Shown: piece by piece, positions 1 through 64,000 of the stretch
Position numbering within the stretch: the first letter of the stretch is position 1
Layout of the letters: each line of letters starts with the position of its first letter
Assembly: GCA_963713975.1 (NCBI GenBank)
Contig: OY970218.1
Location: forward strand, 1,216,001-1,280,000
Direction: 5' to 3'
DNA length: 64,000 nt
Source of the DNA: an uncultured Chloroflexia bacterium
Lineage (GTDB): Bacteria; Chloroflexota; Limnocylindria; Limnocylindrales; CSP1-4
Notes under the pieces: model-generated
What the model was told of the DNA's origin: nothing
Databases searched by the model: none
Seen by the model: the letters and a program-made list of their open reading frames with translations, nothing else
Position numbers and translations under genes: made by a program

Positions 1-2655
1 GAGCAACTGGCGGACGGACTGGCCCGCCGGGCGACGCTGCTGCGCGACGCCATCCGGACGCTCATCGGCGCGTCCCTGCCCGAGGGCGAAGCGCTGCGGC
101 GTCTCTGGGACTTCTACAAGCGCAGCCTGATGTCGGACATGGACGCGGACGACTTCGCGGACACGTACGCCCAGACGCTGACCTACGCGCTGTTCCTCAC
201 CCGCCTCGAGAAGGGGCCGATCACCGATCTCGAGGCGGCCTGGAAGGCGATCCCGACGGACGTCCCGATCATGAAGTCGGCGATCGAGCCGCTCCGTGCC
301 GCGGGCAAGATCCCCGACCCGCTGGCTGTCTGGCTCGAGGACTCGCTGCACCTGCTGGCCGCTACGCCGGACTCGGTCATCGAGACGATCGGCCACCCGA
401 GCGCCGGCAAGTCCGACCCGATCCTGTACTTCTACGAGCACTTCCTCGCGGCCTACGACAAGGTCGAGCGGATCAAGAAGGGCGTCTACTACACGCCCCG
501 CCCGCTGGTCGACTACTTGGTCCGGGCGGTGGACGACACCCTCCGCGCCTCCTTTGGCAAGCCACTGGGCCTCGCCGACAAGGACGTGCGGCTCCTGGAC
601 CCGGCCCTCGGGACCGGCACGTTCCTCCTCGCCGGCGCCCAGAAGGCGGCAGACGAGACGGAAGCCGCTCTCGGCTCCGGCGCGGTCAAGGGGGTCCTCG
701 AGGACCACGTCCTGCGCCACTTCTACGGGTTCGAGTTGCTGCCGGCGCCGTACACGATCTCGCACCTCAAACTCGCCCTCTTCGCCCGCGACCACAACGT
801 CAAGTTCCTCGACAAGCGCGCCCAGGTCTTCCTGACCAACACGCTCGGCGACCCGGTCCAGCGCGCCGACGATGGCGGCCTGCTCGCGTTCTTCGTGCCG
901 GGGCTCATCGAGGAGGCGGCGGCTGCCGAGCGGGTCAAGGCCGACCAGCCGATCCTCGTGGTCATCGGCAATCCGCCCTGGTCCGCGACGAGTCACAACA
1001 AGCAGCCCGAGATCGAGCGCCTCTTCGACGCCTGGAAGAACGTCGACGGTCGACCCGGGAGCCCGAAGATCAAGGACGCCCGGATCGCGCTCAACGACGA
1101 CTACCTGAAGTTCCTGCGCTGGGCGGTCTGGAAGGTCGTGGAGCAGCCCGGCGGCGCACGCCACGGCATCGTCGCCTTCGTCACGAACCACGGCTTCATC
1201 AACAACCGTGTCCACCGCGGCGTCCGCAAGGCGCTCCTCGATGCCTTTGACGACATCTACGTCCTCAACCTCCAGGGCAACCAGCGCCTGTGGGTCAAGG
1301 GCGTCGTCGACGAGAAGGTGTTCCCCGACGTGCAGCAGGGCGTCGCGATGACGGTCCTGGTACGGCGGGATGTCGAGAAGACCGGCCTGGCGAAGGTGCG
1401 CTATCGCGACCGACGCGGAACACGCGCCGAGAAGTACGACACGGCGAATAGCGCAAGGCTCGACGATGACGGGTGGGTTCACGTCCCGCAATCGGCCCCG
1501 TACTGGTCATTCGCCCCGGCGGACGCGCCGGTGGAGGGGGAGGAAGCCGGCTCCTACGACACTTGGCCGTCCGTCGTGGACATCTTCCCTGTGTCGAGTT
1601 CGGGGATCCAGTCCTCACACGACGACCTGGTGTCCGACTTCAGCGCTGCCGCCGTCGGGAACAAGATCGCCGAGGTAGCCGATCGGTCGATCTCCGACGA
1701 CACGCTTCGCGAGCGCTACAAGATCAAGGAGAACGATCGCTGGCGGTGGGCCGTCCAGCGCAAGGCGTTCGCGGGGCTCGACTCCGCGAAGGTGATTCCC
1801 TGGCTCTACCGCCTCTTCGACCGACGCTACGTGTACTGGGATCCGCTGTTCGTACAGTGGCCTCGAACGAAGGTGATGCGCCACCTGCTCCCTCGCCCGA
1901 TCGGTCTCGGCGGCGACAAGCGGCTGGCGCTCGTGGTGCAGCGCGCCCGTCCGATCACCACGATCGCGACCGTCGTCCGTGGCCCCGCGACGGCGCATGT
2001 CACGAGCGAGTGGTGCCACGTCTACCCGCTGAGGCTGTCTGACGCGACTGAGGAGGAAGTCCTCCTGCCCGCGCCCGACGAGTGGCGAGAGAACCTGAAC
2101 GCCGACCTCTCCAAGCGCCTCGCTGCGGCATACGGCCGGCGCCCGTCGGTCGACGAGGTGGCCTGGTACGTCTTCGCGATCCTGTCTGCTCCGTCGTACC
2201 GTCGCCAATTCGCGGCTGCGCTGGCGATCGACCATCCTCGAATCCCGTTCGCGTCCGCCGAGGCGACCTTCAGGATCGGCGCATCACTGGGCGAGAAACT
2301 TGGCCGCGTCCACCTCCTCGAGGCCGAGGTATCGCCCGACATTCGCTTCGTTGGCAGCGGCACGAACGTGATCGAGGGAGTCCGCTACGACCAAGAGTGC
2401 GAGCGAGTCTGGGTGAATGCCACCCAGGCCTTCACGGGCGTCCCGAACGAAGCCTGGATCTGGGGCGAGCACTTCCGACCTCTCGAGCACTTCCTTGATG
2501 ACCGTCAGGGGCGACGGCTCGACACGGAGCAGATCGGCGCCTTCCAGTCGGCTATCCACGCTGTCCGCGAGTGCATCCGCCTTGGCCCGATCCTGGACGC
2601 GGCGCTGGACAGCGTTCTGTCAGAACCACTCGACGTCACCGAGCCCTTGGTTTAG
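1..2655 (+). CDS. Type IIG/type ISP-like restriction-modification enzyme (N6-adenine methyltransferase plus C-terminal specificity domain), 5'-truncated
   Basis: Frame is open from base 1 (EQLADGLARRATLLRDAI...). SAM-binding motif DPALGTGTFL, catalytic NPPW, GVYYTP, YGFELLPAPY and C-terminal DHPRIPF are typical of this family. Confidence 0.9.
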   Translation, partial: EQLADGLARRATLLRDAIRTLIGASLPEGEALRRLWDFYKRSLMSDMDADDFADTYAQTLTYALFLTRLEKGPITDLEAAWKAIPTDVPIMKSAIEPLRAAGKIPDPLAVWLEDSLHLLAATPDSVIETIGHPSAGKSDPILYFYEHFLAAYDKVERIKKGVYYTPRPLVDYLVRAVDDTLRASFGKPLGLADKDVRLLDPALGTGTFLLAGAQKAADETEAALGSGAVKGVLEDHVLRHFYGFELLPAPYTISHLKLALFARDHNVKFLDKRAQVFLTNTLGDPVQRADDGGLLAFFVPGLIEEAAAAERVKADQPILVVIGNPPWSATSHNKQPEIERLFDAWKNVDGRPGSPKIKDARIALNDDYLKFLRWAVWKVVEQPGGARHGIVAFVTNHGFINNRVHRGVRKALLDAFDDIYVLNLQGNQRLWVKGVVDEKVFPDVQQGVAMTVLVRRDVEKTGLAKVRYRDRRGTRAEKYDTANSARLDDDGWVHVPQSAPYWSFAPADAPVEGEEAGSYDTWPSVVDIFPVSSSGIQSSHDDLVSDFSAAAVGNKIAEVADRSISDDTLRERYKIKENDRWRWAVQRKAFAGLDSAKVIPWLYRLFDRRYVYWDPLFVQWPRTKVMRHLLPRPIGLGGDKRLALVVQRARPITTIATVVRGPATAHVTSEWCHVYPLRLSDATEEEVLLPAPDEWRENLNADLSKRLAAAYGRRPSVDEVAWYVFAILSAPSYRRQFAAALAIDHPRIPFASAEATFRIGASLGEKLGRVHLLEAEVSPDIRFVGSGTNVIEGVRYDQECERVWVNATQAFTGVPNEAWIWGEHFRPLEHFLDDRQGRRLDTEQIGAFQSAIHAVRECIRLGPILDAALDSVLSEPLDVTEPLV

Positions 2656-2657
2656 CC

Positions 2658-3358
2658 GTGTCGATTCGGCCGAAGCCGGAGGACATAGAGGAGTTGGCAC
2701 GGCTCATGGAGATCCGTGACAGCGCCCACCTGGCCGGCCACCGGCTGGACCCCTTCACGCTGTTCAACTTCAGCGGGACCGAAGCCCTGTTGGTGAGTCC
2801 CGGGCGGACCCAGGGGGACAGCGTCTCGAAGGTAGCGATGCGCAGACTCGAGGACCTCGACTTGTTCCGGGTGATCGACCGGTCGGAGAAGGGCTTCACG
2901 TTCGACCTCGTCGATGATGTCAGCGATCGCCTCGAGGAGATGCGCGTCGAGGTGGGGCTTCCCTCGCGCATGGGCGAACTCGAGGCGTCGGTCCTGCGGA
3001 GGCTGCGAGGAAGTCGGCCGAGGCGGCGACGGAGGCCCTTGAGGCCCGCGTCGGGGACGACCGGCGGGCGCGAGCGGAGCGCCGGACGGCATTCGCACAC
3101 CGAGTAGGCCGCTGGGCTCGATGGCTGACGCGGATCGCGCTGGGCCTCCTGTACGTCGGCGTCGTCGTGGTCGCCGGCTACTTCGTGTCCTCGAACCTGC
3201 CGCTCGCGCTCGTCGTGGGCGTTGTCGGGGTTGCCGTCGTCCTGGCGGCGCTCGACTGGCTGCTGCACGTCGACGGCTTCGCGCTCGCCGCTGCGCTCGA
3301 GGCGCGGGTGGTCAAGCGCGTCACCGGGTGGCTCGAGTCCTTCGATCCGGGGTCGTGA
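2658..3358 (+). pseudogene. Frameshifted membrane protein (soluble N-domain, coiled coil, two TM helices)
   Basis: GTG start 2 nt after the RM stop. A -1 shift near 2995 (gtc ct gcg gag) continues as AEAARKSAEAATEALEAR...IALGLLYVGVVVVAGYF into the 3167..3358 ORF. Confidence 0.6.
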
Positions 3359-3403
3359 TCCGCGGCGTCCTGAGGCCCGCAGACAGCCTCGAGGGCAGGC
3401 CGG

Positions 3404-4489
3404 TTGCCTCAACGCCTCTCGCACGGCGACTATGTGCCAGTGAAGTACGTCGAGTGGGTCCAGGTCGTGGCCGATGCGTACGCCTCGGACCCTGGCGGCT
3501 CGCACGACCTCGTCGGCAGTGATCGCATCGCCAAGCGGCTCAACATCGCCGCCGACGACCGTGCTCGTGATGATGCCCTGACCAATGCACTGGACGACCT
3601 CCGCGGGATCAGCGCGTTGGCGTTCACCGACTACGGGTGGATCGAGCCGACCGCAGCGACCTGGCAGACCCGAGAGGGCGTCCGCCTTCAGAGCGGATGG
3701 CCGACCCTGGTTCGCGCGCCGCTGAACACCGAACGAGAAGAGGTTCTGGCCGCGGCAGTGCGGCTGTCGGAGACGCGGCACGATGACTGGGCGGACATGA
3801 CGTGGACGACAGGACAAGAAGTCCGAGTTGAACTCGGGTGGTCCGAGGATGAGCACGACATCCACCTGATCGCGCACGACCTCGAGGCCGCCGGACTGAT
3901 CGAACTGACCGCAATGGCTGGCGGAGACGCCTCTCTCCACATCCGTCCGACGTACGCGGGCGTCGTGCGGGCAACCGAGCGGATCTCCACGGAGTGGGAT
4001 ATCCGTCTGCGCGAGATGGTCGCTGAGTGGGAAACGACGACCGTCGAGTTCAAGCGCACGGTCGAACTCGGAACGACGGCCAGAAACGCCGAGTTCGCCA
4101 AGGACATCGACTCCCTGGCGAACACGAAGTCGAGCGGATCAGCCCGGCACCTGATCGTCGGATACGACCCGAAGACGCACGAGTTCGCCTACCCAGTCGA
4201 CCCCGCACAACTGCAGCAGGACCGTCTGGAGCAGATCCTGAACCCATACGCGACGCCGGCGCACGACATTCGGTCATTCACCCTCGAACACGAATCCGGC
4301 AAGGGCCTGGTCGGCATCATCGAGGTCAGGCGCGATCCAACCAAGTTGCCCCATCGGATCGCCAAGGCGGGAGGCAACGTGGTCGTCGGCACCATTCATG
4401 TCCGGCACGGCAGCCAGGTCGAACCGGCGACGCCGGTTGAGGAGTTGGCTCTCATCGCGGAGGGCAAGGCAGCCCGCGCCGAAGCCTAG
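3404..4489 (+). CDS. Schlafen/AlbA_2 domain protein with N-terminal winged-helix-like repeats
   Basis: C-terminal WETTTVEFKR...FAKDIDSLANT...HLIVGYD...VRHGS matches the AlbA_2 signature. Start uncertain (GTG at 3434 or 3440 possible). Confidence 0.8.
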   Translation: MPQRLSHGDYVPVKYVEWVQVVADAYASDPGGSHDLVGSDRIAKRLNIAADDRARDDALTNALDDLRGISALAFTDYGWIEPTAATWQTREGVRLQSGWPTLVRAPLNTEREEVLAAAVRLSETRHDDWADMTWTTGQEVRVELGWSEDEHDIHLIAHDLEAAGLIELTAMAGGDASLHIRPTYAGVVRATERISTEWDIRLREMVAEWETTTVEFKRTVELGTTARNAEFAKDIDSLANTKSSGSARHLIVGYDPKTHEFAYPVDPAQLQQDRLEQILNPYATPAHDIRSFTLEHESGKGLVGIIEVRRDPTKLPHRIAKAGGNVVVGTIHVRHGSQVEPATPVEELALIAEGKAARAEA

Positions 4490-4659
4490 CCGAGCCAGCA
4501 GGCCCACCTGGACGTGCGCAGGCTGGATGCCCGACGAGATAAGCGCCAGCAAAGTGGCCGCCCCTAGGCTGGCGTCCGGCCGCGCTCCGGTTCAGGTAAG
4601 CGTCGGTCCGGCGGGGCTCAGAACCCGACCGGACGCCTGGTCCTGGCCGACGCGGCCGA

Positions 4660-4878
4660 CTACTCGTTTGCCGGGGCGCGCCACTGGTGGAGGACGACCT
4701 CGCCGCAGTCGCGGCAGACCCAGGTGCTCCGGTACGACTTGGGCTGGCCGTCATTGAGGACCGGGATCGTGCGGTCCATCCGGACCCAGCGCTCGCCGTG
4801 GCGGTGCTCGAGGCGCGGGGTCTGCTCGCCCAGGACTCTGAACTGCGCCGCGTGGATCACCGAGGCCTCCGGAGACAT
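4660..4878 (-). CDS. Small protein with CxxC motif (zinc-ribbon-like)
   Basis: 72 aa with HRH and WVCRDCGE. Minus-strand -10 TATCAT lies 8 nt upstream of the ATG. Confidence 0.6.
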   Translation of the reverse strand: MSPEASVIHAAQFRVLGEQTPRLEHRHGERWVRMDRTIPVLNDGQPKSYRSTWVCRDCGEVVLHQWRAPANE

Positions 4879-4893
4879 TGGCCTCGATGATAC

Positions 4894-4907
4894 CGAACGG
4901 GTGTTCT
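4894..4907. promoter_or_regulatory. LexA (SOS) box, GAAC-N4-GTTC type
   Basis: CGAACGGGTGTTCT directly upstream of the minus-strand -10 (4887-4892) of the 4660..4878 gene. Confidence 0.7.
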
Positions 4908-4926
4908 ATCGAGGTCTGCCGAACGG

Positions 4927-5166
4927 CTAGTCCGACAGGGCGATGTCGCCCCGGCGCAGGAAGCCGCGCTCGGCGGCATCGGTGAAGGTTGCGGCCCAGC
5001 CGGCCCGCGGCGCAGGAATGCCGAGGCGCGATGGGCTCTCGCGGTCCCAGGTGCGAGCGATCAGGATGATCTGCGCGACGCGATCCGGGAACCGCTGCGG
5101 CAGCGCTCGCGACCGCGCGCGGGTTCGGCTCGCCTGAGCCTGCTCGGTGACCATCGGATTATCCAT
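4927..5166 (-). CDS. Hypothetical protein
   Basis: Short ORF co-oriented with its neighbours; no recognisable motif. Confidence 0.3.
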   Translation of the reverse strand: MDNPMVTEQAQASRTRARSRALPQRFPDRVAQIILIARTWDRESPSRLGIPAPRAGWAATFTDAAERGFLRRGDIALSD

Positions 5167-5261
5167 GGGTGGGTCACCCACCTTCCGGCCGACGCCGTCC
5201 GGGCGATACCGACCAGAAGGCCTATGCCTCCGGCCGCCGGCCGCTCTGGATTCGCAAGACC

Positions 5262-6455
5262 CTACCGCTTCGTGGCGGCCCGGCGCACGAGGACCATCAG
5301 GTCACGCGCCATGGCCGGCCGCTGTTGGCTCAGGTCGTCGCGTGTCTGCGCTGGCGCTGAGAGGTGACTGACGATCCGGTCGCCACCGCTCATGTTCATG
5401 GTCATGGAGGTCGGGCTGGCTTCCTGCTCCGCGCGAGTCCGCCAGGCCGTGTAGGAGGCGCCGAGGAGGGCTGCAACGAGGACCACGTGGCTCGCCCGCC
5501 GGCCGGCATCTATCCGCTCGAGGACTCGGTCCACGAAGGTCAGATCCGCCTCCAGGTCGTCCAGCACCTCCTCCTCGACGATTCCGCGGAGGTACATGCC
5601 GCGTTCCGCAGTACGGATGACGGGGCGCGTGACGACGACGGTGCCCTCCTCGTCGATGGCGACCCAGCCACGGGATTGGCGGGCCACCAGGCTGTTGCCG
5701 CTGATGCCGGTGGTTGTTCCTTCACCCCGCTCGAGGACCGGTCGGTCGCCGTAGAGCGCCTCCCGCTCGAGCCAGGACGCGAGGGTCGGGTCCTCGAGTT
5801 CGGACGGCCGAAGGAGTGCGGAACGAGGCGTGGCCGTCCCGACCAACACGAGCGTGGCCTCGCCGACTGTGTTCCGGGCCTGCGGCACCAGAGCGAGCGC
5901 TCGCTCGAGCCCGTCCTTGGCCGCCTCCGCCGCGAGGGCCGGGGCGGCACCTGCGCGCGGTGGCGCGGATCGGGTGGGCGTGGCGAGCGGCTCGTCGACG
6001 GCATCCGGGACATCGACGTCGAAACCCCAGGCCTTGAGTTGTTCGAGCGCCGCCGCGAAGGCCGGTTCGGGATGTTCAGGGTCGAGGTGGCGGTACACCG
6101 GATTGGTGTTGCTGGCCAGGGTGACCCCGCTCTGCTTCAACACGCAGATGCGACTGCGCAGGCGCGGCATTGTGCGGGCACGAGCAATCTCGTCGGCGAT
6201 GTTCGGTCGGGTGAACTTGCCGGCCTCCTGGTCGACGGTCGCGAACACGACCACCGCCTGCGATCGCTCGAGGTATGCGTTCACGTTGTCTTCAGGGGAG
6301 TACGCATCGTCGATCAGGGGCAGATCAGACACGATGTAGCCCTGAACGCTGGGGCGAAGCAGATCCCGGAACGGTCGCGCCAAGGCAGCCTTCTGTCCCT
6401 CGGTGACGCTGAGGAATACCGCTGGTCGCGCCCGCACGCCCGCATCCGTTGTCAT
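5262..6455 (-). CDS. TIR-like (CAP12/Pycsar-type) domain protein with unknown C-terminal domain
   Basis: AVFLS...SQAVVVFAT...RPNIADEIARA...ICVLKQSGVTLASNTNPVY follows the CAP12-type TIR pattern and keeps the conserved Glu. Start set at MTTDAG (6455). Confidence 0.65.
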   Translation of the reverse strand: MTTDAGVRARPAVFLSVTEGQKAALARPFRDLLRPSVQGYIVSDLPLIDDAYSPEDNVNAYLERSQAVVVFATVDQEAGKFTRPNIADEIARARTMPRLRSRICVLKQSGVTLASNTNPVYRHLDPEHPEPAFAAALEQLKAWGFDVDVPDAVDEPLATPTRSAPPRAGAAPALAAEAAKDGLERALALVPQARNTVGEATLVLVGTATPRSALLRPSELEDPTLASWLEREALYGDRPVLERGEGTTTGISGNSLVARQSRGWVAIDEEGTVVVTRPVIRTAERGMYLRGIVEEEVLDDLEADLTFVDRVLERIDAGRRASHVVLVAALLGASYTAWRTRAEQEASPTSMTMNMSGGDRIVSHLSAPAQTRDDLSQQRPAMARDLMVLVRRAATKR

Positions 6456-6497
6456 GGCCACATCGTCGCATCCCGACGCCGACGTACGCTTGCATCC

Positions 6498-7379
6498 ATG
6501 ACGGATGCACTGCTCGACGCGATCAAGAAGGGGGTTGCCGACCCGGCCCAAGCGCCGGCGATCCACGACCTCATGCACCAGCAGGTCGCGGACGTGGTCA
6601 AGGTCATCGGGACGGACGAGCGGTTCGCGATCGGCATCGCTTTCTCAGACGAGGAACTGGCGCGCCGAACGGATGCCCTCGAGGAAGTCGCGGCTCCCAT
6701 CGTCCGAGCGGCCGCGTGGGGTGGCTTCTACGGCGCTGCGAATACGCGCCCGTTGTGGCCCGGGCTCGTCGGACGGCTCGCCAACGGCGTCGACCGGACC
6801 CGGAAGAACCCCGCGCACGACGTCTGGCCATTGCTCGACCTGCACCCCGCGGTTCTCCTCTCGTACGCGGCAGGAGTCGGCGCGATGGCGGGCGGTCGTC
6901 CAGACCTACTCGGCGCTTTGCTCGCCGGCCGCACCGTGCTGGAGGGAAACGAACTTCGCGCCGTCGGCCTGCAGATCCACGCGACGACGCCCTTCCTCAA
7001 CGACAGCATCGCCAACCGTCTGCCGGGACGAAGGACAACAACGCCGGCAAGCGATCGGGTCTACCAGGCGTTGGCGTCAGCCTTCGATGGTCTGGTCGTT
7101 GACGAGTCTGTGCTCGCCCATGCCTTCGACCGATACGAGTACGTCCTCAGCCTGATGCGGTTCGACGCGTCGAGAGGCGACGGCGACCGAGGCTGGGCAC
7201 CCGCTGGCAGATTCGCTTGGCGACGCGAGGACGGCAGCCGCGTCATGGACGAGATGAAGGCAGAGATCGAGGCGAGGGGCACGGAGTGGCCGCTCCTCCG
7301 CGAAGGGCTATTCAAGGGTTCGTCGGACCGACTGGCGACCGCCGTCGAGGGGCTCGGAAAGACACTCCAGCGCTGGTAG
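6498..7379 (+). CDS. Hypothetical helical protein resembling the C-terminal domain of SIR2/caspase-family proteins
   Basis: PAVLLSYAAGVGA...TPASDRV...FDRYEYVL...WAPAGRFAW...WPLLREGLF. -10 TACGCT 7 nt before the ATG at 6498. Confidence 0.6.
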   Translation: MTDALLDAIKKGVADPAQAPAIHDLMHQQVADVVKVIGTDERFAIGIAFSDEELARRTDALEEVAAPIVRAAAWGGFYGAANTRPLWPGLVGRLANGVDRTRKNPAHDVWPLLDLHPAVLLSYAAGVGAMAGGRPDLLGALLAGRTVLEGNELRAVGLQIHATTPFLNDSIANRLPGRRTTTPASDRVYQALASAFDGLVVDESVLAHAFDRYEYVLSLMRFDASRGDGDRGWAPAGRFAWRREDGSRVMDEMKAEIEARGTEWPLLREGLFKGSSDRLATAVEGLGKTLQRW

Positions 7380-7385
7380 CCGCGC

Positions 7386-8297
7386 CTAGCTGTTGGACTC
7401 GAGTGCCTCCTCGAGAACTGGCCGCTGGAAGTCGTACCCAGCGGCCAGCGCCTTCGCCGGCCAGACACGTCGGCTCCCCAGTGCCAACGTGGCCTGATCC
7501 CGAAGCAGTAGCCGCACAATCCATGCAGGCGTGCGGAACTGAGCCGGACGATGCAACGCCGCCGCCAGCGCGCGTGCGTAGGCCACCTGAGGCCGCGGGT
7601 CTGGTGCTGACACGTTGAGGGGTCCGTTGATCGATCCCGACTCGATCGCAAGCAGGTAGAGACCCACCGCGTCGACGAGATCGACCCAACTCACCCACTG
7701 GCGTCCTGACCCGATCCGCCCGCCGACGAGCAGCCGGTAGGGCAGCGAGATGACGCGAAGGTAGGGCGCGTCGTGGGCGATAACGGAACTTGTGCGGAGA
7801 AACACGACGCGTACGCCGAGAGCCTCCGCCTCGGCGGCCTCGGCCTCCCAGTCAAGGCAGAGCGTTGCGAGGAACGACCGGCCGGGTGGGGTGTCCTCAC
7901 CCGCCGGTGTCTCGTCCCGGCCCTCGTACACATCGGTCCCGGACGCATTGAGAAGGACTCGGGGCCGCGCGTGGTCCGGCAACCCAGCGAGGACTCCGAC
8001 GATGGTCCGCGTGGCCGACAAACGACTGTCGCGCAAGACCTGCTTCCGCCGTGACGTCCATGGCCAACGCCCGATGGACGCTCCGGCGAGGTTGACGATC
8101 GCGTCCGCACGTGCGATCTCTGCCGTCCACGCGCCGCGGTTCGGTGGGTCCCAGACAACCGCACGGACTCCCGGCAACGGCGTCGCCGGTTCGGTCGTGC
8201 CGCGCGTGAGGATGACGACTTCGTGGCCGGCCGTGGAGAGAGCGCTGGAGAGGGCGCGGCCGATCAGGCCAGAGCCTCCGGCGATCACGACCTTCAT
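7386..8297 (-). CDS. TIGR01777-family NAD-dependent epimerase/oxidoreductase
   Basis: MKVVIAGGSGLIG, VNLAGASI, GSGRQWVSWV, GSRRVWPAKALAAGYDF. Confidence 0.9.
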   Translation of the reverse strand: MKVVIAGGSGLIGRALSSALSTAGHEVVILTRGTTEPATPLPGVRAVVWDPPNRGAWTAEIARADAIVNLAGASIGRWPWTSRRKQVLRDSRLSATRTIVGVLAGLPDHARPRVLLNASGTDVYEGRDETPAGEDTPPGRSFLATLCLDWEAEAAEAEALGVRVVFLRTSSVIAHDAPYLRVISLPYRLLVGGRIGSGRQWVSWVDLVDAVGLYLLAIESGSINGPLNVSAPDPRPQVAYARALAAALHRPAQFRTPAWIVRLLLRDQATLALGSRRVWPAKALAAGYDFQRPVLEEALESNS

Positions 8298-8301
8298 CCA
8301 G

Positions 8302-9207
8302 TCAGGCTCGGAATGCCACGACGGCAAGCAGGACCGCCATCGAGTTGAGGGCGCCGTGGGTTCGCACCATCGTGTCGAGGTCAACGAACGACTGCCCGGT
8401 CAAGATCGCCAGTGACCAGGCGATGCCCATATGCACCCCGACGAGCAGTGCCATGCCGGCGGTGCGCGATAGCCAGTCCGCTCGCACTTCGATATGTCGG
8501 CTCAGGAGTGCGATCCCGACGCCGATCCCGGAGGACCCGACGATGAGGGCTCCGACTGCGTTGATCGGGTTGCTCGAGAGGATGAAACCGAGCGCCGTGA
8601 GCGGGATCCCGATGATGAGCCCGAGCACCGACACGCGTAGCCACGGACGGGACGCGGCGAGAAGGCTGGCGACGGCGAGCAGTCCGAACCCGGCGAAGTG
8701 GAAGTGGGTCGCAGTCAGCAGGACGATCACCGGCGAGAAGCCAGTATCGACTCCCAGGCGGTCCATCAGGGCAAACGTGGCACCCACGCTCCAGAACCCG
8801 AGAGCGACGTCGATCCCGAGGTCTGGGAGGTGGCGCGGGAGAAGGATCGACGGCACATGCACTAGGCCATGCCGGATCGCCGCCGCCGTGCCAATCAGTG
8901 CGAGACCCAACCATGGAAGCGCGAATGCTGCGGCCAGCGGCCCTGGGGTCAGTGAGAACGCGATCACGAGAGGCAACGCCGCGATGAGCGACCCCCATCG
9001 ACCGATGCTGCCGATCCACGGTCGCGCCGGCAGCAGCGGGACCAGACGCGGCAGGACAACGAGCGGCGCAAGGAGCAGGATGCGGGCCGCCAGCGGAGCC
9101 GGTGCCAGCACGAGGGCCGCGAGCCAGGTTGCCAGCCCCAGCAGGAGCGGCAGCGAATTCTTGGGTGCCAGCGTCGGCGTCACGGGATCCGCGTCTGGAT
9201 GGAGCAT
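8302..9207 (-). CDS. YndJ-family membrane protein
   Basis: Multi-TM protein with LLTATHFHFAGF and MVRTHGALNS. Confidence 0.8.
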   Translation of the reverse strand: MLHPDADPVTPTLAPKNSLPLLLGLATWLAALVLAPAPLAARILLLAPLVVLPRLVPLLPARPWIGSIGRWGSLIAALPLVIAFSLTPGPLAAAFALPWLGLALIGTAAAIRHGLVHVPSILLPRHLPDLGIDVALGFWSVGATFALMDRLGVDTGFSPVIVLLTATHFHFAGFGLLAVASLLAASRPWLRVSVLGLIIGIPLTALGFILSSNPINAVGALIVGSSGIGVGIALLSRHIEVRADWLSRTAGMALLVGVHMGIAWSLAILTGQSFVDLDTMVRTHGALNSMAVLLAVVAFRA

Positions 9208-9581
9208 GCGTCCTCACCCAGGAGACGACTGATCCGATGGCGATTGCCGGCAACCCGGGCATAGGTCCACTCCACGAACCGAGCCACGACTGGGTTGCGG
9301 GCAACGATTGCGATGGGTCGAAGCAGCGGAATCTCCTCCGCGATCCTGGTGCAAGCGGCGCCGGCCGAGGTCCAACGGCCTTCCGGATCCCGGACATGCA
9401 TCGCGTCGAGAAGCAACTCGACAGGCGGCGCATCCGCGATCTGGCTGCCTGCCTGGAGCGGGAGGAGTCGCAGATGCCGCGCCCTGTCGAGGCGGCGCAG
9501 CAGCCTCGCGGAACGACTGCATATCCCGCAGTCAGCGTCGTACAGGACGAGGAGTCGTCGGTCGGCAGGCATCGTGGTCAC
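9180..9581 (-). CDS. DCC1-like thiol-disulfide oxidoreductase (DUF393)
   Basis: VLYDADCGIC and YARVAGNRHR motifs. Confidence 0.85.
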   Translation of the reverse strand: MTTMPADRRLLVLYDADCGICSRSARLLRRLDRARHLRLLPLQAGSQIADAPPVELLLDAMHVRDPEGRWTSAGAACTRIAEEIPLLRPIAIVARNPVVARFVEWTYARVAGNRHRISRLLGEDACSIQTRIP

Positions 9582-10030
9582 CGGGTCTCAGCGGCTTGCT
9601 TGAGCGCCTCGTTACGGATGACCAGGAGGGACCGCATGTATCGGCCGAGCACGCCCCGATCCACCAGCCGGCCGAGTGGACCAAGTGGCGACCGGTGTTC
9701 CCAGTGGTCGTGCATCCTCGTCAGGCCGCCGTGCGCCTCAAAGCGATGCTCGTGACGGAACCAGGCGAACGGCCCGCGCTCCTGGACATCCTCGAAGCGC
9801 ATGGGCGCCTCGACCGCCGTGATCCGGCTGGTCAACGACCACCAAAGCCCGAAGTGGCGGGCGCGCCACGTGACCATGTCGCCGACCTCGACCCGGCCGG
9901 TCGTCCGACCGGCGATTGCCTGTTCACCGGTGTGCGCCATCGATGACGCGTGAAGGTCGAGATCCCGGGCAAGGTCGAAGACGCGCTCGATGGGCGCGTC
10001 GATGTCCGTCGTGAGGTCGATGACGGTCAT
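9578..10030 (-). CDS. SRPBCC-family protein
   Basis: IDAPIERVFDLARDLDLH...VTWRARHFG...GPFAWFRHEHRF. ATGA overlap with the upstream gene. Confidence 0.85.
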   Translation of the reverse strand: MTVIDLTTDIDAPIERVFDLARDLDLHASSMAHTGEQAIAGRTTGRVEVGDMVTWRARHFGLWWSLTSRITAVEAPMRFEDVQERGPFAWFRHEHRFEAHGGLTRMHDHWEHRSPLGPLGRLVDRGVLGRYMRSLLVIRNEALKQAAETR

Positions 10031-10956
10031 GCCCGACACCAGCGGAGGTCGCGGCAGCCGAAGGCACCGGCTTTCGGCAGCCCGGCGCGAATGACGTCGG
10101 CGGAGAACGGCGTCTGCGGCATGAGGTCGGTCGGTGGCTCCGGCGCCGGCGGTGATGTCTCGACCACCCCCTCGGCGAGGATGTGAACCTGCGCGAGGGA
10201 GATCAGCGGCACATCCATCACGGCCTCGCAGACCCTCGCCAGGGCGAGGTGGGCAAGGATCGGGAGTCGCACATAGACGGGACGGCGCCCGATCGTGTCG
10301 GCGACTCGACGGACGGCATCCTCGAGTCGCATCTCCTCGGGTCCCAGGACAGCGATCGTCTGGTTCCGCAGGCGTTCGTCGCCCGTGGCCGCTGCTTCGA
10401 GGATCCGCGCGACATCATCGACCGCCACGGGTCGGACCGGCTGCTCGTGCATCCCGACGAGGCCGAAGACCGGGAACGTGTAGAGGGCGTGGCTGAGGTG
10501 GTCGAGCATGTGGTCGCCACGACCATGGATGACGCCGGCCTTCAACACTGTGTAGGGGATACCGCTCTCGCGGATCAGAGCCTCGGCCGTCCACTTGGTC
10601 CGGTGGTACGCGGTGGGCCCGTCGGGACGGGCGCGAAGGAAACTCAGGACGCTGATGTGTCGGACTCCAGCGGAGCGCGAAGCCTCGATGAGCGCCTGAG
10701 TCCCGCGGACATGGACCGTGTCGAACGTCTGGGGGCCGATCTCACGGTTGATCCCGGCGCAATGGACGACGGCGCTGCAGCCGTTCAAGGCGTCACGAAG
10801 CGCGGCGGGGTCGGGCCAGCCGAGGTCGGTTCCCGTTCGACGGGAGAGGGAGAGAACCTCGTGACCGGCGAGTTCCAGGCGTCGGACAACCTGTCGGCCA
10901 ACGAAGCCGGTTGCCCCGGTCACCGCGATCCGCTTCGACTTCTCGTCGACGCTCAT
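10027..10956 (-). CDS. NAD(P)-dependent epimerase/SDR (NDUFA9-like)
   Basis: IAVTGATGFVG and YHRTK (YxxxK). Confidence 0.85.
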   Translation of the reverse strand: MSVDEKSKRIAVTGATGFVGRQVVRRLELAGHEVLSLSRRTGTDLGWPDPAALRDALNGCSAVVHCAGINREIGPQTFDTVHVRGTQALIEASRSAGVRHISVLSFLRARPDGPTAYHRTKWTAEALIRESGIPYTVLKAGVIHGRGDHMLDHLSHALYTFPVFGLVGMHEQPVRPVAVDDVARILEAAATGDERLRNQTIAVLGPEEMRLEDAVRRVADTIGRRPVYVRLPILAHLALARVCEAVMDVPLISLAQVHILAEGVVETSPPAPEPPTDLMPQTPFSADVIRAGLPKAGAFGCRDLRWCRA

Positions 10957-10986
10957 GCCATCCCAACGTGCTACTGGTGGAGCGCA

Positions 10987-11016
10987 AGTATCTGCCTGAG
11001 AACTAGCTACTGTCAA
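10987..11016 (-). promoter_or_regulatory. Sigma70-type promoter of the SDR-SRPBCC-DCC1-YndJ operon
   Basis: TTGACA-N18-GATACT on the minus strand, upstream of 10956. Confidence 0.5.
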
Positions 11017-11120
11017 GTGGCATGTTTGGCTTGGGGCTTGGCCGGAGAGCCATATGTGTGCTGCCCGTCAAGGCGCGAGTCGCTCGCCGACCGAGGCGCA
11101 GGCGACCCGGTGGCCGCCTT

Positions 11121-12335
11121 TCAGCGAATGCCGTGCGCGTTCGCCCAGGCGTACGGTCCGGACACGATCGAGGCGCCGACCCGGGAGATGGCGCCGATGT
11201 CCATCGCGGCTACGGCGGCGAGCCCATCGACCTGCCCCTCGTCGAGCAGCCTCGCTGCCCCCGTCCACCCGGTGGGGCGTGTGTGCTGCTTGTTCGCACC
11301 CACGAGGAGTGCCGCCCACGCGAGGGCTGCCTGACGGAAAGGATCGCCTGGCGCGGCGGCTTCCATGTCGCGGACTCGGCACCGGTTGAAGAGCGCGTCC
11401 GCGATGGCGATCAGCCGCTCGACCGTCAGACCCTCGACGAGCCCCCTCGTCAGCGCAGCAATATTCGGATCCCGGCTCAAGAGGACGCCCGCCGAGGTCG
11501 GGGAGCCAGGCCGCAAGATCTCGGGCCAGCCGGGAGCGCCGCCAGGCGTCGTCGGTCGAGAGCGGGGTCGCGGCTCCAGAGTCCGCGCCGTGGCTGCGGG
11601 TGGGTCGGCTGAGAGCCCCTTGTCCACGTCGAGCCTGCCGTCCGGAGCTGGGTCGCCGTGCCCGATCGGCGCGTCCGCGAGACGCCAGAACTCGTCCCAG
11701 ATCGAGCCGTAGCGCTCGCGGTAGTACGCGGCGGCGCTCGCGAGCATCCCGGCGTCGCCGCTGACGTCGATCCACGCCGCAGGCTTCTTGGGCACGTAGA
11801 AGACGTTGAGCGGGTGGACGTTCCGCACAAACCGCCAGGCCGCGGTCTGCCTCGCCCAGTCCGCCCAGGCGACGTCGCGGTTCTTGACGCCGAGGATGTG
11901 CGCGACGTACCAGCCCTTGGCGTTCAGGGTCTCTCGGCCATTCGGCGCCTTGAACATGTGGAACGGCGTCGCGGCGATGTACGAGGCAAACACCGCGGGG
12001 TCGAGCAGGTCGTTGTAGAGCACCGCGTGCCACCACCAGGCCGGGGAGTTGTCGCCGGGGATGAGCCTGCTGCCATCGCGGGCCGTGACCGGGACTCCGC
12101 GCTCCAGCCCTGCGACGGCACGGACGAGGTGCAGCGTGTCAGGCCGGCCGAGGTAGCCGACGAGCGCCCGATGGAACGCCTCGACCACGCGGACATCGGG
12201 GAGGAGTGGCTCGAGGTGGCGCTCGATGTACTGCGACCTCGCGCCGTGGAAAGCGGACGGAGCGAACGGGATCGGCCGCCTCGACAGGTCGTCACGGGAT
12301 GTGCCGGCGGGTCCCGAACCGTTTGCGCTCGCCAT
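11121..12335 (-). CDS. Hypothetical protein with HNH-like nuclease motif
   Basis: GWYVAHI...FVRNVHPLNVFYVPK. Its ATG overlaps the stop of the repaired GNAT gene (TGATG). Confidence 0.55.
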   Translation of the reverse strand: MASANGSGPAGTSRDDLSRRPIPFAPSAFHGARSQYIERHLEPLLPDVRVVEAFHRALVGYLGRPDTLHLVRAVAGLERGVPVTARDGSRLIPGDNSPAWWWHAVLYNDLLDPAVFASYIAATPFHMFKAPNGRETLNAKGWYVAHILGVKNRDVAWADWARQTAAWRFVRNVHPLNVFYVPKKPAAWIDVSGDAGMLASAAAYYRERYGSIWDEFWRLADAPIGHGDPAPDGRLDVDKGLSADPPAATARTLEPRPRSRPTTPGGAPGWPEILRPGSPTSAGVLLSRDPNIAALTRGLVEGLTVERLIAIADALFNRCRVRDMEAAAPGDPFRQAALAWAALLVGANKQHTRPTGWTGAARLLDEGQVDGLAAVAAMDIGAISRVGASIVSGPYAWANAHGIR

Positions 12336-12855
12336 CACGGCTGCGGCCCACAAGCCGGACACACGCCGGCAGTCGCGACGATCTTGGCCTCAGCGTCGGG
12401 ATCGCTCCGGCGACGCCGACTGCGCATGAAGATGTAGCCGAGGGGCGTCATCGTCCGATGAGCAAGGGACGCGGCCGACCCCGCCTCCATGTCGATGCCA
12501 GGGCCTCGAGGGCGGCGTACAGGGCGGTGCCAAAGCCCCGGCCCTGTCGAGCGGGGTCGATGGCCACATCGATCGAGACGGGATGGTCCGGGCCGATGGA
12601 TCCGACGATCGCGCCACCGAGGACCCGGCCACGATCATCCCTGAGCACCCACCAGTCTTCGCGCTCCTGGGTGACGCCCGGCTTGCCCTTGCCGTACTCC
12701 TTGAACTTCGGGAACAACGGCTCGTCGTCGTTGTCCGGGATTAGGCGCTCGGCGATGACGGCCGGGAGGGGTGCAATTGGCCGCTCGGCGTCATGTGTCG
12801 AGCGGCCGCGTGAGTGACCTCGTTCCCGGACGATCGCGGCGCGGAGTCGATCCAT
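12335..12855 (-). pseudogene. GNAT acetyltransferase with C-terminal CxxC, one-base frameshift
   Basis: Motif A VAIDPARQGRGFGTALY. Adding one base near 12500 gives GIDMEAGS...AGVCPACGPQP*, whose TGA overlaps the next ATG. Confidence 0.65.
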
Positions 12856-12864
12856 GGTCGGGAC

Positions 12865-13272
12865 CTATTGCACGCCAGCGCGTTCCATGATCTCGACGAT
12901 GTGGTGCAGGCCACGTTCTTCGAGCGCCTGACGGAACTGCGGCCACGGCGGCCGGTTGCTTCTGTAGGCGTTGGGTCCCGTTGAGAGTCCGCCGCCCGGT
13001 CCGGTCGAGAGACCACCGCGAGGCCCCGTTGAGAGACCACCGCCCGGCCCGGTCGAGAGGCCCCCGCCTGGACCTGTCGAGAGGCCGCCTCCGGGCCCCG
13101 TTGAGAGCCCGCCCCCCGGTCCAGTCGACATGCCGCCTCCGGGCCCCGTCGAGAGCCCGCCGCCCGGTCCGGTCGATGCACCGCCGCCCGGGCCCGTAGA
13201 GAGCCCGCCCCCCGGGCCTGTCGAGAGTCCGCCACCAGGACCGGTGCTGCGATTGCGCGGCCACGTCGCCAT
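12865..13272 (-). CDS. Glycine-rich STGPGGGL-repeat protein
   Basis: 11 full octapeptide repeats plus STGP, then [19 protein letters not shown]. Alternative start at 13317. Confidence 0.75.
12973..13248 (-). repeat. 24-bp degenerate coding tandem repeat (11.5 units)
   Basis: Units differ mostly at synonymous positions. Confidence 0.9.
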
Positions 13273-13335
13273 GAGTACCCCCGTCATCGCTAGGGCAGTT
13301 CGCCCCGTCACGTCCATTGTCGCTCCGCGCGACCT

Positions 13336-14337
13336 CTACCAGAGGTGCGTACGCGCCAGGGCCGAGGCGGCTTTGAGTGAGCCCGGGATCGGAACGGCAC
13401 TCGCGCAGGCCGCGAGGTTCGCGGCGCCAGTGTGGTGCGCGAGGTAGATCTCAACGGTCACGAGGGTCGCGGCGACGATGTCGCACAGCGCGGCATGGAA
13501 GTCCGCGGCGTCCTCGGCCGAGAGTGCGCCCGAGAGGAACGCGTCGCCCTCCTTGTAGTTCGAGCGGATCCGCAACCGCCAGAGCAGGTCGAACAGGGTC
13601 GTTGGCCGCATCTTCGTCGCGTTCGCGGTCAGCGCCGCGGTCGCCAGCGTCTTGCGCTTCGTGCCGGACTTGGTCGGCGGCTGCGCGCGGATCCACCCGT
13701 CGCGGCTGTCCGCGATCTGATCGCGCCTCGTCGTCCTGAGGGCCATCGCCAGCAGCGATGGTGCCGTCGCGGCTGTGACCGCCTTCAGGTTGCTGATCTT
13801 GAGGTCGAGCGGGTCGGGACCGAAGTCCTGATAGGTCCAGGCGCTCGGCGGCCCGCCGACCCTGGCCGTCCACGGCACGACGAACGGGGTCCTCGTTCCT
13901 GCCGCCGCTGTCGCGGCCCACGTCAGCAGTTTCGCGTGCGTCAGCGGCGGGTTGGGCGTGACGACGTGCGTCAGGGCGGTGATCGCGTTGAAGACCGCGT
14001 AGTACGCCTGCACCGGCGCCCACAGGTTCGCGAAGGACACCAGATCGCCCCCGCCGAGGGTCCGCGGGGCGTTGAGCAGGACCTCGGTCGCCCAGGCGTT
14101 CCGCAGGACCTCGCCGGCGCGGGCCGAGAGCACCTTCGTGCGCGGCGGGTCCGACCGCCACGGCTTCGACTTCACGGACTGCGCCACGCCAGCGACCATC
14201 CCGTCCGGATGCGGGTGGAGGGCGGTCGCCCACACGCAGACGGCCTCGAGGTAGCCGCGGAACGTGTGGAACGTCATCTCCTCGTCCGAGCCGGTTGGGA
14301 TCCGGATCGAACTCAAATTGATCGTCACGATGGGCAT
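13336..14337 (-). CDS. HEPN-like domain protein
   Basis: [13 protein letters not shown]...H and [10 protein letters not shown] match the YYAxF...H...RxxxDY pattern of HEPN. -10 TACCCT 6 nt upstream (leaderless). Confidence 0.6.
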
Positions 14338-14617
14338 GACCGCAGGGTAGAACGGAACTGGGTGACAAACATCGATCCGCCCGTCATCAGGGTGGGCATT
14401 GTGGTTGTAGGAGAGTGGGTCCTAGCCGCGGGATAGCCCATTCGGCCGGTCCTTGCGAGCGCAATTACCACGCATTTCACATGCCCCCCCGGCTCGCCCT
14501 ACGGATGGTTGTGGACGAGTGCGCGCCGTAGTGGGAGCGGCGCGGGTCGGCGCGATGGCCAGATGTCGAGAACCGGCCGGAGGCCAGCATGCGGGCATGA
14601 TCAGATCGAGCCGACGG

Positions 14618-14732
14618 AGGGAGACCGTCGGGGCGGGCTGTCCAGATCTCGTGGCCGCCGGCGATCAGTCCTCATCGCCGCCAACGTCCGGCTTCGTGTC
14701 CGCCTGCGTCCAGATTCCTATGGCCGCCGTCA
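14618..14732 (-). mobile_element. Solo IS21-family terminal remnant
   Basis: 14631-14732 aligns ungapped with 56952-57053 at 89/102 identity; no adjacent transposase. Confidence 0.85.
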
Positions 14733-14790
14733 GACATTCAGAACCGAGTCCCTTGACACCATGACGCCGGAAGAGCTACTCGGCCGGACC

Positions 14791-14839
14791 GTACACAATC
14801 CGGCTTGACTAGCGTCCACAGGCAGCGCAGCATGCCGCC
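14791..14839 (+). promoter_or_regulatory. Leaderless promoter with GTACACA box (Tad/T4SS operon)
   Basis: GTACACAATCCGGC-TTGACT-N17-CAGCAT-N6-ATG. First 29 nt are 25/29 identical to 39736-39764. Confidence 0.75.
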
Positions 14840-15148
14840 ATGCAGAACGTCATCGGCATCCGAACCCTTCGCCGGCAGGTGAACGAGTCGCTCCTGCGCG
14901 TGGCGCGCGGCGAGACGATCGTCATCGCCCGGCACGGGCGTCCGGTCGCAATCATGCGGCCGATCACCGACGGCGACACGGGCCGGCGGGTATCGGTCAC
15001 GACGTTCCGCCGCAACCTGCGGCGGGCCCTGGTCGTGACGCGACGCCGGCCGATCGTGCTCACCTGGTATGGCGACGGGGCCGCGGTCATCGCGCCCGTG
15101 CCCCCGGAGCTTGAGATCGCGTACGACGACGAAGAGGAGCTGGAATGA
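14840..15148 (+). CDS. Tandem Phd/YefM-domain protein
   Basis: IGIRTLRRQVNESLLRVARGETIVIARHGRPVAIM, then a second unit VSVTTFRRNL...PIVLTWYGDGAAVI. Confidence 0.8.
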   Translation: MQNVIGIRTLRRQVNESLLRVARGETIVIARHGRPVAIMRPITDGDTGRRVSVTTFRRNLRRALVVTRRRPIVLTWYGDGAAVIAPVPPELEIAYDDEEELE

Positions 15149-15744
15149 CGGCGGGCGGCATGATCCAGGCGCTCGGGATGCGCGAGGTCCGCGGCAACAT
15201 GCGCGCGGTCGTGGCCCGGGTCGAAGAGGGCGAGGCGCTCGTCGTCCTGCGCGACGGCCAGCCGAGTGCTGTCATGCTCGCCTTCGCGGAGGCGCAGCGC
15301 TGGCAGCAGATCGAGCGCGCCCTGTCCGCGTTCCACGGCCTCGAGATCTACCCGGAGCTCGCCCGCGACACGCCCGAGCTGGCCCGGATCGTTCGGCGCG
15401 AGACCCGGCCGTCGGGTGCCGCGGTGCGCCGGCTCGCTGACCAGTCGCGCGACATCCTTGCGCCGCTGCGGACGATGGGGATCACGGACGCCCGCACGAC
15501 GTTTGCAGCGATCCTCGACGAGATCGAGGCCGGGCGGACACTCACGATCGTGTCGTCGGGCCGGTTCGCCGCGACGCTCGTGGCCCCCCGGGAGTTCGAC
15601 CGTCTGCGAACGCTCGACCGCACCGTGAGCTGGTTCCGCGCGGCCGGCCTCGACCTCAGCATCGCCGACGAGGCCGCTGTCGGTGCCTTCGTCCGGGAGT
15701 TCGCGACTCGGTCGGCTGCCTCCGACGCCGCGGCGGCCGGGTAG
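15145..15744 (+). CDS. Tandem Phd/YefM-domain protein
   Basis: LGMREVRGNMRAVVARVEEGEALVVLRDGQPSAVM and MGITDARTTFAAILDEIEAGRTLTIVSSGRFAATL. ATGA overlap with the previous gene. Confidence 0.8.
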   Translation: MTAGGMIQALGMREVRGNMRAVVARVEEGEALVVLRDGQPSAVMLAFAEAQRWQQIERALSAFHGLEIYPELARDTPELARIVRRETRPSGAAVRRLADQSRDILAPLRTMGITDARTTFAAILDEIEAGRTLTIVSSGRFAATLVAPREFDRLRTLDRTVSWFRAAGLDLSIADEAAVGAFVREFATRSAASDAAAAG

Positions 15745-15752
15745 GGACGGCG

Positions 15753-16148
15753 ATGATGCGGCGGTTCCCGCGCCACGCGATGGTCGCCCGCCTGTGGGTC
15801 GCGGCCCCCTTCGTCGTCGTGCTCCTGTGGCTCGCCGCCGGGTCGACCGTCCTCGGCGCGGACAGCGTCCCGCGGGGCGCCAAGGAGGCGCTCGCGCCGG
15901 TGACGAAGATGATCGGGACCCTGGTCGCGATCGCGATCGGCTTGGGGATCGCGATCTGCGGCGCGGTGATCGTCTGGGGCGGGATCGAGAAGACGCTCGC
16001 GGGCGCGAACCAGGACGCCGAGCATCGCGCCTCGCGGCGGATCCAGAACGGGATCCACGGCCTCGTCTGGATGATCCTGGCGTCCGTCATCGTGTCCACG
16101 ATCACGGCGATCGCGGTCGCCTACGGGCTTATCAACACGCCCTTCTGA
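15753..16148 (+). CDS. VirB2/TrbC-like T4SS pilin
   Basis: Signal-like N-terminus and two TM helices around WGGIEKTLAGANQDAEHRASRRIQNGIHGL. Confidence 0.7.
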   Translation: MMRRFPRHAMVARLWVAAPFVVVLLWLAAGSTVLGADSVPRGAKEALAPVTKMIGTLVAIAIGLGIAICGAVIVWGGIEKTLAGANQDAEHRASRRIQNGIHGLVWMILASVIVSTITAIAVAYGLINTPF

Positions 16149-16161
16149 GGTACCCCTGAGC

Positions 16162-17295
16162 ATGCTGACGACCGGGGGCTTGGTTCCCCATGCCCTCCAG
16201 AGCCCGGAGACGGGTGCCGATGCGACCTGGCAGGTGCCGCCTGTGGGCCTCGCCCTCGCCCTTCTCGCGGTCCTGGGGCTTGGGCTCGCGCTGCTCGGGC
16301 AGGCCATGCCGTCGCCGATCGCACCCGTGCCGACAACGGCGGAGCGCGCCGCGCCCCAGGCGCCGGTCGGCGACATCCCGATCCTGGGCGATCCGGTCCG
16401 CGACCTCACGGTCTGGTACTCGGACCGCGTGCGCGACGCCAACCGCGCGGCGCTCGACAACCTGCGGGGCCAACTCCTCACGCCGATCGACCCGCTGAAC
16501 GACAAGGTCACCCGCACCCTGTACGGCCCGATGGTGCTGATCACGATCCCGCTGCTGACGTTCGGCGGCCTCGTCCTGGGCTACCTGATCATGGTCAGCG
16601 GGACGAGCGGGGAGACGGCGTACGCGGCCCGCTCGGTCGCACCGCGGTTCGTCGTGGGGGCGACGCTCGCGATCCTGGGCATCTTCCTCGTGTCGGTGAT
16701 CACCCAGTTCGTCTCGGCGCTCGACGCGGCGATGGTCGGCGTCGCGCTGCCGGCGTCGGCGGTTGGCGATGCGGCCGCCTGGCCATCGACCGGCGGTGTG
16801 TTCCTCGTCCTCCAGCAGGGCGGCTTTGATCCCCAGGTCGCCCAGGGGCCCGACAACTGGAACAGCGGGGCGTGGCTCTCGTCGGGGCTGCTCGCGGGGA
16901 TCCTGACGACGTGCCTCGCGATGCTGAACTGGCTGTTGGCCGGGGTCGAGCGGCTCCTCGTGCTCGTCGGGCCGCTGTGTCTGGCCGCCTACGCGATCCC
17001 GGCCACCGAGCGCGTGACGAGGCTCTGGTTCAAGGTGCTCATCGTCGTCCTGGCGATGCGGTTCGCCTGGGCGATCACGTTCGTCCTGTTCAGCCTCCAG
17101 GCGGGCGCCTACATGGGCGCTTCGGGGGCGCCGGCGACGGTGGCCGACATGAATGTCCTGCTCGGCCTGGCCGCGGGTGCGGCGGCGATGATGCTCGGCC
17201 TCCCGCTGGTGCTGATCCCGGTCGCACTTGCGGGGCCGCAGATCCTCGACGTCGGGAGCGCCGCGCGGACCGTCGCCGCGCTGCGGTACCTCTAG
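16162..17295 (+). CDS. VirB6/TrbL-like polytopic membrane protein
   Basis: Multiple TM helices with ERLLVLVGPLCLAAYAIPATERVTRLWFK. Lies between the pilin and PrgI genes. Confidence 0.65.
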   Translation: MLTTGGLVPHALQSPETGADATWQVPPVGLALALLAVLGLGLALLGQAMPSPIAPVPTTAERAAPQAPVGDIPILGDPVRDLTVWYSDRVRDANRAALDNLRGQLLTPIDPLNDKVTRTLYGPMVLITIPLLTFGGLVLGYLIMVSGTSGETAYAARSVAPRFVVGATLAILGIFLVSVITQFVSALDAAMVGVALPASAVGDAAAWPSTGGVFLVLQQGGFDPQVAQGPDNWNSGAWLSSGLLAGILTTCLAMLNWLLAGVERLLVLVGPLCLAAYAIPATERVTRLWFKVLIVVLAMRFAWAITFVLFSLQAGAYMGASGAPATVADMNVLLGLAAGAAAMMLGLPLVLIPVALAGPQILDVGSAARTVAALRYL

Positions 17296-17297
17296 CG

Positions 17298-18725
17298 ATG
17301 CCGAACCTCGTCGACGTGCCCGAGAACGCCGTCCGCGAGGAGCCGCTGGCGTTTGGGCTCACGGCGCCACAGCTGCTGATCTGCGGGATCGCGGTGGCGA
17401 TCGGCGCGGTGATCCAGCTCATCCCCATGTGGTTACCTCTCCAGATCCTGTTGACGGTGCTGCTCGCGGGCCCGGTGCTGCTCGCGGCGATCCTGCCGAT
17501 CCGGGGTGAACCGGCCTACCGGTGGTTGCTTCGCTGGGTCCGCTACCGGCGCGGTCCGCGCACCTGGCACGCCGTGCTCGGTCCGGATCCACATAAGTCG
17601 CAGATAAGTGAGGAGGCGCACCCTGTCGTGGCTCCGCCCCTCGCGGCCGCAAGCGCGAATACGGCAAGTCTCGGACTTGACGGCAGGGAGGGACAGGTAG
17701 ACCTTGCGGGGGATTCGGCTCCGAGCGTCCAGGAGCAGACATCGATGGGTGAGCGCACCGTCCGACTCCGGGTCGTCGAACTTGACGACGAGGGTCCGGC
17801 GCCCGACCGTTCGAACACGGAAGGCGCGCCACACGAGCGACCCTCGGCAATCCCGCACGTGCTCCCTGGCCTGCGCGTCGTCGCCATCACGAGCTTTGCC
17901 GGTGGGGTGGGCAAGACCACGCTCGCGGTCGAGGTCGCGACGCTGGTCGCGTCCCGTGCCCGGATCCGCTCGCTCGAGGGCACAGAACAGGCGGTCCGTG
18001 TCCTGATCCTCGACGCGTCGCGACTCGCGAGCGCCGTCGGCCTGCGCCTGGGGCTCGACCCGGCCGCCCTGGCAGCCGCCTGGAGCCATCGGATCTGGCG
18101 TGATCCCTCCGCCATCGGGGACCTCGCTGCGGGCACGCGGTGGGGGGTTGATGTGCTCACCCTGCCGCCCCACCCCCAGCTCACCGCGCACGACGGACAG
18201 GCCGACCCACGAGCTGGGGTCTTCGGTGCTGTCGAAGCCGACGCGCTCCTCGAGGGCGTCCAGCGCGCGGGGTATCACCTGCTGGTGACGGACCTGGGCG
18301 GCGTGCTGGAGGACGGCCACCGCCAGCTCATCGACCAGGCCGATGTCGTCCTTGGCGTTGTCCGACCGACCCTCGAGTCGCTCCCGGACGTGTTCCGGCT
18401 CGCGACCGTGCTTCGGCTCCAGGGGATGGGTCGCAAGCTCGGGATCGTCGCCAACGGCGCGGACGACGACACCGAGGTCAAGCGGCTGGCGCGCGAGGCC
18501 GACGTGCCGCTGCTCGGGCGCGTCGGCATCGATCCGGTGTTCACGGTCGCGGCCGACCGCGGCGAGCCCGCCTGGTCCATCGCACCGGCGCGGACGGGCG
18601 AGCTCGTCGGTGTCGCGCGGGCCGCTTGGCCGCTGCTCTCCGATGCGCCCGGGCGCATGACGCGCAGGCGCTCGGTGCTGCGTGCCGTCCGCGACGCGAT
18701 GCCGGCTCCCGGAGGCAACCAGTGA
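17298..18725 (+). CDS. PrgI (VirB3-like) domain fused to a TadZ/CpaE/MinD-like P-loop ATPase
   Basis: N-terminal VDVPENAVREEPLAFGLTAPQLL plus two TM helices; C-terminal SFAGGVGKTTLA, LILDA, VTDLG, ADVVLGVVRP. Confidence 0.75.
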   Translation: MPNLVDVPENAVREEPLAFGLTAPQLLICGIAVAIGAVIQLIPMWLPLQILLTVLLAGPVLLAAILPIRGEPAYRWLLRWVRYRRGPRTWHAVLGPDPHKSQISEEAHPVVAPPLAAASANTASLGLDGREGQVDLAGDSAPSVQEQTSMGERTVRLRVVELDDEGPAPDRSNTEGAPHERPSAIPHVLPGLRVVAITSFAGGVGKTTLAVEVATLVASRARIRSLEGTEQAVRVLILDASRLASAVGLRLGLDPAALAAAWSHRIWRDPSAIGDLAAGTRWGVDVLTLPPHPQLTAHDGQADPRAGVFGAVEADALLEGVQRAGYHLLVTDLGGVLEDGHRQLIDQADVVLGVVRPTLESLPDVFRLATVLRLQGMGRKLGIVANGADDDTEVKRLAREADVPLLGRVGIDPVFTVAADRGEPAWSIAPARTGELVGVARAAWPLLSDAPGRMTRRRSVLRAVRDAMPAPGGNQ

Positions 18726-20026
18726 GCACGGAACAGTCACCAGGGTTCGCCCGTGCCCCGCTCTCGTCGGCCACGCTGGGGACCGTCCGGCGGATGCTCG
18801 TCGCGCGCCTCGCGCCCGAAGTGCTCAACCCGTTCGGGCGCACCGAGGAACAGGAGGCGACGCTCCGTCGGACGATCGGCGAGATCCTGGCCGAGCCAGA
18901 GCTCGACCTCGACACGTCGCCGGCACTCGTCGCTGCGGTCGAGGCCGCCGTCTGTGGCCTCGGGCCGCTGCAGCCGCTCGTCGATGACCCGCTGATCGGG
19001 GACATCCTGGTCAACGGCCCAGGAGAGATCTTCATCGAACGCGAGGGCCGCCTCGAGCCGACCGCCGTCACGCTCGGATCCGCCCGAGAGGTCATCGAGC
19101 TTTCCGAGCGGATCGCCGCCCTGGCCGGGCGCGAGCTCTCCGTCGCCCACCCGGTGGTCGATGCCCGGATGCCCGACGGGTCGCGGGTCAACGCCGTCAT
19201 CCCGCCGGTCGGCGGCCCGTACCTCTCGATCCGCAAGTTCAACCGGCTGCGACTCGACCTCGTGCCGGGCGGCCGGCATGGTCGCAACTGGGTCGCCGAG
19301 GGCGGCCTCGATCCCGCCATGGCCGACCTCATCGCCCGTCTCGTGCGAGCGCGCGCGAACATCCTGGTGGCGGGCGAGACGGGCGCCGGCAAGACGACGT
19401 TCCTGCGCTCGGTGACCGACCTGTTCGATCCGGCCGAGCGCATCGGTGTGGTCGAGGACACCGCTGAGCTCGCGCTCGAGAACCCCGACCGGTTCAACCT
19501 CGAGACGCTCCACCCGCACGACCTCACGGGGGGCGAGGCGGACGCGCGCCTGCTCGACGTCGGGGACCTCGTCGCGAACGCCCTGCGGATGCGGCCCGAC
19601 CGGCTGATCGTGGGCGAGATCCGCCTCCCCAAGGAGGCGTTCTACACGCTCCAGGCGCTCCACACAGGACACGACGGATCGGCCACGACCATCCACGCCA
19701 GCAGTGCCGAGGATGCCCTGTTCCGGCTCGAGCTCCTGGCGCGCCAGAGCATGCGCGACCTCACGATCGTCGACCTGCGGACCTACATCGCGCGCGTGTT
19801 CGACCTCGTCGTCGTGCTGCGCCGCCTGCGGTCGGGCCGGCGCATCGTCCGCCAACTGACCGCGGTCGACGGCCTCGCCCCCGACGGGGGCTACCGCCTC
19901 GTCGACGTGTTCCGTGCCGAGGCCTCGCAGGGGTCAGAGGTGATCCGGTTCGTGCGCGACCTCGAATGGCGGCCATCGCCGCGGCTCCTGGCGCGTTTCG
20001 AGATCGAGGGCGAACGATGGAGCTGA
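18722..20026 (+). CDS. tadA: Tad pilus assembly ATPase TadA/CpaF
   Basis: GLGPLQPLVDDP, DARMPDGSRVNAV, GETGAGKTT, ALRMRPDRLIVGE, TGHDGSATTIHA. Confidence 0.92.
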   Translation: MSTEQSPGFARAPLSSATLGTVRRMLVARLAPEVLNPFGRTEEQEATLRRTIGEILAEPELDLDTSPALVAAVEAAVCGLGPLQPLVDDPLIGDILVNGPGEIFIEREGRLEPTAVTLGSAREVIELSERIAALAGRELSVAHPVVDARMPDGSRVNAVIPPVGGPYLSIRKFNRLRLDLVPGGRHGRNWVAEGGLDPAMADLIARLVRARANILVAGETGAGKTTFLRSVTDLFDPAERIGVVEDTAELALENPDRFNLETLHPHDLTGGEADARLLDVGDLVANALRMRPDRLIVGEIRLPKEAFYTLQALHTGHDGSATTIHASSAEDALFRLELLARQSMRDLTIVDLRTYIARVFDLVVVLRRLRSGRRIVRQLTAVDGLAPDGGYRLVDVFRAEASQGSEVIRFVRDLEWRPSPRLLARFEIEGERWS

Positions 20027-20892
20027 TCGGGGCCCTCGCGGTCGGTGTCGCGGTGTTCGCGGCCCTGATGGCGTTGCTGCCATCGCGGGCGCAACCTTCG
20101 CTTGGACTCGGGATGCGGTTGCGAGTGGCGTACGCGGCACGGATCGAGGCGGCCGCGTCACTGCTCGGCCGGGCCCGCTTGGAGATCTCGCCACGCAGCT
20201 ACCTCGCGCTCTCGGTCGCGGCCCCGGTCGCCCTGGGACTCCTGGGGCTGCTGCTCTCGGTGCCGATGGGGATCCTGGGGGTCATCGTCGGCGGCCTCGT
20301 CCCGCGCTGGTACGTCCGCTATCTCGTGGGCTCCGAGGCACGCGCCGCGGCCGACGATGCGCCACGGGTCCTGCGCGCCATGGTCAACCGGGCAGCGTCC
20401 GGCGGCACGTATCCGGACCTGTTCGCGGCGGCGGCCGAGGCGGCCCGCCACCGCTGGGTGAAGGCCGACTTCGAGGAAATTCTCGGTCGCTACTACGCGA
20501 ACGAGCCCCCGGCAGAGGTGCTCATCGACGTCCGCCGGCGCCAGGCGGGGCGGAACCTCGCCCTCGTCTACGACGCGCTGATCACCCTCACCCGGACCCA
20601 TCAGCCGGTCTCGGCCGCGGCCGACGTCCTGGGCTCGCTCGGCGAGGCGGCGCGCGCGAACCAGTCCATCGCCCGCCAGGCCGCCGCCGAGAGCAAGGGG
20701 CTGCGGCTCCAGGCGGCGATCCTCGCGATCGTCATCCCTGCCCTGTTCCTGTACCTCACGCTGGTCAACGGGGAACTGATTGCGCCCGTCATGGCGACCC
20801 CGCTCGGGCGCTACGTCCTGCTGCCCGCAGCCGCCCTGCTCGAAGTCGCAGGCATCGTCCTGTCCTGGCGCGTCACGAGGCTGGAGGCGTAG
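20017..20892 (+). CDS. tadB: Tad pilus inner-membrane platform protein TadB
   Basis: T2SSF-like topology directly after tadA. Confidence 0.8.
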   Translation: MELIGALAVGVAVFAALMALLPSRAQPSLGLGMRLRVAYAARIEAAASLLGRARLEISPRSYLALSVAAPVALGLLGLLLSVPMGILGVIVGGLVPRWYVRYLVGSEARAAADDAPRVLRAMVNRAASGGTYPDLFAAAAEAARHRWVKADFEEILGRYYANEPPAEVLIDVRRRQAGRNLALVYDALITLTRTHQPVSAAADVLGSLGEAARANQSIARQAAAESKGLRLQAAILAIVIPALFLYLTLVNGELIAPVMATPLGRYVLLPAAALLEVAGIVLSWRVTRLEA

Positions 20893-20896
20893 GGCG

Positions 20897-21802
20897 ATGG
20901 AGCTCGTGGGAACGGCCGCGGTTGCACTCGCGGTGTTCTGCCTGTGCATGGCGGTGTTCGGCGGATCGCTGCTCACGCCGCGGCGACTCGACGCGATCCG
21001 CGCGGTCGCGCTTCCGAGGCAGCAGTACGAGCGCCTCGTGTCGGACGACCAGCCGCTCTGGGAGCGGATCCTGCGCCCCGTCGCGGTGCGCCTCGCCGCC
21101 AGGGCGCCCGCATTCGCGTCCCAGGTGAGCGAGCGCGACCTCATCCGGGCTGGGTTCGACCCGCAGGTCCTCACTCCCGCCGAGGTCTACGCCGCCAAGG
21201 TGGTGCTTGCTGCCGCCATCCTCGCGGTCGGCTTCGCCCTCACCCCGCTGTTCTCCGCGGCGCTGCTGGTCGCGCTCCCGATCGCCTTTGTGGGCTACGT
21301 GTTCCCGACCGAGTACCTGGCGTCTCGCGCCAAGGCGCGCCAGGCCCAGATCGGGCGCGAGCTCCCGGACTTCCTGGCGCTCGTGCGTCCGCTCGCCGCG
21401 AAGCACGGCCTCGAGCACGCGGTGGCGGACGTGGCCGACGCGCTCCACGAGGCGTCCGGCGGCGGCAACCTGCTCGCCCGCCAGATCCGCGGCGCCGTGG
21501 CGGCGTACGGCACGGGCACGGATCTGTACGCCGCGTTGCGCGACGTCGCGGCGGCATCGGACATCGAGGCGCTCGACGAGCTGGCCGCTGCCCTGGCGCA
21601 GTCACGAAAGCTCGGCAAGGGCGTCGGCGAGACCCTCGGCGAACACGAACGTTCGCTCCGCGACGCCGAGCGCAACCGGCTCATCGGTGCCGCCTCGACG
21701 GTGCAGCCGAAGCTTGCCGCAATCCTGGCCGGGATCTATCTGCCCGCGTTCGTCCTGCTCATCGTGGTCCCGCTGTTCGCCTCGACACTCGGTCGAATCT
21801 AG
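20897..21802 (+). CDS. tadC: Tad pilus inner-membrane platform protein TadC
   Basis: RQAQIGRELPDFLAL, ALAQSRKLGKGVGETL; second T2SSF paralog. Confidence 0.85.
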   Translation: MELVGTAAVALAVFCLCMAVFGGSLLTPRRLDAIRAVALPRQQYERLVSDDQPLWERILRPVAVRLAARAPAFASQVSERDLIRAGFDPQVLTPAEVYAAKVVLAAAILAVGFALTPLFSAALLVALPIAFVGYVFPTEYLASRAKARQAQIGRELPDFLALVRPLAAKHGLEHAVADVADALHEASGGGNLLARQIRGAVAAYGTGTDLYAALRDVAAASDIEALDELAAALAQSRKLGKGVGETLGEHERSLRDAERNRLIGAASTVQPKLAAILAGIYLPAFVLLIVVPLFASTLGRI

Positions 21803-21818
21803 TTACCGGAGGTGCGCC

Positions 21819-22016
21819 ATGAACCTAACTGACCTGCGACACCTGCTCCGGCGGATCTGGGCCGCGGTCCACGCCGATGAACGGGGCCTGACGACGCTCG
21901 AGTACGTGATTGCGGCCGGGATCATCCTCGTCGTGCTGGCGGCGGCGATCCTCGCCTGGAACAACGGGCTCGCCGCGAAGATCGGCGATCTCGTTCGTCA
22001 GCTGTCGGGGTCATGA
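21819..22016 (+). CDS. flp: Flp type IVb pilin
   Basis: DERG/LTTLEY prepilin cleavage motif followed by a hydrophobic helix; GGAGG RBS. Confidence 0.9.
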   Translation: MNLTDLRHLLRRIWAAVHADERGLTTLEYVIAAGIILVVLAAAILAWNNGLAAKIGDLVRQLSGS

Positions 22017-22438
22017 GACCGCCACGGAACGCGCTGCCGGCGTGGCAGCGGCGACGAGGCGAGGCGGGAGCGGCGGCGGTCGAGGCGGTCCTCGTCGTGC
22101 CGCTCGTGCTGATCCCGGTTCTGTTTGCGGTCTTCATCTTCGGTCGTCTCGCGCACACCCGGATCGTGCTCGACGCCGCCGCTGCGGCGGGGGCGCGCCA
22201 GGCTGCCGTCGCAGGCGCAGACACGCCGACCGTCCGTGGCCGCATCGCGACCGAGCTGCGCGACGGGGGATTGAATCCGGCCCATGTCAGTGTGACCATC
22301 GAGCCATCGGTGGCCGGCTGGGGCGAGCCGATCCACATCCGCCTCGCGACCGACGAGGAGGCCGGCATCCCGTTCCTGGGCACCTGGCCCATTCCGATGT
22401 CGTCGGAGTTCGTCACCCGGAGCGAGGTGACCCACTGA
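22013..22438 (+). CDS. tadE: TadE-like pseudopilin
   Basis: EAG/AAAVEAVLVVP and AAAAGARQAAV. Confidence 0.85.
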   Translation: MRPPRNALPAWQRRRGEAGAAAVEAVLVVPLVLIPVLFAVFIFGRLAHTRIVLDAAAAAGARQAAVAGADTPTVRGRIATELRDGGLNPAHVSVTIEPSVAGWGEPIHIRLATDEEAGIPFLGTWPIPMSSEFVTRSEVTH

Positions 22439-22935
22439 TGACGCGATCGCGGACCCGGGTCGGCGAGCGTGGCCAGGTCGCCGTCTACGCGATCCTGCTG
22501 TTCCCGCTGCTCATGCTCGTCCTCACGCTGGTGCTCGCGGTCGGTTCGATCGAGGGCCTGCGGACCCGGATCCGGGCGCAGCTCGACATGGCGGCGCTCA
22601 CCGCCACCCAGGCGCTCGACATCGCCGCGCTCGCGCGCGGTGGTGAGCCCGTGCTGGACGCCGCTACAGCCGACGCGCTTGCCCGTGAGTACCTCGCCCG
22701 GAACCTCGCCACCCTCGGTGATCAGATCGTCGCGTCGCCGACGTCGATTGCCGCCGCGGCCGAGGTCGTGGTCACGAACTCAGCAGGCGTCGACCCCATC
22801 ACCGGCGCCTCCAATACCGCGCCGACGGTGAGCATCCGTATCAGGGTGCCGGCACGCATTCCGCTGCTCGGCCTCGCCGGGCTGGACACCACCGTCGAGC
22901 TGACGCTCACCGGCTCGGCGGCTGCGAGGAGCTGA
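22438..22935 (+). CDS. TadG-like pseudopilin
   Basis: ERG/QVAVYAILLFP...LDMAALTATQ; TGATG coupling. Confidence 0.75.
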   Translation: MTRSRTRVGERGQVAVYAILLFPLLMLVLTLVLAVGSIEGLRTRIRAQLDMAALTATQALDIAALARGGEPVLDAATADALAREYLARNLATLGDQIVASPTSIAAAAEVVVTNSAGVDPITGASNTAPTVSIRIRVPARIPLLGLAGLDTTVELTLTGSAAARS

Positions 22936-22937
22936 CG

Positions 22938-23504
22938 ATGACGACCCCCAGCCGCATTCGGACCCCGATCCTGGCAGTGGCAGCGATCGCTCTCGGGCTC
23001 GCGGTCGTCGGCGGAATTCTGCTCGCCGGCCGGGTGGGCGTGTCCGATGCCACGCCTTCGCCGTCGATCGCGACATCGGCGGCGCCGACCGCGACGCCGA
23101 CGCCCGCCCCGACGGATCCGCTCTCGAGCCCCGAGGGGGCGGTTCGCGCGTTCTTCGCGGCTTTCGGCGAGGCTCGACGAACCGATGATCCGTCGGCGCT
23201 CGTGGCACTCGTCACCAGCACCGACTCCTCGGCCTACCTCACGGCATCGGGGTTCCTCGCGGGTCAGAAGGCGGACGGGAAGGCGTCGGTCTTGACGACC
23301 AACGAGATCCGCGACCTGGTCGTCGTCCCCGATGGTGATCGAGCGACCGTGACGTTCCTCCACCACCAGGTTGGCTTCGACATCGACCTCGCGACCGGCG
23401 AGCCGAAGGAGAGCCCAACTGCCCTGCCCGACGCCACCGTGCGGGTCGTCGTCGTCCGAACTGGCGATCGATGGCTCGTGGACTCCTTCGAGAACGTCCC
23501 ATGA
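22938..23504 (+). CDS. Membrane-anchored extracytoplasmic protein (NTF2-like fold suspected)
   Basis: N-terminal TM, Pro/Thr linker, SPEGAVRAFF...GDRWLV. Confidence 0.65.
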   Translation: MTTPSRIRTPILAVAAIALGLAVVGGILLAGRVGVSDATPSPSIATSAAPTATPTPAPTDPLSSPEGAVRAFFAAFGEARRTDDPSALVALVTSTDSSAYLTASGFLAGQKADGKASVLTTNEIRDLVVVPDGDRATVTFLHHQVGFDIDLATGEPKESPTALPDATVRVVVVRTGDRWLVDSFENVP

Positions 23505-24706
23505 GGCGGCGGCTCCTATGGCTCGGAGCTGTGGTCGCAGCCACGGCGCTCGCCCTTGTGCCGCAGGGCAGCGCCCTTGCCATTGACGATGTCAGCGTCA
23601 CGGTCAAGACCTGGCACGCGGGCGCCGGCCGCGCCTACGTCGGCGTCCAGACGGCCGGGCAGTGGGCGCCCCCGAACAGGCGGTCCTGCGTCGGCTACTA
23701 CTCGACCTGGGACCACATCGCAAGGATCGACACCCGACCGGTCCGCGACGAGTGGTACGTCAAAGCGCACACGTGCTCCGGCAGCACCGTGAACCCCTTG
23801 AGTCCGACGATGGTGCTCACGAGTCGCACAAGCCCGGGCATCGGGATCCGGCGTGAGACAACGGGACGGCTCCGGCTCGACCTCGGGGTCGCAGTCGACC
23901 CTGTGACTGCTCCCGCAGGCACGGTCCGGACGGTCACGGCAGCGCTTGCCGGCGACTGGTTGGACGCGATCGGGGACGAGATCAGCGCCTACGTCATCCG
24001 CGACTCCGTCCGCGTCCGGCGCTGGACGGTCGACTTCGGGGACGGCACGGTGCGGACCATCGCGCCCGATCCTGCTGCGCCCACTCGGCTCGCGACGACG
24101 CATCCCTATGGCCCAGGCGAGTTCCAGGTGACGGTGACGGCGCGCGTCACGGGCACTGCCTACGGCGCCTTCTTCACGCCCGCCGGAACCCCGTTCGAGG
24201 ACAGTGTCCCGTTCGCGCTCGACCTCACCAATGCCGCCACGGGGATCGCGGGGCTGCCGATCGAGTACGTCCCGCCGGTCGTCACCGTCGGTGGCAGCCC
24301 GTCGGGCTCCCTGCCGGACGGCACCACAGCCACGCCCGATGCTACCGGGCACGCGGCGATCTTCTGGCCCCGGGGCCTGCCGTGTGACCTCTTCGTCCGC
24401 CCAATCATCGAGCGGGAGGGCTTCATGCGATCGGGTGGCGTGGTCATCGGCGGCGGCAGGACGCGGCTCGTCGGGTACCGCTACACAGCCGGCACCAACG
24501 ATGCTGTCGATGCAAGCAGGAACGGCGTGTATCCCGCCGCTGTGCCCATCCGGATCCAGTGGAACACGCCGCTGCCTGGGACAAGGTCATACCCCGTCCG
24601 GCTCGTGCTCGACCTCGAGACGACCTATGACGACGGGACCGTTCGTGCCTCGCAGGTCTCAGGGACGGTGGACGTGACCGTCGTTTACTCCGCGGTCAGC
24701 CAGTAG
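23501..24706 (+). CDS. Secreted beta-rich protein with PKD-like domain (candidate pilus adhesin)
   Basis: Signal peptide; WTVDFGDG...THPYGPGEFQVTVT PKD-like motif; lies inside the Tad operon. Confidence 0.65.
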   Translation: MRRRLLWLGAVVAATALALVPQGSALAIDDVSVTVKTWHAGAGRAYVGVQTAGQWAPPNRRSCVGYYSTWDHIARIDTRPVRDEWYVKAHTCSGSTVNPLSPTMVLTSRTSPGIGIRRETTGRLRLDLGVAVDPVTAPAGTVRTVTAALAGDWLDAIGDEISAYVIRDSVRVRRWTVDFGDGTVRTIAPDPAAPTRLATTHPYGPGEFQVTVTARVTGTAYGAFFTPAGTPFEDSVPFALDLTNAATGIAGLPIEYVPPVVTVGGSPSGSLPDGTTATPDATGHAAIFWPRGLPCDLFVRPIIEREGFMRSGGVVIGGGRTRLVGYRYTAGTNDAVDASRNGVYPAAVPIRIQWNTPLPGTRSYPVRLVLDLETTYDDGTVRASQVSGTVDVTVVYSAVSQ

Positions 24707-24719
24707 GGGAGGTGCCACC

Positions 24720-25412
24720 ATGCGTGCCCGCCGGACCGTCTACATCGTCATCTTCGTCGCGGCGAGCCTGATCGCCGCGGGCGCCTACTACCTTGCCCAG
24801 CCGCGCATCGACGTGGTGCGTGCCCGCCAGGACATCGCGGTGCTCACCCCGATCAGCGCCGACATGGTCGAGCTCGTCCGGGTCAGCCCGCTCGGTGCCC
24901 CATCCTCCTCGGCCCGCTCGCTCGACGCCGTCGTCGGGCAATATGCGGCGCTGCCGATCCTCGCCGGTCAGGACGTCGATACCCGGGCGATCGAGGTGAC
25001 GCCCGGGTCGCAAGCCTTCGGCTTCGGAGCACCGCTCGGTCCCGGCGAGGTCGCCTTCGCGCTCCCTGTCGCTGCCGACCAGGCGGTCGGCGGTGCGTTG
25101 TCGCCTGGTGCCCGTGTCGACGTCATCGCCGTCCCCAACGAGCTCAAGACCGGCTTGGCTGCGGCGAGTCCCGGGCCCGGCGCGGTCACGATGGGCCAGG
25201 GTCTCACGATCCTTGCGCTGCGGACGAGCGACGGACACCAGCTCACCGATGTGGCAGCCGGCGGATCGACGGCGGTCGTCCCGCCGAAGCTCGGCTCCGT
25301 GGTCGTCGCCATTCCCGCAGAGCGAGTCGCCGACTTCGCGACCGCGGCGCTGACCTCGACGTTCTACCTGGCCCTCGACCCGGGACAGCCGGGGGCGGCG
25401 GCGGTGCCGTGA
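24720..25412 (+). CDS. cpaB: Flp pilus assembly protein CpaB/RcpC (SAF domain)
   Basis: VVRARQDIAVLTPI, VGGALSPGARVDVI. Confidence 0.85.
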   Translation: MRARRTVYIVIFVAASLIAAGAYYLAQPRIDVVRARQDIAVLTPISADMVELVRVSPLGAPSSSARSLDAVVGQYAALPILAGQDVDTRAIEVTPGSQAFGFGAPLGPGEVAFALPVAADQAVGGALSPGARVDVIAVPNELKTGLAAASPGPGAVTMGQGLTILALRTSDGHQLTDVAAGGSTAVVPPKLGSVVVAIPAERVADFATAALTSTFYLALDPGQPGAAAVP

Positions 25413-25559
25413 CCAGAACCTTGCGCTGATTGGTCGTCGAGCCCGCTGGCCCTGAGGATCGGGCACCTGCCGGTCCGCTGACCGGCGATCTGCCTGGGAC
25501 CAGCCGCGGGTCGGCCAGGCCCTCGCGGAGCGCAACGCGAGACGGAGGCGTCCTGCCTG

Positions 25560-25696
25560 CTATCGCAGGATCGACGCGACCGCCTGCTCCCTCTTCTTTG
25601 AGAGCGCGCCGATCTGATCTCGCGGATGTTGCCGTCCGCGCTGATGAAGATGTGCGTCGGGATCCCCGCGAAACGGTAGGCGCCGCCGATGGTCGC
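25560..25696 (-). pseudogene. Decayed 3' fragment of a TlpA/ResA redoxin
   Basis: ATIGGAYRFAGIPTHIFISADGNIREI / IGALSKKREQAVASILR parallels the C-terminus of 36870..37466. Confidence 0.75.
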
Positions 25697-25957
25697 CCCC
25701 CGGACGCGGATCAGGGTGAGGATCGCGGACGATCAGGGACCGGGGAAGGGCCGTTGAGAGGATCGAGCGACGCCGGATGGCGGGTGGCTGTGTGCGGTCT
25801 GTCAGTCCGGCGCGTCCATAGGCCCGGGCCGGTGCCCGCTCGCGGCCGCGAGGCTGTCCGGTCGACCGCCCGCACCCCGTGAAACGGTTTGGCTCTGACA
25901 GGTACCAACCCAGGTAGAGGGCGCGACCCGCGCCCCGACGCATGGGACGGGACCACG

Positions 25958-26407
25958 GTGAACGATCGGATCTGGCGGAGCGTTTCGGGGGCGGCCGTGG
26001 CCGCGTCCCTTGTTGCAGCGGGCGCCATCGGCGCCACGGCCATCGGCGCCGATGCCGACTCCTCGGGGCAGCAGGCCCCGGTGCGAGCCGTGGTCGCAGC
26101 GCCGGTCACCGCGAGCCCCGGGCTCCAGGCGCCGGTGCCGACGCCGATGACGTGGCCCGCTCTCACCGACCGCGAGGACCACGCGGCCATCCCGGCCCCG
26201 AGTGCCACCCCGCGGGCGACGAACAAGCCTGCGCCCGCCTGGACCCACCACCCGGCCGCGACGCCGCGCGTCACGCATCATCCCGACCCCACGCCGCGCG
26301 CGACGCACCATCCGCGCGCCACGCCCCATCCGCGCGCCACGCCCCATCCCACTGAGGCGCCGCATCACGGTGGAGATCATGGCGGCGGTCATGGCGGCGA
26401 CGACTGA
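25958..26407 (+). CDS. Secreted Pro/His-rich low-complexity protein
   Basis: Signal peptide, THHP/TPHP repeats, HHGGDHGGGHGGDD tail. ECF-like TGAAAC at 25880 upstream. Confidence 0.65.
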   Translation: MNDRIWRSVSGAAVAASLVAAGAIGATAIGADADSSGQQAPVRAVVAAPVTASPGLQAPVPTPMTWPALTDREDHAAIPAPSATPRATNKPAPAWTHHPAATPRVTHHPDPTPRATHHPRATPHPRATPHPTEAPHHGGDHGGGHGGDD

Positions 26408-26410
26408 GGC

Positions 26411-27225
26411 ATGGCCAACAGGGGCCGGACGGGCCCGGTCAACTGGCCTCAAGGCCCCTGTGCCGGCTCGCCAGCTCCCGTGACGATGTCGCCGGCCTCA
26501 CCGTCGCACACGCTGGCGGTCCGTCCCGGGCCGGGAGGGCACCAACGATCCGCACGACCATCACCGCCCCCGCTGATGACGCCCTCCCGGTCGTCGAGTG
26601 CGACGAGGATGCGCGCCGTGTCGTCAGAGCCGTCCTTGCCGGTGACCGCGACGCCTTCGCCCGCCTCGTTGATCGCGAGATCGGCAACGTCAACCGTGTC
26701 TGCTACCGGGTGCTGGGCGACCGTCATGATGCCGAGGAAGCCGCCCAGGAGGCCTTCGTGAGCGCTTACCGCACGCTCCCGGCCTGGCGGGGGGACGGAC
26801 CCTTCGGCGCCTGGGTGGCCCGGATCGCGCTGCACATCGCCCTCCGCCGCCGCAAGAACGCGCGTCCAGTCGTCTGGATCGACCCAGCGGCGCTGGACGG
26901 CCCGGACCCGCTCTCGGCGGGCGCCGATGGCGGCGGCCAGCGGAGGGTCACCAGGCACTTCCGGGACGCGTCGGTCGAGGCGGCACGGACGAACGATCCC
27001 GCCGAGATCGCTGTCACGATGGAGCGCGAGGCCTCCGTCCGCGACGCGCTGCTGGCCCTCGACGAGCCCTACCGCGAGACGGTCGCGCTCCGCTACTTCG
27101 CCGGGCTCACCGTCCCCGAGATCGCCGAGGTCTGTGCCCGGCCCCAGGGCACCGTGAAGACCCACCTCCACCGGGGCCTGCTGCGCCTGCGGGGCCATCT
27201 CGACGACGCGGGGGCCGACCGATGA
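26411..27225 (+). CDS. ECF sigma factor (start unresolved)
   Basis: AGDRDAFARLV...DAEEAAQEAFV...FGAWVARIA and region 4 EIAEVCARPQGTVKTHLHRG. The frame runs upstream of 26710 with no ATG/GTG, implying a frameshift from ATG 26411 or a CTG start. Confidence 0.85.
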
Positions 27226-27923
27226 CCGGCCGCGGTGCCGTGAACAACCCCTGGGAGGCCGACCCTGTTGCACCTGCCGACGCCGAACACATGCGGTCGG
27301 CGGCTGCCGAGCTCGAGCGGTTCGCGCTGGCGACCGACATCGCGCCGCGGGTGGGGTTCGGCGCCCAGATCATGGCGGCCCTCGAGGCGGATCCTGTTCC
27401 CGCGCCGCTGACGGCGCTCGGCGCCGCCACGCGACGGAGGCACCTTCGCGCCATGCTGGCCGCGCTGGGCGACGCGTGGCGGGTGGCCTGGAGCGGCGGC
27501 CGGCCGGCGGCAATCCGGTTGTCCGCGGCGATGACCGTGCTGGTGCTGGTCGTGGCGGCCGGGTCGCTGGGCAGCCTCGCCGCGGTCGGCGCATGGAGCG
27601 CCCTCCAGCCGCCCCAGCCAACTCCAACCCCATCGCTGCCGGTGGACCTGGTCCCGGTCATCGTGCCGCCGGCAGACCCGCGACCCTCGCCCAGCGAGGC
27701 GCCCGCGACGGCGGCGCCAAGCGGGTCCTCCACACCGTCCCAATTGCCGCGCCTCACACCGTCGGCGGTCCCGGTGCGCACACCCCGGCCCACCGTGAAG
27801 CCGAAGCCGACGCCGAGGCCCACTGCGAGGCCGACGCCGCGCCCGACACACCATCCTGAGCCGACGGCCGTGCCGGAGGCGACGCATCACCCCGAATCGA
27901 CCCACGCTGCCGGAGGCGACTGA
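27222..27923 (+). CDS. Putative membrane anti-sigma factor with Pro-rich THHP tail
   Basis: ATGA-coupled to the ECF gene; single TM helix; Pro/Thr-rich C-terminus. Confidence 0.65.
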   Translation: MTGRGAVNNPWEADPVAPADAEHMRSAAAELERFALATDIAPRVGFGAQIMAALEADPVPAPLTALGAATRRRHLRAMLAALGDAWRVAWSGGRPAAIRLSAAMTVLVLVVAAGSLGSLAAVGAWSALQPPQPTPTPSLPVDLVPVIVPPADPRPSPSEAPATAAPSGSSTPSQLPRLTPSAVPVRTPRPTVKPKPTPRPTARPTPRPTHHPEPTAVPEATHHPESTHAAGGD

Positions 27924-27967
27924 GCAGGCGGAGGAGAGCTGACCCGTCCGCTAGCTGTGATGACCGC

Positions 27968-29080
27968 CTACCGGGTCGCCGACGTCGCCGCCTCGTGGTG
28001 CCGCAGCTCTTCATGCGGGTCGGACCCGTCGTGGCCGCACGGGTTCACGTGGATGACCGCCGTGTCGAGCTTCGGGACGTCGTGCAGCAGCCGGTGCCGG
28101 ACGTCCTCCGACACGCGGTGCCCCTCGGTCACCGTCATGTCGCAGTCCACGGTGATGGCCAGCGACGCCTCGAGGGCGTGGCCCACCCAGCGGAGCCGCA
28201 GCCGCGTCACGTCCTGCACGTCCGCCACGGACCGCGCGGTCCGCTCGACGTCGTCGACGAGCTCTGGCTCCACGGCGTCCATCAGGCGCCCGAGCATCTG
28301 GGCGGTCGCCTGCTTGAGCACGACCAGGATCGCGACGGTGATGAGGAGGCCGACCAGGGGATCTGCGATCGGGAACCCGAGGGCGACGCCGATGGCGCCC
28401 GCCACCACCGCCAGCGACGTCAACCCGTCGGTCCGGGCGTGGTAGCCGTCCGCGACCAGGGCGGCCGAGCCGATCTCGCGCCCGACGCGGATGCGGTACA
28501 GCGCGACGAGCTCGTTGCCGGCGAAACCGATGATGCCGGCGGCGATGACCATCGGGATGTTGGTGATCACGACGGGGTTGATGAGCCGGGTGATTGACTC
28601 GTAGGCGGCGAGCGCCGCGGACCCGAGGATCATGAGCAGGACGAACAGCCCCGCGAGGTCCTCGGCCCGGCGGTAGCCGAAGGTGTAGCGGCGCGTCGCC
28701 GCCCGCGCGCCGACGACGAACGCGATCCACAGCGGGATCGCCGTCAGGGCGTCGCTGAAGTTGTGGATCGTGTCGGCCAGCAGGGCGACGGAGCCCGAGA
28801 CGATCACGACCCCGAGCTGGAGGACGGCGGTGATCCCGAGCCCGACCAGCGAGACCTTGACCGCCCGGATGCCGCGCGCGTTGCTGGTCAGCGCCTCGTC
28901 GACGGCGTCGGCGGGATCGTGGCTGTGGCCCACGATCGAGGCCAGGAACCCCGCGAGACCTCCGTGGGCGTGGCCGTGCTCGTGGTCATGGGGATCCGCA
29001 GGGGCGTGCCCGTGGGCCGGATCCGGCTCCTGTGGGTGGGGATGGTCATGCGGGTGGTCATGGTCGTGCGGCAGGGTCAC
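27968..29080 (-). CDS. Cation diffusion facilitator transporter with His-rich N-terminus
   Basis: SGSVALLADTIHNFSD, ADGYHARTD, C-terminal dimerisation domain. Confidence 0.9.
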   Translation of the reverse strand: MTLPHDHDHPHDHPHPQEPDPAHGHAPADPHDHEHGHAHGGLAGFLASIVGHSHDPADAVDEALTSNARGIRAVKVSLVGLGITAVLQLGVVIVSGSVALLADTIHNFSDALTAIPLWIAFVVGARAATRRYTFGYRRAEDLAGLFVLLMILGSAALAAYESITRLINPVVITNIPMVIAAGIIGFAGNELVALYRIRVGREIGSAALVADGYHARTDGLTSLAVVAGAIGVALGFPIADPLVGLLITVAILVVLKQATAQMLGRLMDAVEPELVDDVERTARSVADVQDVTRLRLRWVGHALEASLAITVDCDMTVTEGHRVSEDVRHRLLHDVPKLDTAVIHVNPCGHDGSDPHEELRHHEAATSATR

Positions 29081-29155
29081 CGGCGTAGTCTCGGCAGGAC
29101 ACCTTGGCGGCGCAAGGACACACGGCCCGCGTCCGTCGGCCAACCGACCCGCGCG

Positions 29156-30343
29156 TCACTCGGCATCGGTCAGCCTCACCGCCGTTCGCAGACCCTCGAC
29201 GACGCCGAACCGCACGCTGATCGGGGTCCCGGTCGCCATGTGCTCCCGGAGGTGACCCGCGTTGAAGCCACCGTCTGTGAGGTCGAGCGTGCCGACCCCG
29301 AACTCGATCTCCTCGCCGGCGTTCGTGCGCAGCGTGAACGAGTTCACCTTGGCGACCGACGCCTGGTCGACGGCGGTCACCAGGCCCTCGACGCTCCCGT
29401 TCGCCGGGGCAACCGTGTCGAAGGCGTCGCGCAGCTCGTCCTCCGCGACGGCGCCCTCGAACTTGGCCGTGACCTTGCCGTTGCCGTCGATGACGAAGAT
29501 CCAGGGCTCGCTGCGTAGCCCCCAGGCATCGGTCCAGGCCGCGGCCTGGAGCTGGCCGTCCGCGAGCACTGGCTGGAGCCGACCCTCGGTGAAGGCCATC
29601 ATGTACGGCTCGACGTTGATGAACGTCAGGGTCGGGTAGTCGGCGGCGACCGTCTTGACGTTCTCGAGCAAGGGGCCGCACATCGCCGTCTGGCAGAACG
29701 CCGGTGTCGCGAAGGCGAGGACGAACGGCTCCCGCGCCGTCAGCGCGTCGGCGACCGAGGTCCGGTAGAAGGCCGGGTCGGGTGCCTGGTCCGTCGAGAC
29801 CCTGGCGAGGTCCCCGCCGACGTCGGCCGCCGTGGGCGTGTCGATGGACACCACCGGGGCGCCGATCGCGAGCGTCGGGCCCGATTCGGCGACATCGAAG
29901 TCGGCGCGCACCTGCTCGCTGCGTCCGTCGGGGAAGATTGCGGTGAAACGCGCGCCCCAGCGGCCGGCCGTCGGGAACTCGACATCGGCGGCGTACAGCC
30001 CGCGCTGGCCCTCGATCGCCCATAGGAAGCGCGAGTCGGTGGTGAAGGCGACCTGGTTCTCGTCCGCCGCAACATCGAAGAACTCGAGCGTGACCGGCAC
30101 GTCCGGCGCCGCGACGAGCTTGTTCGCGGCATCGGTGAGCGAGAACAGGAAGCGGTTCTTCCCGGCGAGGATCTCGGACGAGACGAAGATCGGGTAGATG
30201 TTCGGCTCGCCGGCGGCCGGAGTCGACGCGATGGGTGCGCCAGGGGTCGACGGGGCACTCGACGGACTCACAGGCGTTGATCCACCGCACGCCGCCGCGA
30301 CCAGCGCGACGGCGGTGAGGAACACCGGCATCAATCCACGCAT
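29156..30343 (-). CDS. Thioredoxin-fold lipoprotein
   Basis: Lipobox VAAAC; FATPAFCQTAMCGP and SEPWIFVID. Confidence 0.75.
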   Translation of the reverse strand: MRGLMPVFLTAVALVAAACGGSTPVSPSSAPSTPGAPIASTPAAGEPNIYPIFVSSEILAGKNRFLFSLTDAANKLVAAPDVPVTLEFFDVAADENQVAFTTDSRFLWAIEGQRGLYAADVEFPTAGRWGARFTAIFPDGRSEQVRADFDVAESGPTLAIGAPVVSIDTPTAADVGGDLARVSTDQAPDPAFYRTSVADALTAREPFVLAFATPAFCQTAMCGPLLENVKTVAADYPTLTFINVEPYMMAFTEGRLQPVLADGQLQAAAWTDAWGLRSEPWIFVIDGNGKVTAKFEGAVAEDELRDAFDTVAPANGSVEGLVTAVDQASVAKVNSFTLRTNAGEEIEFGVGTLDLTDGGFNAGHLREHMATGTPISVRFGVVEGLRTAVRLTDAE

Positions 30344-30380
30344 TGGACTCCTCCATGAGGGCGGCGGCACCCGGGCGCCG

Positions 30381-31022
30381 TCAGCAACAGTCGTCCTCGC
30401 CGCGCCAGGCCTCGCGTGCCTCCTTCGTGATGAACACGGTCATCCCAAGGGCCGCGACCGGGTCGGCCCACCACCACCCGAGCAGGGCGTTGAGGCTGAT
30501 CCCCACGAGCATCACGAGCGAGAGCCAGAAACAGGCGTTGGTCTGGAACGCGTCGGCCGTCATCGCCCGAGACCCCAGCGCGATCGCGACCCGCCGCTTC
30601 GCGCGCGCGAGCCACCACATTGCCAGCAGCGACGCCACGGCGAGCGCGATGCCCACGACCGACGGCTGCGGCCGCTCGCCCGCGAGCAGTGAGGTGACCG
30701 CGTCCCAGGCGATGTAGGCCGCGAGCAGGGCCAGCGACCCCGCCACGAGCTGCTGGGCCCGGCGCTCGACGTGCTCGACGCGCTCGTGATCCGTCGCCCG
30801 GCGCTCTGCGTGCAGCCGCCAGATCATCACGGAACCCGAGGCGGACTCCACGAACGAGTCCACCCCGAAGCCGATGAGCGCCACCGACCCCGCGGCCGCG
30901 CCGGCGGCGATCGCGACGACCCCCTCGACCAGGTTCCAGCCGACGGTGAGGTACTCGAGGCGCAGCGCCCGGCGGAGCAGCGCGGGGCGGCCGGGCTCGA
31001 CGGCGGCGGCGATGGTCGTCAT
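30381..31022 (-). CDS. CDF-related cation transporter (TM domain only)
   Basis: LEYLTVGWNLVEG, GFGVDSFVE, WWWADP, terminal CC. Confidence 0.85.
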   Translation of the reverse strand: MTTIAAAVEPGRPALLRRALRLEYLTVGWNLVEGVVAIAAGAAAGSVALIGFGVDSFVESASGSVMIWRLHAERRATDHERVEHVERRAQQLVAGSLALLAAYIAWDAVTSLLAGERPQPSVVGIALAVASLLAMWWLARAKRRVAIALGSRAMTADAFQTNACFWLSLVMLVGISLNALLGWWWADPVAALGMTVFITKEAREAWRGEDDCC

Positions 31023-31912
31023 GCGTGGCTCCGTTCCTCGAGTCGCCGCCGGTCGGCGGTCTCGAGCTGGAAGGTGGAGTGCTCAATGTCGAAGTCGTCC
31101 GACAGGCAGGCGCACAGCGCGTCAAGCGCCGTCGCCGGGTCCGCCCCGTCGCCGAGGACGATGTGGGCCGACACGACGTTCATCCCCGACGTGATTGTCC
31201 AGGCGTGGAGGTCGTGGCAGTCGGCGACCCCGGGTGCCTCGAGGATGTGCCGTCGGACGCGCTCCATGTCCACGCCCTTCGGGGTGGCCTCGAGGAGCAC
31301 GTTGGTCGCGTCGCGCAGGAGCGAGAACGTGCGCGGCAGGATCAGCAGCCCGATCAGGACCGAGGCCACGATGTCCGCGCCCGTCCAGCCGGTCAACGCG
31401 ATCACGACCGCGGCGACGATGACCGCGACGGATCCCGCGAGGTCGCCCATGACCTCGAGGTACGCGCCCCGCATGTTGAGGCTTTCCTTCTGTGCATCCC
31501 GGAGGAGCACCAGCGAGACGAGGTTGGCCACGAGGCCGACGGCCGCGAACGCGAGCATCGCCCCCGAGGCGATCTCCGCTGGCTCGGACAGCCGCCGCCA
31601 CGCCTCGTACAGGACGAACGCCGCGATCCCGAACAGGAGGAACGCGTTGGTCACGGCAGCCAGGATCTCGAGGCGCAGGTAGCCGAAGGTGCGGCCGCTG
31701 GTGGGGGGGCGCTGCGCGAACCAGATGGCGGCGAGCGCGAGGGCGACACCCACGACGTCGGTCAGGACGTGGCCGGCATCCGCGAGCAGCGCGAGGCTGT
31801 TGGTGACGACTGAGCCGACGACCTCGACGACGAGGATCGTGAGGCTCAGCGCCAGGACTGCGACCAGGCGTCCCCGGTGGTTGGCGGCGGCCGACCCGTG
31901 GTCGTGGCCCAT
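31019..31912 (-). CDS. czcD: CzcD/ZitB-type Co/Zn/Cd CDF transporter
   Basis: SLALLADAGHVLTD, SLNMRGAYLEVMGD, HDLHAWTITSG. Confidence 0.88.
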   Translation of the reverse strand: MGHDHGSAAANHRGRLVAVLALSLTILVVEVVGSVVTNSLALLADAGHVLTDVVGVALALAAIWFAQRPPTSGRTFGYLRLEILAAVTNAFLLFGIAAFVLYEAWRRLSEPAEIASGAMLAFAAVGLVANLVSLVLLRDAQKESLNMRGAYLEVMGDLAGSVAVIVAAVVIALTGWTGADIVASVLIGLLILPRTFSLLRDATNVLLEATPKGVDMERVRRHILEAPGVADCHDLHAWTITSGMNVVSAHIVLGDGADPATALDALCACLSDDFDIEHSTFQLETADRRRLEERSHA

Positions 31913-31952
31913 CAGGACACCGGACCAAGCAGGGCAGCGGGTCTCGCCAGCA

Positions 31953-32429
31953 TCACGTGACCGTCACCGCGCCGGCCATGTAGGGATGCGGGTCGCAGGT
32001 GAAGTGGTGGACGCCACGCGGCAGCCCCGGGACGTCGTAGGTGACGATGTCGGGGCCGCTGAAGATCTCGCCCCGGAACAGCGCCGGGCCATCGGCGTCG
32101 GAGTCGTAGATCGCCACGTTGTGCGGGATCTTCACGTCGCGGTGATCGAACTCGATCTGGAACGGCGTGTCGGCGGGGACCGAGAATCCCGCGAGATCGA
32201 ACGCGAAGTTCTCGGCGACGATCCTGATGAGCAGGCCGGCCGCGGGACGCCCTGCGGCAGACGATCCCGTTGGGCGAGGCGGCAGCGATCCGGCGGGCGG
32301 AGCGAAGGTCCAGCTCGGGGCGCGGGGGGCGGCGCAGGCCGCCATCACCAGGCTGAGACCCACGAGCACCGACGCTCCAAGGAGGTCTCGCCGGCTGACG
32401 GGCGGGGCCGGCGAGCCGGACGCCGTCAC
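31953..32429 (-). CDS. Cupredoxin-domain lipoprotein with Tat signal
   Basis: SRRDLLG, MAAC lipobox, type-1 Cu ligands HNV...CDPHPYM. GTGA overlap with the ArsR gene. Confidence 0.8.
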   Translation of the reverse strand: MTASGSPAPPVSRRDLLGASVLVGLSLVMAACAAPRAPSWTFAPPAGSLPPRPTGSSAAGRPAAGLLIRIVAENFAFDLAGFSVPADTPFQIEFDHRDVKIPHNVAIYDSDADGPALFRGEIFSGPDIVTYDVPGLPRGVHHFTCDPHPYMAGAVTVT

Positions 32430-32812
32430 TGGCGCTCGGCGACGTGGGTCGCGGCGCCGACAACGAGGTCGCGAAGGTGGTCGTCGACGAGGCGGTACCA
32501 GGCGACGCGGCCGACCTTGCGGCGCTCCACGGCGCCCCGCTCGCGCAGGAATCGGAGCTGGTGCGAGAGCGCGGACACGCTCATCCCGATGACGAGCGCC
32601 ATGTCGCACACGCACAGCTCTCCGTCGGTGATCGCGAGCAGGTGCAGGATCCGGGCGCGTGACGGGTCCGCGAGCGTCCCGAAGAGCTCCGCGACCTCGC
32701 GTGCGCCGTGCGCCCCGAGCGACCGCCCGAGGAGCGGTTCGATGACCGCGGGATGGCGGCAGTCGGTCGAGCAGGCCTCGGCATCGATGTCGGATTCAAA
32801 CACTTGAGCCAT
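32426..32812 (-). CDS. ArsR/SmtB metal-sensing repressor (CadC/ZiaR-like)
   Basis: LADPSRARIL, ELCVCDMA, SALSHQLRFLR, N-terminal CSTDC. Confidence 0.92.
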   Translation of the reverse strand: MAQVFESDIDAEACSTDCRHPAVIEPLLGRSLGAHGAREVAELFGTLADPSRARILHLLAITDGELCVCDMALVIGMSVSALSHQLRFLRERGAVERRKVGRVAWYRLVDDHLRDLVVGAATHVAERQ

Positions 32813-32821
32813 GCCTCAAGT
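32802..32821. promoter_or_regulatory. Putative SmtB/ArsR operator
   Basis: Inverted repeat ACTTGAG-N6-CTCAAGT overlapping the ArsR start codon. Confidence 0.6.
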
Positions 32822-32863
32822 ATGAACCCGGACCCGCGGATCGCGCCATGTGCCAGACGATAC

Positions 32864-32879
32864 ACGACACCCCTGTCGT
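32864..32879. promoter_or_regulatory. Putative BlaI/CopY-family operator copy 1
   Basis: ACGACA-N4-TGTCGT, also present at 36097 and 37975. Confidence 0.65.
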
Positions 32880-32888
32880 AAGAAGCCC

Positions 32889-33950
32889 TCAGCGCAACCC
32901 GTCGACGTCCACCAGGCCGTCGTGGCGGCTGCCGCCGAAGATCATGGTCGGGATCTTGCGCGTGCCGATGGTCTCACGAACAACCACCTGGTTGGCCTCG
33001 ATGATCGAGGCCACGCGCTCCGAATCCGCCTCCGCCACGATCGCCTCGATGGCAGCTTCGTCGAGCCCGAACTCGACGAGCCAGCCCCGCAGAAGCCCGG
33101 TGGCTTCCCGTGGTGTCGCCCGGTTGACGACGGCCTGCCACGCCTCGCCTGAAGGGTCGGTTCCGGACAGGATCAGCTCCAGGAGCTGCCAGTCCAGTGG
33201 CACCTCGGCTCCGGCGACCGGGTGGAGTCGCAGTGCCTCGAGGTAGCGCACGACCATTCCCGAGTTCGGGAACTTGGTGCCGGTCAGGTCCGGGATCGGG
33301 TAGGCGATGTATCCCAGGTTGTAGCGGTCGGCGAACCCGGCCTCGCGGATGTTCGCGGCGAGCTGCGCGCAGACCGAGCAGCCGGGATCGATGATCTCGA
33401 GGGCCGTGGGCCGGGCAGGGTCGAAGCCCGTCCGCCACGAGACGTTCGGGGGCAGATACTCGGCCGCGTCCCACGTCCGCAGCCTGTCAGGGATCGCGCC
33501 GATGGTCTCGGCGACGTCGGAGACCTCGCCGCCGATCGCGTCCACGAAGTCCAGCGCCACAACCTTGTCGAGAAATGTGGCCTCGAGCGCACCGATCGAG
33601 CACGCCTGGGCGCCCAGCGCGCAGCCCTGCGCGTTTGCCTTGTCGCAGGTCCCGTACACCCACAGGTTGAGGGCGCCCTTGGCCACCACGTAGGCGCTGA
33701 GGATCGTGGTGACGATGATCAGCAACGCCGCGACCTCGATGGCGATGGCCGCCGGGCGGACGAGGCCGAGCCGCCGGGCGGCGACGGGTGCCAACAGGTG
33801 GTCCTTGATGTCCTGACTAAACGAGGTGTCGCAGGGCCGGAACGTGACCCGACGCACCGTGCAGCTCCACGCGCGGCGAAGGTACCCGCGATAGCGAGCG
33901 GAGAAGGCGCCCAGGACGAGCAGGACGAGGAAGGCGGCAATGCAGAACAC
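32889..33950 (-). CDS. Cys-rich membrane protein with C-terminal thioredoxin/DsbA-like domain
   Basis: Two TM helices, GTCDKANAQGCALGAQAC, IIDPGCSVC, KIPT. Confidence 0.7.
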   Translation of the reverse strand: MFCIAAFLVLLVLGAFSARYRGYLRRAWSCTVRRVTFRPCDTSFSQDIKDHLLAPVAARRLGLVRPAAIAIEVAALLIIVTTILSAYVVAKGALNLWVYGTCDKANAQGCALGAQACSIGALEATFLDKVVALDFVDAIGGEVSDVAETIGAIPDRLRTWDAAEYLPPNVSWRTGFDPARPTALEIIDPGCSVCAQLAANIREAGFADRYNLGYIAYPIPDLTGTKFPNSGMVVRYLEALRLHPVAGAEVPLDWQLLELILSGTDPSGEAWQAVVNRATPREATGLLRGWLVEFGLDEAAIEAIVAEADSERVASIIEANQVVVRETIGTRKIPTMIFGGSRHDGLVDVDGLR

Positions 33951-33960
33951 GGGTGATCCT

Positions 33961-35181
33961 CTAGCCCAGGCCCCGGACGAGCCGGTCCAGCGCGCCGACC
34001 GCGGCGTCGACGTCGGCGGTGGTGTTGTGGAGGCCCACCGAGAAGCGGAGCAGCGGCGGGAGCGCGAGACGCTCGCGCAGCCAGTGGTGGGCGCAGAAGT
34101 AGCCGCTGCGGACCATGATCCGCTGCTTCGACAGGAACACCGCGAGCCGATGGGCGTCCTGCCGCTGCACGTACAGGCTGACGATGGGGCTCGGCCCGGC
34201 GTTGAGGAGGGTGACCCCGGGGATCGCCGCCAGGCCCACGAACAGGCGCGCGCCGAGCATGTCCACGTGCTCTGATGGTGAGCGGCCGTCGATCCGCAGC
34301 CCGCCCAGCCAGCCGAGGGCGGCGCGCAGGCCGACGATCTCGCCCCAGGCCTGGAGCCCGGGCTCGAGGCGCGTCCACGGCTCGTCGGCCAGGAGGTCGT
34401 AGTCGTCCTCCCTCACCTCGGACACCATGCCGCCGCCGATGAAACCTACCTCGAGGCGGGTGAGGAGATCCTGGCGCGCCACGACCACGCCGAGCGTCGG
34501 CGCGTAGGCCTTGTGCCCGGAGAAGCAGATCGCGTCGGCACCGGTGCTGTGGAGGAGATCCACCTTGTGCGGCACGGCCTGGGCCGCGTCGAGGAGCACG
34601 ACGCCGCCCCGCTCGTGGGCGTCTCGCACCAGCTCAGCGAGGTTGCCGAGTCGCGAGCCGTCGACGTTGGAGACCGCGTTGACGACGACCACGGCGCGCT
34701 CGAGCTGGGCGGGCCCGTAGGCGAGGGTGCCGTCCGTCGACCGGTCCAGCACGAGGCGTTCGACGCCCAGCCGACGTGCGGCGGTCATCGTCGACAGGAA
34801 CACCGAGTTGTGCTCGGTGTGGCTGGTCACAACACGTTCGAACGTCGCCGACGGCAGCTGCCCGAGCAGGAGGTTGAGCCCGTACGTCGTGTTGAGCGTG
34901 AACGACACCGCGTGCGACCGGCGGGACAGGCCGAGGAGCGCGAGGACCGCGTTGCGGGCGCCATCCACCTCCAGGTCCACCCGGCTGCCCCAGGCGTACT
35001 TCACCCGGCCCCCGCAGGCGCCGAAGGCCGTGTAGTACTCGGTGAGCGCGTCGATGACGGGTCGCGGGCGCAGGCTCTGGCACGCGGCGTCGAGATAGAC
35101 CTCGCGGGCGTCGAGCCAGGCGAAGCCGTCGGGGCGATTGCTTGTCTCGAGCTCGGGGGACTGGCTCCGTCTGAACCGCAT
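33961..35181 (-). CDS. Cysteine desulfurase/selenocysteine lyase (SufS-like class V aminotransferase)
   Basis: YLDAACQS, EHNS, DAAQ, FSGHK, VRSGYFCAH. Confidence 0.88.
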   Translation of the reverse strand: MRFRRSQSPELETSNRPDGFAWLDAREVYLDAACQSLRPRPVIDALTEYYTAFGACGGRVKYAWGSRVDLEVDGARNAVLALLGLSRRSHAVSFTLNTTYGLNLLLGQLPSATFERVVTSHTEHNSVFLSTMTAARRLGVERLVLDRSTDGTLAYGPAQLERAVVVVNAVSNVDGSRLGNLAELVRDAHERGGVVLLDAAQAVPHKVDLLHSTGADAICFSGHKAYAPTLGVVVARQDLLTRLEVGFIGGGMVSEVREDDYDLLADEPWTRLEPGLQAWGEIVGLRAALGWLGGLRIDGRSPSEHVDMLGARLFVGLAAIPGVTLLNAGPSPIVSLYVQRQDAHRLAVFLSKQRIMVRSGYFCAHHWLRERLALPPLLRFSVGLHNTTADVDAAVGALDRLVRGLG

Positions 35182-35867
35182 CAGCGGCCCAGGGCGGCGT
35201 CGATCGCGGCGCGCAGCCCGTCGGGTGAGCGGTCTGTGACCATGACGCCGTTCACGAAGAACTCCGGCGTGCCTTCGACGCCCGCCTTTCGCGCATCCGC
35301 GAGGTCTCGATCCAGGATCGTCGTGTCGCCCGCGATCATCGCCGCCTCGATCGCCGCGGTGTCGAGCCCGACGTCCGCTGCCGCATCGAGGAACGCCTGC
35401 GTTTGCGGGTCCTGCCGCTCGCCCCACTCCGGCTGGCGCTCGTACAGAAGATCCAGCAGTGCCCAGTACCCATCGTCGCTCTGCTTTCGCGCTGCTTCGA
35501 GCGCGAGCACGGCGAGCGTCGAGTTCGCGTGGCCTGGGACGTAGCGGACGACGAGGCGGACCTGGTCGCCGTACTCGCCAACGATCTGCTTGGTGAAGGG
35601 ATTGAAGGCGCGACACGACTCGCACTCGGGGTCGAAGAACTCGACGATCGTGACGGGCGCATCGGGGCGACCAAGCGTCGGGCTGTCCGCGCGGACCAGG
35701 ATTCCATCCGCAGGCTTCGAGCCGCCGAGCGCGGCGGCCGCGACCAGGACCAGCAGCACGAGGGCCGGGATGCCGATGAGCACCAGGCGAGGGATGCGAC
35801 CGCGCGACGCGCCACCGGTCCGTGCGGTCGCGGGGCGCTTCGACGTGGATGTGGACCGGTTAGGCAT
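35181..35867 (-). CDS. DsbA/BdbD-family thiol-disulfide oxidoreductase
   Basis: APVTIVEFFDPECESC, GVEGTPEFFVNG. Confidence 0.88.
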   Translation of the reverse strand: MPNRSTSTSKRPATARTGGASRGRIPRLVLIGIPALVLLVLVAAAALGGSKPADGILVRADSPTLGRPDAPVTIVEFFDPECESCRAFNPFTKQIVGEYGDQVRLVVRYVPGHANSTLAVLALEAARKQSDDGYWALLDLLYERQPEWGERQDPQTQAFLDAAADVGLDTAAIEAAMIAGDTTILDRDLADARKAGVEGTPEFFVNGVMVTDRSPDGLRAAIDAALGR

Positions 35868-36008
35868 GGGGGCTACTCCAGCGGTGAGCAAGACGGAGGG
35901 CCGTGAGCGTCGAGGCCGCAGCCCTCACCTCACCTGGCCGGCGCGGGGTCGAACGCAGGCGCGTGTCGTGTCGGCCGCAAGGCGGCCGGCGCGCAGGTCG
36001 TTGGCACA

Positions 36009-36116
36009 CCTCGCCTTCGATCTCGGATCCGAACACGTGAGCCACAGGTCAAGTATGTCCGCCGATGGCCTGGACCCGCCATGTGTCAGACGATACACGA
36101 CACCCCTGTCGTAAGA
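36009..36116 (-). repeat. Degenerate direct copy of the ArsR 5' end and promoter (32776-32883)
   Basis: MAHVFGSEIEGE versus MAQVFESDIDAE; shared tcaagtatg and cagacgatacacgacacccctgtcgtaaga. Includes operator copy 2 (36097-36112). Confidence 0.85.
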
Positions 36117-36210
36117 CGGATGGCGAATCGTTGAGCCGCGGCTCAAGAATGAACAGCGAACCGGCGAACCACGTTCCCGCTGATCGCCGCACCGGTAAGG
36201 AACACGAACG

Positions 36211-36750
36211 ATGCGTCTCATGCTCTCCCGGCGAACCACGGCGCCGGCGCTCCTCGCCTTCACCATGCTGCTTGGTGGCACGACCGCTGCCTGTTCGGGC
36301 ACGGCCCCCAGCGACGCGACCATCGCCGGCGATGGGGCCGCGGCGGTCGAGGCCATCGTCCCGTCGGGCAACGTCGTCATCCCGACCGATGCTGAGATCG
36401 CCGCCGCCTGGGACCGCCGGCCCGAGTACGTGCGGGCGCTGCCCGAGGACTGGCAGGCCGCCTACAAGTTCGCCCTGGCGCGACCGGATGTCATCGGCTG
36501 GATGCCCTGCAACTGCGGCTGCGGCGCTGACGGCCACCGCAGCAATCTCGACTGCTTCTTCGACCGCCGCGAGAGCGGGGAGATCACTTTCCAGGAGCAC
36601 GGCTCCTTCTGCGATATCTGCGTCGAGACGTCCAACCTCGCAGCCAAGCTCCTCGACGAGGGCAAGTCGATGGCCGAGATTCGGGCCGCGGTCGACGCCA
36701 CGTTCGGCGGTGGCGGGCACAGCACCGACACGCCCCTGCCGCCGGCCTGA
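36211..36750 (+). CDS. PCYCGC-motif lipoprotein
   Basis: TAAC lipobox, MPCNCGC, HRSNLDCF, HGSFCDIC. Confidence 0.85.
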   Translation: MRLMLSRRTTAPALLAFTMLLGGTTAACSGTAPSDATIAGDGAAAVEAIVPSGNVVIPTDAEIAAAWDRRPEYVRALPEDWQAAYKFALARPDVIGWMPCNCGCGADGHRSNLDCFFDRRESGEITFQEHGSFCDICVETSNLAAKLLDEGKSMAEIRAAVDATFGGGGHSTDTPLPPA

Positions 36751-36869
36751 GCGTCCCATCTACTGCCGGCCCGCGCGTCCCCCGGGCCGGCCGTCCCGCA
36801 CCCGCGAGTCCCGCGCGAAGGTGTCCGCGCGGCACTCGCGTGGTGCGGGCCTACCAGAAGGAGGAAAGC

Positions 36870-37466
36870 ATGGGCCTCGTGACGAACACCGTCCGTTCTG
36901 GGCGCTCGACGGCAGGCCGCCTCCAGACGATCGTCGTGGCGGCCATCGCCGTCGTCGTGATCGCGGTCCTCGCCTGGTCCGCCATGGGCGGGTCCGGCGA
37001 CGGCTTCACCAAGGTCGAGATCGCGCCCGACACGGGTGTCACGGCGCCGGAGGTCGGGCGTCCGCCGACGCCCTTCTCGGGGCTCACCTACGACGGCAAG
37101 CCGGCCTCGCTCGCGGACTACGCGGGCAAGCCCTTGTGGCTGACCTTCGGCGGCTCCTGGTGCAGCGACTGCCGGGTCGAGATGCCCGAGCTCGTCGAGA
37201 CCTACAACCGCTACAGCGCCGAAGGCCTCAGTGTCCTGGGCGTCTTCATCAATGAGCCGGCATCCGACACCGGCACCTATGCGCAGCGGGTCGGCATCCC
37301 CTTCCCGATCATCAGCGACGCGAGCGGCAAGATCGCGAGCGCCTACCGGCTGATGGGCGTGCCCACGCACGTGTTCATCGGTCGCGACGGCCTGATCAAG
37401 GACATCAAGATCGGCGCCCTCGCGAAGAACGAGATGGAGGCGGCGGTCCAGGCGATTCTTCGGTAG
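36870..37466 (+). CDS. TlpA/ResA-family thiol-disulfide reductase
   Basis: TM anchor, SWCSDCRVEMP, GVPTHVFI; AGGAGG RBS. Confidence 0.88.
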   Translation: MGLVTNTVRSGRSTAGRLQTIVVAAIAVVVIAVLAWSAMGGSGDGFTKVEIAPDTGVTAPEVGRPPTPFSGLTYDGKPASLADYAGKPLWLTFGGSWCSDCRVEMPELVETYNRYSAEGLSVLGVFINEPASDTGTYAQRVGIPFPIISDASGKIASAYRLMGVPTHVFIGRDGLIKDIKIGALAKNEMEAAVQAILR

Positions 37467-37490
37467 GGCGGGGCGACGAGCATGTCTCGG

Positions 37491-37790
37491 TCAGGACCGG
37501 CGGTCTGCGTCGTCCGGCCTCTGCTGTCCACGAGTCACGCGCACGTACACCGCGGTGCTGATTGCCGAAACTGCGCCGATGGCGATGACCATGACGATCG
37601 CCATTCCCGGGTCACCCGCGAACCCGGGGCCCTCCCCCACGCTTCGAGGATCCCCGATCGGCTCGGGCGTCGCAGCGCGAGCGACCGCGGCTCCCAGGTG
37701 CCACGCCAGGCCGAGTGCTCCCGCAGAGATGGAGCTGATGCGGTTCAGCAGCCGGCCGGCACTCAGCGAGAGGAGCACTCGAGATGACAT
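37491..37790 (-). CDS. Small membrane protein
   Basis: Signal-like N-terminus, GDPRSVGEGPG linker, C-terminal TM; GGGAG RBS. Confidence 0.5.
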   Translation of the reverse strand: MSSRVLLSLSAGRLLNRISSISAGALGLAWHLGAAVARAATPEPIGDPRSVGEGPGFAGDPGMAIVMVIAIGAVSAISTAVYVRVTRGQQRPDDADRRS

Positions 37791-37973
37791 GTAGCTGCTC
37801 CCGCCTGGGCGGCGTCGCGTGGGGAATGGTGTGGGGCGGGGGGCGGCCCGCCCCGCGCCGACACCTTGGACGCGGGGCGGGCTCGACGATGAGGCGCCGT
37901 GATGGCGAAGGCGGGTGCCACCACGGGGGGGGACGCGGTGACACCCGCCTGCGGGAGGAGATCCCGGCCATTC

Positions 37974-37991
37974 TACGACAGCAGTGTCGTA
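37974..37991. promoter_or_regulatory. Putative BlaI/CopY-family operator copy 3
   Basis: Perfect TACGACA-GCAG-TGTCGTA about 40 nt upstream of the repressor gene. Confidence 0.7.
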
Positions 37992-38032
37992 TCAACAAGG
38001 ATGCGCTTGCTGATGCCGGGTAGAGTCATCAC

Positions 38033-38443
38033 ATGACAGGCATTGATCCGGTCCGCAAGTCGACGGTCGAGGATGTCCTGGGACCGCTCGGGGCTGCCGT
38101 AATGCGTGTGGTGTGGGAGCAGGGCGAGGCGACGGTCGGGTCCGTCGCCACAACGCTCGCCGAGGAACATGACAACACCTCGGCCTACACCACGATCATG
38201 ACCATCATGGGCCGACTCCATGATCGCGGGCTGCTCGCTCGCGAGAAGCACGGGCGACAATTCGTGTACCACGCCGTGGCCGATGAGGATGCCCTGATCG
38301 AACGCCTCAGCGAGGATGCCCTCGATCAGCTCATTGCCCGCTTCGGAGCGACCGCCTATCGGCAGTTCGCCGTCCGACTGACAGACCTGGACCCCGCGCT
38401 CCGCCAGCGCCTCCTCGATCTCGCGGCCGGTGGCGACGAGTGA
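38033..38443 (+). CDS. BlaI/MecI/CopY-family transcriptional repressor
   Basis: LGPLGAAVMRVVW, AYTTIMTIMGRLHDRGLLAREKHGRQFVY. Confidence 0.9.
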   Translation: MTGIDPVRKSTVEDVLGPLGAAVMRVVWEQGEATVGSVATTLAEEHDNTSAYTTIMTIMGRLHDRGLLAREKHGRQFVYHAVADEDALIERLSEDALDQLIARFGATAYRQFAVRLTDLDPALRQRLLDLAAGGDE

Positions 38444-39156
38444 CGTCGATCCGGGCCACGATCCTGTTGATGCTCGGCGCCGGAAGCGGATGCTTTCTGG
38501 TCTCGTTTGCCAGCCAGGCAGATCCGCTCTTCGCCATTGAGGCTGCCGGGGCGCTCGTTCTCTGTATCTGGGGCGCGACGGCCATCGCGCTGGCGCTCGG
38601 CTCGACGGCCCTCGCGCGGGGGTCGTCGGCCAGGAGCCGCGCCGACGACATCGCCGGGGTGCCATGCCAGGTAATCCAGGATCGCAGCCGCCAGGCGTTC
38701 GCCGCCGGCAGCTTGCGACCCACGGTGTACGTGACAACTGGTGCCATCGATGTGCTGACCGACGACGAGCTGCGCGCGGTATTGCTGCACGAGAGCCATC
38801 ACGCCCGCACTCGCGCACCGTTGCGGGCCGCGTTTGTCGAGGCCTGGTTCCGCATCGTGCGGCTGGCTCCGCCGATTCGGCGGCGCCTGGTGTCGAGGTT
38901 GGCCACGCTTGAGACCACAGCCGACCGCTTCGCCCTGGAGGCGGGGGCCACTCGCCGACAACTGGCGTCCGCCCTGGTGAAGCTCGACTCGTCGCCTGGC
39001 GTGAGCTTCTCGGGTCACGCAGACGCTCGCGTTGTCGCGCTCGTCGGTGGGAGCATCCCGGAGTCGGCGGGCGCACCGCTCGAGTGGGTCCCCCTGCTCC
39101 TCATCCTGGCGCTGGCTGCGGGCTGCCGCCTTGCTGGAACGGCCATGCCGGTATGA
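38440..39156 (+). CDS. M56-family (BlaR1-like) membrane metallopeptidase
   Basis: ELRAVLLHESHH (HExxH), ETTADRFA; coupled to the repressor gene. Confidence 0.85.
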   Translation: MTSIRATILLMLGAGSGCFLVSFASQADPLFAIEAAGALVLCIWGATAIALALGSTALARGSSARSRADDIAGVPCQVIQDRSRQAFAAGSLRPTVYVTTGAIDVLTDDELRAVLLHESHHARTRAPLRAAFVEAWFRIVRLAPPIRRRLVSRLATLETTADRFALEAGATRRQLASALVKLDSSPGVSFSGHADARVVALVGGSIPESAGAPLEWVPLLLILALAAGCRLAGTAMPV

Positions 39157-39525
39157 GTCATCGCGCAGCCCCGGGCTGCAGGCGCAAGCAGACTCCTGAT
39201 TGCCGAAGGGCGCAGCTGGTTTTCGCGACGCGCCCGGTCCGCCCGAGCGCCCCGGGGCGACGATCCGACTGACGGAGCCTCGGCTCTCTATCGCGGCCCA
39301 TCGTCCGGCCGAGTCACAGCCTTGTCGGAACCTTGACGGTCTCCTGACGGCCACTGGATGGACGCCCGATCGACCTCCGCCGACGATCGATGCCACGGCC
39401 GCCCCGCGTCCCCGGGCCCGGCCGCGTGGGGCTCGACGCCAACGATGACGAGGGCGCCTCAGGCTGGCCGCTGGACGGCCTCAAGATCGGCTCAAGTTGT
39501 GGGTGGACCTGCGGTCACCGGTCGG

Positions 39526-39608
39526 GTCTGAGGGCCTTCCTCGCCGGCTCGGACTCCTGCGCAGTGATCTCTCCGCGCGCGAACCGTTCGCCGAGGATCT
39601 GGCTCGGC
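39526..39608 (-). pseudogene. SHOCT-domain remnant
   Basis: PSQILGERFARGEITAQESEPARKAL with no intact gene around it. Confidence 0.55.
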
Positions 39609-39735
39609 TTTGGTCCCGACGAGCCTTGTAATGCTGGCCCACCGGCTCGTGAGGACGTCGTGACCAGCCGGAGGACGTGTCATGACTGGCCGTAACGTGG
39701 TCGACTCAGCTCCGCGCGGCTTGGCCAAATCACCT

Positions 39736-39784
39736 GTACACAATCTGGCTTGTCCAGCGACCACCCGCGGCCGATAGTGCGGGT
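39736..39784 (+). promoter_or_regulatory. Leaderless promoter with GTACACA box (virB4-virD4-relaxase operon)
   Basis: GTACACAATCTGGC-TTGTCC-N17-GATAGT-N6-ATG; same 49-nt offset to the ATG as at 14791. Confidence 0.75.
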
Positions 39785-42022
39785 ATGCGCACCATCATCT
39801 CGGCACCACTCGCCGACTCCAGCCGGCTGACCATCCGGCGGCCTCAGGTCCGGCCGCCAGCACCGGCACCGCAGGGTCCGATTGCAGGTGTCACGGATGG
39901 CCAATTCCGGATCGATGGCCGGTATGTCGCTGGGTTCGAGCTCGGCCCGGTCAATCTCGAGCTCATGGCCGAGGCGGAGCGGGACGCGGCCCTCCAGTCC
40001 CTCGCCGCCTTCTACGACACGATCGCACGACCGTTCCAGCTCGTCTCGATCCCCGCCGAGCGGAGCCCGGACGACCACCTGGCGGCGATGGAGGCGCGGG
40101 CTGAGGGCAAGCGGATCGTACGGGCGTTCGCCGCGTATGCCGCGCTGTACCGCGAGATCGCCGCCGCGCCCCGGCGGCCCCTGCGACGGACGTACCTGCT
40201 GCTCGACGCGGCGAGCGAGCCCGAGCTGCGGCGGATGATGACGAGCCTTGCCCGCACGGCCGAGGAGCGGGGCGTGACCGCGCGCGAGGTCGAACCCGCG
40301 GAGCTCGGCGCGTTGTGGGCCACCGTCGGCCGGGCGGGGATCGAGCACCGGATCGGCGCGTCGGTGATCACTGGCGAGCGACTGCTGACGGCCCTCGTGC
40401 CGACCCGCCGCTGGCCGGCGGAGGTCGAGCCCGGCTGGCTGACCGAACTCCTCGCAGTCCAGGGGGTTGGCCCGGTCGCAATCCGCATCCGGCCGCTCGG
40501 GCGCGCCGAGGCGATGGCGTTCATGACGACGAGGCTCCGCCAGGTCCGGGCCGCCGACCGGCTGGCCGCTGAGCGGGGCGAGCTCGGCGACGTGGAGCGC
40601 GAACGGGTGGGCGACACGGCGACCGCTGCGAGGCGTTCGGTCCAGGCGGGCCGCGGCCGGATCTACCTCGCCGATGTGGTCCTGCTCCTCGAGGCGGATG
40701 ACCGCGCGAGCATGAACGAGCGGATCGAGTCGCTGCGGCTCGAGGGCCGGGGCACAGGGCTCGAGCTCGAGGTCGCCACGTTCCGGCTCGCCGACGCCTG
40801 GCGGGCGGCCCTGCCGGGTCCGGCACCGCGGCCGCTCGCCGAGCGCAACCTCGACTCAGGCTCGCTCGCCGCGTCGCTCCTCCACGCAGCGTCGGATCTG
40901 TACGAGCCGACGGGGCACCTGTACGGGCGGACCAAGACCAGCGGCGCGCCGATCGTGCTCGACCGGTTTGCCCACGCGAGCCACAACGCGATCGTGCTCG
41001 GCCAGACCGGGACCGGCAAGACGATGTTCACGGGCGCCGAGATGAGCCGCTGTCTCATCCGCGGGATCCGGGTGCTCGCGGTGGATCCGCTGGGCGACTA
41101 CCGCCGGCTGGCGGACGAGCTCGGTGGCACGTACCTCGATCTCGGCGCACCCGGCGTGGGCCTCAACCCGTTCGCGTTCACCGGTCCCGCGACCGATGGC
41201 GCGCTCACCGCCAAGATCGCTGCCCTCACGCGGCTCGCCGCCGCGATGGCCGGTGGCCTCTCCCGCGACGAGCGTCCTGCCCTCGACCGGGCCCTGCGCA
41301 CGACCTATGACGATGCAGGCATCGGCCCCGATCCGGCGTCGCTCGATCGGGAGCCGCCGACCCTCGCCCACCTCGTCGAGCGGCTCTCGGGGTTCGCCGA
41401 CGGTGCCCCGCTCGCGCACCGTCTCGAGCGCTGGGCGGCAGGGTCGCTCGCGCACCTGTTCGCCGGCGGTGCGGCGCTCCCGCTCGACCGGCGAATGCTC
41501 GTCATCGGCCTCGCCGCTCTCTCGGACCCCGAGGTGCGCTCGGTCGCCCAGCTGGCCGCGCTGGGGCTGCTGTGGGATGCCGTGCGGCGCGACCTTGCGC
41601 CCAAGCTCGTCGTCGTCGACGAGGCGTGGAAGGTGATGCGCCAGCCCGCGGGCGCCGAGTTCATCGAGGAGCTGGCCCGTTCGGCCCGCCACTACCACGC
41701 GGGGCTCCAGCTCGCGACCCAGGACATCGTCGAGTTCCTGCGCAGTGACTTCGGCGAGTCGATCGTCAAGCAGTCCGACCTGCGGGTCCTGCTGGGGCAG
41801 ACGCCCGAGGGCGCCGACGCACTCACCCGCTACTTCGACCTGACGCCCGCCGAGCGGCGCTCGCTCGTCCACGCCAGCCCGGGCGAGGGGCTGCTGTTCG
41901 TGGGGCGGAGCCACGTGGCCTTCGAGGCCTCGGTCTCTCGCCGCGAGTACGCGATGCTCACCACGCGACCAGCCGATCTGCTGGCAGACCCACACAGGTA
42001 CGCGCCACCCGATACCGGGTGA
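39785..42022 (+). CDS. virB4: VirB4-like conjugation ATPase
   Basis: LGQTGTGKT, VDPLGDY, VVVDEAW, ARSARHY, ATQDIVEF. Confidence 0.88.
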   Translation: MRTIISAPLADSSRLTIRRPQVRPPAPAPQGPIAGVTDGQFRIDGRYVAGFELGPVNLELMAEAERDAALQSLAAFYDTIARPFQLVSIPAERSPDDHLAAMEARAEGKRIVRAFAAYAALYREIAAAPRRPLRRTYLLLDAASEPELRRMMTSLARTAEERGVTAREVEPAELGALWATVGRAGIEHRIGASVITGERLLTALVPTRRWPAEVEPGWLTELLAVQGVGPVAIRIRPLGRAEAMAFMTTRLRQVRAADRLAAERGELGDVERERVGDTATAARRSVQAGRGRIYLADVVLLLEADDRASMNERIESLRLEGRGTGLELEVATFRLADAWRAALPGPAPRPLAERNLDSGSLAASLLHAASDLYEPTGHLYGRTKTSGAPIVLDRFAHASHNAIVLGQTGTGKTMFTGAEMSRCLIRGIRVLAVDPLGDYRRLADELGGTYLDLGAPGVGLNPFAFTGPATDGALTAKIAALTRLAAAMAGGLSRDERPALDRALRTTYDDAGIGPDPASLDREPPTLAHLVERLSGFADGAPLAHRLERWAAGSLAHLFAGGAALPLDRRMLVIGLAALSDPEVRSVAQLAALGLLWDAVRRDLAPKLVVVDEAWKVMRQPAGAEFIEELARSARHYHAGLQLATQDIVEFLRSDFGESIVKQSDLRVLLGQTPEGADALTRYFDLTPAERRSLVHASPGEGLLFVGRSHVAFEASVSRREYAMLTTRPADLLADPHRYAPPDTG

Positions 42023-42972
42023 CCGCGCGGAGTGGCAGCGGTGCGGGCTGCGCCCTGGGCTGTGGCTGCGGCGGCCTGGTCATGGTCCTCGTTGCCGTCA
42101 TGGTCATGGGTGTCGCGGGCGCCCTCGCCGGCAGCTGGGCGGCGATGGCTGCTCCCTCGCCCGCCCGATCCGGCGATGCCGCCGCCATCCCGCCCGCGTA
42201 TCTCGCCCTCTACCAGGACGCGGCGGCCCGCTTCGAGCTCGACTGGGAGGTGCTGGCGGCGGTCGGGCGGGTCGAGACCAACCACGGGCGCAACCGCAAC
42301 GGGTGCGCGCCGAACTTTGCAGGCGCCCAGGGCCCGATGCAGTTCCTGCCGGCGACCTTCGCCCACGCTGCCAAGCTCGCCCACATCGCCGACCCCGACA
42401 TCTGCGATCCGGTCGACGCGATCCCGGCGGCCGCAGCGTACCTGCAGTCCAACGGCGCGCCGAAGCGCTGGGACCACGCCCTGTACCGGTACAACCCGGC
42501 CGACTGGTACCCGCCCCTCGTCATGGGCTGGGCCGTCCGCTACGGGTACGGCGCCTCGGTGGTGTGGCCCGCCGACGGGCGGATCTCCCAGCGCTTCGGC
42601 CCGACGAAGTTCACGGGCGAGCCGCCCCTCTGCTACGAGGGCACCTGCTACGCCCACTTCCACGACGGGCTCGACATCGCGGCACCGACAGGCACGCCAG
42701 TCCTCGCGATGGCGGCGGGGCGGGTCATCCTCGCGGGACGGGTGGCGGACGGCGCGGTCGTGGTGATGATCGACCACGGCGCGGGTGTCGAGACGCTGTA
42801 CGGCCACCTCGAGCCCGCGCTCGCGGTCAGCAAGGGCGACCAGGTCGCTGCGGGCCAGCTGCTCGGAACGGTGGGGCTCACCGGGCGTACGACCGGGCCG
42901 CACCTGCACTTCGAGCTGTGGCACGGGGCGAAGCCGATCGATCCGCTCACCATGCTCCCGGTGCGCCCGTGA
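42019..42972 (+). CDS. Lytic transglycosylase plus M23 peptidase (VirB1-like cell-wall hydrolase)
   Basis: LAAVGRVETNHG, AGAQGPMQFLP; HDGLD, YGHL, TTGPHLHFE. Confidence 0.9.
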   Translation: MTARSGSGAGCALGCGCGGLVMVLVAVMVMGVAGALAGSWAAMAAPSPARSGDAAAIPPAYLALYQDAAARFELDWEVLAAVGRVETNHGRNRNGCAPNFAGAQGPMQFLPATFAHAAKLAHIADPDICDPVDAIPAAAAYLQSNGAPKRWDHALYRYNPADWYPPLVMGWAVRYGYGASVVWPADGRISQRFGPTKFTGEPPLCYEGTCYAHFHDGLDIAAPTGTPVLAMAAGRVILAGRVADGAVVVMIDHGAGVETLYGHLEPALAVSKGDQVAAGQLLGTVGLTGRTTGPHLHFELWHGAKPIDPLTMLPVRP

Positions 42973-45341
42973 TCGTCGATCTCGGGTGGGTCGCAGGCTC
43001 GCTCGCATCGCTCGTGCCACTCGCCGCGGCGTTCGTGGGGCTCGCGCTCCTCTTCGTCCTCGTCCTGCGTCTCGTGCCCGTCGCGCGCCAGCGCGCCTAC
43101 GACCGGGTGTCGGCGCGGGAGACGGTCAGGCTCGTCGTCGCGCTGCCGGCGCGGGCCGCCGCCGACGCTGGGCTCGGGGTCGAGCTCATCCGGGCGCTCC
43201 ACCCCCGAGCACGTCGCGGCTTCGATGCCTGGCGCGTCGGCTGGCCGCGCATCGAGCTCCGGCTCGTCTGGCGCGATGGCTCCCTGGCCTTCGAGATCGA
43301 GACCAACAGCCAGGTCGCCGCCGTCGCCATGGCGCAGCTGCGCGCCCTGTATCCCGGGGTGGCCATCGAGACGACCGACGGTCGCGACCAACCCCCGGCC
43401 GCGACCGCGATCGGGCGGCTGGACGGCCCCCGGGGCTGGCCGCTGCGGGAGGTGGCGGCTCCCGAGGCCCGCATCCCCCGTGCCCTCGCCGCGGCGCTCG
43501 AGCATGCCCCCGCCGGTGCCGAGGTGCGGCTGCGGTGCGTCGCACGACCCGTGCCGCCCGAGGCCTGGCGGCGCGACCTCGGCGCCCCGGAGGATGCGAG
43601 CCCCGGATCGCTTCGATCCCTCATCGGGCGCGCGATCGTCGACGCCATCCTGCTCCGGCCGACCGCCGCGACCACGACTCAGTCTCCTGTCCGGACCTCG
43701 CCGGCAGAGCGTGAGGCCCAGGCCCGCAGACGCCGTGGCGTCGTCGGGTTCGACGTCGGCCTCCGCCTCGAGGTCGCGGGGATCGCAGGCCCGGCCGCCG
43801 AGGCGCTGCTGTGGCGGCTGGTCCATGTCACCGCCGAGCTCGACGACGGCCGCCAGGCGATCCGCTGGCAGATCCGGCGTGGCAGCGCCGGGGGAGCGCC
43901 CGCGGCGAGGCTCGCGGACTGGGAGCTCGCCCAGCTGTGGTCCCTGCCCGACGCGTCCTTCGACGAGGCCGGGTTCACTCGCGCGCGCCCGCTCGGGGCC
44001 GCGCCGCCGGCGTCGCCCGACGGCCTCGGGCTCGTGCTCGGCGAGAGCCGCGGTCGAGCGCTGGTGCTGCCCGCCGACGCCCTCGCCCGTCATCTGGCGG
44101 TGTTCGGCTCGACGGGATCGGGCAAGAGCACGCTCTTGCTCAACCTCGTGCTCGCACTGGCGGAATCGCCGATCGGGGCCACGGTCATCGATCCCCATGG
44201 CGACCTGACGACCGACATCCTCGAGCGGCTGCCCGAGAATGCGGCATCCAGGGTCCACGTCCTGCGGCTGGCCGATCGCGACCACCCGCGCGGGTTCAAC
44301 TTCCTCGAGCGCGCGTCGCCCGACGAGGCCCAGCTCGTGACGAGCGAGTTCGTCGAGCTGTTCGAGGACCTGTGGCCGAGGTTTTGCGGCCCCAAGATGC
44401 AGCACTACCTGCGGCACGCGCTCCTGACCCTGCTGGCTGCTCCTGAACCCGGGACGATCATCGAGCTCACCCGCATCCTGACCGACGACGCCTTCCGCGA
44501 GCCGTTGGTCGCCAAGGTCACCGACCCGCTCGTCGCCGCGTTCTGGCGGACCGAGTGGCCGGGGCCCAAGGAGCGCGAGCGCGACAGCTCGATCAAGGCG
44601 GTCCTCAACAAGCTCGGCGCCTTTGTGACCTATGCCTCGATCCGGAACGTGGTGGGGCAGGGGGTCTCGACGATCCGGCCGCGGGCGCTCATGGACCGGG
44701 GCGAGATCCTGCTCGTCGACCTCTCGGGCGTGGGCGGCGACAACGCGAACCTGTTCGGCGCGATGCTGATCAGCCGCTACCTGATCGACGCCACCGGGCG
44801 CCAGGGCACCCCGCGCGACCAGCGGCGCCAGCACGTGCTCGTGGTCGACGAGGCCCAGCGGTTCGACACGCGGGCGATGGGCAAGATCGCCGTGGAGGGT
44901 CGCAAGTTCGGCCTGGCCCTGGCGATCGCCTCGCAGTCGATGGGCGGCCTGGGGGAGCGGCTGCGCGAAACGGTCCTCACCAACGCCGCGTGCCTCGCGC
45001 TCCTCGCCCCGGGCGCCGACGACCTGCGCGGCCTCGGGCGCCTGGTGGCGCCGGTGTCGGTCGACGAGCTCAGCCGCATGCGCCGGTTCGAGGTGCTGCT
45101 CCGGATGCCCGGGCCCGACGGGCGCCCGGGTGTGTACGGCGGAACGGTCAGTGCACCTGGTCCGTCTGACCCTGCCACCGCGGCGGCGATCGTCGCACGG
45201 AGCGACGCGCGCGATGCGCGGCCGGTCGATGGGGTCCGCGCGGAGGTCCTCCGGCGGGCCGGCGGCGACGACGCGGTGCCCAGCAAGGCCGATGTCGCAA
45301 GCGCCGCACCGTCCGAGCAGCAACGCGGCCACCAGTCATGA
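42969..45341 (+). CDS. virD4: Type IV coupling protein (VirD4/TraD-like)
   Basis: N-terminal TM, RHLAVFGSTGSGKST, IDPHGD, VVDEAQRF, EGRKFG, ASQ. GTGA overlap with the previous gene. Confidence 0.88.
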   Translation: MIVDLGWVAGSLASLVPLAAAFVGLALLFVLVLRLVPVARQRAYDRVSARETVRLVVALPARAAADAGLGVELIRALHPRARRGFDAWRVGWPRIELRLVWRDGSLAFEIETNSQVAAVAMAQLRALYPGVAIETTDGRDQPPAATAIGRLDGPRGWPLREVAAPEARIPRALAAALEHAPAGAEVRLRCVARPVPPEAWRRDLGAPEDASPGSLRSLIGRAIVDAILLRPTAATTTQSPVRTSPAEREAQARRRRGVVGFDVGLRLEVAGIAGPAAEALLWRLVHVTAELDDGRQAIRWQIRRGSAGGAPAARLADWELAQLWSLPDASFDEAGFTRARPLGAAPPASPDGLGLVLGESRGRALVLPADALARHLAVFGSTGSGKSTLLLNLVLALAESPIGATVIDPHGDLTTDILERLPENAASRVHVLRLADRDHPRGFNFLERASPDEAQLVTSEFVELFEDLWPRFCGPKMQHYLRHALLTLLAAPEPGTIIELTRILTDDAFREPLVAKVTDPLVAAFWRTEWPGPKERERDSSIKAVLNKLGAFVTYASIRNVVGQGVSTIRPRALMDRGEILLVDLSGVGGDNANLFGAMLISRYLIDATGRQGTPRDQRRQHVLVVDEAQRFDTRAMGKIAVEGRKFGLALAIASQSMGGLGERLRETVLTNAACLALLAPGADDLRGLGRLVAPVSVDELSRMRRFEVLLRMPGPDGRPGVYGGTVSAPGPSDPATAAAIVARSDARDARPVDGVRAEVLRRAGGDDAVPSKADVASAAPSEQQRGHQS

Positions 45342-45356
45342 TCGGCCCGCTGACCG

Positions 45357-45410
45357 GGTGCGCCAGATGGGGCGCCAGATGGGGCGCCGAGACGCCCCTA
45401 TGGGCGCACC
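45357..45410. repeat. Candidate oriT-like repeat cluster
   Basis: GCGCCAGATGGG twice (45360-45383), bracketed by the inverted repeat GGTGCGCC/GGCGCACC, between the coupling protein and relaxase genes. Confidence 0.35.
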
Positions 45411-45453
45411 GATTCCGTGCTCGGGACGCGGGGTCACGGCGAAGGGACCTCAC

Positions 45454-46341
45454 GTGAGCGGACGCCGTGGACAGCCGGCCGCTGGCTCACGCACGCTCGG
45501 GGTCGACCTCGATGCCCTCCCGATCGCGGACAAGGCCGCCCTGCGCCTCCTCATCCGCGCCGATGCCGCCACCGCCTCACAGCTTGCCCGCCTCATCTAC
45601 CGCCGCGAGCGAACCGCCCAGGACCGGCTCCTCGAGCTCTGGCGCACAGGCGCGCTCGAACGATCCACCGACCCCCGCTCCGGCCGAGGAACCGCCACCC
45701 TGGCATACCGCACAAGCCAGATGACCCGAGCACACCTCGGCATTCGCGAGCCGCGTGCCAGCAGTTTGTACCTCCGCCACACCCTCGACATCGTCGAAGC
45801 CGTGTGCGCGCTCGCCGCTCCCGATCCGGCGGACGCACCTCGCGCGGTCCAGGCCTGGCTCACCGAGCGGATGAGCGCAGACCTGCCGGGTCCCGGGATC
45901 AGACCCGACAGCGTCGTCGCCCTGCAGGTGGGTGCACGCTCCGCCGTCCTGTGCCTCGAGATGGACGAGGGGACCCAGCACGCCCCGGTCATCCGGGCCC
46001 GCCTTGCCGCCTACGGCCGTTGGCTGCCCACGCGCGCCGGCTGGCACCTGCTGTTCGTCGTCCAGAGCGAGCAACGCACCCGCTGGTTGCGCCGCCTGGG
46101 GTCCTGGCATGGCCCGGCGTCGCTCGAAGGCCGGTCATGGGTCGTGCGGCTGGCCGACGTCCGCTCCGATGGACTCGACGCGCTGGCGGTGCCCATCGTC
46201 GGCGTGGAGTCAGCCGTGCCGGTCAGTGGCCTCACCCGGGATCCCGCCTCCCGTGAGTCCGCTGCGCCCGTAGGGTCGAACGCCTGGATCGAGCTCCTGG
46301 GCCAAGGCGGCGGTGAGGACCTCAGCCACGCGCTCCGATGA
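45454..46341 (+). CDS. Replication-relaxation (Replic_Relax) family putative relaxase
   Basis: N-terminal wHTH, LRHTLDIVE, IRPDSVV, LEMDEGT; follows the coupling protein. Start uncertain. Confidence 0.8.
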   Translation: MSGRRGQPAAGSRTLGVDLDALPIADKAALRLLIRADAATASQLARLIYRRERTAQDRLLELWRTGALERSTDPRSGRGTATLAYRTSQMTRAHLGIREPRASSLYLRHTLDIVEAVCALAAPDPADAPRAVQAWLTERMSADLPGPGIRPDSVVALQVGARSAVLCLEMDEGTQHAPVIRARLAAYGRWLPTRAGWHLLFVVQSEQRTRWLRRLGSWHGPASLEGRSWVVRLADVRSDGLDALAVPIVGVESAVPVSGLTRDPASRESAAPVGSNAWIELLGQGGGEDLSHALR

Positions 46342-46457
46342 CGCAGGGGAGCCCATGTGCTCGACGGGAACCTCGAGACCGGCGGAATGCCCTCTGGACG
46401 GCCGGCTCGGACAACCGTTCTCAAGACCGGACATCGGTTACAGCTCTTGCTGGCCTC

Positions 46458-48107
46458 TCATGGTCTCGCAGTGCCATGTACCGAGGCCTCGCGGATCAAG
46501 TCAGCCTCCGCCTGCTCGTCGGACAGGGGCTCGTAGGCCATCGCCTTGCAATACTCGTCGAAGCTCCAGCGGGCGAAGCTCGCGGCGAGGTAAGGGAACT
46601 GCTCGCTCGACTCCTCTGCGTACTCGGTGCGCGGGATCGCGTGCTGGTCGTGCAGCGGGTGGCGACAGCGCACGACGACGTAGTCCCCCAGAGCCGCCCA
46701 GTCGCCGTGCAGCGCGGAGCCCGCCGGGATCATGACCGAGTGGTACATGTCCTCCAGCCCAACCTCACGCGACATGTCAAGAAGTCCCTTGTCAGCGGCA
46801 AAGGTGCCCGCGGTGCTGATGTCCTGGAAGTCCTCGGAGACGCCGCGATTCACGTCCGCGCGCAGCTTCGGCAGGAGCCGCTCGAGGATCGCGTGCGGCT
46901 CCCCCTCGGTCCGACCGATAACCTCCTCCGTGTGGAGCATCAAGGCCTTGGTCCGCCCGCGACCGAAATTCTTGAACTCGTCCCAGATCGCCGGCCGCGA
47001 GCTCTCCACCGACAACATCCACTTCAGCTGCACGTAAGCTTCGAAGAGCGACCGGACGGACGGATAGCCGTGCTCCTCGGACCAGAGGGCCGGATGTGAC
47101 ACGAGATGGGCTGCGACCCTCAGAGCGCGCCAGACCACTCCCGTGAGGACGTCGTAGCGATCGTGGTTCCAGATGTCCGGGTCGATGTCGGCCGCCGCCC
47201 GCAGGAATTGGTAGTGCAGCCGGTACAGACGGGCAGCTCCCTGCGCGAGATGGTCCTGATCAGGGGGTGAAGCCTCGCCAGCCGGGACAGTGAGGCAGCG
47301 GAACAGGCGCCCGTTGGCGCGCCAGAACCGCTCGCACCACGCGCCGCCCGCTAGTGAGCCCTCGAGTTCTGCGGCCTGGAAGGAGAGGAACGACGCCCGG
47401 AGTGTCGTCTCGGCGAGCTTCCGCTCACCTTCGCTCACAGGGTTCTCGTAGTTGCGAAGCGCCTTGAAGCCGGGGTCGTCAGGGTGGAAGGAGATCCGCT
47501 GCGTCATGACCATGCCGCGGAGCCAAAGGTAGATGGCGTCGGTCGCGAGTTCCTGGTGCGAGTCGCCGCCGAGGCGCATCGTTTCCCAGAGGTGTTCCTC
47601 TGCTTCGACCAGGTCCGGCACGAGTCCGGCGTCGAAGTGGGGTTGGGCGAGCCATCGACCCGGCGCGTCGTCGTACGCGGCCAGGACGTGGGCGAGCGGC
47701 TCGGGCGAGATGGCGTCATAGATGCCAAGCCGCCTGAACTCGTCCACCAACTCGTTGCGCTCCCGGTCCGGGACACGCTCCCAGTCGGTCAGAAGGCCGT
47801 GGAAGACCGGCTCGCGGTCGCCGCCAAGCGCACCGCGTTCGTGGGCCCTATGGAAGGCGGCTTGCCCTGCATCCAGCGCCTGCGTCGTAGCGCCGCGGGC
47901 GAGGGGCCGGAGGCGAAGCATGGTCAGGAGCCACAGGAAGTCCGGAAAGGCAACCTTCCGGAATGGCCGCAAGGTGGGCGGGATCGGCAGATTGAGCATC
48001 GGCGGGACATGTCGCGTACCCAGCCGGTAGTGGCCGCGGAACGGAGACGGCCGGGATCCGCGATTCGACTTGCGCGAGTCCGCGTCCATCCCATCCATTT
48101 GGAACAT
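46458..48107 (-). CDS. DUF5677-like protein
   Basis: FPDFLWL; C-terminal VRSLFEAY...GSALHGDW pattern. Start uncertain. Confidence 0.6.
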   Translation of the reverse strand: MFQMDGMDADSRKSNRGSRPSPFRGHYRLGTRHVPPMLNLPIPPTLRPFRKVAFPDFLWLLTMLRLRPLARGATTQALDAGQAAFHRAHERGALGGDREPVFHGLLTDWERVPDRERNELVDEFRRLGIYDAISPEPLAHVLAAYDDAPGRWLAQPHFDAGLVPDLVEAEEHLWETMRLGGDSHQELATDAIYLWLRGMVMTQRISFHPDDPGFKALRNYENPVSEGERKLAETTLRASFLSFQAAELEGSLAGGAWCERFWRANGRLFRCLTVPAGEASPPDQDHLAQGAARLYRLHYQFLRAAADIDPDIWNHDRYDVLTGVVWRALRVAAHLVSHPALWSEEHGYPSVRSLFEAYVQLKWMLSVESSRPAIWDEFKNFGRGRTKALMLHTEEVIGRTEGEPHAILERLLPKLRADVNRGVSEDFQDISTAGTFAADKGLLDMSREVGLEDMYHSVMIPAGSALHGDWAALGDYVVVRCRHPLHDQHAIPRTEYAEESSEQFPYLAASFARWSFDEYCKAMAYEPLSDEQAEADLIREASVHGTARP

Positions 48108-48409
48108 GATGCCGTACGGGCCACCAAGGGCGAACGCGGGTGCCAGAGATCAGCGCAGCCGTGGCAAGGACGGCCATTGGCTGCTTGACGACCGCGAACA
48201 GCATGCCAGTAGTGCCGACGCACGCGAGTGCTTTGACAATGATCCAGAGGTATCCGATCAGGACCTACTTGTCCGTTGCGGCGCATCGTCAATCCAGCGA
48301 GGGTGGGTCAGCGCGGGCTCGGGCAGGGGGCGTTCAACTCGTACACCCAGGGTGACCCGGTGAGGCTCGTTGGCCAAAGGTGCCCCTCGTCCATCGGGAC
48401 TCTGCAAGG

Positions 48410-48464
48410 GTACACAAACACGTACACATATAGCATTGACCATGCTGCAGACCGAGCGCATCGT
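48410..48464 (+). promoter_or_regulatory. Promoter with tandem GTACACA boxes upstream of the RNA/ubiquitin-like operon
   Basis: GTACACAAACAC-GTACACATATAGCA-TTGACC-N17-CATCGT. Confidence 0.65.
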
Positions 48465-48470
48465 GCCCTT

Positions 48471-49080
48471 GGGCGACTGAGGCCAGTGGATGCGTACCTG
48501 AGTGCTTCAGTCGCCCGCCACGTTCGATGGTCGAACGGGCAGCGGGCTCCCCGGCACGAGCTCCCACGGCGGTTGCCGTGACCAGGCCAGCGCCGGCGTC
48601 GGGATCCTCTGGGATCTGCGGCGACTGAAGCACCTTACCAACCACATAGCGCTGCCAATCGCGCGCTCTTCGATGCGTGCGATCGCGCGAGGCGTGCCCG
48701 CCACCAGGGCGTGGGCGGAGTCCGACCGGGGGTCGGTCGTCGCGAGGAATTCTCCTCGACGATCCGCAACTCGGTCGTGTTCCGTCCTCGTTGGGCGCGG
48801 CACGACCGGTTTCGGTTCGTTCGGGCGTTGCTCGTCGACGGCTCGTCGTTCCTGGTCGGGACTCTCTCTCACGTTCGGGTGGCGGACGACATCCGCGCCG
48901 GAATGGAGGTGATGCCCCGAAGGGGTTCGATGACGTCGGCGGCCTGCGCGCCCGCCGGTGTTCGCAACTGTTGCGCACCAAAGGACAGGGGCCGATCCTC
49001 GCCGATCGCATCAAGACGGCAGGACGCCGCGCCTGCCTTCGTCTGCCCCGGTCCGCTTGTCATGCGGCGTTCGTTCCACA
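48471..49080 (+). ncRNA. Candidate large structured RNA or 5' leader
   Basis: Perfect 14-bp long-range stem (48502-48515 with 48620-48633), further closing stems and many hairpins; no convincing ORF. Confidence 0.5.
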
Positions 49081-49093
49081 TGGAGGTTTCACC

Positions 49094-49333
49094 GTGCAGA
49101 CGATGCAAGACGCCGAGACGACGAGGGTCGTGTACGGCGTCAACGAGCTCGAACTCGACCTGGCCGGCAAGACGGTCCACGGGATCTGGAAGGCCCTCGA
49201 ACAGGTCTTCAATATCCCGCGCGACGCGGTCATCACGGTCAACGGATCCCGGACCGACGACGAGTACGTCGTGCGCCCGGGCGACGAGATCGAATTCCAG
49301 AAGGCAGCCGGCGTGAAGGGCCAGGCGGTCTGA
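49094..49333 (+). CDS. Ubiquitin-like (ThiS/MoaD beta-grasp) protein with C-terminal extension
   Basis: GGAGG RBS; VITVNG...VVRPGDEIEFQKAAGVKG-QAV. Confidence 0.85.
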   Translation: MQTMQDAETTRVVYGVNELELDLAGKTVHGIWKALEQVFNIPRDAVITVNGSRTDDEYVVRPGDEIEFQKAAGVKGQAV

Positions 49334-49448
49334 CACGCGGGCTTCGGCCACACCTGCAGGGACTCCTGGGTCCGGCGACGCCCAAGCGGCGTGCCGGGCC
49401 CGGGGCCCTTTGGGTCACCGAAACGCCTCAGAAAGGAGCTCACGCAAC

Positions 49449-50219
49449 ATGCAGTCGCGCACGTACCTGCGCATCGAAGGCGATCTGGTGAGCCTGATCA
49501 GCGAGGTCATCGACCGTGAGGTCGCGCTTCCGGATCTCCTGGCCGAGCTCACCACCAACCAAGTTCAGCTGAGCCCGAGGCTGCCAACCGGCTGCCGCTT
49601 CTGGTTCCGTGCCGGGTCGACGGGCCGTACGGTCTTCGTCACCGAGCAGGCCCCGATGCGGCGGACGATCGAGTACCAGACGAGCCGGCGACCGGCGGGC
49701 GAGCCGATCACGTATCGGATCGCCCTGCCGTACGTCGTGTTCGTGGTCTCGACCTATGGCGAGCAGATCGAGGGCCTCGCGACCTACTTCCGACCGGCGC
49801 CCCTGCGCTCGATCGACGATGGGCTGTGCTGCTCGACCCTGCCGAACACGGACGACGATGGGACCGTCTGTCTCGGCTCGGTCAGGGTCAGCGGCGCCAC
49901 CGTTGGCGAACGCGTGGACGCCCTCGTCGGTGCGTTCTGGGCGAGTCGCTTCAATCAGGACCTGCGACGCCATCCGCTCTCGTTCCCCGGTGGCTTCCGG
50001 GCCTGGGCGGCTCGTTCGCGACGGGATCCCCTCGCGGCCCTCTCGATGGCCTACGACCCCTATTGGCGGACCCTCCGCCAGGTCACAGCGCAGATGGCCG
50101 GCGTGGCTCCCACGGACCTGCCGGCGGTCACGCCGATCCCCAGCGAGGCGCCCGAGACCGACGTCCGGACGCCAGACCCGGTGGTCGAGGGAGGTGAGGC
50201 AGATGACCTCGCTGCCTGA
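49449..50219 (+). CDS. Prokaryotic E2 family D (ubiquitin-conjugating-like) protein
   Basis: ALPYVVF, LPNTDDDGTVCLG (candidate catalytic Cys), FWASRFNQDL; AAGGAG RBS. Confidence 0.82.
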   Translation: MQSRTYLRIEGDLVSLISEVIDREVALPDLLAELTTNQVQLSPRLPTGCRFWFRAGSTGRTVFVTEQAPMRRTIEYQTSRRPAGEPITYRIALPYVVFVVSTYGEQIEGLATYFRPAPLRSIDDGLCCSTLPNTDDDGTVCLGSVRVSGATVGERVDALVGAFWASRFNQDLRRHPLSFPGGFRAWAARSRRDPLAALSMAYDPYWRTLRQVTAQMAGVAPTDLPAVTPIPSEAPETDVRTPDPVVEGGEADDLAA

Positions 50220-50466
50220 CACCATCCGGGGACTGCCGGTCGCCCGACCGAGCGATCTCGGGAGCCTGCTGGCGCCGCATCTCAGGGTCGCCGATCCTGA
50301 GAACCCGCTCGTCGGGCTCGAAGCGTCGGCCCTGGCGATCGCGGTGGCGATCCTCAAGGCATCCGGACGAGTCCTGCGCGAGGAGCTGACCCGCGAGCGA
50401 TCGCGGTCCCGCGAACTCGAGCACCTCGTCTACCGCCTGCCGGTGGCCGAGCGGGAGGGGGACTGA
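50203..50466 (+). CDS. Small helical protein within the ubiquitin-like operon
   Basis: 87 aa, GGAGGTGA RBS, overlaps the E2 stop and abuts the JAB start. Confidence 0.7.
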   Translation: MTSLPDTIRGLPVARPSDLGSLLAPHLRVADPENPLVGLEASALAIAVAILKASGRVLREELTRERSRSRELEHLVYRLPVAEREGD

Positions 50467-50467
50467 C

Positions 50468-51301
50468 ATGTTCCCGATCCTTCCTGCGGGCTCACCGGCG
50501 GCGGCCGACACCTCGCTGCCGGCCTTCCTCGTCGCCCATGACGGGCTGTATCTGCGCAAGCGGAGCCTGCTCGGTGTGAGCCAGACGAGGGTCAATGGGG
50601 CCGAGCATCTGCCCCCTGCGACGGAGTACGTCGAGTACGCGCTGCCGAGGATCTCAGCGGACCAGATGGCCCGCGTCGTCGGCTTCTTCCGCTCCATCTA
50701 CCGGGCGCAGCGGACCGAGGCGCTCGTCCTCCTGCTCTGGGCGGGCGAGGGCTTCGAGCTGTTCGTCCCGGACCAGAAGGTGAGCCCCGCCTCGGTGAGC
50801 CACACGCTCGACGCGGCGAGACTGCCGGCCGGATCCCGCGTCGTCGGGTCGATCCACTCTCACGGTGCCTTCGGCGCCCCGGCGAGTGCGATCGACGAAG
50901 ACGACGAGGCGGAGTTCGACGGGCTGCACATCGTCGTCGGGCGCTTCGATCGGCGTCCGTCCTATTCGGCGGCCATCGCCGTCGACGGACGCCGCTTCCG
51001 TATTCCAGTGGCCGATGTCCTGGAACGGCCCCGGAGGCTCGTCGAGCCGCCGGAGGAGTGGTGTCAGCGAGTGACACTCCTGCCGCCGCCGCGGCCGTCG
51101 AAGGACAAGGGCCACCGACCCTCGTCCACCGGCGCTCCGGTGCCGCTCCCTCATCGAGGGGCCCACCGGGTCAGCCGCGTCGATCTCGACGTGGCGCTCG
51201 CCCGGGCGGATGGCCTGGCCTCACAGCTTGGGCTCCACCTCAGCTTCTCGCTCGCCCCGGTCTCCGGGTCGGGTCGGAAGGTGGGTGGCGCCGATGCCTG
51301 A
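50468..51301 (+). CDS. JAB/JAMM metallopeptidase (Prok-JAB, PRTRC protein A-like)
   Basis: RTEALVLL plus SIHSHGAFGAPASAIDEDDE JAMM motif. Confidence 0.88.
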   Translation: MFPILPAGSPAAADTSLPAFLVAHDGLYLRKRSLLGVSQTRVNGAEHLPPATEYVEYALPRISADQMARVVGFFRSIYRAQRTEALVLLLWAGEGFELFVPDQKVSPASVSHTLDAARLPAGSRVVGSIHSHGAFGAPASAIDEDDEAEFDGLHIVVGRFDRRPSYSAAIAVDGRRFRIPVADVLERPRRLVEPPEEWCQRVTLLPPPRPSKDKGHRPSSTGAPVPLPHRGAHRVSRVDLDVALARADGLASQLGLHLSFSLAPVSGSGRKVGGADA

Positions 51302-51995
51302 CCGGGTCGTGCTCATCGGCCTCGGCGGCATCGGGAGCCAGCTCGCACCCTCGCTCGTCCGATACCTCTCATTCCGCCCGGAGCCGCGCCCGCTCCTGGT
51401 CCTCGTCGACGGTGACGCCTACGAGATCTCGAACCGGTCGCGGCAACTCTTCCCCGATGACGCCCTGGGCACGAACAAGGCCGAGGCCTTGGCCCAGGTG
51501 TTCCGCGGGGGTGGGCTTGCGGTCCAGGCGATCGCCGGGTACGTGAGCGCCGACAACGTCGGGCTCGTCGTCCGCGAAGGGGACGTCTGTCTCCTCGCGG
51601 TCGACAACCACCCGACGCGGGCGCTCGTCGACCGGCACATCGCCGCTCTTTCGGACGTGACGCTCATCAGCGGTGGCAACGACGAGACGGACGGCAACGT
51701 CCAGCTCGTCCGTCGCCGCGACGGGTACAGCGTCGATGGCCACCTGGTCGAGATCCACCCGGAGATCGGCCAGGCGGCAGGTGCAGACGTCATGCCGGGT
51801 ACCGGCTGTGCGGCCCTCGCGCCCATTCGGCCCCAGCTCGTCGTGACCAATCTGATGGTCGCAAGCGCGATGCTCAACTGCCTCTGGGCGGTCACCGAGC
51901 AGGGCAGCGTCCCCTACAGCGAGGTCTACCTCGACGTGGTCCATAACGCGGCGCGTAGCCGCAGCTGGCTCCGCGTCCAGGACGGCGCGCAGTAG
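51294..51995 (+). CDS. E1-like ThiF adenylyltransferase
   Basis: LIGLGGIG, VDGDAYEISNRSRQ, NKA, AVDNHPTR, ISGGN, GTGCAA (candidate catalytic Cys). Confidence 0.9.
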   Translation: MPDRVVLIGLGGIGSQLAPSLVRYLSFRPEPRPLLVLVDGDAYEISNRSRQLFPDDALGTNKAEALAQVFRGGGLAVQAIAGYVSADNVGLVVREGDVCLLAVDNHPTRALVDRHIAALSDVTLISGGNDETDGNVQLVRRRDGYSVDGHLVEIHPEIGQAAGADVMPGTGCAALAPIRPQLVVTNLMVASAMLNCLWAVTEQGSVPYSEVYLDVVHNAARSRSWLRVQDGAQ

Positions 51996-52239
51996 GGGAA
52001 TGTGGAGTCAACAGGTGCAATAGCCTGCCGGGGATGCGCCATGCGGCGCTCCCCGGCCGAACCATCTCTGCGGCTCGAAGTGCTGGAGCTGTGGTCAGGG
52101 CGTCTATGTGCGATCCGGCCCCGACGGCCTCCGCTACCTCCTCCAGGAGGTCGACCTGCCAGTCATCGAGGCTGCCTGGGCGGAGTCCAACGCCCGGGAC
52201 TAGACGCGCACCCACTCAGGCGCAGCTGACACTCCCGCC

Positions 52240-52764
52240 ATGACAGCGGCGACCATGTTCACGATCGGCTACCAGGGCTCGTCCCTAGAACACCTGATCG
52301 ACGCGCTCGCGGCCGCGGACGTCTCGGTGCTCGTGGACACCCGCGAGACGCCGATGAGCCGGCGGGCCGAGTTCCGACCCAAGATGCTCCAGGCGGCGCT
52401 CGCCGAGGCTGGCATTGAGTACCGCTCCATCCGAGCGCTCGGTGCGCCGAAGGCGCTGCGGGCTCTGGCGACGGACGACTGGGTCAGGTTCGCTGACGGC
52501 TACCGCGAGCGCCTACTCCTCGCCCGGGAAGAGCTCCATGACCTGGTGCCCCTGATCGAGACCGAGCGCGTCTGCCTGCTCTGCTTCGAGGCCGACCCCG
52601 AAGCCTGCCACCGGTCGCTGCTCGCCCATGAGATCCAGGGACTCCTGGACGAAGCCGCCGTCCATCACCTTCGGCCGGGGCGGCCGGACGAGGCCGATGA
52701 TCTCGAACGTGCGGCGCCGCTTGGCGAGGTTGCCAACCACGAAGTGCAGGTCGCGGGCCGGTAG
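52240..52764 (+). CDS. DUF488-family protein
   Basis: FTIGYQG, LVDTRETPMSR, CLLCFEADPEACHRSLLA. Confidence 0.88.
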   Translation: MTAATMFTIGYQGSSLEHLIDALAAADVSVLVDTRETPMSRRAEFRPKMLQAALAEAGIEYRSIRALGAPKALRALATDDWVRFADGYRERLLLAREELHDLVPLIETERVCLLCFEADPEACHRSLLAHEIQGLLDEAAVHHLRPGRPDEADDLERAAPLGEVANHEVQVAGR

Positions 52765-53448
52765 CTCGATCTCGTACCGCTCGCGAAGCTTCTCCTCCCA
52801 GCGGTCACCGTACTCGCGCACCCACCGGCGGTACGACTCGCCGATCTCCCAGTCGAGGATCCCGATCTCGTGGCCACGACAGCGGTCGTCGTTGCAGGTG
52901 AACTCGTAGGCGAACGACCACGGGATCTGCTCGAGGTCGGCGAGCTCGGCCAGCTCGGTCTCGCCCAGGCCAAGGCGTTGCTGGAGCAGCGCCGCGCGCT
53001 GGCGCTCACTCCACGGCTTCGCCTTCCGCTTCACGAGACGCGTGATCTCCTTTGGCCGGAACATGCCGAGGCTGGTCCCGTCTCGGCGCTGCGCTTCCTG
53101 GATCGCCTCGAGCGAGCGTGCCGGGGGCGGCAGCAGGGCCATCCGCCTTCGCCAGCCGCGGTCGCCAGCGGGCATCGGCCCGTCGAGGAGTGCGATCGTG
53201 TCTTGGTCGACATGGAGGCTCTCCGGGCGGTTGTCGCCGCGGGGTCGGCCGACGACACAGGTGATGACCTGGTACTTCGCGAACCTCTTGTCCGCGAGCC
53301 GGCGGAATGTGACCGGGTACATCCGCACCCACGACCGGGAGTCGAGGTCGACGCCAGCGCAGCAGACGGTCTCGACGTACGACTGGCTGGGGTTGGGATA
53401 CGTCTTGACAACGACCAGGATCCGCCGCTTCGGTGCCCCTGGAATCAC
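52513..53448 (-). CDS. Conserved hypothetical protein (dual-OB-like, DUF488-associated)
   Basis: VVKTYPNPSQSYVETVCCAG, WVRMYPVTFR, DNRPES, ILDWE; AGGAGGT RBS. Confidence 0.7.
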   Translation of the reverse strand: MIPGAPKRRILVVVKTYPNPSQSYVETVCCAGVDLDSRSWVRMYPVTFRRLADKRFAKYQVITCVVGRPRGDNRPESLHVDQDTIALLDGPMPAGDRGWRRRMALLPPPARSLEAIQEAQRRDGTSLGMFRPKEITRLVKRKAKPWSERQRAALLQQRLGLGETELAELADLEQIPWSFAYEFTCNDDRCRGHEIGILDWEIGESYRRWVREYGDRWEEKLRERYEIELPARDLHFVVGNLAKRRRTFEIIGLVRPPRPKVMDGGFVQESLDLMGEQRPVAGFGVGLEAEQADALGLDQGHQVMELFPGEE

Positions 53449-54143
53449 GCCCACCTCCTATCGACGGTGCGAGCCACCATGGGCTCCAGAGTAGGGCCGC
53501 CGGCGGCCGCTCTGCCTCGAGATCGATCCAGCGAGCACCTTCGCTCGGAACTGGTCGTCGCGTCGAAGACGCTTGATGAAGCAACGGCCGCGACGTGCTC
53601 GGCAAGTTGCCGCCGTCGATCCGCCAGGATGGCGTCCGCCTGAGCTGATCCAGCCTGGGGATCGTCGCGCAGATGTACAGGCACAGGCGCGAACATGCGA
53701 TCCATGATCAGCCCGCCGCGCTCGGCGTCCGCTCCTGACGCCGGCCCATTGTGCTCCTCGGCCATGCTGAAGTTGGACGCGCCCGCAGGTGCTGCGCAGG
53801 TTCTCCATCGCAGTGGAATCTCCTGCGATGTGGTCGATTTCGGGCGCGGGATCTCCGCAGATCACGCACCTGTGCTCGTCCCGGCTGAAGACCTGTTCCC
53901 GGATCGTTGCAGGCCCCGGCGCTGGGTCTCGTGGTAGCCGCCGGCGAGGATGTGGGCGAGCCTCCTCCGCCAGGCATCCTCGATCCTCGGATCCGCTAGC
54001 CAGCGGCCGTCGGCGATGGTGGCGCGCGCATAGCGAATCAGCTTGACCGTCTGGCGGCACGCGGGCGAGCAGTAGAGCTTGGCCCGGCCCGTGAGCTCGA
54101 TCGGCGCACCGCACTCGACGCACTCGACGACGACCGGTCGCAT
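53445..54143 (-). pseudogene. HNH endonuclease with N-terminal Zn finger, two compensating frameshifts
   Basis: CVECG...YCSPACR, then (shift near 53914) VFSRDEHRCVICG...EIDHI...NLRSTC, then (shift near 53780) NFSMAEE... ending in a GTGA overlap with the next gene. Confidence 0.7.
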
Positions 54144-54474
54144 GAGGTCGTCCACGACCGTGATCACTCGAGCGTCGAGTCCTGGTTCCACGTGCTCATA
54201 GTCGCGGACCACGGACGAGGCGGAAAGGGCGCGGAAGTACCAACGCGCCGACGGCGCCGGAGAGACATCCCGCAGAGGCACGGCGCGGAAGCGCGCGCAA
54301 TCTTCCTCACCTCCTGCCCCCTGTCAAGGGACAGGTGAATCTGGACGGAGACGGTCACGAGATCTGGACGCTGGCGGACGCCGGAGCTGGACGCTGGCGG
54401 CCATGAGAACTGGACACCGTCCGTTCTCTCTCCCTCGGTGACGCTGAGTGGAGTCGCGCTGCGTCCAGCGGGCG

Positions 54475-55365
54475 TCAGCCGCCCTCGCCCGCGGACAGGG
54501 CCTGGACCCCGCGCCCGTCGAGCGCCTCGGCGAGGCGATGTGACCGGCCCTCGGTGACGATGACGTGGGCGTGGTGGAGCAGCCGGTCGACCGCTGCGGT
54601 GGCCAGGCCCTTGGGGAAGATGGTGTCGAAGCGGGCCGGGTGGAGGTTCGAGGTCAGGATCAGCGAGCGCTTCTCGTACGCCGCGTCGACGAGACGGTAG
54701 AGGGCCTCGGCCTCGTCCGCCCCGGCGGGCAGGAGGCCGATGTCATCGATCACGACCAGCTCCGAGCGCACGATCCGCTCGACGACCTTGCCGGTGGTGG
54801 CGTCGATCCGCGACCGGGCGATGGTGGCGGTCAGGGTCTCGAGGCTGAACCAGCTGACCCGCAGGTCGCGGTCGATCGCGGCATGGGCGATCGCCTCGGC
54901 GAAGTGGCTCTTGCCGGTCCCTGACGGTCCGACCAGGACGAGGTTTTCGGCGCGCCCGATCCAGTCGAGGCTCCGGAGCGCCCATTGGGCGTCGCCCGGG
55001 ATCGCCGAGGCCGCAGGATCCCAGGCATCGAACGTCTTGCCCGAGGGCAGCCTCGCTGCCTTGCGGTGGAGCTCCCGGGTCGACCGGTCGCGGCCGGCCG
55101 CCTCCTCCGCGAGCAGGACCTTGAGCACCCGGGCATGGTCCCAGCCCTCGTCGCGCGCCCGGGCCAGGACCGCGGGTCCCGCCAGCCGGACGTAGCGCAG
55201 GCGGAGCCTGTGGAGCAGCCGTGCGATATCGGGCGGCAGCGGCGGTGGCGCGACCGGCTGCAGGCGGGGTGGCAGCTCGCGCCATTGGGCGAACTCGTCG
55301 GCGGCCTCGGCGCCCTGGAGCCGGCTGCGGGTCTCGTAGGCATCGTGCGACGGGCCGCCGGTCAC
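54475..55365 (-). CDS. istB: IS21 helper ATPase IstB
   Basis: GPSGTGKSH, VVIDDIG, LTSN, VDRLLHHA; GTGA overlap with istA. Confidence 0.95.
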   Translation of the reverse strand: MTGGPSHDAYETRSRLQGAEAADEFAQWRELPPRLQPVAPPPLPPDIARLLHRLRLRYVRLAGPAVLARARDEGWDHARVLKVLLAEEAAGRDRSTRELHRKAARLPSGKTFDAWDPAASAIPGDAQWALRSLDWIGRAENLVLVGPSGTGKSHFAEAIAHAAIDRDLRVSWFSLETLTATIARSRIDATTGKVVERIVRSELVVIDDIGLLPAGADEAEALYRLVDAAYEKRSLILTSNLHPARFDTIFPKGLATAAVDRLLHHAHVIVTEGRSHRLAEALDGRGVQALSAGEGG

Positions 55366-56855
55366 CGGCCCAGGTCCTCCCAAGCGCCCGTGCCCGGTTG
55401 GAGCGTGTCATCGGCGTCACCCGATCCGAGGCGCTCGCCCGCCCGGTCGCCCATGAGCCGGCGGTGGTCGAGGATCGACTCGAGGTCGCCCTCGGCGAAG
55501 CGGCCCGCCTCGGCCGCGAGGGCCAGGGCCTCGTCGACCGGGACGGCACCGACGAGGGCGGCAAGCTCGGTCGCCCGGCGCATCTTGGTCCGGATCCGCT
55601 CGGTGCCCGAGGCGGCGGCGAGGATCAGCCAGCGCTCGGCACCCTCGCCGAGCCCGAGGAACGCGGTCTCCTCGGGGCTCACGGCCCGCGGCCGCGGGTT
55701 GAGCGGATCGGTCGTGCGCTCGGGATAGTGGGCCGGATCGATCCGGGGGTTGCCGGGCGTCGTGAGCGGGTGGCGGGCGACCTCGCGGGCTCCCGGCGGT
55801 CCCTGGTGGACGACGACGAGCTCGTCGCCGTCGACCCGCACCCAGACCCGCTCGCCGACGAGCTTGTGCGGCACCGAGTAGCGGGCGGAGCCGTGGCGGA
55901 CCGTCGACTCGTCGTCGACGACCCGGGTCAGCCCGAAGGCGACCGTGTACGGCTCGACGGGGACGGGGTGGAGCCGCCGGCGCTCGTCGGCGAGCAGCTC
56001 GAGGGGTGGCCGCCGGGTCTCGCGATGGGGGCGCTCGTTGACTTGCGTGCAGAACGCGGCGCAGGCGACCCGGAGGGCCGTGAACGAGGGGTAGGCCTCG
56101 AGCAGGTTCGCGTCGGTCGGGACCAGATCGGCCTTGGCGATCTTGACCGTGCTCTCCGAGCCGCCCTTGGACGCCGGGTCGGCCGGCACGCAGGCGTGGA
56201 TGACGAGCCCGTAGTGGCGGGCGGCGGCGACGAGGATCGGGTGCTTCACCGCGATCCCGGCCACCCGGTCGACCGTGACCGTCCGCTCGTTGTCGGTGAG
56301 GGCGTACGTGGGGGCACCGCCGAACCGGCGGAGGGTCTCGTCGAGACAGGCGATCACGGTCGGCAGCGTCCGGTCCCAGGTCGGGATGATCACCCGGTAC
56401 CGGCTCCAGGCGAGCCAGGCGCACCACAGCAGCGTGTCGCGGCCGGCGATCACGGGACCCTTGCCCCAGTCGAACTGGAACCACATGCCGGGCTCGGGGA
56501 TCCAGGGTCGGAAGACGCGCCGGTGGCCCGCCGCATACGCGTGCTTGATGTCGGCGACTGCCCGTCGGGTGGTCCGCTCGGAGCCGTCGAAGCCGAGCGC
56601 GAGCAGCTTCTCGTGGGCGATGTCGGCGCGGACCCGGCCATGGCTGCGCTCGACCCACTCCTCGAGCTTGGCGAGGTACGGATCGACGATCTGGTCACGA
56701 CGCACCGGGTCAGGGGCGACCTGGCCTCGCTCGCGCAGTCGGACATAGCGGGCAACCGTCATCGGCGAGCAGCCGGTGAGGCGTGCCGCCTCGCGCAGGC
56801 TGCCCGTCAGGTCGAACGCCTCGAGGATCTCCACCACGTCTCCGGCATGCTTCAC
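55362..56855 (-). CDS. istA: IS21 transposase IstA
   Basis: HTH (SLREAARLTGCSPMTV); DDE residues in QFDWG, LTDNE, SKGGSE; GAGGAGG RBS. Confidence 0.95.
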   Translation of the reverse strand: MKHAGDVVEILEAFDLTGSLREAARLTGCSPMTVARYVRLRERGQVAPDPVRRDQIVDPYLAKLEEWVERSHGRVRADIAHEKLLALGFDGSERTTRRAVADIKHAYAAGHRRVFRPWIPEPGMWFQFDWGKGPVIAGRDTLLWCAWLAWSRYRVIIPTWDRTLPTVIACLDETLRRFGGAPTYALTDNERTVTVDRVAGIAVKHPILVAAARHYGLVIHACVPADPASKGGSESTVKIAKADLVPTDANLLEAYPSFTALRVACAAFCTQVNERPHRETRRPPLELLADERRRLHPVPVEPYTVAFGLTRVVDDESTVRHGSARYSVPHKLVGERVWVRVDGDELVVVHQGPPGAREVARHPLTTPGNPRIDPAHYPERTTDPLNPRPRAVSPEETAFLGLGEGAERWLILAAASGTERIRTKMRRATELAALVGAVPVDEALALAAEAGRFAEGDLESILDHRRLMGDRAGERLGSGDADDTLQPGTGAWEDLGR

Positions 56856-57843
56856 CACGTCCCTCCTCTGCTCACCCTGGGTTGTCTCAGCAACCCCCAG
56901 CGTGCGTGGGGAGGGACGCTTGATGTTCACGGTGTCCGTGAGGGGACCGTGGGGCGGGCTGTCCAGATCGCGTGGCCGGCGGCGTTCAGATCTCGTGGCC
57001 GCCGGCGTCCAGCTTCCTGTCCGCCTGCGTCCAGATTCCCATGGCCGCTGTCACCCCCGGCCACCGTCGGTCGAGATCCCGAGCGCGATCCAGCTGTGGG
57101 ACCGAGCTCTCGATTGGATGTACACGAATACGTACGCGCCCCGAAGGGGCCGCTGAGCCTCGTCTTCCCCGGCAACTCCTAGTCACAACCTATTCAATCT
57201 CCAGGAGATTCATCTGGGGGGCTACAGGGAACGCCGCAGCCTCTCGCGGTAGCTGGTGCTCGACCGGGCCCACAGGGACAACGGCGAGCCACTCGGTCAC
57301 AGGCTGTAGCTGGGTCAGGGCGGCCAGGACGCGGTGCAAGTCGTAGGTCCGGCCTGCCGACCGCGGGCGCCGCGGTCACCGGAAGCTCCCGATGACACGA
57401 GGCTTGGGCGGCGGGGGTGGTTCGAGCATGGCCATGGCGATCGCGCGGACCATCGCGCCCGCCGCGGTGTTCAGTTCGACCCGCGACGAGCCGGCACCTG
57501 TCTGTGCGCGACCGTTGGGGTCAACTTCCTCGTCACGCCGGCGACGCTCCTGCACGCGCGGATTGGCGCGGTCAGCGGTATGGGGCCGTCGGTCGTGAAC
57601 GCCGTGGCTCCGTCAGCATCCGCGTGACGGCTCGGGCCGAGCGCTGGGGGCAAGGTCCCCGCCGCTGCGGACGGAAGCGCATGCGCTTCCCGATCGGGGA
57701 CCCGTCGGAGCGTGGGCAACCGACGGCGCACCTGCTCTGGGAGCTGGCGGCCCCGTGCGGGCAGGGCCGCGACCCTGAGCGTTGGACGTCCAGCGGTGCG
57801 GGCGTCGACGATCGTGCGCTTCGGAGCACACGAGTGTCCTGCA

Positions 57844-58578
57844 TCAAGAGGTGACGGAGGCCGCCGGCTGGGACCGGAGTTCAAGCCCGTCAAGCATCAG
57901 GTCGAGCCCGAATGCGAATTGCTCGTCGCTGGCGTGGAGGCCATCGTTCGCAAAGCGCAGGAGGAACGCCGTGTTGGCGGCGACTCGCGGGACGAGTTCC
58001 GGCGTGATGCCGCCCAGCGGGTCCGCGACGGCCCCGTCGTTGGGATGGAGGTCGTAGTCGGTCTCCGCCATCGAGTAGCCGAGCGTGTAGTTGGCCAGCG
58101 CATGAGCGAACCGGATCCCGGTCTCGTCCGGCAGGCCGACATCGCGGAGCGCGGCGATGATCGCGTCCGTCACGGGGATGACGGCCGGGAACACCGACGA
58201 GCGGTGGGCAAAGCACAGGGCGGCTGCGTGCGGGTGGGCGCGCAGCACACGGCGGAGCTCGAAGCCGGCGTGGCGGAGTCGCGCTCGCGGGGGCCAGTCA
58301 CCATCGGGCAGCGCCATCTCGGAGAGCACCACCTGGGCGACTCCGCGAAGCAGGTTGTCCTTGTCGGCAACATGCCGGTACAGGGCACGCGGCGTCACGC
58401 CGAGCCGCGTCGCCAGGGCCTGCATCGTGCACGCCCTGATCCCCTGTTCGTCGATGAGCTCGATTGCGGTCGCGAAGATCAGCGGCCGCCCAATCGCACG
58501 TCGGCGCACGCGCCGGTCATCCGTCGCGAGCAGGTCCCTGACATGGGTCACATGGGGCTTGACGACCGTGGCAGGCAT
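57844..58578 (-). CDS. TetR-family regulator (TetR_C-type)
   Basis: TMQALATRLGVTPRALYRHVADK; FAFGLDLMLDGL. Confidence 0.88.
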   Translation of the reverse strand: MPATVVKPHVTHVRDLLATDDRRVRRRAIGRPLIFATAIELIDEQGIRACTMQALATRLGVTPRALYRHVADKDNLLRGVAQVVLSEMALPDGDWPPRARLRHAGFELRRVLRAHPHAAALCFAHRSSVFPAVIPVTDAIIAALRDVGLPDETGIRFAHALANYTLGYSMAETDYDLHPNDGAVADPLGGITPELVPRVAANTAFLLRFANDGLHASDEQFAFGLDLMLDGLELRSQPAASVTS

Positions 58579-58601
58579 GTGGCAACTATACGGCGGTCCG
58601 T

Positions 58602-58626
58602 GCTAAGTCCATCCGAGTGACTTAGC
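58602..58626. promoter_or_regulatory. Inverted repeat in the divergent tetR/methyltransferase intergenic region (candidate operator)
   Basis: GCTAAGTC-N9-GACTTAGC. Confidence 0.4.
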
Positions 58627-58673
58627 GGGATCACCCATTCGGGCAGGAATCGGGCAGGGAAGGAGTCGCGGGC

Positions 58674-59798
58674 GTGGACTCACAGGAGCGGATCGACCGG
58701 GCCGTAGCCCTCAAGCCGGCGGCACCGGGCGAGACCCCCGTCGCCCCGCTGCTCATCCACTACACGGCGAAGCTCGCGGGCGTGAAGCAGGCCGACATCT
58801 TCGGCAGCGTCGGCGGGTGGCGGGACGCGGTCGATCGGGCCGCGGACCGCATCCCGTTCGACATGAGTTTCGCCCTGTGGCCCACGGACGTCGCGTTCTC
58901 CGAGGGTCTCAAGCACAGGCTCCCGGGGCGCGAGCTCGGCGACGACGAGATGTTCCAGATGCTCGAGGAGGAGGTGATGACCACCGACGACTACGAGCTC
59001 CTGGTCCAGCAGGGCTACAGCCGGTGGTTCATGGACTACATGGTCCGGGTGCAGCCCCAGCTCCGGCCCGGTCGACTCTCCCGTGTCCGCACGACGGCCC
59101 ACTTCATCCAGCTCGGCTGGCGGATCCGGGGCAACGCGAGACGGCTCGAGAAGCGGGGCATCGTGCCCGCGTTCTATGCCGCCGGCTACCCGCCGTTCGA
59201 CTTCTTCAGCCTGGCCCGCACCTTCGCCAAGTTCTCCGAGGACCTGTATGACATCCCGGACCTGATCGCCAAGGCGTGCGATGCCAGCGTCGAGCCGATC
59301 ATCGCGACCATACTCCAGCCGCTGATGATGAGTCGGGGCAAGCGGGTGGAGATCTACCCGATGCGCTGCAGCACCACCTTCATCTCGCCCAGGATGTTCG
59401 AGGAGCGGGCGCTCAAGCACCTGGTCCAGATGGTCGAGGCCTTCGTCGCCAAGGGCATCACGCCCGCGCTCCATTGCGATGCCAACTGGACGCCGCTGCT
59501 CGGGTACTTCCGGGAGATGCCGCAGGGCAAGTGCATCCTCGAGCTCGACCAGGACACCGACATCTACCGGGCCAAGGAGATCCTGGGCGACTGGATGTCC
59601 ATCCGCGGCAACGTCTCGCCGACCCTGCTGGCGTTCGGCGAGGCCGCCGAGGTCGAGGCCGAGTGCGAGCGCCTCATCCGCGAGGTGGGCCATGAGGGCG
59701 GCTTCATCCTCGGCTCCGGCTGCGAGGTGCCCCTGAACGCCAAGCTCGAGAACGTCGAGGCGATGTACCGCGTCGCGCGTGCTGCGGCGCCCGCATGA
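58674..59798 (+). CDS. Uroporphyrinogen-decarboxylase-family protein (MtaA/CmuA-like methyltransferase)
   Basis: FISPRMFEE, LHCD, GNVSP, GFILGSGCEVP; adjacent corrinoid protein. Confidence 0.85.
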   Translation: MDSQERIDRAVALKPAAPGETPVAPLLIHYTAKLAGVKQADIFGSVGGWRDAVDRAADRIPFDMSFALWPTDVAFSEGLKHRLPGRELGDDEMFQMLEEEVMTTDDYELLVQQGYSRWFMDYMVRVQPQLRPGRLSRVRTTAHFIQLGWRIRGNARRLEKRGIVPAFYAAGYPPFDFFSLARTFAKFSEDLYDIPDLIAKACDASVEPIIATILQPLMMSRGKRVEIYPMRCSTTFISPRMFEERALKHLVQMVEAFVAKGITPALHCDANWTPLLGYFREMPQGKCILELDQDTDIYRAKEILGDWMSIRGNVSPTLLAFGEAAEVEAECERLIREVGHEGGFILGSGCEVPLNAKLENVEAMYRVARAAAPA

Positions 59799-59824
59799 CC
59801 AGCGATCACATGAGGAGACAGCCC

Positions 59825-60451
59825 ATGGCCAACCTGGCCGCCCTCACCGCCGCCGTCGAGGAAGGCAACCGCAAGGATGCCGCGGCTCTGACCCAGGCCG
59901 CCCTCGACGAAGGCGTGGACCCCAAGACGGTGCTCGACGCCATGACCGCTGCCATGGACGTGGTGGGCCGCAAGTTCCAGGAGGGCGAGCTGTACGTGCC
60001 CGAGATGCTGATCGCCGCCCGGGCGATGAAGGCAGGCACCGAGATCCTGGAGCCCGTGCTCGCGGCCGCGGGCGTGGTGCCCGAGTTCCGCGCGGTGGTG
60101 GGCACGGTCGAGGGCGACCTCCACGACATCGGCAAGAACCTCGTGGGCATGATGTGGAAGGGCGGCGGGATCGAGGTCATCGATCTTGGGGTCAACGTGG
60201 CCCCGGCCGCATTTGTCGAGGCCGCCCGCGAGCACGATGCGCACCTGATCGGCGTGTCCGCGCTCCTGACCACGACCATGCCCAACATGCGCGCCGTGGT
60301 GGAGGCCGTGCGGGCCGCCGGGCTCTCGACCAGGGTGGTCATCGGCGGGGCTCCGGTCACCCCCGAGTATGCCGCCCAGATCGGCGCCGATGGCTACGCC
60401 CCCGACGCCGGGTCCGCTGTGGACCTGGCCCGCGGCCTGCTGGCCGGCTGA
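59825..60451 (+). CDS. Corrinoid (B12-binding) methyl-carrier protein
   Basis: GDLHDIGKNLV, SALLTTTM, IGGAP; GAGGAG RBS. Confidence 0.92.
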   Translation: MANLAALTAAVEEGNRKDAAALTQAALDEGVDPKTVLDAMTAAMDVVGRKFQEGELYVPEMLIAARAMKAGTEILEPVLAAAGVVPEFRAVVGTVEGDLHDIGKNLVGMMWKGGGIEVIDLGVNVAPAAFVEAAREHDAHLIGVSALLTTTMPNMRAVVEAVRAAGLSTRVVIGGAPVTPEYAAQIGADGYAPDAGSAVDLARGLLAG

Positions 60452-60489
60452 GCCGGAACTGGTCCGCGGGGGCGAGGCGGGCGGACTGG

Positions 60490-60639
60490 GCGCACCGCCT
60501 CGGCCTGTCCCGCTCGGCCGCCAAGCACCACCTGGCGCACGCGCGGTCCAAGGTCGGTGTGGCGATGACGGCGCCGCTCGTGTGGATCCTGACGGAGCAG
60601 CTGCCGGAGCCGGCACGCACAGCGAAGCCGGAGGAGTAG
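60490..60639 (+). pseudogene. LuxR-type HTH remnant
   Basis: AHRLGLSRSAAKHHLAHARSKVGV with no start codon or N-terminus. Confidence 0.55.
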
Positions 60640-60728
60640 GCCGCAGTTCTGGAGTTGCTGACAGCCCGTGTTGACGTGCCGCCGCCGAAACCGCCAGCGC
60701 AGCGAGACCGGAGGGACACAATGGGAGG

Positions 60729-61262
60729 ATGCACGAAGACCCCACCCGCGCGGAACACCTCGCACAGCTCGATGCAATCCTGGAGGAGTTCCTCGCCGTC
60801 GTTGAACGGGCACCCTCGCCCACCCAGTTGGTCGATGGGGAGTGGAACGTGCACGACGTCGTCGGCCACATCGGGTTCTGGCAGGCGAGCTTCGCCCGCA
60901 ACGTCGACGACCTGGTCGGCGGCCAGCAGCCGCGTCCGCTTCGCGGCCGGCTCGCGGACCTCAACGAGCGCGGCGTCGCCGAAGCACGGCCGCTCCCCTT
61001 CAACCGCGTCGTGGCCGAGCTGCGCGCGTCGCAGGCCGTGATCCGGAGTCGCATCCTTCAGCCGTCGCTCGGTCCGATCCCCTACCGCGTGGGCTCGCGG
61101 GCGTACCTCCCTGATGAGCACCTCGATATCGTGCGCGACCACGTTCGGGGGCACCTGCGGCTCGTCGAGCGCGCGCTTGACGGGGCAGCACGGCAGGAGA
61201 GGGGCGGCGTTCCGCGGCTTCTAGTTGGCCGATTCGGCCCCAGGCGCCCGACCGCATTGTGA
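60729..61262 (+). CDS. DinB-like four-helix-bundle protein
   Basis: WNVHDVVGHIGFW...HVRGH; GGGAGG RBS. Confidence 0.7.
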   Translation: MHEDPTRAEHLAQLDAILEEFLAVVERAPSPTQLVDGEWNVHDVVGHIGFWQASFARNVDDLVGGQQPRPLRGRLADLNERGVAEARPLPFNRVVAELRASQAVIRSRILQPSLGPIPYRVGSRAYLPDEHLDIVRDHVRGHLRLVERALDGAARQERGGVPRLLVGRFGPRRPTAL

Positions 61263-61303
61263 TACGCTCCTGCATCGTAATCAGATGCAGGAGAAGACCA
61301 CAC

Positions 61304-61810
61304 GTGGCGGAGTCGGGCAAGGCATTCACCGAGACGCGCCAGTTCAAACTCATGCGGACCGTCATCGGCGCGGGGAACCCGCTCATGCGGCACCTGCTCG
61401 ACTCACGGTTCGCGGGGCCGATGGGCAAGAACCTCCTGCTCCTGCGGTACCGCGGCCGGAAGTCGGGTCGGACGATCACCACCCCGGTCGGCTACGTCCG
61501 CGACGGTGACCGCGTCGTCATGGTCACCTCGCCCACCTACCGCTGGTGGCCCAACTTCGTGGGCGGAGCCGAGGCGGAGCTGCGCCTGCCGGAGGGCTGG
61601 CGGACGGGGCTGGTCGAGATCGTGATGCCCGACGACCCGCGCTACGACGAGGTCGTCGCCTTCCAGGTCGCCCGCCGCGGTCCGGGCATGCTCCGCGGCT
61701 TTGGCCTTGAGATCGACGACGAGGGACGTGTCGGGCCCGAGACGAAGGCGACCGCGACCACCAAGGCACACCTCGTCCTCGTCACGCTGGCGCCCACGGA
61801 CACCCAATGA
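61304..61810 (+). CDS. Deazaflavin (F420)-dependent nitroreductase-family oxidoreductase
   Basis: LLLRYRGRKSGRTITTPV, WWPNF. Confidence 0.75.
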   Translation: MAESGKAFTETRQFKLMRTVIGAGNPLMRHLLDSRFAGPMGKNLLLLRYRGRKSGRTITTPVGYVRDGDRVVMVTSPTYRWWPNFVGGAEAELRLPEGWRTGLVEIVMPDDPRYDEVVAFQVARRGPGMLRGFGLEIDDEGRVGPETKATATTKAHLVLVTLAPTDTQ

Positions 61811-62421
61811 GCGCAGGTGCGGCCGCGACGCCCGAGTCCCGCGGCCGGCCCCGGGACGCCCGGATCGACGAGGCCATCCTGGGTGCGACCCTCCGCCTCC
61901 TTGACGAGCACGGCTACCAGCGGATGTCGATCGCCGCGGTCGCCGAGGCGGCGGGTGTCGGCCGACCCGCCCTGTACCGCCGGTACGCCTCGAAGGCCGA
62001 TCTCGTGGTGGACGCCATCTCGCACATGGCACCGGGTCCCGAGCCTTCGCTCCCGGACGACAGCCGCGATGCCGTCGGCCGGCTGCTCACCGCGGCGGGC
62101 GGCGTGTTCGCGTCACCGGGCGGGGCAGCAATCCTCGGCTCGCTCCTCGCGGAGCTGCGCCGCGACCCCGAGCTGCTGGCAGCCTTCCGGGCGCGGATCT
62201 TCGAGCCTCGCCGGGCGGCCGTCCACCGGGTGCTTGAGCGCGGGGTGGCCCGCGGTGACGTCGCTGCCGACGTCGACCGAGAGGCTGTCGACGGTCTTCT
62301 CTTCGGCGGGTTGCTCGCCCGGGCGATCCTCGGCGAGACCGTCGACACCGATTGGATCGACCGGACCCTCGACCAGGTGTGGCGCGGCATCGCGGCACAG
62401 CCCCAGGACATCGCACGATGA
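61807..62421 (+). CDS. TetR/AcrR-family regulator
   Basis: GRPRD, SIAAVAEAAGVGRPALYRRYASK. Confidence 0.9.
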   Translation: MSAGAAATPESRGRPRDARIDEAILGATLRLLDEHGYQRMSIAAVAEAAGVGRPALYRRYASKADLVVDAISHMAPGPEPSLPDDSRDAVGRLLTAAGGVFASPGGAAILGSLLAELRRDPELLAAFRARIFEPRRAAVHRVLERGVARGDVAADVDREAVDGLLFGGLLARAILGETVDTDWIDRTLDQVWRGIAAQPQDIAR

Positions 62422-63296
62422 CCGCCCCCGTCCTCGTCACCGGCGCCCCGGGCAACGTCGGCACGCCACTCGTCGAGGAGCTCCTGCGCCTCGGCGCGGA
62501 TGTCCGCGTCGCAGCCTGGGACGTTGACGTCGCCGGGAATGCCTTCGGCGACGCCGTCGAGGTCGTCCCCTTCGACTTCACGCGTCCCGAGTCATTTGGC
62601 CCCGCGTTCCGGGACGTGGAGCGGGTGTTCCTCCTGCGCCCGCCCCAGATCGCGGATGTGGACGGCGTCATCGTGCCCGCGCTCGAGGCCGCCCGCGCAG
62701 CCGGCATCCGGCACGTCGTGTTCCTCTCGATCCAGGGGGCTGACAAGAACCGCCTCGTCCCGCACCGCAAGATCGAGGACCGCCTGCGGGCGTCGGGCAT
62801 GGCCTGGACGTTCGTCCGGGCCGCGTACTTCATGCAGAACCTCTCGACCACCCACGCACTCGAGGTCCGCGAGCGCGACGAGATCTGGGTGCCGGCGGGA
62901 CGCCGCTCGCGGACGGCCCACGTGGACGCCCGGGACGTCGCGGCGATCGCTGCTCGGGCGCTGACCGAGGACGGGCACGAGGGGCAGGCCTACACGCCGA
63001 CGGGTCCGGCCGCGCTCACCTACGATGAGATCGCCGAGATGCTGACCGACGAGCTTGGGCGACCCATCCGCTACGCGAACCCCAACCTGCTCGCCTACTG
63101 GCGCCGGATGCGCTGGCGCGGGATGCCTCGAGCGATGGTCGGGGTGACGCTCGGCATCTACACGGCCGCGCGGTTCGGCTTGGCCAACGGCCTGACTGAC
63201 GACGTCAAGCGGATCACCGGGCGCCCACCGATCCCGATGCGCCAGTTCGTCCACGCTGCGCGCGATGCATGGCTGGCGCCAGCTGGGGGCCACTGA
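62418..63296 (+). CDS. NmrA-like/SDR NAD(P)-binding oxidoreductase
   Basis: VLVTGAPGNVG, HRKIE, YFMQN, VDARDVA. Confidence 0.88.
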   Translation: MTAPVLVTGAPGNVGTPLVEELLRLGADVRVAAWDVDVAGNAFGDAVEVVPFDFTRPESFGPAFRDVERVFLLRPPQIADVDGVIVPALEAARAAGIRHVVFLSIQGADKNRLVPHRKIEDRLRASGMAWTFVRAAYFMQNLSTTHALEVRERDEIWVPAGRRSRTAHVDARDVAAIAARALTEDGHEGQAYTPTGPAALTYDEIAEMLTDELGRPIRYANPNLLAYWRRMRWRGMPRAMVGVTLGIYTAARFGLANGLTDDVKRITGRPPIPMRQFVHAARDAWLAPAGGH

Positions 63297-63390
63297 GCGG
63301 TTCTGCCGACACGAGTTTCCCTCGCCGGCTAGCGTTCCGCAGGTCCCGGGTTGGGGACCGATGTCTCCCGCGGGCAGGCGGCCCGAGCGC

Positions 63391-63798
63391 CTACGCTTCC
63401 TCCAGGGCCTGTGCACGACGTGCGGCGGCCTGGATGAGCCCCTTCTCGAAGGCGTCCTCGATCGCGCCGTCGCCGAAGCGCTCGGCGCGGATGACCGCTA
63501 TCAGGACCCGCGAGACCTCCTCGCCCGTGGCGTCCGCGAGCGCGTCCGGGTCGGTGAGCAGCTCGTGCCCGCGCGGCGTCTCGGCCCACTGCATCCAGTC
63601 GAAGGACTGGACCATCTTGACGCGGTACATGTCCGCCACGAACGCGTCGAGCCGCTCGGTGTAGGTCACGTAGGGCATCTGGATCACGCCGTCGGCGTCG
63701 GGCGTGCCACCCTCCCACGTCGCGGTCGCGAAGCCGGGCTCGCTGATCTCGTCGGCCCAGCCGGCCAGAGCGACGAGCGGCGCACGGGCGACCCTCAC
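63391..63798 (-). CDS. DUF6508-like protein
   Basis: QMPY, FDWMQW, VIRAERFGDG; GTGA overlap with the upstream partial gene. Confidence 0.65.
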   Translation of the reverse strand: MRVARAPLVALAGWADEISEPGFATATWEGGTPDADGVIQMPYVTYTERLDAFVADMYRVKMVQSFDWMQWAETPRGHELLTDPDALADATGEEVSRVLIAVIRAERFGDGAIEDAFEKGLIQAAARRAQALEEA

Positions 63799-64000
63799 CG
63801 CAGGGCCTCCAGCATCCCGTCGGACCACGCCGCGAGCTCGTCGAGGCGAGCGGCCCACGCCGGGTCCTGCCAGGCGCGCAGGTCGTCGAGCATCTCCTCG
63901 AGCGAGAGGATGTCGTGGAACCCGAAGGCCTGGCGCACCTCGTCGCGCCGGTCGGGGTCGACCGCGCCCCAGACGAGGATGGCGCCGTCGACCGTGACCG
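63795..64000 (-). CDS. Hypothetical protein, partial (runs off the window)
   Basis: Open frame VTVDGAILVWGA...WSDGMLEALR* whose stop overlaps the next start. Confidence 0.6.
   Translation of the reverse strand, partial: VTVDGAILVWGAVDPDRRDEVRQAFGFHDILSLEEMLDDLRAWQDPAWAARLDELAAWSDGMLEALR

Follow-up and report, generated by a model that had tools for sequence, protein, structure and literature searches.

A promoter box in integrative conjugative elements of Limnocylindria co-varies with a tandem Phd/YefM-domain protein and precedes transfer and ubiquitin-like operons

Introduction

The closest described counterparts of the system analysed here are the SetCD regulators of SXT/R391 ICEs and the AcaCD/SgaCD regulators of IncC plasmids and SGI1. 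According to the accessible sections of the reports, an element-encoded factor has its site directly upstream of the -35 of the transfer operons, satellite elements carry mimic sites, and some satellites encode a factor homologue of their own (PMC4344509, PMC8373056). SetCD boxes likewise lie just upstream of the -35 position, in promoters that have no recognisable -35, and are mimicked by satellites, as far as the available part of the source goes (PMC4344509). The element studied here shares the encoded candidate factor, the site position and the satellite mimics. However, SetCD and AcaCD are described in those sections as FlhDC-like heteromers with longer sites and no canonical -35, whereas our candidate joins two Phd/YefM domains in a single chain, its site is a unit of 7-8 bp, often repeated at 12 bp, and TTG is kept at the -35 of the main promoters. 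Unlike in those systems, the candidate heads the operon it would control, and a single host class harbours at least five box specificities. No homologue of FlhC or FlhD was present among those element proteins that were scanned; the candidate has a Phd fold.

Characterised Phd/YefM proteins are repressors in the available part of PMC4803016, where the E. coli YefM operator consists of two TGTACA cores 12 bp apart, with the L site overlapping the -10. The same DNA-binding fold as in yefM-yoeB and P1 phd-doc (4zm0, 2a6q) is found here, so far as the accessible descriptions allow comparison, and the protein's own promoter likewise holds sites with a GTAC core at a spacing of 12 bp. Unlike in those modules, two domains are joined in one chain, no toxin gene is adjacent, and the site is asymmetric and lies upstream of the core promoter; distant operons and other elements carry it too, and the sign of regulation would be opposite.

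The accessible part of Iyer et al. (2006) already associates Ubl-type operons with conjugative mobile elements, and Ubl, Prok-E2_D, JAB and ThiF genes lie on a conjugative element here as they do there (PMC1779556). Our searches found no published report of a Ubl-E2-JAB-E1 operon tied to a transfer regulator, no Phd/YefM-fold activator in the literature (none in the accessible portions of PMC4963828 or PMC8138530) and no earlier map of how conjugative elements are regulated in uncultured Limnocylindria.

Results and Discussion

Box promoters of the element

The window, a 64,000-nt stretch of contig OY970218.1 from an uncultured member of the Limnocylindria (genome G000), belongs to an integrative conjugative element with an integrase, att repeats, a relaxase, a coupling protein and VirB4. 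The serine recombinase gene (G000:1303480-1304943) overlaps tRNA-Arg(CCG), and an att-like repeat was found at 1206339. Elements of this kind occur in soil and sediment Chloroflexota.

The initial annotation had described three promoters with GTACACA boxes at a common distance from the -35 and -10 elements; all coordinates and the geometry were borne out (Table 1). Sites 1 and 2 have a single box each and lead into the leaderless ATGs of phd1, at the head of the phd-Tad/T4SS operon, and of virB4, respectively. At site 3 the box is doubled at 12 bp and the predicted start lies near 48471; RNA contigs of relatives beginning at 48471 and 48481-48482 hint weakly at this start. GTACACA occurs six times in the window (0.97 expected), a number reached in 0 of 100 shuffles. 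Throughout G000, TTG(A/T)C(C/T) follows seven bases after GTACACA in 3 of 42 occurrences, all three in the window, against 0.016 expected. The copies at 7926 and 45131-45137 lie inside coding sequence without a -35 and apparently arose by chance.

Table 1. Features of the window discussed in the text (positions within the window).
Feature	Position	Strand	Details
IS21-type end scar	14617..14758	.	87% like the IS21 end near 56951-57066
Site 1	14791..14842	+	box 14791-14797; -35 TTGACT 14805-14810; -10 CAGCAT 14828-14833; ATG 14840
Phd1, 102 aa, two bare tandem Phd/YefM domains	14840..15148	+	Pfam PF02604, TIGR01552
Phd2, 199 aa, two tandem Phd/YefM domains, conserved helical tail after each	15145..15744	+	PF02604, model, co-variation
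Mating-pair operon: T4SS pilin, PrgI-CpaE, TadA/B/C, Flp, TadE/G, CpaB	15753..25412	+	behind site 1
Six-codon frame overlapping cpaB stop (GTGA)	25409..25429	+	cpaB and virB4 abut in relatives
Metal/redox cargo, ~14 kb: ECF sigma, cation efflux, ArsR, DsbA, BlaI/M48	25430..39700	.	between cpaB and virB4
Site 2	39736..39787	+	box 39736-39742; -35 TTGTCC 39750-39755; -10 GATAGT 39773-39778; ATG 39785
virB4, SLT-M23 hydrolase, virD4-like coupling protein, Replic_Relax relaxase	39785..46341	+	behind site 2
Site 3	48410..48471	+	boxes 48410-48416 and 48422-48428; TTGACC 48436-48441; CATCGT 48459-48464
Conserved non-coding leader, ~620 nt	48471..49102	+	544-682 nt in 27 loci
Ubl, E2 (Prok-E2_D), small ORF, JAB, E1 (ThiF) operon	49103..51995	+	profile matches

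As annotated, 4 mismatches separate sites 1 and 2 over their first 29 nucleotides, and each has the ATG 49 nt downstream. They also agree at 21 of 30 non-motif positions and are homologous copies, site 2 being the secondary one, so their likeness is not independent evidence. The virB4 promoter was gained where the cargo interrupted an operon that most relatives have in one piece, and the six-codon frame is probably a remnant of the original virB4 start. The boxes of the three operons linked in the initial annotation are real, but the virB4 promoter is a derived duplicate and does not mark a third ancestral operon. The IS21-type end scar lies directly upstream of site 1, outside the box.

Two further sites, missed in the initial annotation, were found in G000: a tandem one beyond the window, before the AAA-wHTH gene (G000:1301799-1301852), and one on a separate satellite (G000:2266081-2266135). 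The former is known from G000; the G000-type AAA-wHTH was sought in five more genomes and was present in G306 only. A scan of G000 for box, -35 and -10 together gave 11 matches over threshold, with the three sites of the window ranking 1st, 2nd and 4th. The matches at 1396307, 524484 and 107208 had no convincing link, and a host-wide regulon was rejected.

Box promoters across the element family

In related Limnocylindria elements, all 60 of the distinct promoters recovered had the box ending 6-9 nt before a -35 that starts with TT, and in 42 of them the distance was 7 nt; the full count is partly circular because the promoter finder favoured TT and TAC/CAC. Subject to that circularity, a site abutting the -35 at fixed phase is the arrangement of class II activation. 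The box was asymmetric and wholly upstream of the -35 in all 60, covering the -35, the -10 or the start in none, which differs from the palindromic operators of toxin-antitoxin type that overlap the core promoter. The geometry of site 1 was repeated at 30 of 31 related phd loci; the phd2 loci of G032 and G230 had no clear box. Upstream of homologous Ubl operons the box was looked for and found at 27 of 31 loci, no promoter being recovered at four. Doubling at 11-12 bp was observed in 20 of 27 Ubl promoters and 13 of 33 phd promoters.

The -35 was poor in 9 of 27 Ubl and in all 11 satellite promoters, while many phd promoters were near consensus and, in contrast to SetCD promoters, looked strong unaided (TTGAC-17-TAGCGT). 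The -10 elements of G000 are poor, and the initial annotation had argued for an activator from this weakness. The argument does not hold generally, T being present at -12 in 51 of 60 family promoters; the weak -10 is a peculiarity of the G000 lineage.

Secondary promoters with the element's own box were detected at cargo breaks in G020, G302, G305 (virB4), G275 (SLT) and G000 (AAA-wHTH) and arose independently. Minimal elements of phd-virD4-relaxase type, which lack Tad, Ubl and AAA genes, retain the box as well.

Co-variation of the box with Phd2

The sequence of the box is specific to the element. Where an element had both promoters, as 16 did, its Ubl box agreed better with its own phd box (0.76) than with the phd boxes of the others (0.57); 7 of the 16 pairings span separate contigs. 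Ubl-box distance followed Phd2 (Mantel r 0.55; 0.57 given E2), and the values for the adjoining leader (r 0.12) and E2 (r 0.06) were low; p-values of the Mantel and permutation tests are overstated because the elements are related. Phd2 ranked first of 20 core proteins in tracking the Ubl box, followed by TadA (0.30), Phd1 (0.27) and AAA-wHTH (0.19). When 992 windows of twenty residues were ranked, the nine best were all located in the two Phd domains of Phd2; the best (r 0.81) covers strand 1, helix 1 and helix 2, the predicted DNA-reading helix, and the tails gave 0.10-0.13. The E2 proteins of G024 and G021 are sisters (98/97 support), but the boxes of the two differ, each matching its own Phd2. 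Helix-1 windows of Phd1 tracked the boxes too (r 0.46-0.53, both boxes pooled), with a partial r of 0.00-0.06 when Phd2 was held fixed.

The locus search was run with x15, since the Phd2 alignment was too variable. As a caveat to the tracking by Phd2, the box classes also fit the tree of x15 (14 rows) with just 4 changes. Distant x15 relatives (~30% identity; L161, L231-L240) had no Phd match and no informative replacement regulator, and the viral collections contained no relative of x15 or E2.

Phd1 and Phd2 proteins

Both proteins exceeded the PF02604 cut-off of 29.8 bits (Phd1 34.2, Phd2 60.3) and that of TIGR01552. The N- and C-terminal halves of Phd1 aligned to each other with an hhalign probability of 95%. 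The Phd2 model (pLDDT 91) consists of two Phd units that match P1 Phd, VapB46-N and YefM with an rmsd of 1.0-1.6 over 38-57 residues. It has the strand-helix-helix-strand-strand order, with Z 5.6-5.8 and rmsd 1.0-1.6 over 51-56 residues to 2odk, 3hs2 and 9g12; a Foldseek search with it returned no row at E<=0.001. The two genes overlap by ATGA and occur together in most loci. In the mapped elements no cognate toxin gene was found beside phd2, the next gene being that of the T4SS pilin or virD4 instead. In searches for the range of Phd2, 8000 candidates were scored, and Chloroflexota was the commonest taxon shown.

Satellites without a Phd gene

A tandem helper-type box was present in 11 of 14 relaxase regions that have no Phd gene, and three had no box. 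These satellite boxes are followed by a good -10 at a distance of 36-38 nt, the -35 being TTCC or missing, and point into the relaxase or virD4 gene. In controls, the scan matched G000 twice over its full length, at site 3 and on the satellite of that genome, and gave one match in 155 kb of rpoD loci and two in 2 Mb of shuffled sequence. Besides the one in G000, several of these satellites lie in genomes that yielded no Phd2; full-length Phd2 was not found in the incomplete assemblies G200, G215 and G278 (89-92% complete). A tandem box with a poor -35 on satellites lacking Phd fits an activator sensed in trans, as for SetCD/AcaCD.

Proposed switch and alternatives

The initial annotation had postulated a single class II factor; an element-encoded factor common to transfer and Ubl promoters is supported, and the comparative evidence favours a class II-type activator, with Phd2 as the candidate. 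Phd2 very probably binds the box beside the -35, and it is likely to activate through it. Nearly as likely, in our judgement, Phd2 is a class II-type activator built as a single-chain pair of Phd/YefM antitoxin domains, which would turn on the mating-pair operon and the leader-Ubl-E2-JAB-E1-AAA operon at once. The mating-pair operon begins with phd1-phd2, which would create positive feedback; such autoregulation by Phd2 would need an off-switch and a trigger. The two non-identical fused domains would read an asymmetric site (GTACACA) replacing the palindromic YefM core, and the conserved helical tails, released from toxin binding, might touch RNA polymerase at sigma region 4 or the alpha-CTD. 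The tail-less Phd1 is possibly a partner of Phd2 or a competing damper, and satellites would sense the helper element through the box.

We see a somewhat better than even chance for the full account, by which an antitoxin fold fused into a single-chain pseudo-dimer became the master activator of a conjugation regulon including the Ubl operon, the reading helix and the box diversified into private codes, satellites eavesdrop, some with hybrid operators combining their own Phd2 site and that of the helper, and Phd1 damps the positive loop. If true, this would be the first Phd/YefM-fold activator found in print and a new way of turning on transfer in integrative elements; as far as our searches go, the regulation of conjugative elements in uncultured Limnocylindria would be mapped for the first time. 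The natural Phd2/box pairs, with at least five specificities, can be tested by swapping and could be small orthogonal regulators.

It is unlikely that Phd2, alone or together with Phd1, acts at the box as a repressor, as in yefM-yoeB or phd-doc. Dimers just upstream of the -35 would then hinder sigma region 4 or the alpha-CTD and hold down the transfer genes until they were proteolysed, diluted out in a new host or countered by an anti-repressor. Family precedent, the 12-bp double-core operator of YefM, the position of the phd genes behind their own box and the good -35 and -10 of many phd promoters speak for repression, and the box-Phd2 co-variation serves it equally. However, the box never lies over the -35, -10 or start and its phase is fixed, while the accessible description of the YefM operator has its L site overlapping the -10, and Phd-less satellites retain tandem boxes and a poor -35 where Phd2 was not found. 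A repressor site is disfavoured there because the satellite relaxase would be on without a helper and shut upon the helper's arrival. We consider it improbable that Phd2 alone is insufficient and that the box is read, and activation brought about, by Phd1 or by an obligate Phd1-Phd2 heteromer resembling SetCD/AcaCD. The gene overlap and joint occurrence, the tracking by Phd1 helix 1 and the hybrid operators of some satellites, which two proteins could read, would suit such a pair; against it, Phd1 contributes nothing once Phd2 is fixed, and boxes persist at phd2 loci without phd1 (G122, G014 C8, G020 C7/C4).

A different binder altogether, be it the AAA-wHTH protein ending the Ubl operon, a host regulator or an alternative sigma factor, is very improbable. 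The AAA-wHTH gene belongs to the core set, encodes a DNA-binding domain and has its own box in G000, and direct repeats fit winged-helix oligomers. It was nevertheless rejected as the binder for its lack of co-variation, with 6 changes on its tree and 59 of 200 shuffles as low, and for its absence from minimal box-bearing elements. The specificity of a host factor would not vary between elements, sigma region 4 being 90-99% identical among their hosts, and its sites would be expected chromosome-wide, which the scans contradict. That promoter duplication and chance produced the likeness, with no common regulator, has a negligible probability. Site 2 does derive from site 1 by duplication, but no such copying applies to site 3, to the satellite promoters or to the secondary promoters that other elements have, which are alike at 11-13 of 30 non-motif positions and still have the fixed box distance; moreover, the box co-varies with Phd2.

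Ubl operon and leader

Rfam gave no match for the leader or anywhere in the window. The operon differs from PRTRC systems: the NCBIfam models for A, B and ThiF scored 21.8, 24.1 and 48 bits, far below their cut-offs of 101.8, 131.45 and 144.75, and Ubl and the small ORF had no match among the PRTRC models. Comparison with the Bil system (BilA-D) gave generic E1-domain matches to the BilD and E1-E2 models only, and none for Ubl, E2 or JAB.

Shared control of the Ubl operon with the transfer genes is supported by the distribution of the box. The initial annotation had assigned the Ubl system to the transfer programme; the operon does appear to lie within the regulon, but co-regulation does not establish a part in transfer, all the less since the same transcript normally continues into an AAA-wHTH gene and often into a recombinase gene. 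The box nevertheless ties a bacterial Ubl operon and a large leader RNA to the transfer switch and suggests when their activity should be sought. As a point against the proposed activation, RNA of the Ubl operon was present in bulk sediment, which could reflect expression without induction.

Box promoters in the window and across the family

The three promoters of one geometry proposed in the initial annotation (GTACACA-N7-TTG(A/T)C(T/C)-N17-weak -10; sites 1–3 in the table) were found in the sequence exactly as stated, and the shared box is a real feature. The window holds six copies of GTACACA against 0.97 expected. In the 3.62-Mb genome (G000) there are 42, three of them followed seven bases downstream by TTG(A/T)C(C/T) (0.016 expected), and all three are the window's sites. 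Host leaderless promoters carry TAnnnT 6–7 nt upstream of ATG, with C or G at -12 in a minority, so the candidate -10 hexamers and the leaderless starts match host habit. The fixed -35 departs from it, as only 16 of 232 host leaderless promoters have a -35 TTG. Several box promoters, in the window and in L061, L063, L064, and L093, have IS21-type ends (GTCCCTTGACA and variants) directly upstream, which suggests a hotspot for IS21-family insertion.

Absence of the box from homologous Ubl operons was to count against the proposed shared factor; promoters were recovered from 27 of 31 Ubl loci and from 30 of 31 phd loci. No clear box was seen at two phd2 loci, G032 and G230. The best box core ended 6–9 nt upstream of -35 in 60/60 distinct promoters (7 nt in 42), the -35 began with TT in all 60 and with TTG in 51, and T stood at -12 in 51. 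A second box copy lay 11–12 bp upstream in 20/27 Ubl and 13/33 phd promoters. These totals are partly circular, since the promoter finder rewarded such features. The box occurs in classes: GTACACA, CTCACACA, GTACGCA, TACACAAC, TTGTACAT, and GTCCCG. The Ubl box resembles the phd box of its own element more than those of others (0.76 vs. 0.57; 16 elements with both promoters, nine on one contig and seven paired across contigs, multi-element genomes excluded). In L066 (G207), L256 (G314), and L072 (G296), a small HTH-like gene replaces the 5' part of the Ubl leader together with its box promoter, and the operon of these loci is possibly rewired or dead.

Linkage of three promoters had been proposed; two are ancestral, and the virB4 promoter (site 2) is, judged by its sequence, a copy of site 1. 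Its closest match is G000's own site 1 (37/52 positions; 21/30 non-motif positions), and cpaB and virB4 are split there by 14 kb of cargo. The two genes directly adjoin in 10/11 loci of a first set and in 45/47 close-family loci of a second, from which eight distant rows were dropped as partial matches; the latter figure overstates contiguity because virB4 beyond the 10-kb flank was uncounted. In G000 a six-codon frame that overlaps the end of cpaB resembles a former start of virB4. Other cargo breaks also have box promoters, which are not copies (11–13/30 non-motif positions).

Coordinates and locations of the features discussed
Feature	Location	Remarks
Integrative conjugative element	G000:1206339-1304895	~98 kb, at tRNA-Arg(CCG)
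Earlier att-like repeats of tRNA-Arg end	G000:C1:1173586, 1196778, 1198546, 1206339	four
24-nt tandem repeats	window 12950-13269	nine or more
IS21-type ends	window 14617-14758	
Box, site 1	window 14791	phd operon
Phd1	window 14840-15148	
Phd2	window 15145-15744	
Box, site 2	window 39736	virB4
DUF5677 protein	window 46458-47999 (-)	DitA (PADLOC) match
Boxes, site 3	window 48410, 48422	Ubl operon
IS21 element	window 54321-57066	99.9% identical to copy at G000:3342427-3345172
AAA-wHTH	G000:C1:1301896-1303068 (L006:1896-3068)	AAA+ ATPase, C-terminal winged helix
Secondary box promoter	G020, G302, G305	upstream of virB4
Secondary box promoter	G275	upstream of SLT
Secondary box promoter	G000	upstream of AAA-wHTH, 34 kb from E1
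Phd-less satellite L392	G000:C1:2257025-2270944	13.9 kb; 5' half of tRNA-Gly(TCC), 39-bp direct repeat

Phd2 as the candidate reader of the box

The tandem Phd/YefM protein Phd2 very probably binds the box. The Ubl box lies at least 18 kb from phd2, so linkage predicts that it should track its neighbours; instead, Phd2 gave a Mantel r of 0.55, against 0.12 for the leader and 0.06 for E2. Phd2 ranked first among 20 core proteins (r 0.49–0.64 with any other protein held fixed), and the top 9 of 992 twenty-residue windows all lay inside its two Phd domains, residues 8–27 giving r 0.80 and the tails 0.10–0.13. The tails are the best-conserved parts (0.77–0.80 vs. 0.63–0.69). Since kinship inflates p-values, weight was placed on the rank among proteins and on the location of the signal. 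Box-class changes on trees numbered 4 (the minimum) for Phd2, 6 for E2, 6 for AAA-wHTH, and likewise 4 for the protein x15 (14 rows); G024 and G021 have sister E2 proteins and unlike boxes.

The confidently predicted structure of Phd2 comprises two Phd units plus helical tails and superposes, with modest Z, on P1 Phd, VapB46-N, and YefM; Phd1 is likewise a tandem pair, without tails. Helix 1 is the DNA-reading helix of the Phd/YefM fold, in agreement with operator complexes among the structural matches. The Escherichia coli YefM operator, as described in PMC4803016, has a pair of TGTACA cores at a spacing of 12 bp, of which one covers the -10.

The box is retained in minimal elements of the composition phd1-phd2-virD4-relaxase that lack Tad, Ubl, and AAA genes (G135, G045 C7, G294 C14, and G129) and in phd2-only loci (G122, G014 C8, G020 C7, and G020 C4), with divergent box promoters in at least G122, G014 C8, and G020 C7. 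The candidate shared by all of them is thus Phd2.

Satellites and the choice between activation and repression

The L392 satellite carries a relaxase, a tyrosine recombinase, and two-component cargo, with no phd gene in its 13.9 kb. A tandem GTACGCA/GTACACA box lies 460 nt upstream of the relaxase and 36 nt ahead of TAGTCT, without a -35. Scanning G000 without any -35 term matched only this box and site 3, and the satellite is likely mobilised by the window's element. Of fourteen relaxase regions analysed, all lacking a Phd match, 11 (10 distinct) have a tandem helper-type box oriented with the relaxase or virD4 gene, and the -35 slot is TTCC in 10 of these. Control scans matched once across 155 kb of rpoD sequence and twice in 2 Mb of shuffles. 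Full-length Phd2 was not found in G200, G215, and G278 (assemblies 89–92% complete).

Box position, taken alone, favours activation, because SetCD sites, directly upstream of -35, occupy the same place and are copied by satellites (PMC4344509); SGI1 also adds its own homologue of the regulator (PMC8373056). Repression is the recorded role of the Phd/YefM family, including YefM itself (PMC4803016), and would suit the many phd promoters that look strong; an activator would also require an off-switch, and none was recognised. The satellites are the strongest new evidence on this question: in a host that lacks the helper, retention of the helper's site at a crippled promoter fits an activator and makes little sense for a repressor. 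On these sequence patterns we consider Phd2 a likely activator. The regulatory logic is like that of SetCD/AcaCD, while the protein, the site, and the diversity of the code are new. In the mainly open-access literature searched, neither an activator of the Phd/YefM fold nor a Phd protein acting as master regulator of conjugation turned up, and no description of these Limnocylindria elements was met with.

Six-kb phd1-phd2-virD4-relaxase-serine recombinase satellites (L335, G135 C2; L336, G045 C7; L344, G294 C14) have hybrid operators: the distal box is GTCCCG, a class that G129 carries as a doublet, and the proximal one is GTAC(A/G)CA of the helper class. Transcripts from the promoters of satellites L379-L385 would start with a conserved GGCTCGGCGGCTGACG hairpin-like leader, 450–750 nt long and preceding the relaxase, which recalls how the Ubl leader begins; it may hold an oriT or a structured RNA.

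Ubl operon

The Ubl system had been assigned to the transfer programme. Its membership in the regulon stands, since the operon is a core block and carries its own element's box in nearly every case. As the transcript normally runs on into AAA-wHTH and often a recombinase, these downstream genes could be what the box is retained for. The split operon of G000, with a box on each half, argues that it serves both the Ubl and AAA-wHTH parts. AAA-wHTH, the core gene ending the operon, may be an excision or replication helper; G000 and G275 have a very divergent type.

In each of four metatranscriptome runs, the leader and the Ubl operon are represented by contigs from close relatives; the records begin at 48481-48482 in three of the runs and at 48471 in the other. 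No record lies upstream of 48409, and one contig covers 48409-48500. These starts are a weak hint in favour of the predicted operon start, as contigs cannot fix start or strand and three of the runs may be one campaign.

By profile comparison the operon's proteins are not Bil, and they match PRTRC A, B, and ThiF below cut-off only. A paper of 2006 had already described E1-E2-JAB-Ubl operons as occurring on conjugative elements (PMC1779556).

Host element and gene order

The window is part of the integrative conjugative element listed in the table. The element's large serine recombinase overlaps the tRNA-Arg(CCG) end, and the earlier att-like repeats are a tandem array of older insertions to its left. 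Its relatives carry the label Chloroflexota/Limnocylindria. Homologues of Phd2, E2, and the relaxase occur in 23, 16, and 25 of 301 genomes of the class, and the unpublished G296 is counted in these tallies alone, although the Phd2 alignments contain two of its proteins. Core genes are arranged as phd1-phd2-pilin-Tad genes-cpaB-virB4-SLT-virD4-relaxase in the transfer half and leader-Ubl-E2-small ORF-JAB-E1-AAA-wHTH, then often a recombinase, in the second. A distant Tad-plus-VirB4 cluster from other phyla (L161, L231-L240; x15 identity about 30%) has no phd genes.

The interval between the relaxase and the Ubl promoter is a cargo hotspot: the DUF5677 protein is inserted there, and G302 has a homologue-sized ORF at the equivalent place. 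The near-identity of the two IS21 copies in G000 indicates recent activity. A minus-strand coding repeat rich in Gly/Pro probably accounts for the 24-nt tandem repeats.

Follow-up and report, generated by a model that had tools for sequence, protein, structure and literature searches.

A gene arrangement was identified in Chloroflexota that probably, though by no means certainly, represents integrative conjugative elements of one family, whose composite mating apparatus, encoded in one operon, includes a monoderm Tad pilus. The window analyzed was the whole stretch of 64,000 nt from an uncultured, soil-type Chloroflexia bacterium (GCA_963713975.1, contig OY970218.1, positions 1,216,001-1,280,000, forward strand), placed by GTDB in Chloroflexota; Limnocylindria; Limnocylindrales; CSP1-4. 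Two machines would be encoded together. One would be a monoderm-type T4SS composed of VirB2-like, VirB6-like, PrgI, VirB8-like NTF2-fold, VirB4, SLT+M23 and VirD4-like proteins and a MOBC-type relaxase. The other would be a secretin-less Tad (type IVc) pilus composed of a TadZ domain, TadA, TadB, TadC, Flp, TadE, TadG and CpaB. The original prediction was of a T4SS-Tad hybrid operon in a conjugative-type element of a monoderm-type genome, and all genes named in it were found at or near their predicted positions (Pfam scores are given versus the curated cut-off), several family scores being under curated cut-offs (TadB T2SSF, PF13400, TIGR03819, CD1110 and TIGR03177). No description of such a Tad-T4SS conjugation operon was found in the literature searched. 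These results suggested that a Tad pilus within a conjugation operon is a previously undescribed way of grabbing partners for single-membrane bacteria. If the pilus serves mating, it would be a variant of pilus-assisted conjugation in these bacteria.

The compact run was located on the plus strand at 14840-25412, from phd1 to cpaB. The order was two Phd-like genes, VirB2-like, VirB6-like, PrgI::TadZ, TadA, TadB, TadC, Flp, TadE, TadG, an NTF2-fold protein, a beta-sandwich exported protein and CpaB. The gaps at its 13 junctions were −10 to +16 nt, with overlaps at six. A coupled run starting from virB2 had been expected; the tight packing was confirmed, but the start was two genes earlier, at phd1. 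The arrangement was not due to chance, because the same order on one strand was observed in 38/38 informative loci (at least five detectable genes) from a sample of 45 related loci, which are not independent and may stem from few acquisition events. The first gene, phd1 (14840..15148), was Phd/YefM-like (PF02604, 34.2 bits versus 29.8) and was found in 36/45 loci. The second, phd2 (15145..15744), had two Phd/YefM-like stretches (PF02604, 60.3 bits) and was found in 40/45 loci; no toxin partner was recognized for it. A promoter-like motif, GTACACAAT-N6-TTGAC-N17-hexamer-N6-ATG, was detected from conserved upstream sequence directly before phd1 (14791..14839, plus strand). With at most three substitutions, it preceded phd1 both in the window and in 11 related loci. 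A sequence search gave a second phd1-type motif before virB4 (39736..39784, plus strand), and in the window and the related loci searched, the motif occurred only before phd1 genes and before the window virB4. We infer that the motif before phd1 may act as a promoter.

The T4SS genes at the head of the run were also on the plus strand. The VirB2-like pilin (15753..16148, 131 aa; T4SS_pilin PF18895, 28.0 versus 26.6 bits) had a signal peptide and two hydrophobic helices, and its median identity was 79% across 40 loci. The presence of this pilin did not agree with the earlier description of the T4SS as 'minimal Gram-positive-like', since PMC12102498 describes the monoderm T4SS classes as lacking it. 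With a VirB2-like pilin already present, a second contact filament was not obviously needed, which counts against the preferred reading. The VirB6-like polytopic membrane protein (16162..17295, 377 aa) had no match in Pfam or NCBIfam and was assigned by Foldseek and gene position. The predicted model was poor (pLDDT 63.5), and its top four PDB matches were all TrwI/VirB6 of R388 (E 0.012-0.08). The assignment also fitted its location, flanked by the VirB2-like and VirB3-like genes. Further along the run, the predicted structure of orf188 (22938..23504) showed a VirB8/TcpC/PrgL-like architecture consisting of an N-terminal membrane anchor, a Pro/Thr-rich linker and an NTF2-fold domain (pLDDT 88). 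It matched TcpC (3ub1; Z 10.6, rmsd 2.3, 94 aligned) and the VirB8 domain of PrgL (7aed; Z 10.0, rmsd 3.1, 119 aligned). The best NTF2-like structural match was ARC6 (Z 14.0), and ARC6/PARC6 outranked VirB8. Because the NTF2 fold is generic, the VirB8-like assignment was tentative. It also counts against the preferred reading that the VirB6-like and VirB8-like identities depend on a poor model (Foldseek E ≥0.012) and on this fold.

The conserved fusion of PrgI and TadZ was the strongest clue to physical coupling of Tad and T4SS. The gene (17298..18725, plus strand, 475 aa; PrgI 29.8 versus 27 bits) encoded a two-TM PrgI (VirB3-like) domain at about 1-95, a variable linker at about 96-185 and a MinD/ParA-type TadZ ATPase at about 190-450. 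ParA/CbiA-type P-loop Pfam matches in the C-half were below cut-off, and the C-domain aligned with the resident TadZ of the host (hhalign probability 97.8, E 7.8e-13). The resident TadZ carried a receiver domain at its N-terminus, whereas the element TadZ carried PrgI, which was the only PrgI match in the host genome. Among the protein clusters listed, the full-length fusion was found in 115/120 (at least 93% query coverage, 46-87% identity, 455-509 aa). The original prediction had taken prgI/tadZ as one item, but it had not drawn out the nature of this item as a conserved gene fusion. In the case of the PrgI domain with VirB4, complex prediction gave a score of 0.59 against 0.00 for the best of three controls, with a verdict of weak support; runs shared at least 85% of contacts, and the partner pLDDT was 76. 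In the benchmark, 116/157 solved complexes and 2/215 mismatches reached the mark, and 18/157 solved complexes and both mismatches reached it at a score ≤0.60. Because VirB3-VirB4 complexes have already been solved (a textbook pair), the prediction may reflect likeness to these complexes alone. The fusion likely tethers the Tad pilus to the T4SS channel.

The remaining genes of the run, on the same strand, gave a full Tad set. TadA/CpaF-type ATPase (18722..20026, 434 aa; T2SSE 140.9 versus 24.9 bits) had a GTG start overlapping the stop of the preceding gene; in NCBIfam it scored best with TIGR03819 (232.7 bits, under the 373 cut-off), the 'TadA family conjugal transfer-associated ATPase' model. 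The platform proteins were TadB (20017..20892; T2SSF 24.7 bits, slightly below the 25.2 cut-off), found in 34 loci, and TadC (20897..21802; T2SSF 30.1 bits), found in 32. The Flp prepilin (21819..22016, 65 aa) was identified as an ORF with a G/LTTLEY processing site, in which G, E and Y were invariant in 29/29 aligned sequences. Two minor pilins followed, TadE-like (22013..22438; PF07811, 41.6 versus 22.9 bits) and TadG/TadF-like (22438..22935, 165 aa; Tad/PF13400, 18.6 bits, below the 22.3 cut-off), the latter kept in 27 loci at 58-81% identity. The beta-sandwich exported protein orf411/401 (23501..24706) had a weak PKD/Ig-like signal (PKD 18.8 bits, below cut-off) and was found in 27 loci; atlas hits scored 0.76-0.80 and served as leads only. 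It was regarded as a candidate adhesin, surface or pilus-associated. The run ended with CpaB/RcpC (24720..25412; RcpC 40.9, SAF 28.9 bits; TIGR03177 62.2 bits, under the 71 cut-off).

The virB4-virB1-virD4-Replic_Relax genes had been placed downstream of cpaB. These genes were present on the plus strand, but not close, since the operon of the window copy was split by a 14.4 kb metal/redox cargo (25413..39735, Pfam). The cargo comprised ECF sigma/anti-sigma, three CDF transporters, ArsR, cysteine desulfurase, DsbA-like, PCYCGC, AhpC/TSA and BlaI/BlaR-like genes. It had no counterparts in related loci, save two CDF transporter genes with homologues in locus L042, at one end of that locus and outside its element. 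The VirB4-like ATPase (39785..42022, 745 aa; P-loop_TraG 52.2, AAA_10 31.8 bits) had the CD1110 family as its best NCBIfam match (190.3 bits, under the 325 cut-off). It was followed by a cell-wall hydrolase with SLT and M23 domains in the VirB1 role (42019..42972; M23 111, SLT 30.9 bits) and by a membrane-anchored VirD4/HerA-type coupling ATPase (42969..45341, 790 aa; DUF87 44 bits, TrwB_AAD_bind 21.2 versus 20.5), which had weak NCBIfam matches to CedD and CD1115. The last gene was a candidate MOBC-type relaxase, Replic_Relax (about 45367..46341; PF13814, 54.3 bits), the start of which is uncertain within an ORF opening at 45130; PF13814 is given as MobC in Table 1 of PMC5357655. A ThiS-like, E2, JAB and ThiF module (49094..51995, plus strand; Pfam and a ThiS-like match) lay beyond. 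E2, JAB and ThiF genes were downstream of Replic_Relax in 5/5 relatives examined, and the module is a backbone conserved across the element family.

Co-conservation in relatives had been set beforehand as a test of the original prediction, which it did not refute: the Tad and T4SS genes were found to be interleaved, co-conserved and co-diverged. Among 22 loci reaching at least 1.5 kb past cpaB, virB4 came directly after cpaB in 14, including L047, counted since its VirB4 match overlapped the cpaB end. In relatives both halves belong to a single operon, with cpaB/virB4 and virB4/hydrolase overlaps of 4 nt each. The two halves were apart through insertions in the window copy and 8/22 relatives, so tight transcriptional coupling was dispensable. 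VirB4 distances correlated with those of TadB (Mantel r 0.94) and TadC (0.91; n=12 elements, p ~2e-4), and VirB6-like identities did not track VirB4 or TadB (r 0.29-0.33, p ~0.08, n=9). The distribution was patchy. Going by the names of related records, the class of the family was Limnocylindria, and the full-length fusion was found in 18/401 genomes sampled from it; it was absent from all 12 other same-genus genomes searched. A strong VirB4 of the element clade occurred in 11/401 class genomes, and all 11 had the fusion, on the same contig in 10 and 8.0-8.9 kb apart in nine. One MAG had four loci and genome G299 had two copies. Genome G005 (locus L007) had the Tad half, and the Replic_Relax query found none there.

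The host was considered monoderm-type because no secretin and no Omp85 were found in its genome. It contained exactly one A24 peptidase (C1:219637-220275), about 1 Mb off and outside any tad locus, and the A24 query gave no match across the window and 62 related loci (836 kb). Both the resident and element Flp had a G-x4-EY site. The earlier proposal of a borrowed host peptidase was therefore plausible, and the single A24 peptidase likely serves the element Flp. The element Tad was not a copy of the resident Tad, since the two TadA were 38% identical and the gene order differed.

At the edges, a solo IS21 terminal sequence (14617..14732, plus strand) shared 87% identity along 116 nt with the IS21 end at 56940-57053, which has the same orientation. 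In L041, an entire IS21 occupied the corresponding place before phd1. The solo end probably marks the left edge of the element within the host genome, and the IS21 (istA/istB; 54337..57053, minus strand; Pfam rve/IstB, ends mapped), whose transposase pair spans 54475-56930, is a possible right edge. The window gave no match to a secretin, A24 peptidase, tyrosine recombinase or serine recombinase, as predicted; lack of an integrase was not a family trait, as relatives carried serine recombinases at the far end of the element. Recombinases of two families were searched for and none was found within 450 kb of the element. The nearest Resolvase-domain gene was 22-25 kb past the right end of the window and 35% identical to that of a relative. 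The present mobility of the window copy was uncertain because no recombinase was near the conserved end of the element.

The preferred reading gives the following sequence of events. The operon would be transcribed from the conserved promoter-like site ahead of phd1, and the host's only A24 peptidase would cleave the Flp prepilin at G/LTTLEY. TadA/B/C with CpaB would extend the Flp fibre, and the same set would probably retract it. The fibre would seize a neighbour cell and pull it in; we infer that the Tad pilus would thus serve as the recipient-capture organelle, as originally proposed. In the membrane, the VirB3-like half of PrgI::TadZ would bind VirB4 and the TadZ half would organise the Tad motor, so that the pilus would be assembled beside the T4SS channel. 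The SLT+M23 hydrolase would open the wall, the relaxase would nick the element, and the coupling ATPase would pass the DNA strand to VirB4/VirB6.

The Tad genes could instead be passenger cargo that gives the host an adhesion or biofilm pilus, like the tad 'colonisation islands' of many plasmids, and does not contribute to DNA transfer. Plasmids often carry TadA/CpaF homologues (of 619 records at E≤1e-30, only 167 were typed conjugative), the host has a resident tad locus, so a pilus of this kind already belongs to the lineage, and insertions between the halves were tolerated as described. This was nevertheless quite unlikely. Cargo differed among relatives, whereas the Tad set was constant between virB3 and virB4 in every informative locus, co-diverged with VirB4 and was joined by fusion to the element's only VirB3-like domain, and all 11 sampled class genomes with a close clade VirB4 had the Tad fusion. 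A single chimeric machine was also unlikely. In it, TadA/B/C would replace a missing VirB11 and help to assemble or energise the T4SS or its VirB2-like filament, or the Flp fibre would be part of the DNA conduit. TadA did score well against the VirB11/TrbB models (TIGR02788 177.8, TIGR02782 153 bits, both below cut-offs), no separate VirB11 was found in the element by Pfam, and direct contact would fit the VirB3::TadZ fusion, the weakly supported VirB4-PrgI prediction and the name of the nearest NCBI family of TadA. However, monoderm T4SSs are not known to require VirB11, and with two platform proteins, Flp, minor pilins and CpaB all present, an ordinary Flp pilus would be the more parsimonious outcome.

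It was very unlikely that the apparatus serves contact-dependent import, killing or effector delivery rather than DNA donation. Such a system would resemble Ced import in archaea, which uses Ups pili, or the Kil Tad pilus of Myxococcus, which works together with a second secretion system. The coupling ATPase matched CedD (E 1.3e-10) and VirB4 matched CedB (E 0.002) weakly in NCBIfam, and the window copy was without a nearby recombinase. According to PMC12102498, most T4SSs of Patescibacteria, the sister phylum, that include a VirB2-like pilin are without relaxases and are considered co-opted, and PMC12075869 describes a Tad-like pilus of Myxococcus working with another secretion system. Against this, the gene after that of the coupling ATPase in the window encoded a Replic_Relax/MOBC relaxase, such a relaxase gene adjoined a VirD4-like gene in seven further loci, serine recombinases ended the elements of relatives, and the patchy, multi-copy distribution was as in self-transmissible elements. 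In addition, the block of VirB4, VirD4, Replic_Relax and hydrolase was also found on Streptomycetaceae plasmids.

The window (C1:1216001-1280000 of the own genome, G000) lies in a single 3.62-Mb contig with 70.8% G+C, and six-frame ORF lists were crowded because of the high G+C content. Gene models were picked by third-position G+C and then checked against Pfam and NCBIfam. A run of 14 genes was found on the + strand at 14840-25412. The gaps at its 13 junctions ranged from -10 to +16 nt, with overlap at six of them. The run starts with two Phd/YefM-like genes, phd1 and phd2. These are followed by a VirB2-like pilin of 131 aa (T4SS_pilin, PF18895, 28.0 bits against a cut-off of 26.6), a 377-aa polytopic protein (16162..17295) and a 475-aa protein (17298..18725), which we call the fusion. 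It carried a PrgI domain, which is VirB3-like, at the N-terminus (PF12666, 29.8 against 27) and a MinD/ParA-type P-loop domain in the C-terminal half. The next gene encoded a TadA/CpaF secretion ATPase (T2SSE, PF00437, 140.9 bits against 24.9), which matched TIGR03819 of NCBIfam at 232.7 bits, under the cut-off of 373. The platform proteins TadB and TadC gave T2SSF scores of 24.7 and 30.1 bits against 25.2, so that TadB was just below the cut-off, and both were kept in 32-34 of the related loci described below. A 65-aa ORF was assigned as the Flp prepilin from its site G/LTTLEY, since the G/XXXXEY motif is what we take to be the defining mark of Flp. This ORF had no NCBIfam match, and the G, E and Y were invariant in 29 of 29 aligned sequences, two resident Flp of the same genome among them. 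TadE (PF07811, 41.6 bits), a TadG-like protein (PF13400, 18.6 bits, below the 22.3 cut-off), orf188 (22938..23504), orf411 (23501..24706) and CpaB/RcpC (RcpC 40.9, SAF 28.9 bits) completed the run, all on the + strand. The original prediction had listed the genes from virB2 to cpaB as a hybrid T4SS-Tad operon in which the Tad pilus captures recipients, and its gene list was right by Pfam, NCBIfam and gene models.

Structure models were used for genes with little profile evidence. The 377-aa protein had no profile match in Pfam or NCBIfam, and its alignment against PDB by sequence profile gave nothing useful, with a single hit at E 0.15. The AlphaFold model was poor (pLDDT 63.5), and the four best Foldseek PDB matches of this model were all TrwI/VirB6 of the R388 T4SS (E 0.012-0.078). 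The protein is therefore called VirB6-like with reserve. The model of orf188 was confident (pLDDT 88), with a membrane helix at the N-terminus followed by a linker rich in Pro and Thr and then an NTF2-like domain. Compared with TcpC (3ub1), it gave Z 10.6 in VIA-align (rmsd 2.3, 94 aligned), where unrelated NTF2 proteins were higher, ARC6 reaching Z 14.0. The comparison with the VirB8 domain of PrgL (7aed) gave Z 10.0 (rmsd 3.1, 119 aligned). The modelled architecture would be of the VirB8-like type, and the NTF2 fold is too common to decide the identity. The protein encoded by orf411 is exported and showed weak PKD-type signals. In the Atlas search it gave PKD/CarboxypepD_reg leads, all of them below 0.9.

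The fusion was a single reading frame from 17298, two bases past the preceding stop. In a collection of 5.8 billion proteins with 8000 scored candidates, 317 proteins matched it at E<=0.001. Among the 120 matches listed, 115 spanned at least 93% of the query with 46-87% identity and lengths of 455-509 aa, and the remaining five were shorter pieces. In the alignment, the PrgI domain was strongly conserved and the linker variable, and the ATPase domain, with FAGGVGKTT as its Walker motif, was again conserved. The P-loop matches in Pfam were below the cut-offs. Residues 193-445 aligned to residues 160-399 of the TadZ encoded in the resident tad locus (hhalign probability 97.8, E 7.8e-13, 29% identity). 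The N-terminus of the resident TadZ is a receiver domain, and this meant that a VirB3-like membrane domain replaces the receiver in the element. The genome search gave 34.3 bits for the fusion and no other PrgI match. If the T4SS needs VirB3, the fusion must thus supply it. No match to the fusion was found among 72,556 plasmid records at E<=1e-5.

The rest of the T4SS genes begin 14.4 kb past cpaB. VirB4 (39785-42022), a wall hydrolase, a VirD4/HerA-type ATPase and a Replic_Relax protein were consecutive on the + strand with 4-nt overlaps. The VirB4 ATPase matched PF19044 at 52.2 bits and PF12846 at 31.8 bits, and its best NCBIfam model was the CD1110 family at 190.3 bits, below the 325 cut-off. 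The hydrolase contained SLT (30.9 bits) and M23 (111 bits) domains. The membrane-anchored VirD4/HerA-type coupling ATPase gave TrwB_AAD_bind at 21.2 against 20.5 and DUF87 at 44 bits, and Replic_Relax gave PF13814 at 54.3 against 25.3. From these Pfam matches, a coupling protein and a candidate relaxase would be present in the element. PF13814 appears as the MobC relaxase superfamily of CONJscan in Table 1 of PMC5357655, and according to excerpts of the same paper it occurs together with coupling proteins of the VirD4 type and with serine integrases. In part of PMC3424549, the family is assigned to the PD-(D/E)XK fold.

A profile search with the fusion against contigs from one genome per species gave 45 loci. 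Forty-three of them came from records named Chloroflexota, Chloroflexi or Limnocylindria-type. The other two came from one MAG named Acidimicrobiia, where a binning error is possible. When the window proteins were compared with the related loci by tblastn, the order was kept from phd1 through CpaB in all 38 loci where five or more genes were detectable. This order was phd1, phd2, VirB2-like, VirB6-like, fusion, TadA, TadB, TadC, Flp, TadE, TadG, orf188, orf411 and CpaB. Median identities were 47-79%, and the highest were those of the VirB2-like pilin (79%), TadA (78%) and Flp (74%). Genes split into adjoining pieces, among them the fusion, TadA and VirB4, were observed in several related copies (loci L027, L035, L036, L038, L046 and L048, and genomes G019 and G371). 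These could be the result of either decay or long-read frameshift errors.

A CpaB match over at least 30% of CpaB was present in 25 loci, and three of these ended too early, leaving 22. In 14 of the 22, VirB4 directly followed CpaB; the ORFs overlapped by 4 nt, as did VirB4 and the hydrolase. Other DNA followed CpaB in the remaining eight, which indicated that the cpaB-virB4 junction is an insertion hotspot and that the window copy (25413-39735) is among the interrupted ones. In two of the eight, the first gene past cpaB runs in the opposite direction and encodes a large serine recombinase (L011 18441-19844 and L030 9441-11213), and in the L011 lineage VirB4 resumed 32.6 kb on (G004:C64 165.4-198.1 kb). 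The junction seems to be a target of secondary integrative elements, with a serine recombinase at the near edge of the insert in these two loci. By Pfam, the cargo of the window copy contained an ECF sigma/anti-sigma pair, three CDF transporters, ArsR, a cysteine desulfurase, DsbA-like, PCYCGC and AhpC/TSA proteins, and a BlaI/BlaR-like pair. No counterparts of this cargo were found in the related loci except for two CDF transporter genes, which had homologues at one end of L042, outside the element of that locus. On either side of the ECF sigma gene, the predicted proteins at 25889-26407 and 27222-27923 had His/Pro/Thr-rich C-terminal repeats (PTPRATHHP-like), which may be metal-binding tails beside the CDF transporter cargo.

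The two halves of the interrupted operon shared an upstream motif. The arrangement GTACACAAT-N6-TTGAC-N17-hexamer-N6-ATG was found upstream of phd1 in the window (14791-14839) and in 11 loci (L007-L011, L013, L017, L035, L039, L040 and L045). A second copy lies ahead of virB4 at 39736-39784, in the window only. The displaced virB4 of the L011 lineage had a similar arrangement with GTACAC repeats upstream. Because the motif stands ahead of both phd1 and a displaced virB4, the split halves seem to have kept common control. The layout of the motif suggests a leaderless transcript. That the motif is a promoter at which the Phd-like proteins act is our conjecture. In 36-40 of the 45 loci, the operon begins with the genes of the two Phd/YefM-like proteins (14840-15744), of which the second has two such domains. 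No recognisable toxin gene was found beside them, and they may be regulators rather than antitoxins.

The ends of the window copy were examined from its flanks. No integrase or recombinase was found in the window, and no tyrosine (PF00589) or large serine (PF07508) recombinase was found within 450 kb. A solo IS21 end of 116 nt was located at 14617-14732, 108 nt ahead of phd1. It matched the end of an intact IS21 at 54337-57053, about 40 kb downstream, with 87% identity and the same orientation. In the related locus L041, an entire IS21 (4747-7398) occupied the equivalent spot ahead of phd1. A DUF488/orf313 gene pair lies just left of the IS21 in the window, and its homologues lie just upstream of phd1 in L025, as circular permutation would give. 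Judged from these positions, the arrangement suggests that the element spans about 14.6-57 kb. It may owe its entry or a rearrangement to IS21, which may bracket or have delivered the window copy. The true end could also lie farther to the right. An AAA_16 ATPase and a 511-aa Resolvase-domain protein were observed at G000:C1:1301848-1304943 of the own genome (L071 5848-8943), 22-25 kb right of the window. This pair resembles the terminal pair of related elements, and about 29 kb of sugar-metabolism and regulator genes separate it from the IS21. The tyrosine recombinase by the element of L066 was rejected as the element integrase. It shares 65% identity with a gene at 2.27 Mb of the own genome, so it is probably a chromosomal Xer. 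The flanks 7400-14800 and 57800-63300 gave only scattered gene-sized matches in 13 same-genus genomes. By blastn, homologues of the left flank in G408 sit among genes mapping to 657-674 kb in the own genome. These comparisons defined no empty site. GC content was rejected as a marker of the element, with segments at 0.68-0.734 and the genome at 0.708 (sd 0.013, 10-kb windows). No tRNA gene was found in the window.

Co-occurrence was monitored in the 401-genome sample of the class. The full-length fusion was present in 18 of the 401 genomes and was split in one of them. In 217 other matching genomes, among which alone six unpublished genomes of the sample were counted, the ATPase domain matched on its own, corresponding to ordinary TadZ/ParA. 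The full-length fusion was absent from 12 of 12 other genomes of the same genus, and up to four fusion loci came from one MAG. The distribution was patchy and copy-variable among close relatives. A strong VirB4 of the clade of the element (>1000 bits) was found in 11 genomes, all of which had the fusion, in 10 cases on the same contig. In nine genomes the fusion and VirB4 were 8.0-8.9 kb apart; the own genome had a spacing of 22.5 kb, and G025 one of 28.8 kb. Several genomes had the fusion and no strong VirB4. The fusion was close to a contig end in G330, G161 and G275, a VirB4 piece lay on a different contig in G026, and the copy in G019 was decayed. In G289, which is 84% complete, VirB4 was not found. 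Pairwise identities of VirB4 tracked those of TadB (Mantel r 0.94) and TadC (0.91) across 12 elements with p about 2e-4, where the kinship of the loci means that these statistics overstate independence. The VirB6-like protein tracked neither VirB4 nor TadB (r 0.29-0.33, p about 0.08, n=9). An operon whose Tad and T4SS genes part company in relatives would speak against the original prediction. The opposite was clearly the case, as the order was kept in 38 of 38 loci and the fusion accompanied VirB4 in 11 of 11 genomes.

No PF00263 secretin match and no Omp85 were found in the own genome (92% complete). This fits a single-membrane envelope, and the absence of a secretin is expected of a monoderm. 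The genome has one gene for an A24 prepilin peptidase (C1:219637-220275, 212 aa), which lies between an M17 aminopeptidase and an M23 peptidase. A search with this host protein as the query gave no prepilin peptidase (TadV/CpaA), either for the window or for 62 related loci of 836 kb in total. An ordinary resident tad locus was found at C1:1.356-1.364 Mb, with two or three flp genes, cpaB, tadZ, tadA, tadB and tadC. Both this locus and the element were without an A24 peptidase of their own, and the G-x4-EY site was common to the Flp of both. The TadA of the element was 38% identical to the resident TadA. The tad gene order of the element was the actinobacterial one, and its best NCBIfam models were the actinobacterial set TIGR03819, TIGR03815 and TIGR03816, all below cut-off. 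The name of TIGR03819 is 'TadA family conjugal transfer-associated ATPase'.

The element was compared with known systems. Like R64, TP114 (IncI2) and the PAPI-1-type ICEs, it is a conjugative element with genes for a type IV filament as well as for a T4SS. In TP114, a thin type IVb pilus reportedly aids T4SS conjugation, and the type IVb pilus of PAPI-1-type ICEs is said to do the same. The filament of R64 makes or stabilises the donor-recipient contact and is not a DNA carrier, according to a section of PMC12102498, and type IV pili are likewise stated there to cooperate with T4SSs in R64 and in the archaeal Ced system. However, the IncI and PAPI-1 pili are of type IVb, belong to diderm hosts and are encoded in a separate pil operon with its own peptidase or accessory genes. 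The element instead has a Tad/Flp filament (type IVc) without a secretin or its own peptidase. Within the T4SS operon, its filament genes come after virB3 and before virB4, and a gene fusion joins them to the T4SS.

On the T4SS side, the element resembled the MPF-FATA systems (CTn2/CD1110, and PrgH-PrgI-PrgJ-PrgK-PrgL of pCF10). The likeness covers the candidate VirB6-like protein, PrgI/VirB3-like, VirB4, the wall hydrolase, the putative NTF2-fold VirB8-like protein and the lack of outer-membrane parts, and VirB4 was closest to the CD1110 model, yet below the family cut-off. In contrast to MPF-FATA, PrgI was fused to TadZ rather than preceding VirB4, eight Tad genes were interposed and a VirB2-like pilin was present. 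Excerpts of PMC12102498 describe monoderm T4SS classes without VirB2 homologues, and also VirB2-like pilins beside VirB4, PrgI and VirB6 in Patescibacteria. Compared with canonical Tad loci (Caulobacter Cpa, Aggregatibacter Tad and the actinobacterial Rv3654c-Rv3660c-type), the element shared the order TadZ, TadA, TadB, TadC, Flp, TadE, TadG, as well as CpaB and the G/x4-EY prepilin site. It differed in having the PrgI membrane domain in place of the TadZ receiver, in lacking the secretin, TadD/RcpB and its own TadV, and in being embedded in a conjugation operon. In Caulobacter, a single ATPase powers both extension and retraction of the Tad pilus, as part of PMC6920026 reports.

The nearest plasmid relatives of VirB4 were in Streptomycetaceae, with 33-35% identity over about 70% of the protein, and the PrgI half of the fusion matched the N-terminus of the SCO6880 family (NCBIfam). 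Streptomycetaceae plasmid blocks and the cmd/SCO6878-6881 clusters resemble the element in their order, which runs from a PrgI-family protein through VirB4-like, T4CP and replication-relaxation proteins to a wall hydrolase. The T4SS block of Streptomyces sp. BHT-5-2 p1 had no Tad gene within 20 kb by the window queries. The linear plasmid NZ_CP108778.1 of Embleya sp. NBC_00896 encodes a PrgI-family protein, XF1762, VirB4-like, T4CP, a replication-relaxation protein and NlpC/P60. A tad cluster follows 6 kb downstream on the same strand, with SAF/CpaB-like, a hypothetical protein, TadA, two T2SSF, a small ORF, TadE, TadE/G and TadG. This block and the complete, unfused tad cluster occupy 274386-297069 (L074, L075), and the PLSDB type of the plasmid is non-mobilizable. 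In Embleya, the Tad cluster is a separate, unfused neighbour, whereas that of the element interrupts the T4SS operon and is fused to it. The three cases would form a series of a T4SS alone, a T4SS with a tad neighbour, and tad inserted between virB3 and virB4 and fused, and the window hybrid looks like the end point. The unfused neighbour in Embleya suggests a stepwise route from neighbouring clusters to a fused machine.

The contact implied by the fusion was modelled as a complex. The prediction, made from alignments of VirB4 and of fusion residues 1-100, was classed as "weak support" with a score of 0.59, and the best of three controls scored 0.00. Three runs shared at least 85% of the contacts, and the pLDDT of the partner was 76. 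The mark was reached by 116 of 157 solved complexes and by two of 215 mismatched pairs; with a score of 0.60 or less, it was reached by only 18 of the 157 and by both mismatches. Since VirB3-VirB4 complexes are already solved, the pass may show likeness only. A stronger reading is that PrgI::TadZ docks the Tad motor directly on the VirB4 hexamer, so that the T4SS and the type IVc pilus would be a single chimeric monoderm nanomachine. The Flp fibre would then extend and retract at or through the VirB6 channel, and it would bring the recipient surface, or even DNA, to the translocon. We consider this reading as a whole rather unlikely. If it were true, a type IV filament and a T4SS would have been combined independently for a third time, and here for the first time hard-wired by gene fusion.

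The hybrid operon was confirmed, and the proposed pilus-assisted conjugation was supported in structure and co-conservation by the gene comparisons. A Tad locus on a mobile element is itself not new, as Tad ATPases are common on plasmids (619 records). What is new is the insertion of tad into the T4SS operon and the fusion. A full-text literature search, with subscription-only papers outside its scope, turned up neither a paper on a T4SS operon that contains Tad genes nor one on a PrgI-TadZ fusion. The fusion was the most telling feature, and it makes the proposed coupling between Tad and T4SS directly testable. As a natural 'Rosetta-stone' fusion, it predicts a specific contact of the T4SS part (VirB3/VirB4) with the pilus part (TadZ/TadA). 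How monoderms without sex pili find and hold mates is poorly understood beyond a few Firmicutes adhesins, and conjugation in Chloroflexota is, to our knowledge, essentially unstudied. The element family is a compact, conserved candidate answer, in which a putatively retractile Tad pilus is encoded inside the transfer operon. It is also a case of a VirB2-like pilin in a monoderm conjugative T4SS, and it links Chloroflexota elements to the Streptomycetaceae plasmid T4SS blocks, one of which has an adjoining unfused tad cluster.

Upstream of phd1, nothing was broadly conserved in 22 loci, and restriction or defence cargo varied there (DUF499, methylases, type I/III subunits). The start of the window cuts into the gene of a Type ISP/IIG restriction-modification fusion enzyme (130-2655), and the region 3374-4489 encodes a Schlafen AlbA_2 protein. 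Downstream of virB4, the relatives carried VirD4-like, Replic_Relax and a ThiS/E2/JAB/ThiF module, with serine recombinases in L064 and L067. The window has this ThiS-like/E2/JAB/ThiF ubiquitin-like conjugation module at 49094-51995, downstream of the relaxase. The E2, JAB and ThiF genes were likewise downstream in five of five relatives examined (L064, L065, L066, L067 and L070), often with an AAA_16 ATPase next. In PADLOC, ThiF alone of the module was matched, weakly (BilD/E1-E2), and the E2 and JAB proteins had no match. A DUF5677 protein on the - strand (46458-48107) matched DitA in PADLOC with E 5e-27, and the DUF488 protein with the adjoining 313-aa protein (52240-53454) matched the candidate defence pair PDC-M19A/B.

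What the first reader, a model, noticed from the sequence alone, without database searches (positions are those of the whole stretch)
48471..49080. About 620-nt densely structured non-coding RNA candidate leading the ubiquitin-like operon
Seen: no credible ORF between the promoter (-10 at 48459-48464) and the Ubl RBS, but nested pairing. A perfect 14-bp stem GTGCTTCAGTCGCC (48502-48515) / GGCGACTGAAGCAC (48620-48633) encloses hairpins CGTTCGA-tgg-TCGAACG and CACGGC-ggtt-GCCGTG. A second domain is closed by 48718-48730 with 48851-48864 and contains CGAGGA-attc-TCCTCG and CGGTCGTG...CACGACCG. A third is closed by 48983-48992 with 49045-49054. The predicted 5' end GGGCGACTGA(GG) (48471-48482) competes for the same 48505-48516 strand, giving two mutually exclusive folds. 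Inference: an undescribed large ncRNA or switch-like leader co-transcribed with the Ubl system. Caveat: high GC inflates chance hairpins.
Basis: partly seen in the sequence, partly recalled or inferred. Interest (0 to 1): 0.8.

Follow-up and report, generated by a model that had tools for sequence, protein, structure and literature searches.

The report
Large structured leader RNA of Ubl operon
A roughly 620-base stretch in front of a bacterial ubiquitin-like gene cluster is a conserved, folded, non-coding RNA that always travels with that cluster and probably controls its translation, and it matches no described RNA family.

Summary

It is a real non-coding RNA. About 100 homologues were found in Chloroflexota (Limnocylindrales-type) genomes and metagenomes, always directly upstream of the same Ubl-E2-87aa-JAB-E1 cassette. 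It has no codon periodicity, many indels that are not multiples of three, and no conserved ORF. Several hairpins covary, and G.U outnumbers A.C, which points to the + strand.

A conserved promoter precedes it. Metatranscriptome contigs of relatives begin about 10 nt after the predicted start and run through the leader into Ubl and E2.

No Rfam family matches, and my literature searches found no description.

The competing 5' hairpin is the conserved fold.

A conserved UCGYCUG pairs with Ubl codons 2-4, enclosing the SD and start codon. This suggests translational control in cis.

The trigger is unknown, and so is the role of an invariant GGAGGUGAUG. A trans-acting or RNP role is not excluded.

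Whole-structure covariation statistics were inflated, as a coding control showed. The helix-level evidence survives that control.

The parts
48410..48427 (+). Operator-like direct repeat GTACAC-N6-GTACAC just upstream of the -35
   Evidence: Conserved in all 15 leaders aligned with their flanks. Homology between genomes begins here, at 48398-48457. The own genome has a second exact copy with the same promoter layout. Protein binding is inferred.
48436..48464 (+). Promoter: -35 TTGACC (48436-41), 17-nt spacer, -10 CATCGT (48459-64)
   Evidence: The hexamers are conserved while the spacer varies. The simple sigma-70 scan does not call it, because the -10 matches TATAAT at only 3 of 6 positions. 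RNA-library contigs begin 17-18 nt downstream of the -10.
48471..49093 (+). Structured non-coding leader RNA (5' UTR of the Ubl operon), about 620 nt
   Evidence: Conserved in about 100 loci. Non-coding. Folding z -4.2 and -5.3. Helix covariation. No Rfam match.
48471..48516 (+). P1, 5'-terminal hairpin (48471-80 with 48507-16)
Evidence: 85.7% of cells paired in 77 sequences, and 7 of 10 pairs show changes on both sides.
48517..48625 (+). Four local hairpins: P2 (48517-40), P3 (48542-64), P4 (48565-80), P5/P5a (48596-625)
   Evidence: P2 inner 81% paired, 4 of 7 pairs changed on both sides; P3 95.9%, 5 of 6; P4 98.5%, 3 of 6; P5a 87.3%, 6 of 6. P3 and P4 head the energy-free scan.
48630..48679 (+). 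Nearly invariant block GCACCUUACCAACCACA..CGCUGCCAAU plus hairpin CGCGC/GCGUG (48660-64/48675-79)
   Evidence: CACCTT, CGCTGC and neighbouring columns are invariant in 41 sequences. The hairpin is 99.5% paired but changes on one side only.
48713..48869 (+).
   Evidence: In the closing helix 10 of 16 pairs change on both sides (helix 14). The part 48718-23/48859-64 is 92% paired. This domain is shortened in genus g5 loci.
48881..48916 (+). GGCGGA hairpin followed by the invariant SD-like word GGAGGUGAUG(C/U)C (48905-16)
   Evidence: The hairpin is 98% paired, with the closing pair CG 44 / UA 25. GGAGG..GATG is invariant in 41 sequences. It can pair with CACCUU 48631-36, but neither side varies. 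Function unexplained.
48936..49038 (+). 3' domain: hairpin CCGGCGG/CCGCCGG (48936-42/48952-58), variable hairpin, CGAUC/GAUCG hairpin, hairpin 49017-26/49028-38
Evidence: (helices 20-25).
49039..49103 (+). Start-site enclosure: UCGUCUG (49039-45) pairs with CAGACGA (49097-103, Ubl codons 2-4). The loop holds SD GGAGG 49083-87 and start GTG 49094-96
   Evidence: Mean 6.39 of 7 pairs in 94 distinct sequences. Compensated forms include TCGTCTG/CAGACGA (28), TCGCCTG/CAGGCGA (16) and TTGCCTG/CAGGCAA (4). In a permutation of 17 haplotype pairs, 0 of 5000 reached the observed value. Also seen (helix 26; I2).
49094..49333 (+). Ubl gene (79 aa, ThiS-like, ends ..AGVKG + 1-3 residues)
   Evidence: Pfam ThiS 2.6e-4, just under the cut-off. 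Conserved in all loci.
49410..51995 (+). Rest of the cassette: E2-like 49410-50219, conserved 87-aa ORF 50203-50466, JAB 50468-51301, ThiF-type E1 about 51210-51995
   Evidence: Weak Pfam Prok-E2_D and Prok-JAB, and ThiF at 2.8e-16. Weak NCBIfam PRTRC_A/B/ThiF and weak PADLOC BilD. The 87-aa ORF is conserved.
52027..52057 (+). GC-rich hairpin at the 3' edge of the cassette (no U tract)
   Evidence: Read from the sequence. Homology between genomes ends at 52058-52076 in most loci and earlier in 3 of 10.

Best explanation
Window 48471-49093 is the long, highly structured, non-coding 5' leader of the mRNA of a compact Ubl-E2-(87 aa)-JAB-E1 cassette. It is transcribed from a conserved promoter (-35 at 48436, -10 at 48459) that carries an operator-like GTACAC repeat. 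It folds into a 5' hairpin, a row of covarying hairpins, a closed middle domain and a 3' domain. Its last conserved word (UCGYCUG, 49039-45) pairs with codons 2-4 of the Ubl gene, so the Shine-Dalgarno sequence and start codon sit inside a closed loop. The most likely role is control in cis of translation of the operon, and perhaps of mRNA stability. The large upstream fold would serve as a sensor or platform whose remodelling opens the start site. Shown here: conservation, non-coding nature, helix covariation, strand, strict linkage to the cassette, and presence in RNA libraries contiguous with Ubl and E2. Inferred: that the start-site helix represses translation, that the fold switches, and what triggers it.
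For: Linkage to the cassette:
- All 16 long genus matches that reach the operon are followed by it.
- E2 homologues occur in 20 of 401 class genomes. All 19 published loci with upstream sequence carry the leader: 17 by default nhmmer and 2 more with --max.
- Covariance model R1 hits 12 of 151 class genomes, once per genome. Nine of the hits lie just upstream of E2 matches. In the own genome it hits only itself.
- 39 of 47 genome contigs pattern hits and 59 of 60 metagenome pattern hits are true homologues. 44 of the 49 metagenome hits with room downstream have Ubl adjacent.

Non-coding nature:
- Leader substitutions fall 22/27/20, 27/28/26 and 80/79/83 by phase, against 10/7/42 and similar in E2. 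The leader has many 1-, 2- and 4-nt indels.
- No ORF is conserved.

Structure:
- Folding z is -4.2 and -5.3.
- P1-P5a and the middle-domain closing helix each have 3-7 pairs that change on both sides.
- An energy-free scan finds 26 covarying pairs and 5 helices with at least 2 of them in the leader. An E2 coding control from the same 35 genomes gives 6 and 0.
- G.U 803 against A.C 286 on the + strand; 511 against 534 when the - strand is folded.

Transcription:
- Contigs in 3 metatranscriptome runs begin at 48481-82 with no loose end. One 1225-nt contig runs from 48481 through the leader and Ubl into E2.
- No terminator-like site lies in the leader.

Start-site helix.
Against: - Whole-structure statistics are not decisive. 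RNAalifold on an E2 coding control also gives 86% paired cells and 39 pairs with double changes. A cross-clade test of single-sequence folds does not separate leader from control for double changes: 51% against 53%.
- The start-site helix has a central or near-terminal mismatch in about a third of sequences, for example 11 TCGCCTG/CAGACGA and 18 TCGCCTG/CAGGCAA. Its permutation test is not corrected for phylogeny.
- Several of the most conserved helices never vary, so they are untested.
- No alternative 'on' fold is supported by covariation.
- At 620 nt the leader is far longer than translational occlusion alone needs.
- The RNA evidence comes from assembled contigs of relatives, which cannot prove a 5' end, a strand or a single transcript. 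No DNA run was laid for comparison.
- The simple promoter scan does not call the promoter.
Confidence: 0.6

Rival explanations
1. The RNA is a functional partner of the Ubl machinery rather than, or as well as, a leader. In this reading it is a stable, possibly processed, large ncRNA that acts as scaffold, sensor of infection or RNP component with E1, E2, JAB or the 87-aa protein.
For: Its size and number of conserved helices are in the range of large ornate ncRNAs rather than of riboswitches. Several invariant unpaired blocks, such as GCACCUUACCAAC, CGCUGCCAAU and GGAGGUGAUG, look like binding or tertiary-contact sites. It co-occurs strictly with the cassette down to 57% E2 identity. The leader survives in deletion remnants that lost Ubl, E2 and JAB (L159, L160, L127).
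Against: There is no terminator-like site between the leader and Ubl. One RNA-library contig spans leader, Ubl and E2. The 3' end of the leader pairs with the Ubl coding start. No RNA-binding domain was found in the cassette proteins. The model of the 87-aa protein was too poor to use.
Confidence: 0.2
2. It is a constitutive structural 5' UTR. In this reading the fold only protects the mRNA from RNases or sets a fixed low translation rate for a costly system, with no sensing and no switching.
For: No alternative fold has covariation support. The 5' terminal hairpin P1 is the kind of element known to stabilise bacterial mRNAs (established knowledge, recalled). The start-site helix is short.
Against: A stabiliser does not need 620 nt, with invariant unpaired blocks and an invariant SD-like word 180 nt upstream of the start.
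Confidence: 0.12
3. The conservation acts on DNA, for example a recombination or integration site, a protein-binding array or a single-stranded DNA structure of a mobile cassette.
For: The cassette moves as a unit, with boundaries at about 48400 and 52070 and different flanks in different genomes. Partial leader fragments and deletion joints occur.
Against: G.U outnumbers A.C 803 to 286 on the + strand only. Helices covary rather than keeping their sequence. The region is present in RNA libraries from the predicted start onward and not upstream. No integrase or transposase was seen among the cassette ORFs. There were 0 hits in viral contigs.
Confidence: 0.04
4. It is a protein-coding gene or a decayed pseudogene, as hinted by GC-frame signals at 48440-48980.
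For: The GC3-like frame plot shows coding-like phases in two different frames. ORFs of 136-244 codons are open in the window.
Against: There is no codon periodicity of substitutions. Indels of 1, 2, 4, 5 and 7 nt occur between close relatives. No ORF is shared in start, end or frame by the 41 homologues. Pfam finds nothing for the four longest translations.
Confidence: 0.03

Closest known systems
Riboswitch and T-box type cis-regulatory 5' leaders
   Same: It lies between promoter and first gene on the coding strand, has covarying helices, and has a 3' element that occludes the translation start.
   Different: It is two to three times longer than any such leader I know of (recalled). No Rfam aptamer or T-box match appears in the window or in 13 homologous loci. 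No ligand is suggested by the gene context. No anti-sequestor is supported by covariation.
Large ornate bacterial ncRNAs (OLE, ROOL, GOLLD)
   Same: It has about 600 nt and many conserved helices, occurs in uncultivated environmental lineages, and has no known function. For PMC12286853 I saw the search listing and the start of the abstract.
   Different: It has no covariance-model similarity to any Rfam family; that these RNAs are in Rfam is recalled, not checked. It is a 5' UTR tied to one operon, not a free-standing gene. It gave 0 hits in viral contigs.
ncRNAs of anti-phage systems (retron msr-msd, type III toxin-antitoxin RNAs)
   Same: A non-coding RNA is encoded at the 5' end of a compact, mobile, island-borne cassette. 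A DitA-like defence gene lies next door.
   Different: There is no reverse transcriptase in the cassette and no tandem repeats. The defence role of this cassette is itself only inferred.
Bil, Bub and PRTRC ubiquitin-like operons (context of the RNA)
   Same: The gene set is Ubl, E2-like, JAB peptidase and E1 adenylase. Passages of PMC11601596 describe Bil and Bub.
   Different: The E1 is a single 261-aa ThiF domain, not the IAD-AAD-CYS BilD. There is no DUF6527 protein. PRTRC models score far below their cut-offs (22-48 bits against 102-145). PMC11601596 contains neither 'non-coding' nor 'UTR', and my four other relevant searches found no RNA tied to such operons.

Membership tests
Any Rfam 15 family (4227 covariance models) | Covariance-model match at or near the family's gathering score | tested here: not met
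   Window 47500-50000 at E<=10 gave only 3 miRNA-model noise hits of 18-20 bits against gathering scores of 83-85. In 13 homologous loci at E<=1 the only hit was an unrelated SAM riboswitch outside the leader.
Cis-regulatory 5' leader (riboswitch-like) | Transcribed with, and directly upstream of, the regulated gene | tested here: met
   Conserved promoter. RNA-library contigs start at 48481-82, and one runs on into Ubl and E2. No terminator-like site. The RNA evidence comes from contigs of relatives and is therefore weak.
Cis-regulatory 5' leader (riboswitch-like) | Expression platform that occludes the SD or start codon | tested here: met
   49039-45 pairs with 49097-103, mean 6.39 of 7 pairs in 94 sequences, with compensated variants (helix 26; I2). 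About a third of sequences carry one mismatch.
Cis-regulatory 5' leader (riboswitch-like) | Two mutually exclusive conserved conformations | tested here: inconclusive
5' GGCGR can also pair with UCGYC 49039-43 (96% paired), but only with one-sided changes.
Cis-regulatory 5' leader (riboswitch-like) | Binding of a ligand, protein or tRNA to the sensor domain | not testable with these tools
   Needs in-line probing, SHAPE or binding assays.
Large free-standing ornate ncRNA (OLE/ROOL/GOLLD kind) | More than 500 nt with many conserved, covarying helices | tested here: met
Large free-standing ornate ncRNA (OLE/ROOL/GOLLD kind) | Independent transcript, not part of an mRNA | tested here: inconclusive
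   A contig spans leader, Ubl and E2, and there is no terminator. Contigs cannot exclude processing.
Retron or RT-associated defence ncRNA | Adjacent reverse transcriptase | tested here: not met
   Pfam on the cassette ORFs shows only ThiS, E2_D, JAB and ThiF.
Type III toxin-antitoxin RNA | Tandem direct repeats | tested here: not met
   0 tandem repeats in 48300-49200 at minimum score 30.
Protein-coding gene | Conserved reading frame and third-position bias of substitutions | tested here: not met
PRTRC, Bil or Bub operon (context) | Family models above their curated cut-offs; BilD-type multi-domain E1 or a DUF6527 protein | tested here: not met
   PRTRC_A, PRTRC_B and PRTRC_ThiF score 21.8, 24 and 47.7 bits against cut-offs of 101.8, 131.5 and 144.8. 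BilD matches only residues 26-143 at 3.6e-8. There is no DUF6527 hit.

The most novel reading that the evidence does not exclude
The leader is the first RNA component of a prokaryotic ubiquitin-like conjugation system. In this reading it is a roughly 600-nt ornate RNA that senses a cue, such as phage infection or the state of the ribosome through its invariant GGAGGUGAUG word. It would either license translation of the Ubl operon or work with the E1, E2 and JAB proteins as a ribonucleoprotein.
Probability: 0.18. Interest if true: 0.9.

Novelty: new variant of a known kind. Interest (0 to 1): 0.72.

Why it matters
Structured bacterial RNAs longer than 500 nt are rare, and those studied have mostly turned out to be ribozymes, RNP cores or unusual assemblies. 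This one has about 100 natural variants in hand, a defined promoter and 5' end, and strict linkage to a five-gene ubiquitin-like cassette that sits beside a known defence gene. That makes it directly testable.

If it regulates the cassette, it would be the first RNA-level control described for a bacterial ubiquitin-like pathway, and an unusually elaborate one. If it acts with the proteins, it adds an RNA partner to that pathway. Either way it gives a handle on how an uncultivated Chloroflexota lineage controls such a system.

Tried and rejected
- Naive mutual information (G-test with APC) over all column pairs was dominated by the split between clades and was not informative.
- Whole-structure covariation counts looked decisive: 88% paired against 35-45% for slid partners, and 0 of 500 shuffles. 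An E2 coding control processed the same way gave 86% paired. A cross-clade test of single-sequence folds did not separate leader from control for double changes. I therefore rest on helix-level evidence.
- The 87-aa cassette protein has no Pfam, NCBIfam or PADLOC family. Its AlphaFold2 model from 13 sequences was all-helical with mean pLDDT 60.5, too poor for a fold search, which I did not run.
- No tRNA or tmRNA-like gene, no tandem repeats, no terminator-like site, and no promoter call by the simple scan.
- Viral contigs: 0 exact matches to the 22-nt conserved word.
- 8 of 47 genome-contig hits (Proteobacteria, Nonomuraea) and 1 of 60 metagenome hits were chance matches to the word.
- A distant E2 homologue (29% identity, G471) lies in a different operon architecture with no Ubl or leader upstream. 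I did not pursue it.
- RNA runs: the parts of the stretch without cover in X15 and X19 are not interpreted.
Supplementary files of papers were not consulted.

Full report
**Setting.** The window has 70% GC. Its genome is a single 3.6-Mb contig. Records of its relatives are titled Chloroflexota or Candidatus Limnocylindrales MAGs.

The finding lies between a divergent DitA-like gene (46458-48107, minus strand; PADLOC 5e-27) and five tightly packed plus-strand genes:
- a ThiS-like Ubl (49094-49333);
- an E2-like protein with a weak Prok-E2_D match (49410-50219);
- a conserved 87-aa ORF (50203-50466);
- a JAB peptidase (50468-51301);
- a single-domain ThiF-type E1 (about 51210-51995).

**Checking the observation.** As RNA the 624-nt stretch folds to -331.7 kcal/mol, against -298.1 +/- 8 for 20 dinucleotide shuffles (z -4.2). 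With 100 shuffles z is -5.3 on the plus strand and -3.4 on the minus strand.

Long ORFs cross the region, as they do everywhere in GC-rich DNA, and a GC-frame plot even looks coding-like in two frames. Comparison with relatives settles the matter:
- Against six homologous cassettes, leader substitutions are spread evenly over the three phases (for example 22/27/20 and 80/79/83).
- E2 and JAB in the same pairs show the expected third-position excess (for example 10/7/42).
- The leader carries many indels of 1, 2, 4, 5 or 7 nt, whereas the genes carry few.
- No ORF of 30 or more codons keeps its start, end or frame across 41 homologues.

**Relatives and linkage to the cassette.**
- *Own genome.* The stretch occurs once by BLAST and once by covariance model.
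- *Genus.* In the genus, 24 of 70 genomes have a match, and about 16 of the matches are long. Every long match that reaches the operon is followed by it.
- *Extent of homology.* Homology between genomes starts at 48398-48457, at the promoter. In most loci it ends at 52058-52076, just after a GC-rich hairpin behind E1. The flanks differ between genomes. So promoter, leader, five genes and hairpin form one unit of about 3.7 kb. One MAG holds four copies.
- *Pattern scan of genomes.* A 22-nt conserved word found 47 loci among one genome for each of 185,579 species. nhmmer confirmed 39 of them as full homologues, and 8 were chance hits.
- *Pattern scan of metagenomes.* The same word found 60 metagenome contigs, 59 of them true. 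Of the 49 with room downstream, 44 have Ubl adjacent. Three are deletion remnants in which the leader is joined to the end of E1, one has a partial Ubl, and one has no cassette protein within 1.2 kb.
- *Starting from the protein.* E2 homologues occur in 20 of 401 genomes of the class (13 of 65 genera, two families). All 19 published loci with upstream sequence carry the leader, 17 by default nhmmer and 2 with --max. Three loci are cut by contig ends. One locus from an unpublished genome is left out of the count.
- *Rest of the phylum.* Of 401 phylum genomes searched, 11 had a match. Outside the class the only matches were one close copy, which has the leader, and one 29%-identical E2 in a different operon.
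- *Covariance model.* A model of 48542-48682 hits 12 of 151 class genomes, once each. Nine hits lie just upstream of the E2 matches already found.
- *Viral contigs.* There were no hits.

**Structure.** On a 41-sequence alignment RNAalifold gives a multi-domain fold. The counting tool finds 88.1% of cells paired, against 35-45% for slid partners. It also finds 76 pairs with changes on both sides, against 33-50 for slid partners, and 0 of 500 shuffles reach the observed value.

I then ran a control that weakens this result. The same procedure on 630 nt of the E2 gene from the same 35 genomes also gives 86% paired and 39 double-change pairs. Cross-clade tests of single-sequence folds do not separate the two for double changes. 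Much of the whole-structure signal is therefore built in by deriving the structure from the alignment.

Three lines of evidence survive the control:
- *Individual helices in 77 near-full-length sequences*. P1 is 85.7% paired, with 7 of 10 pairs changed on both sides. P2 inner is 81% (4 of 7), P3 95.9% (5 of 6), P4 98.5% (3 of 6), P5a 87.3% (6 of 6), and the middle-domain closing helix 92% (3 of 6).
- *An energy-free scan* for runs of at least 5 columns, each at least 85% canonical. It finds 26 covarying pairs and 5 helices with two or more of them in the leader, against 6 and 0 in the coding control.
- *Strand asymmetry.* G.U outnumbers A.C 803 to 286 on the plus strand, and the two are equal (511 against 534) when the minus strand is folded.

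Several of the best-conserved pairings never vary and are therefore neither supported nor refuted. These are CACCUU with GAGGUG, CGCGC with GCGYG, CGAGGA with UCCUCG, and CCGGCGG with CCGCCGG.

- The perfect 14-bp stem is special to this sequence. It forms 14 of 14 pairs in the window, 12-13 in three close relatives, and 5-9 in most of the 41. Over 77 sequences it is 59% paired.
- The competing 5' hairpin is the conserved one.
- The second-domain closing helix is supported.
- The third-domain closing helix (48983-92 with 49045-54) is 88.5% paired but has many mismatches at two positions. It would form a pseudoknot with the start-site helix described below.

**Transcription.** The -35 and -10 hexamers are conserved while the spacer varies. 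A GTACAC-N6-GTACAC repeat sits just upstream. The simple sigma-70 scan does not call this promoter.

In four metatranscriptome runs, contigs of close relatives cover the leader. In three of them a contig begins at 48481-82 with no loose end, and nothing lies upstream. One 1225-nt contig runs from 48481 through the leader and Ubl into E2. Contigs cannot prove a 5' end, a strand or a single transcript, and no DNA run was laid beside them, so this is a hint that agrees with the promoter and no more. No terminator-like site lies in the leader.

**How it may work.** The last conserved word of the leader, UCGYCUG (49039-45), is complementary to codons 2-4 of Ubl (49097-103). The SD (49083-87) and the start codon sit in the enclosed loop.

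In 94 distinct sequences the mean is 6.39 of 7 pairs. The compensated variants are TCGTCTG/CAGACGA (28), TCGCCTG/CAGGCGA (16) and TTGCCTG/CAGGCAA (4). About a third of the sequences carry one mismatch. Permuting the 17 haplotype pairs never reaches the observed complementarity (0 of 5000), but that test is not corrected for phylogeny (also helix 26 and I2).

This is the best clue to function: occlusion of the translation start in cis. Why 550 nt of conserved fold precede the helix is open. So is the role of an invariant GGAGGUGAUG, a perfect 9-nt Shine-Dalgarno-like word with an AUG too close to serve, 180 nt upstream of the real start. The 5' GGCGR could also pair with UCGYC and free the start, but only one-sided changes support this.

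**Comparison with what is known.**
- No Rfam 15 family matches the window or 13 homologous loci.
- Five relevant full-text searches found no RNA tied to such operons. One Bub paper that I searched contains neither 'non-coding' nor 'UTR'.
- The cassette itself is not a Bil, Bub or PRTRC member by the tests I could run.
- The RNA works most like a riboswitch-type leader and looks most like the large ornate ncRNAs. It is a member of neither.

**Verdict.** The element is a real, conserved, structured non-coding RNA of about 620 nt (confidence about 0.95). It belongs to a Ubl-E2-JAB-E1 cassette of Limnocylindrales-type Chloroflexota and is most likely a cis-acting leader that governs translation of the operon (0.6). 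A trans-acting or RNP role is not excluded (0.2).

Noticed in passing
window 48410-48427; G000:C1:1301799-1301816 (L182 1501-1518); window 57120-57137: The operator-like repeat GTACAC-N6-GTACAC ahead of the cassette promoter has one more exact copy in the genome, with the same layout (repeat, ATAGGCATGGACC, 17 nt, CATGCT), 37 kb away. There is also a 1-mismatch copy inside the window. This may mark a small regulon with a shared repressor. Overall counts with 1 mismatch allowed (11) do not exceed the reversed-pattern control (15).
   Followed up: partly
window 46458-48107 (-): The divergent upstream gene is a DitA-like protein (PADLOC 5.1e-27; Pfam DUF5677). The cassette therefore sits in a defence-island-like, variable spot. 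In 5 of 10 other genomes a homologue of window 44380-46341 lies at a similar distance upstream, with different content between.
   Followed up: partly
window 50203-50466 (+): A conserved 85-92 aa ORF lies between E2 and JAB (31-87% identity in 12 other cassettes) and has no family. The AlphaFold2 model is all-helical but of low confidence (pLDDT 60.5).
   Followed up: partly
L159 3074-3865, L160 2883-3674, L127 612-934: These are deletion remnants in which the leader (to about model position 579-599) is joined directly to the last 55-69 residues of E1. They look like decayed cassettes.
   Followed up: partly
L078 5532-5715; L108 3627-3746: Partial extra copies of leader segments lie 0.6-4.5 kb upstream of complete leaders. 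This suggests past recombination at leader sequences.
   Followed up: no
L110 1959-2406; L111 2630-3110: Genus g5 carries a shortened leader of about 450-480 nt that keeps the 5' and 3' parts and loses much of the middle domain. It is a natural deletion series for mapping function.
   Followed up: no
L041, L044, L045, L046 (one MAG, 5% contamination); L132: One MAG holds four diverged copies of the whole cassette on four contigs. One metagenome contig (L132) holds two convergent cassettes, one of them with frameshifts.
   Followed up: no
L107 27-127: A SAM riboswitch (48.7 bits, above gathering score) lies about 400 nt upstream of that locus's leader. It belongs to a neighbouring gene and is unrelated to the leader.
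   Followed up: no
window 48905-48916: The invariant word GGAGGUGAUG(C/U)C is a perfect 9-nt SD-like sequence with an overlapping UGA/AUG, and no conserved ORF follows it. In the divergent clade it reads GGAGGGAUG. It is unexplained.
   Followed up: partly
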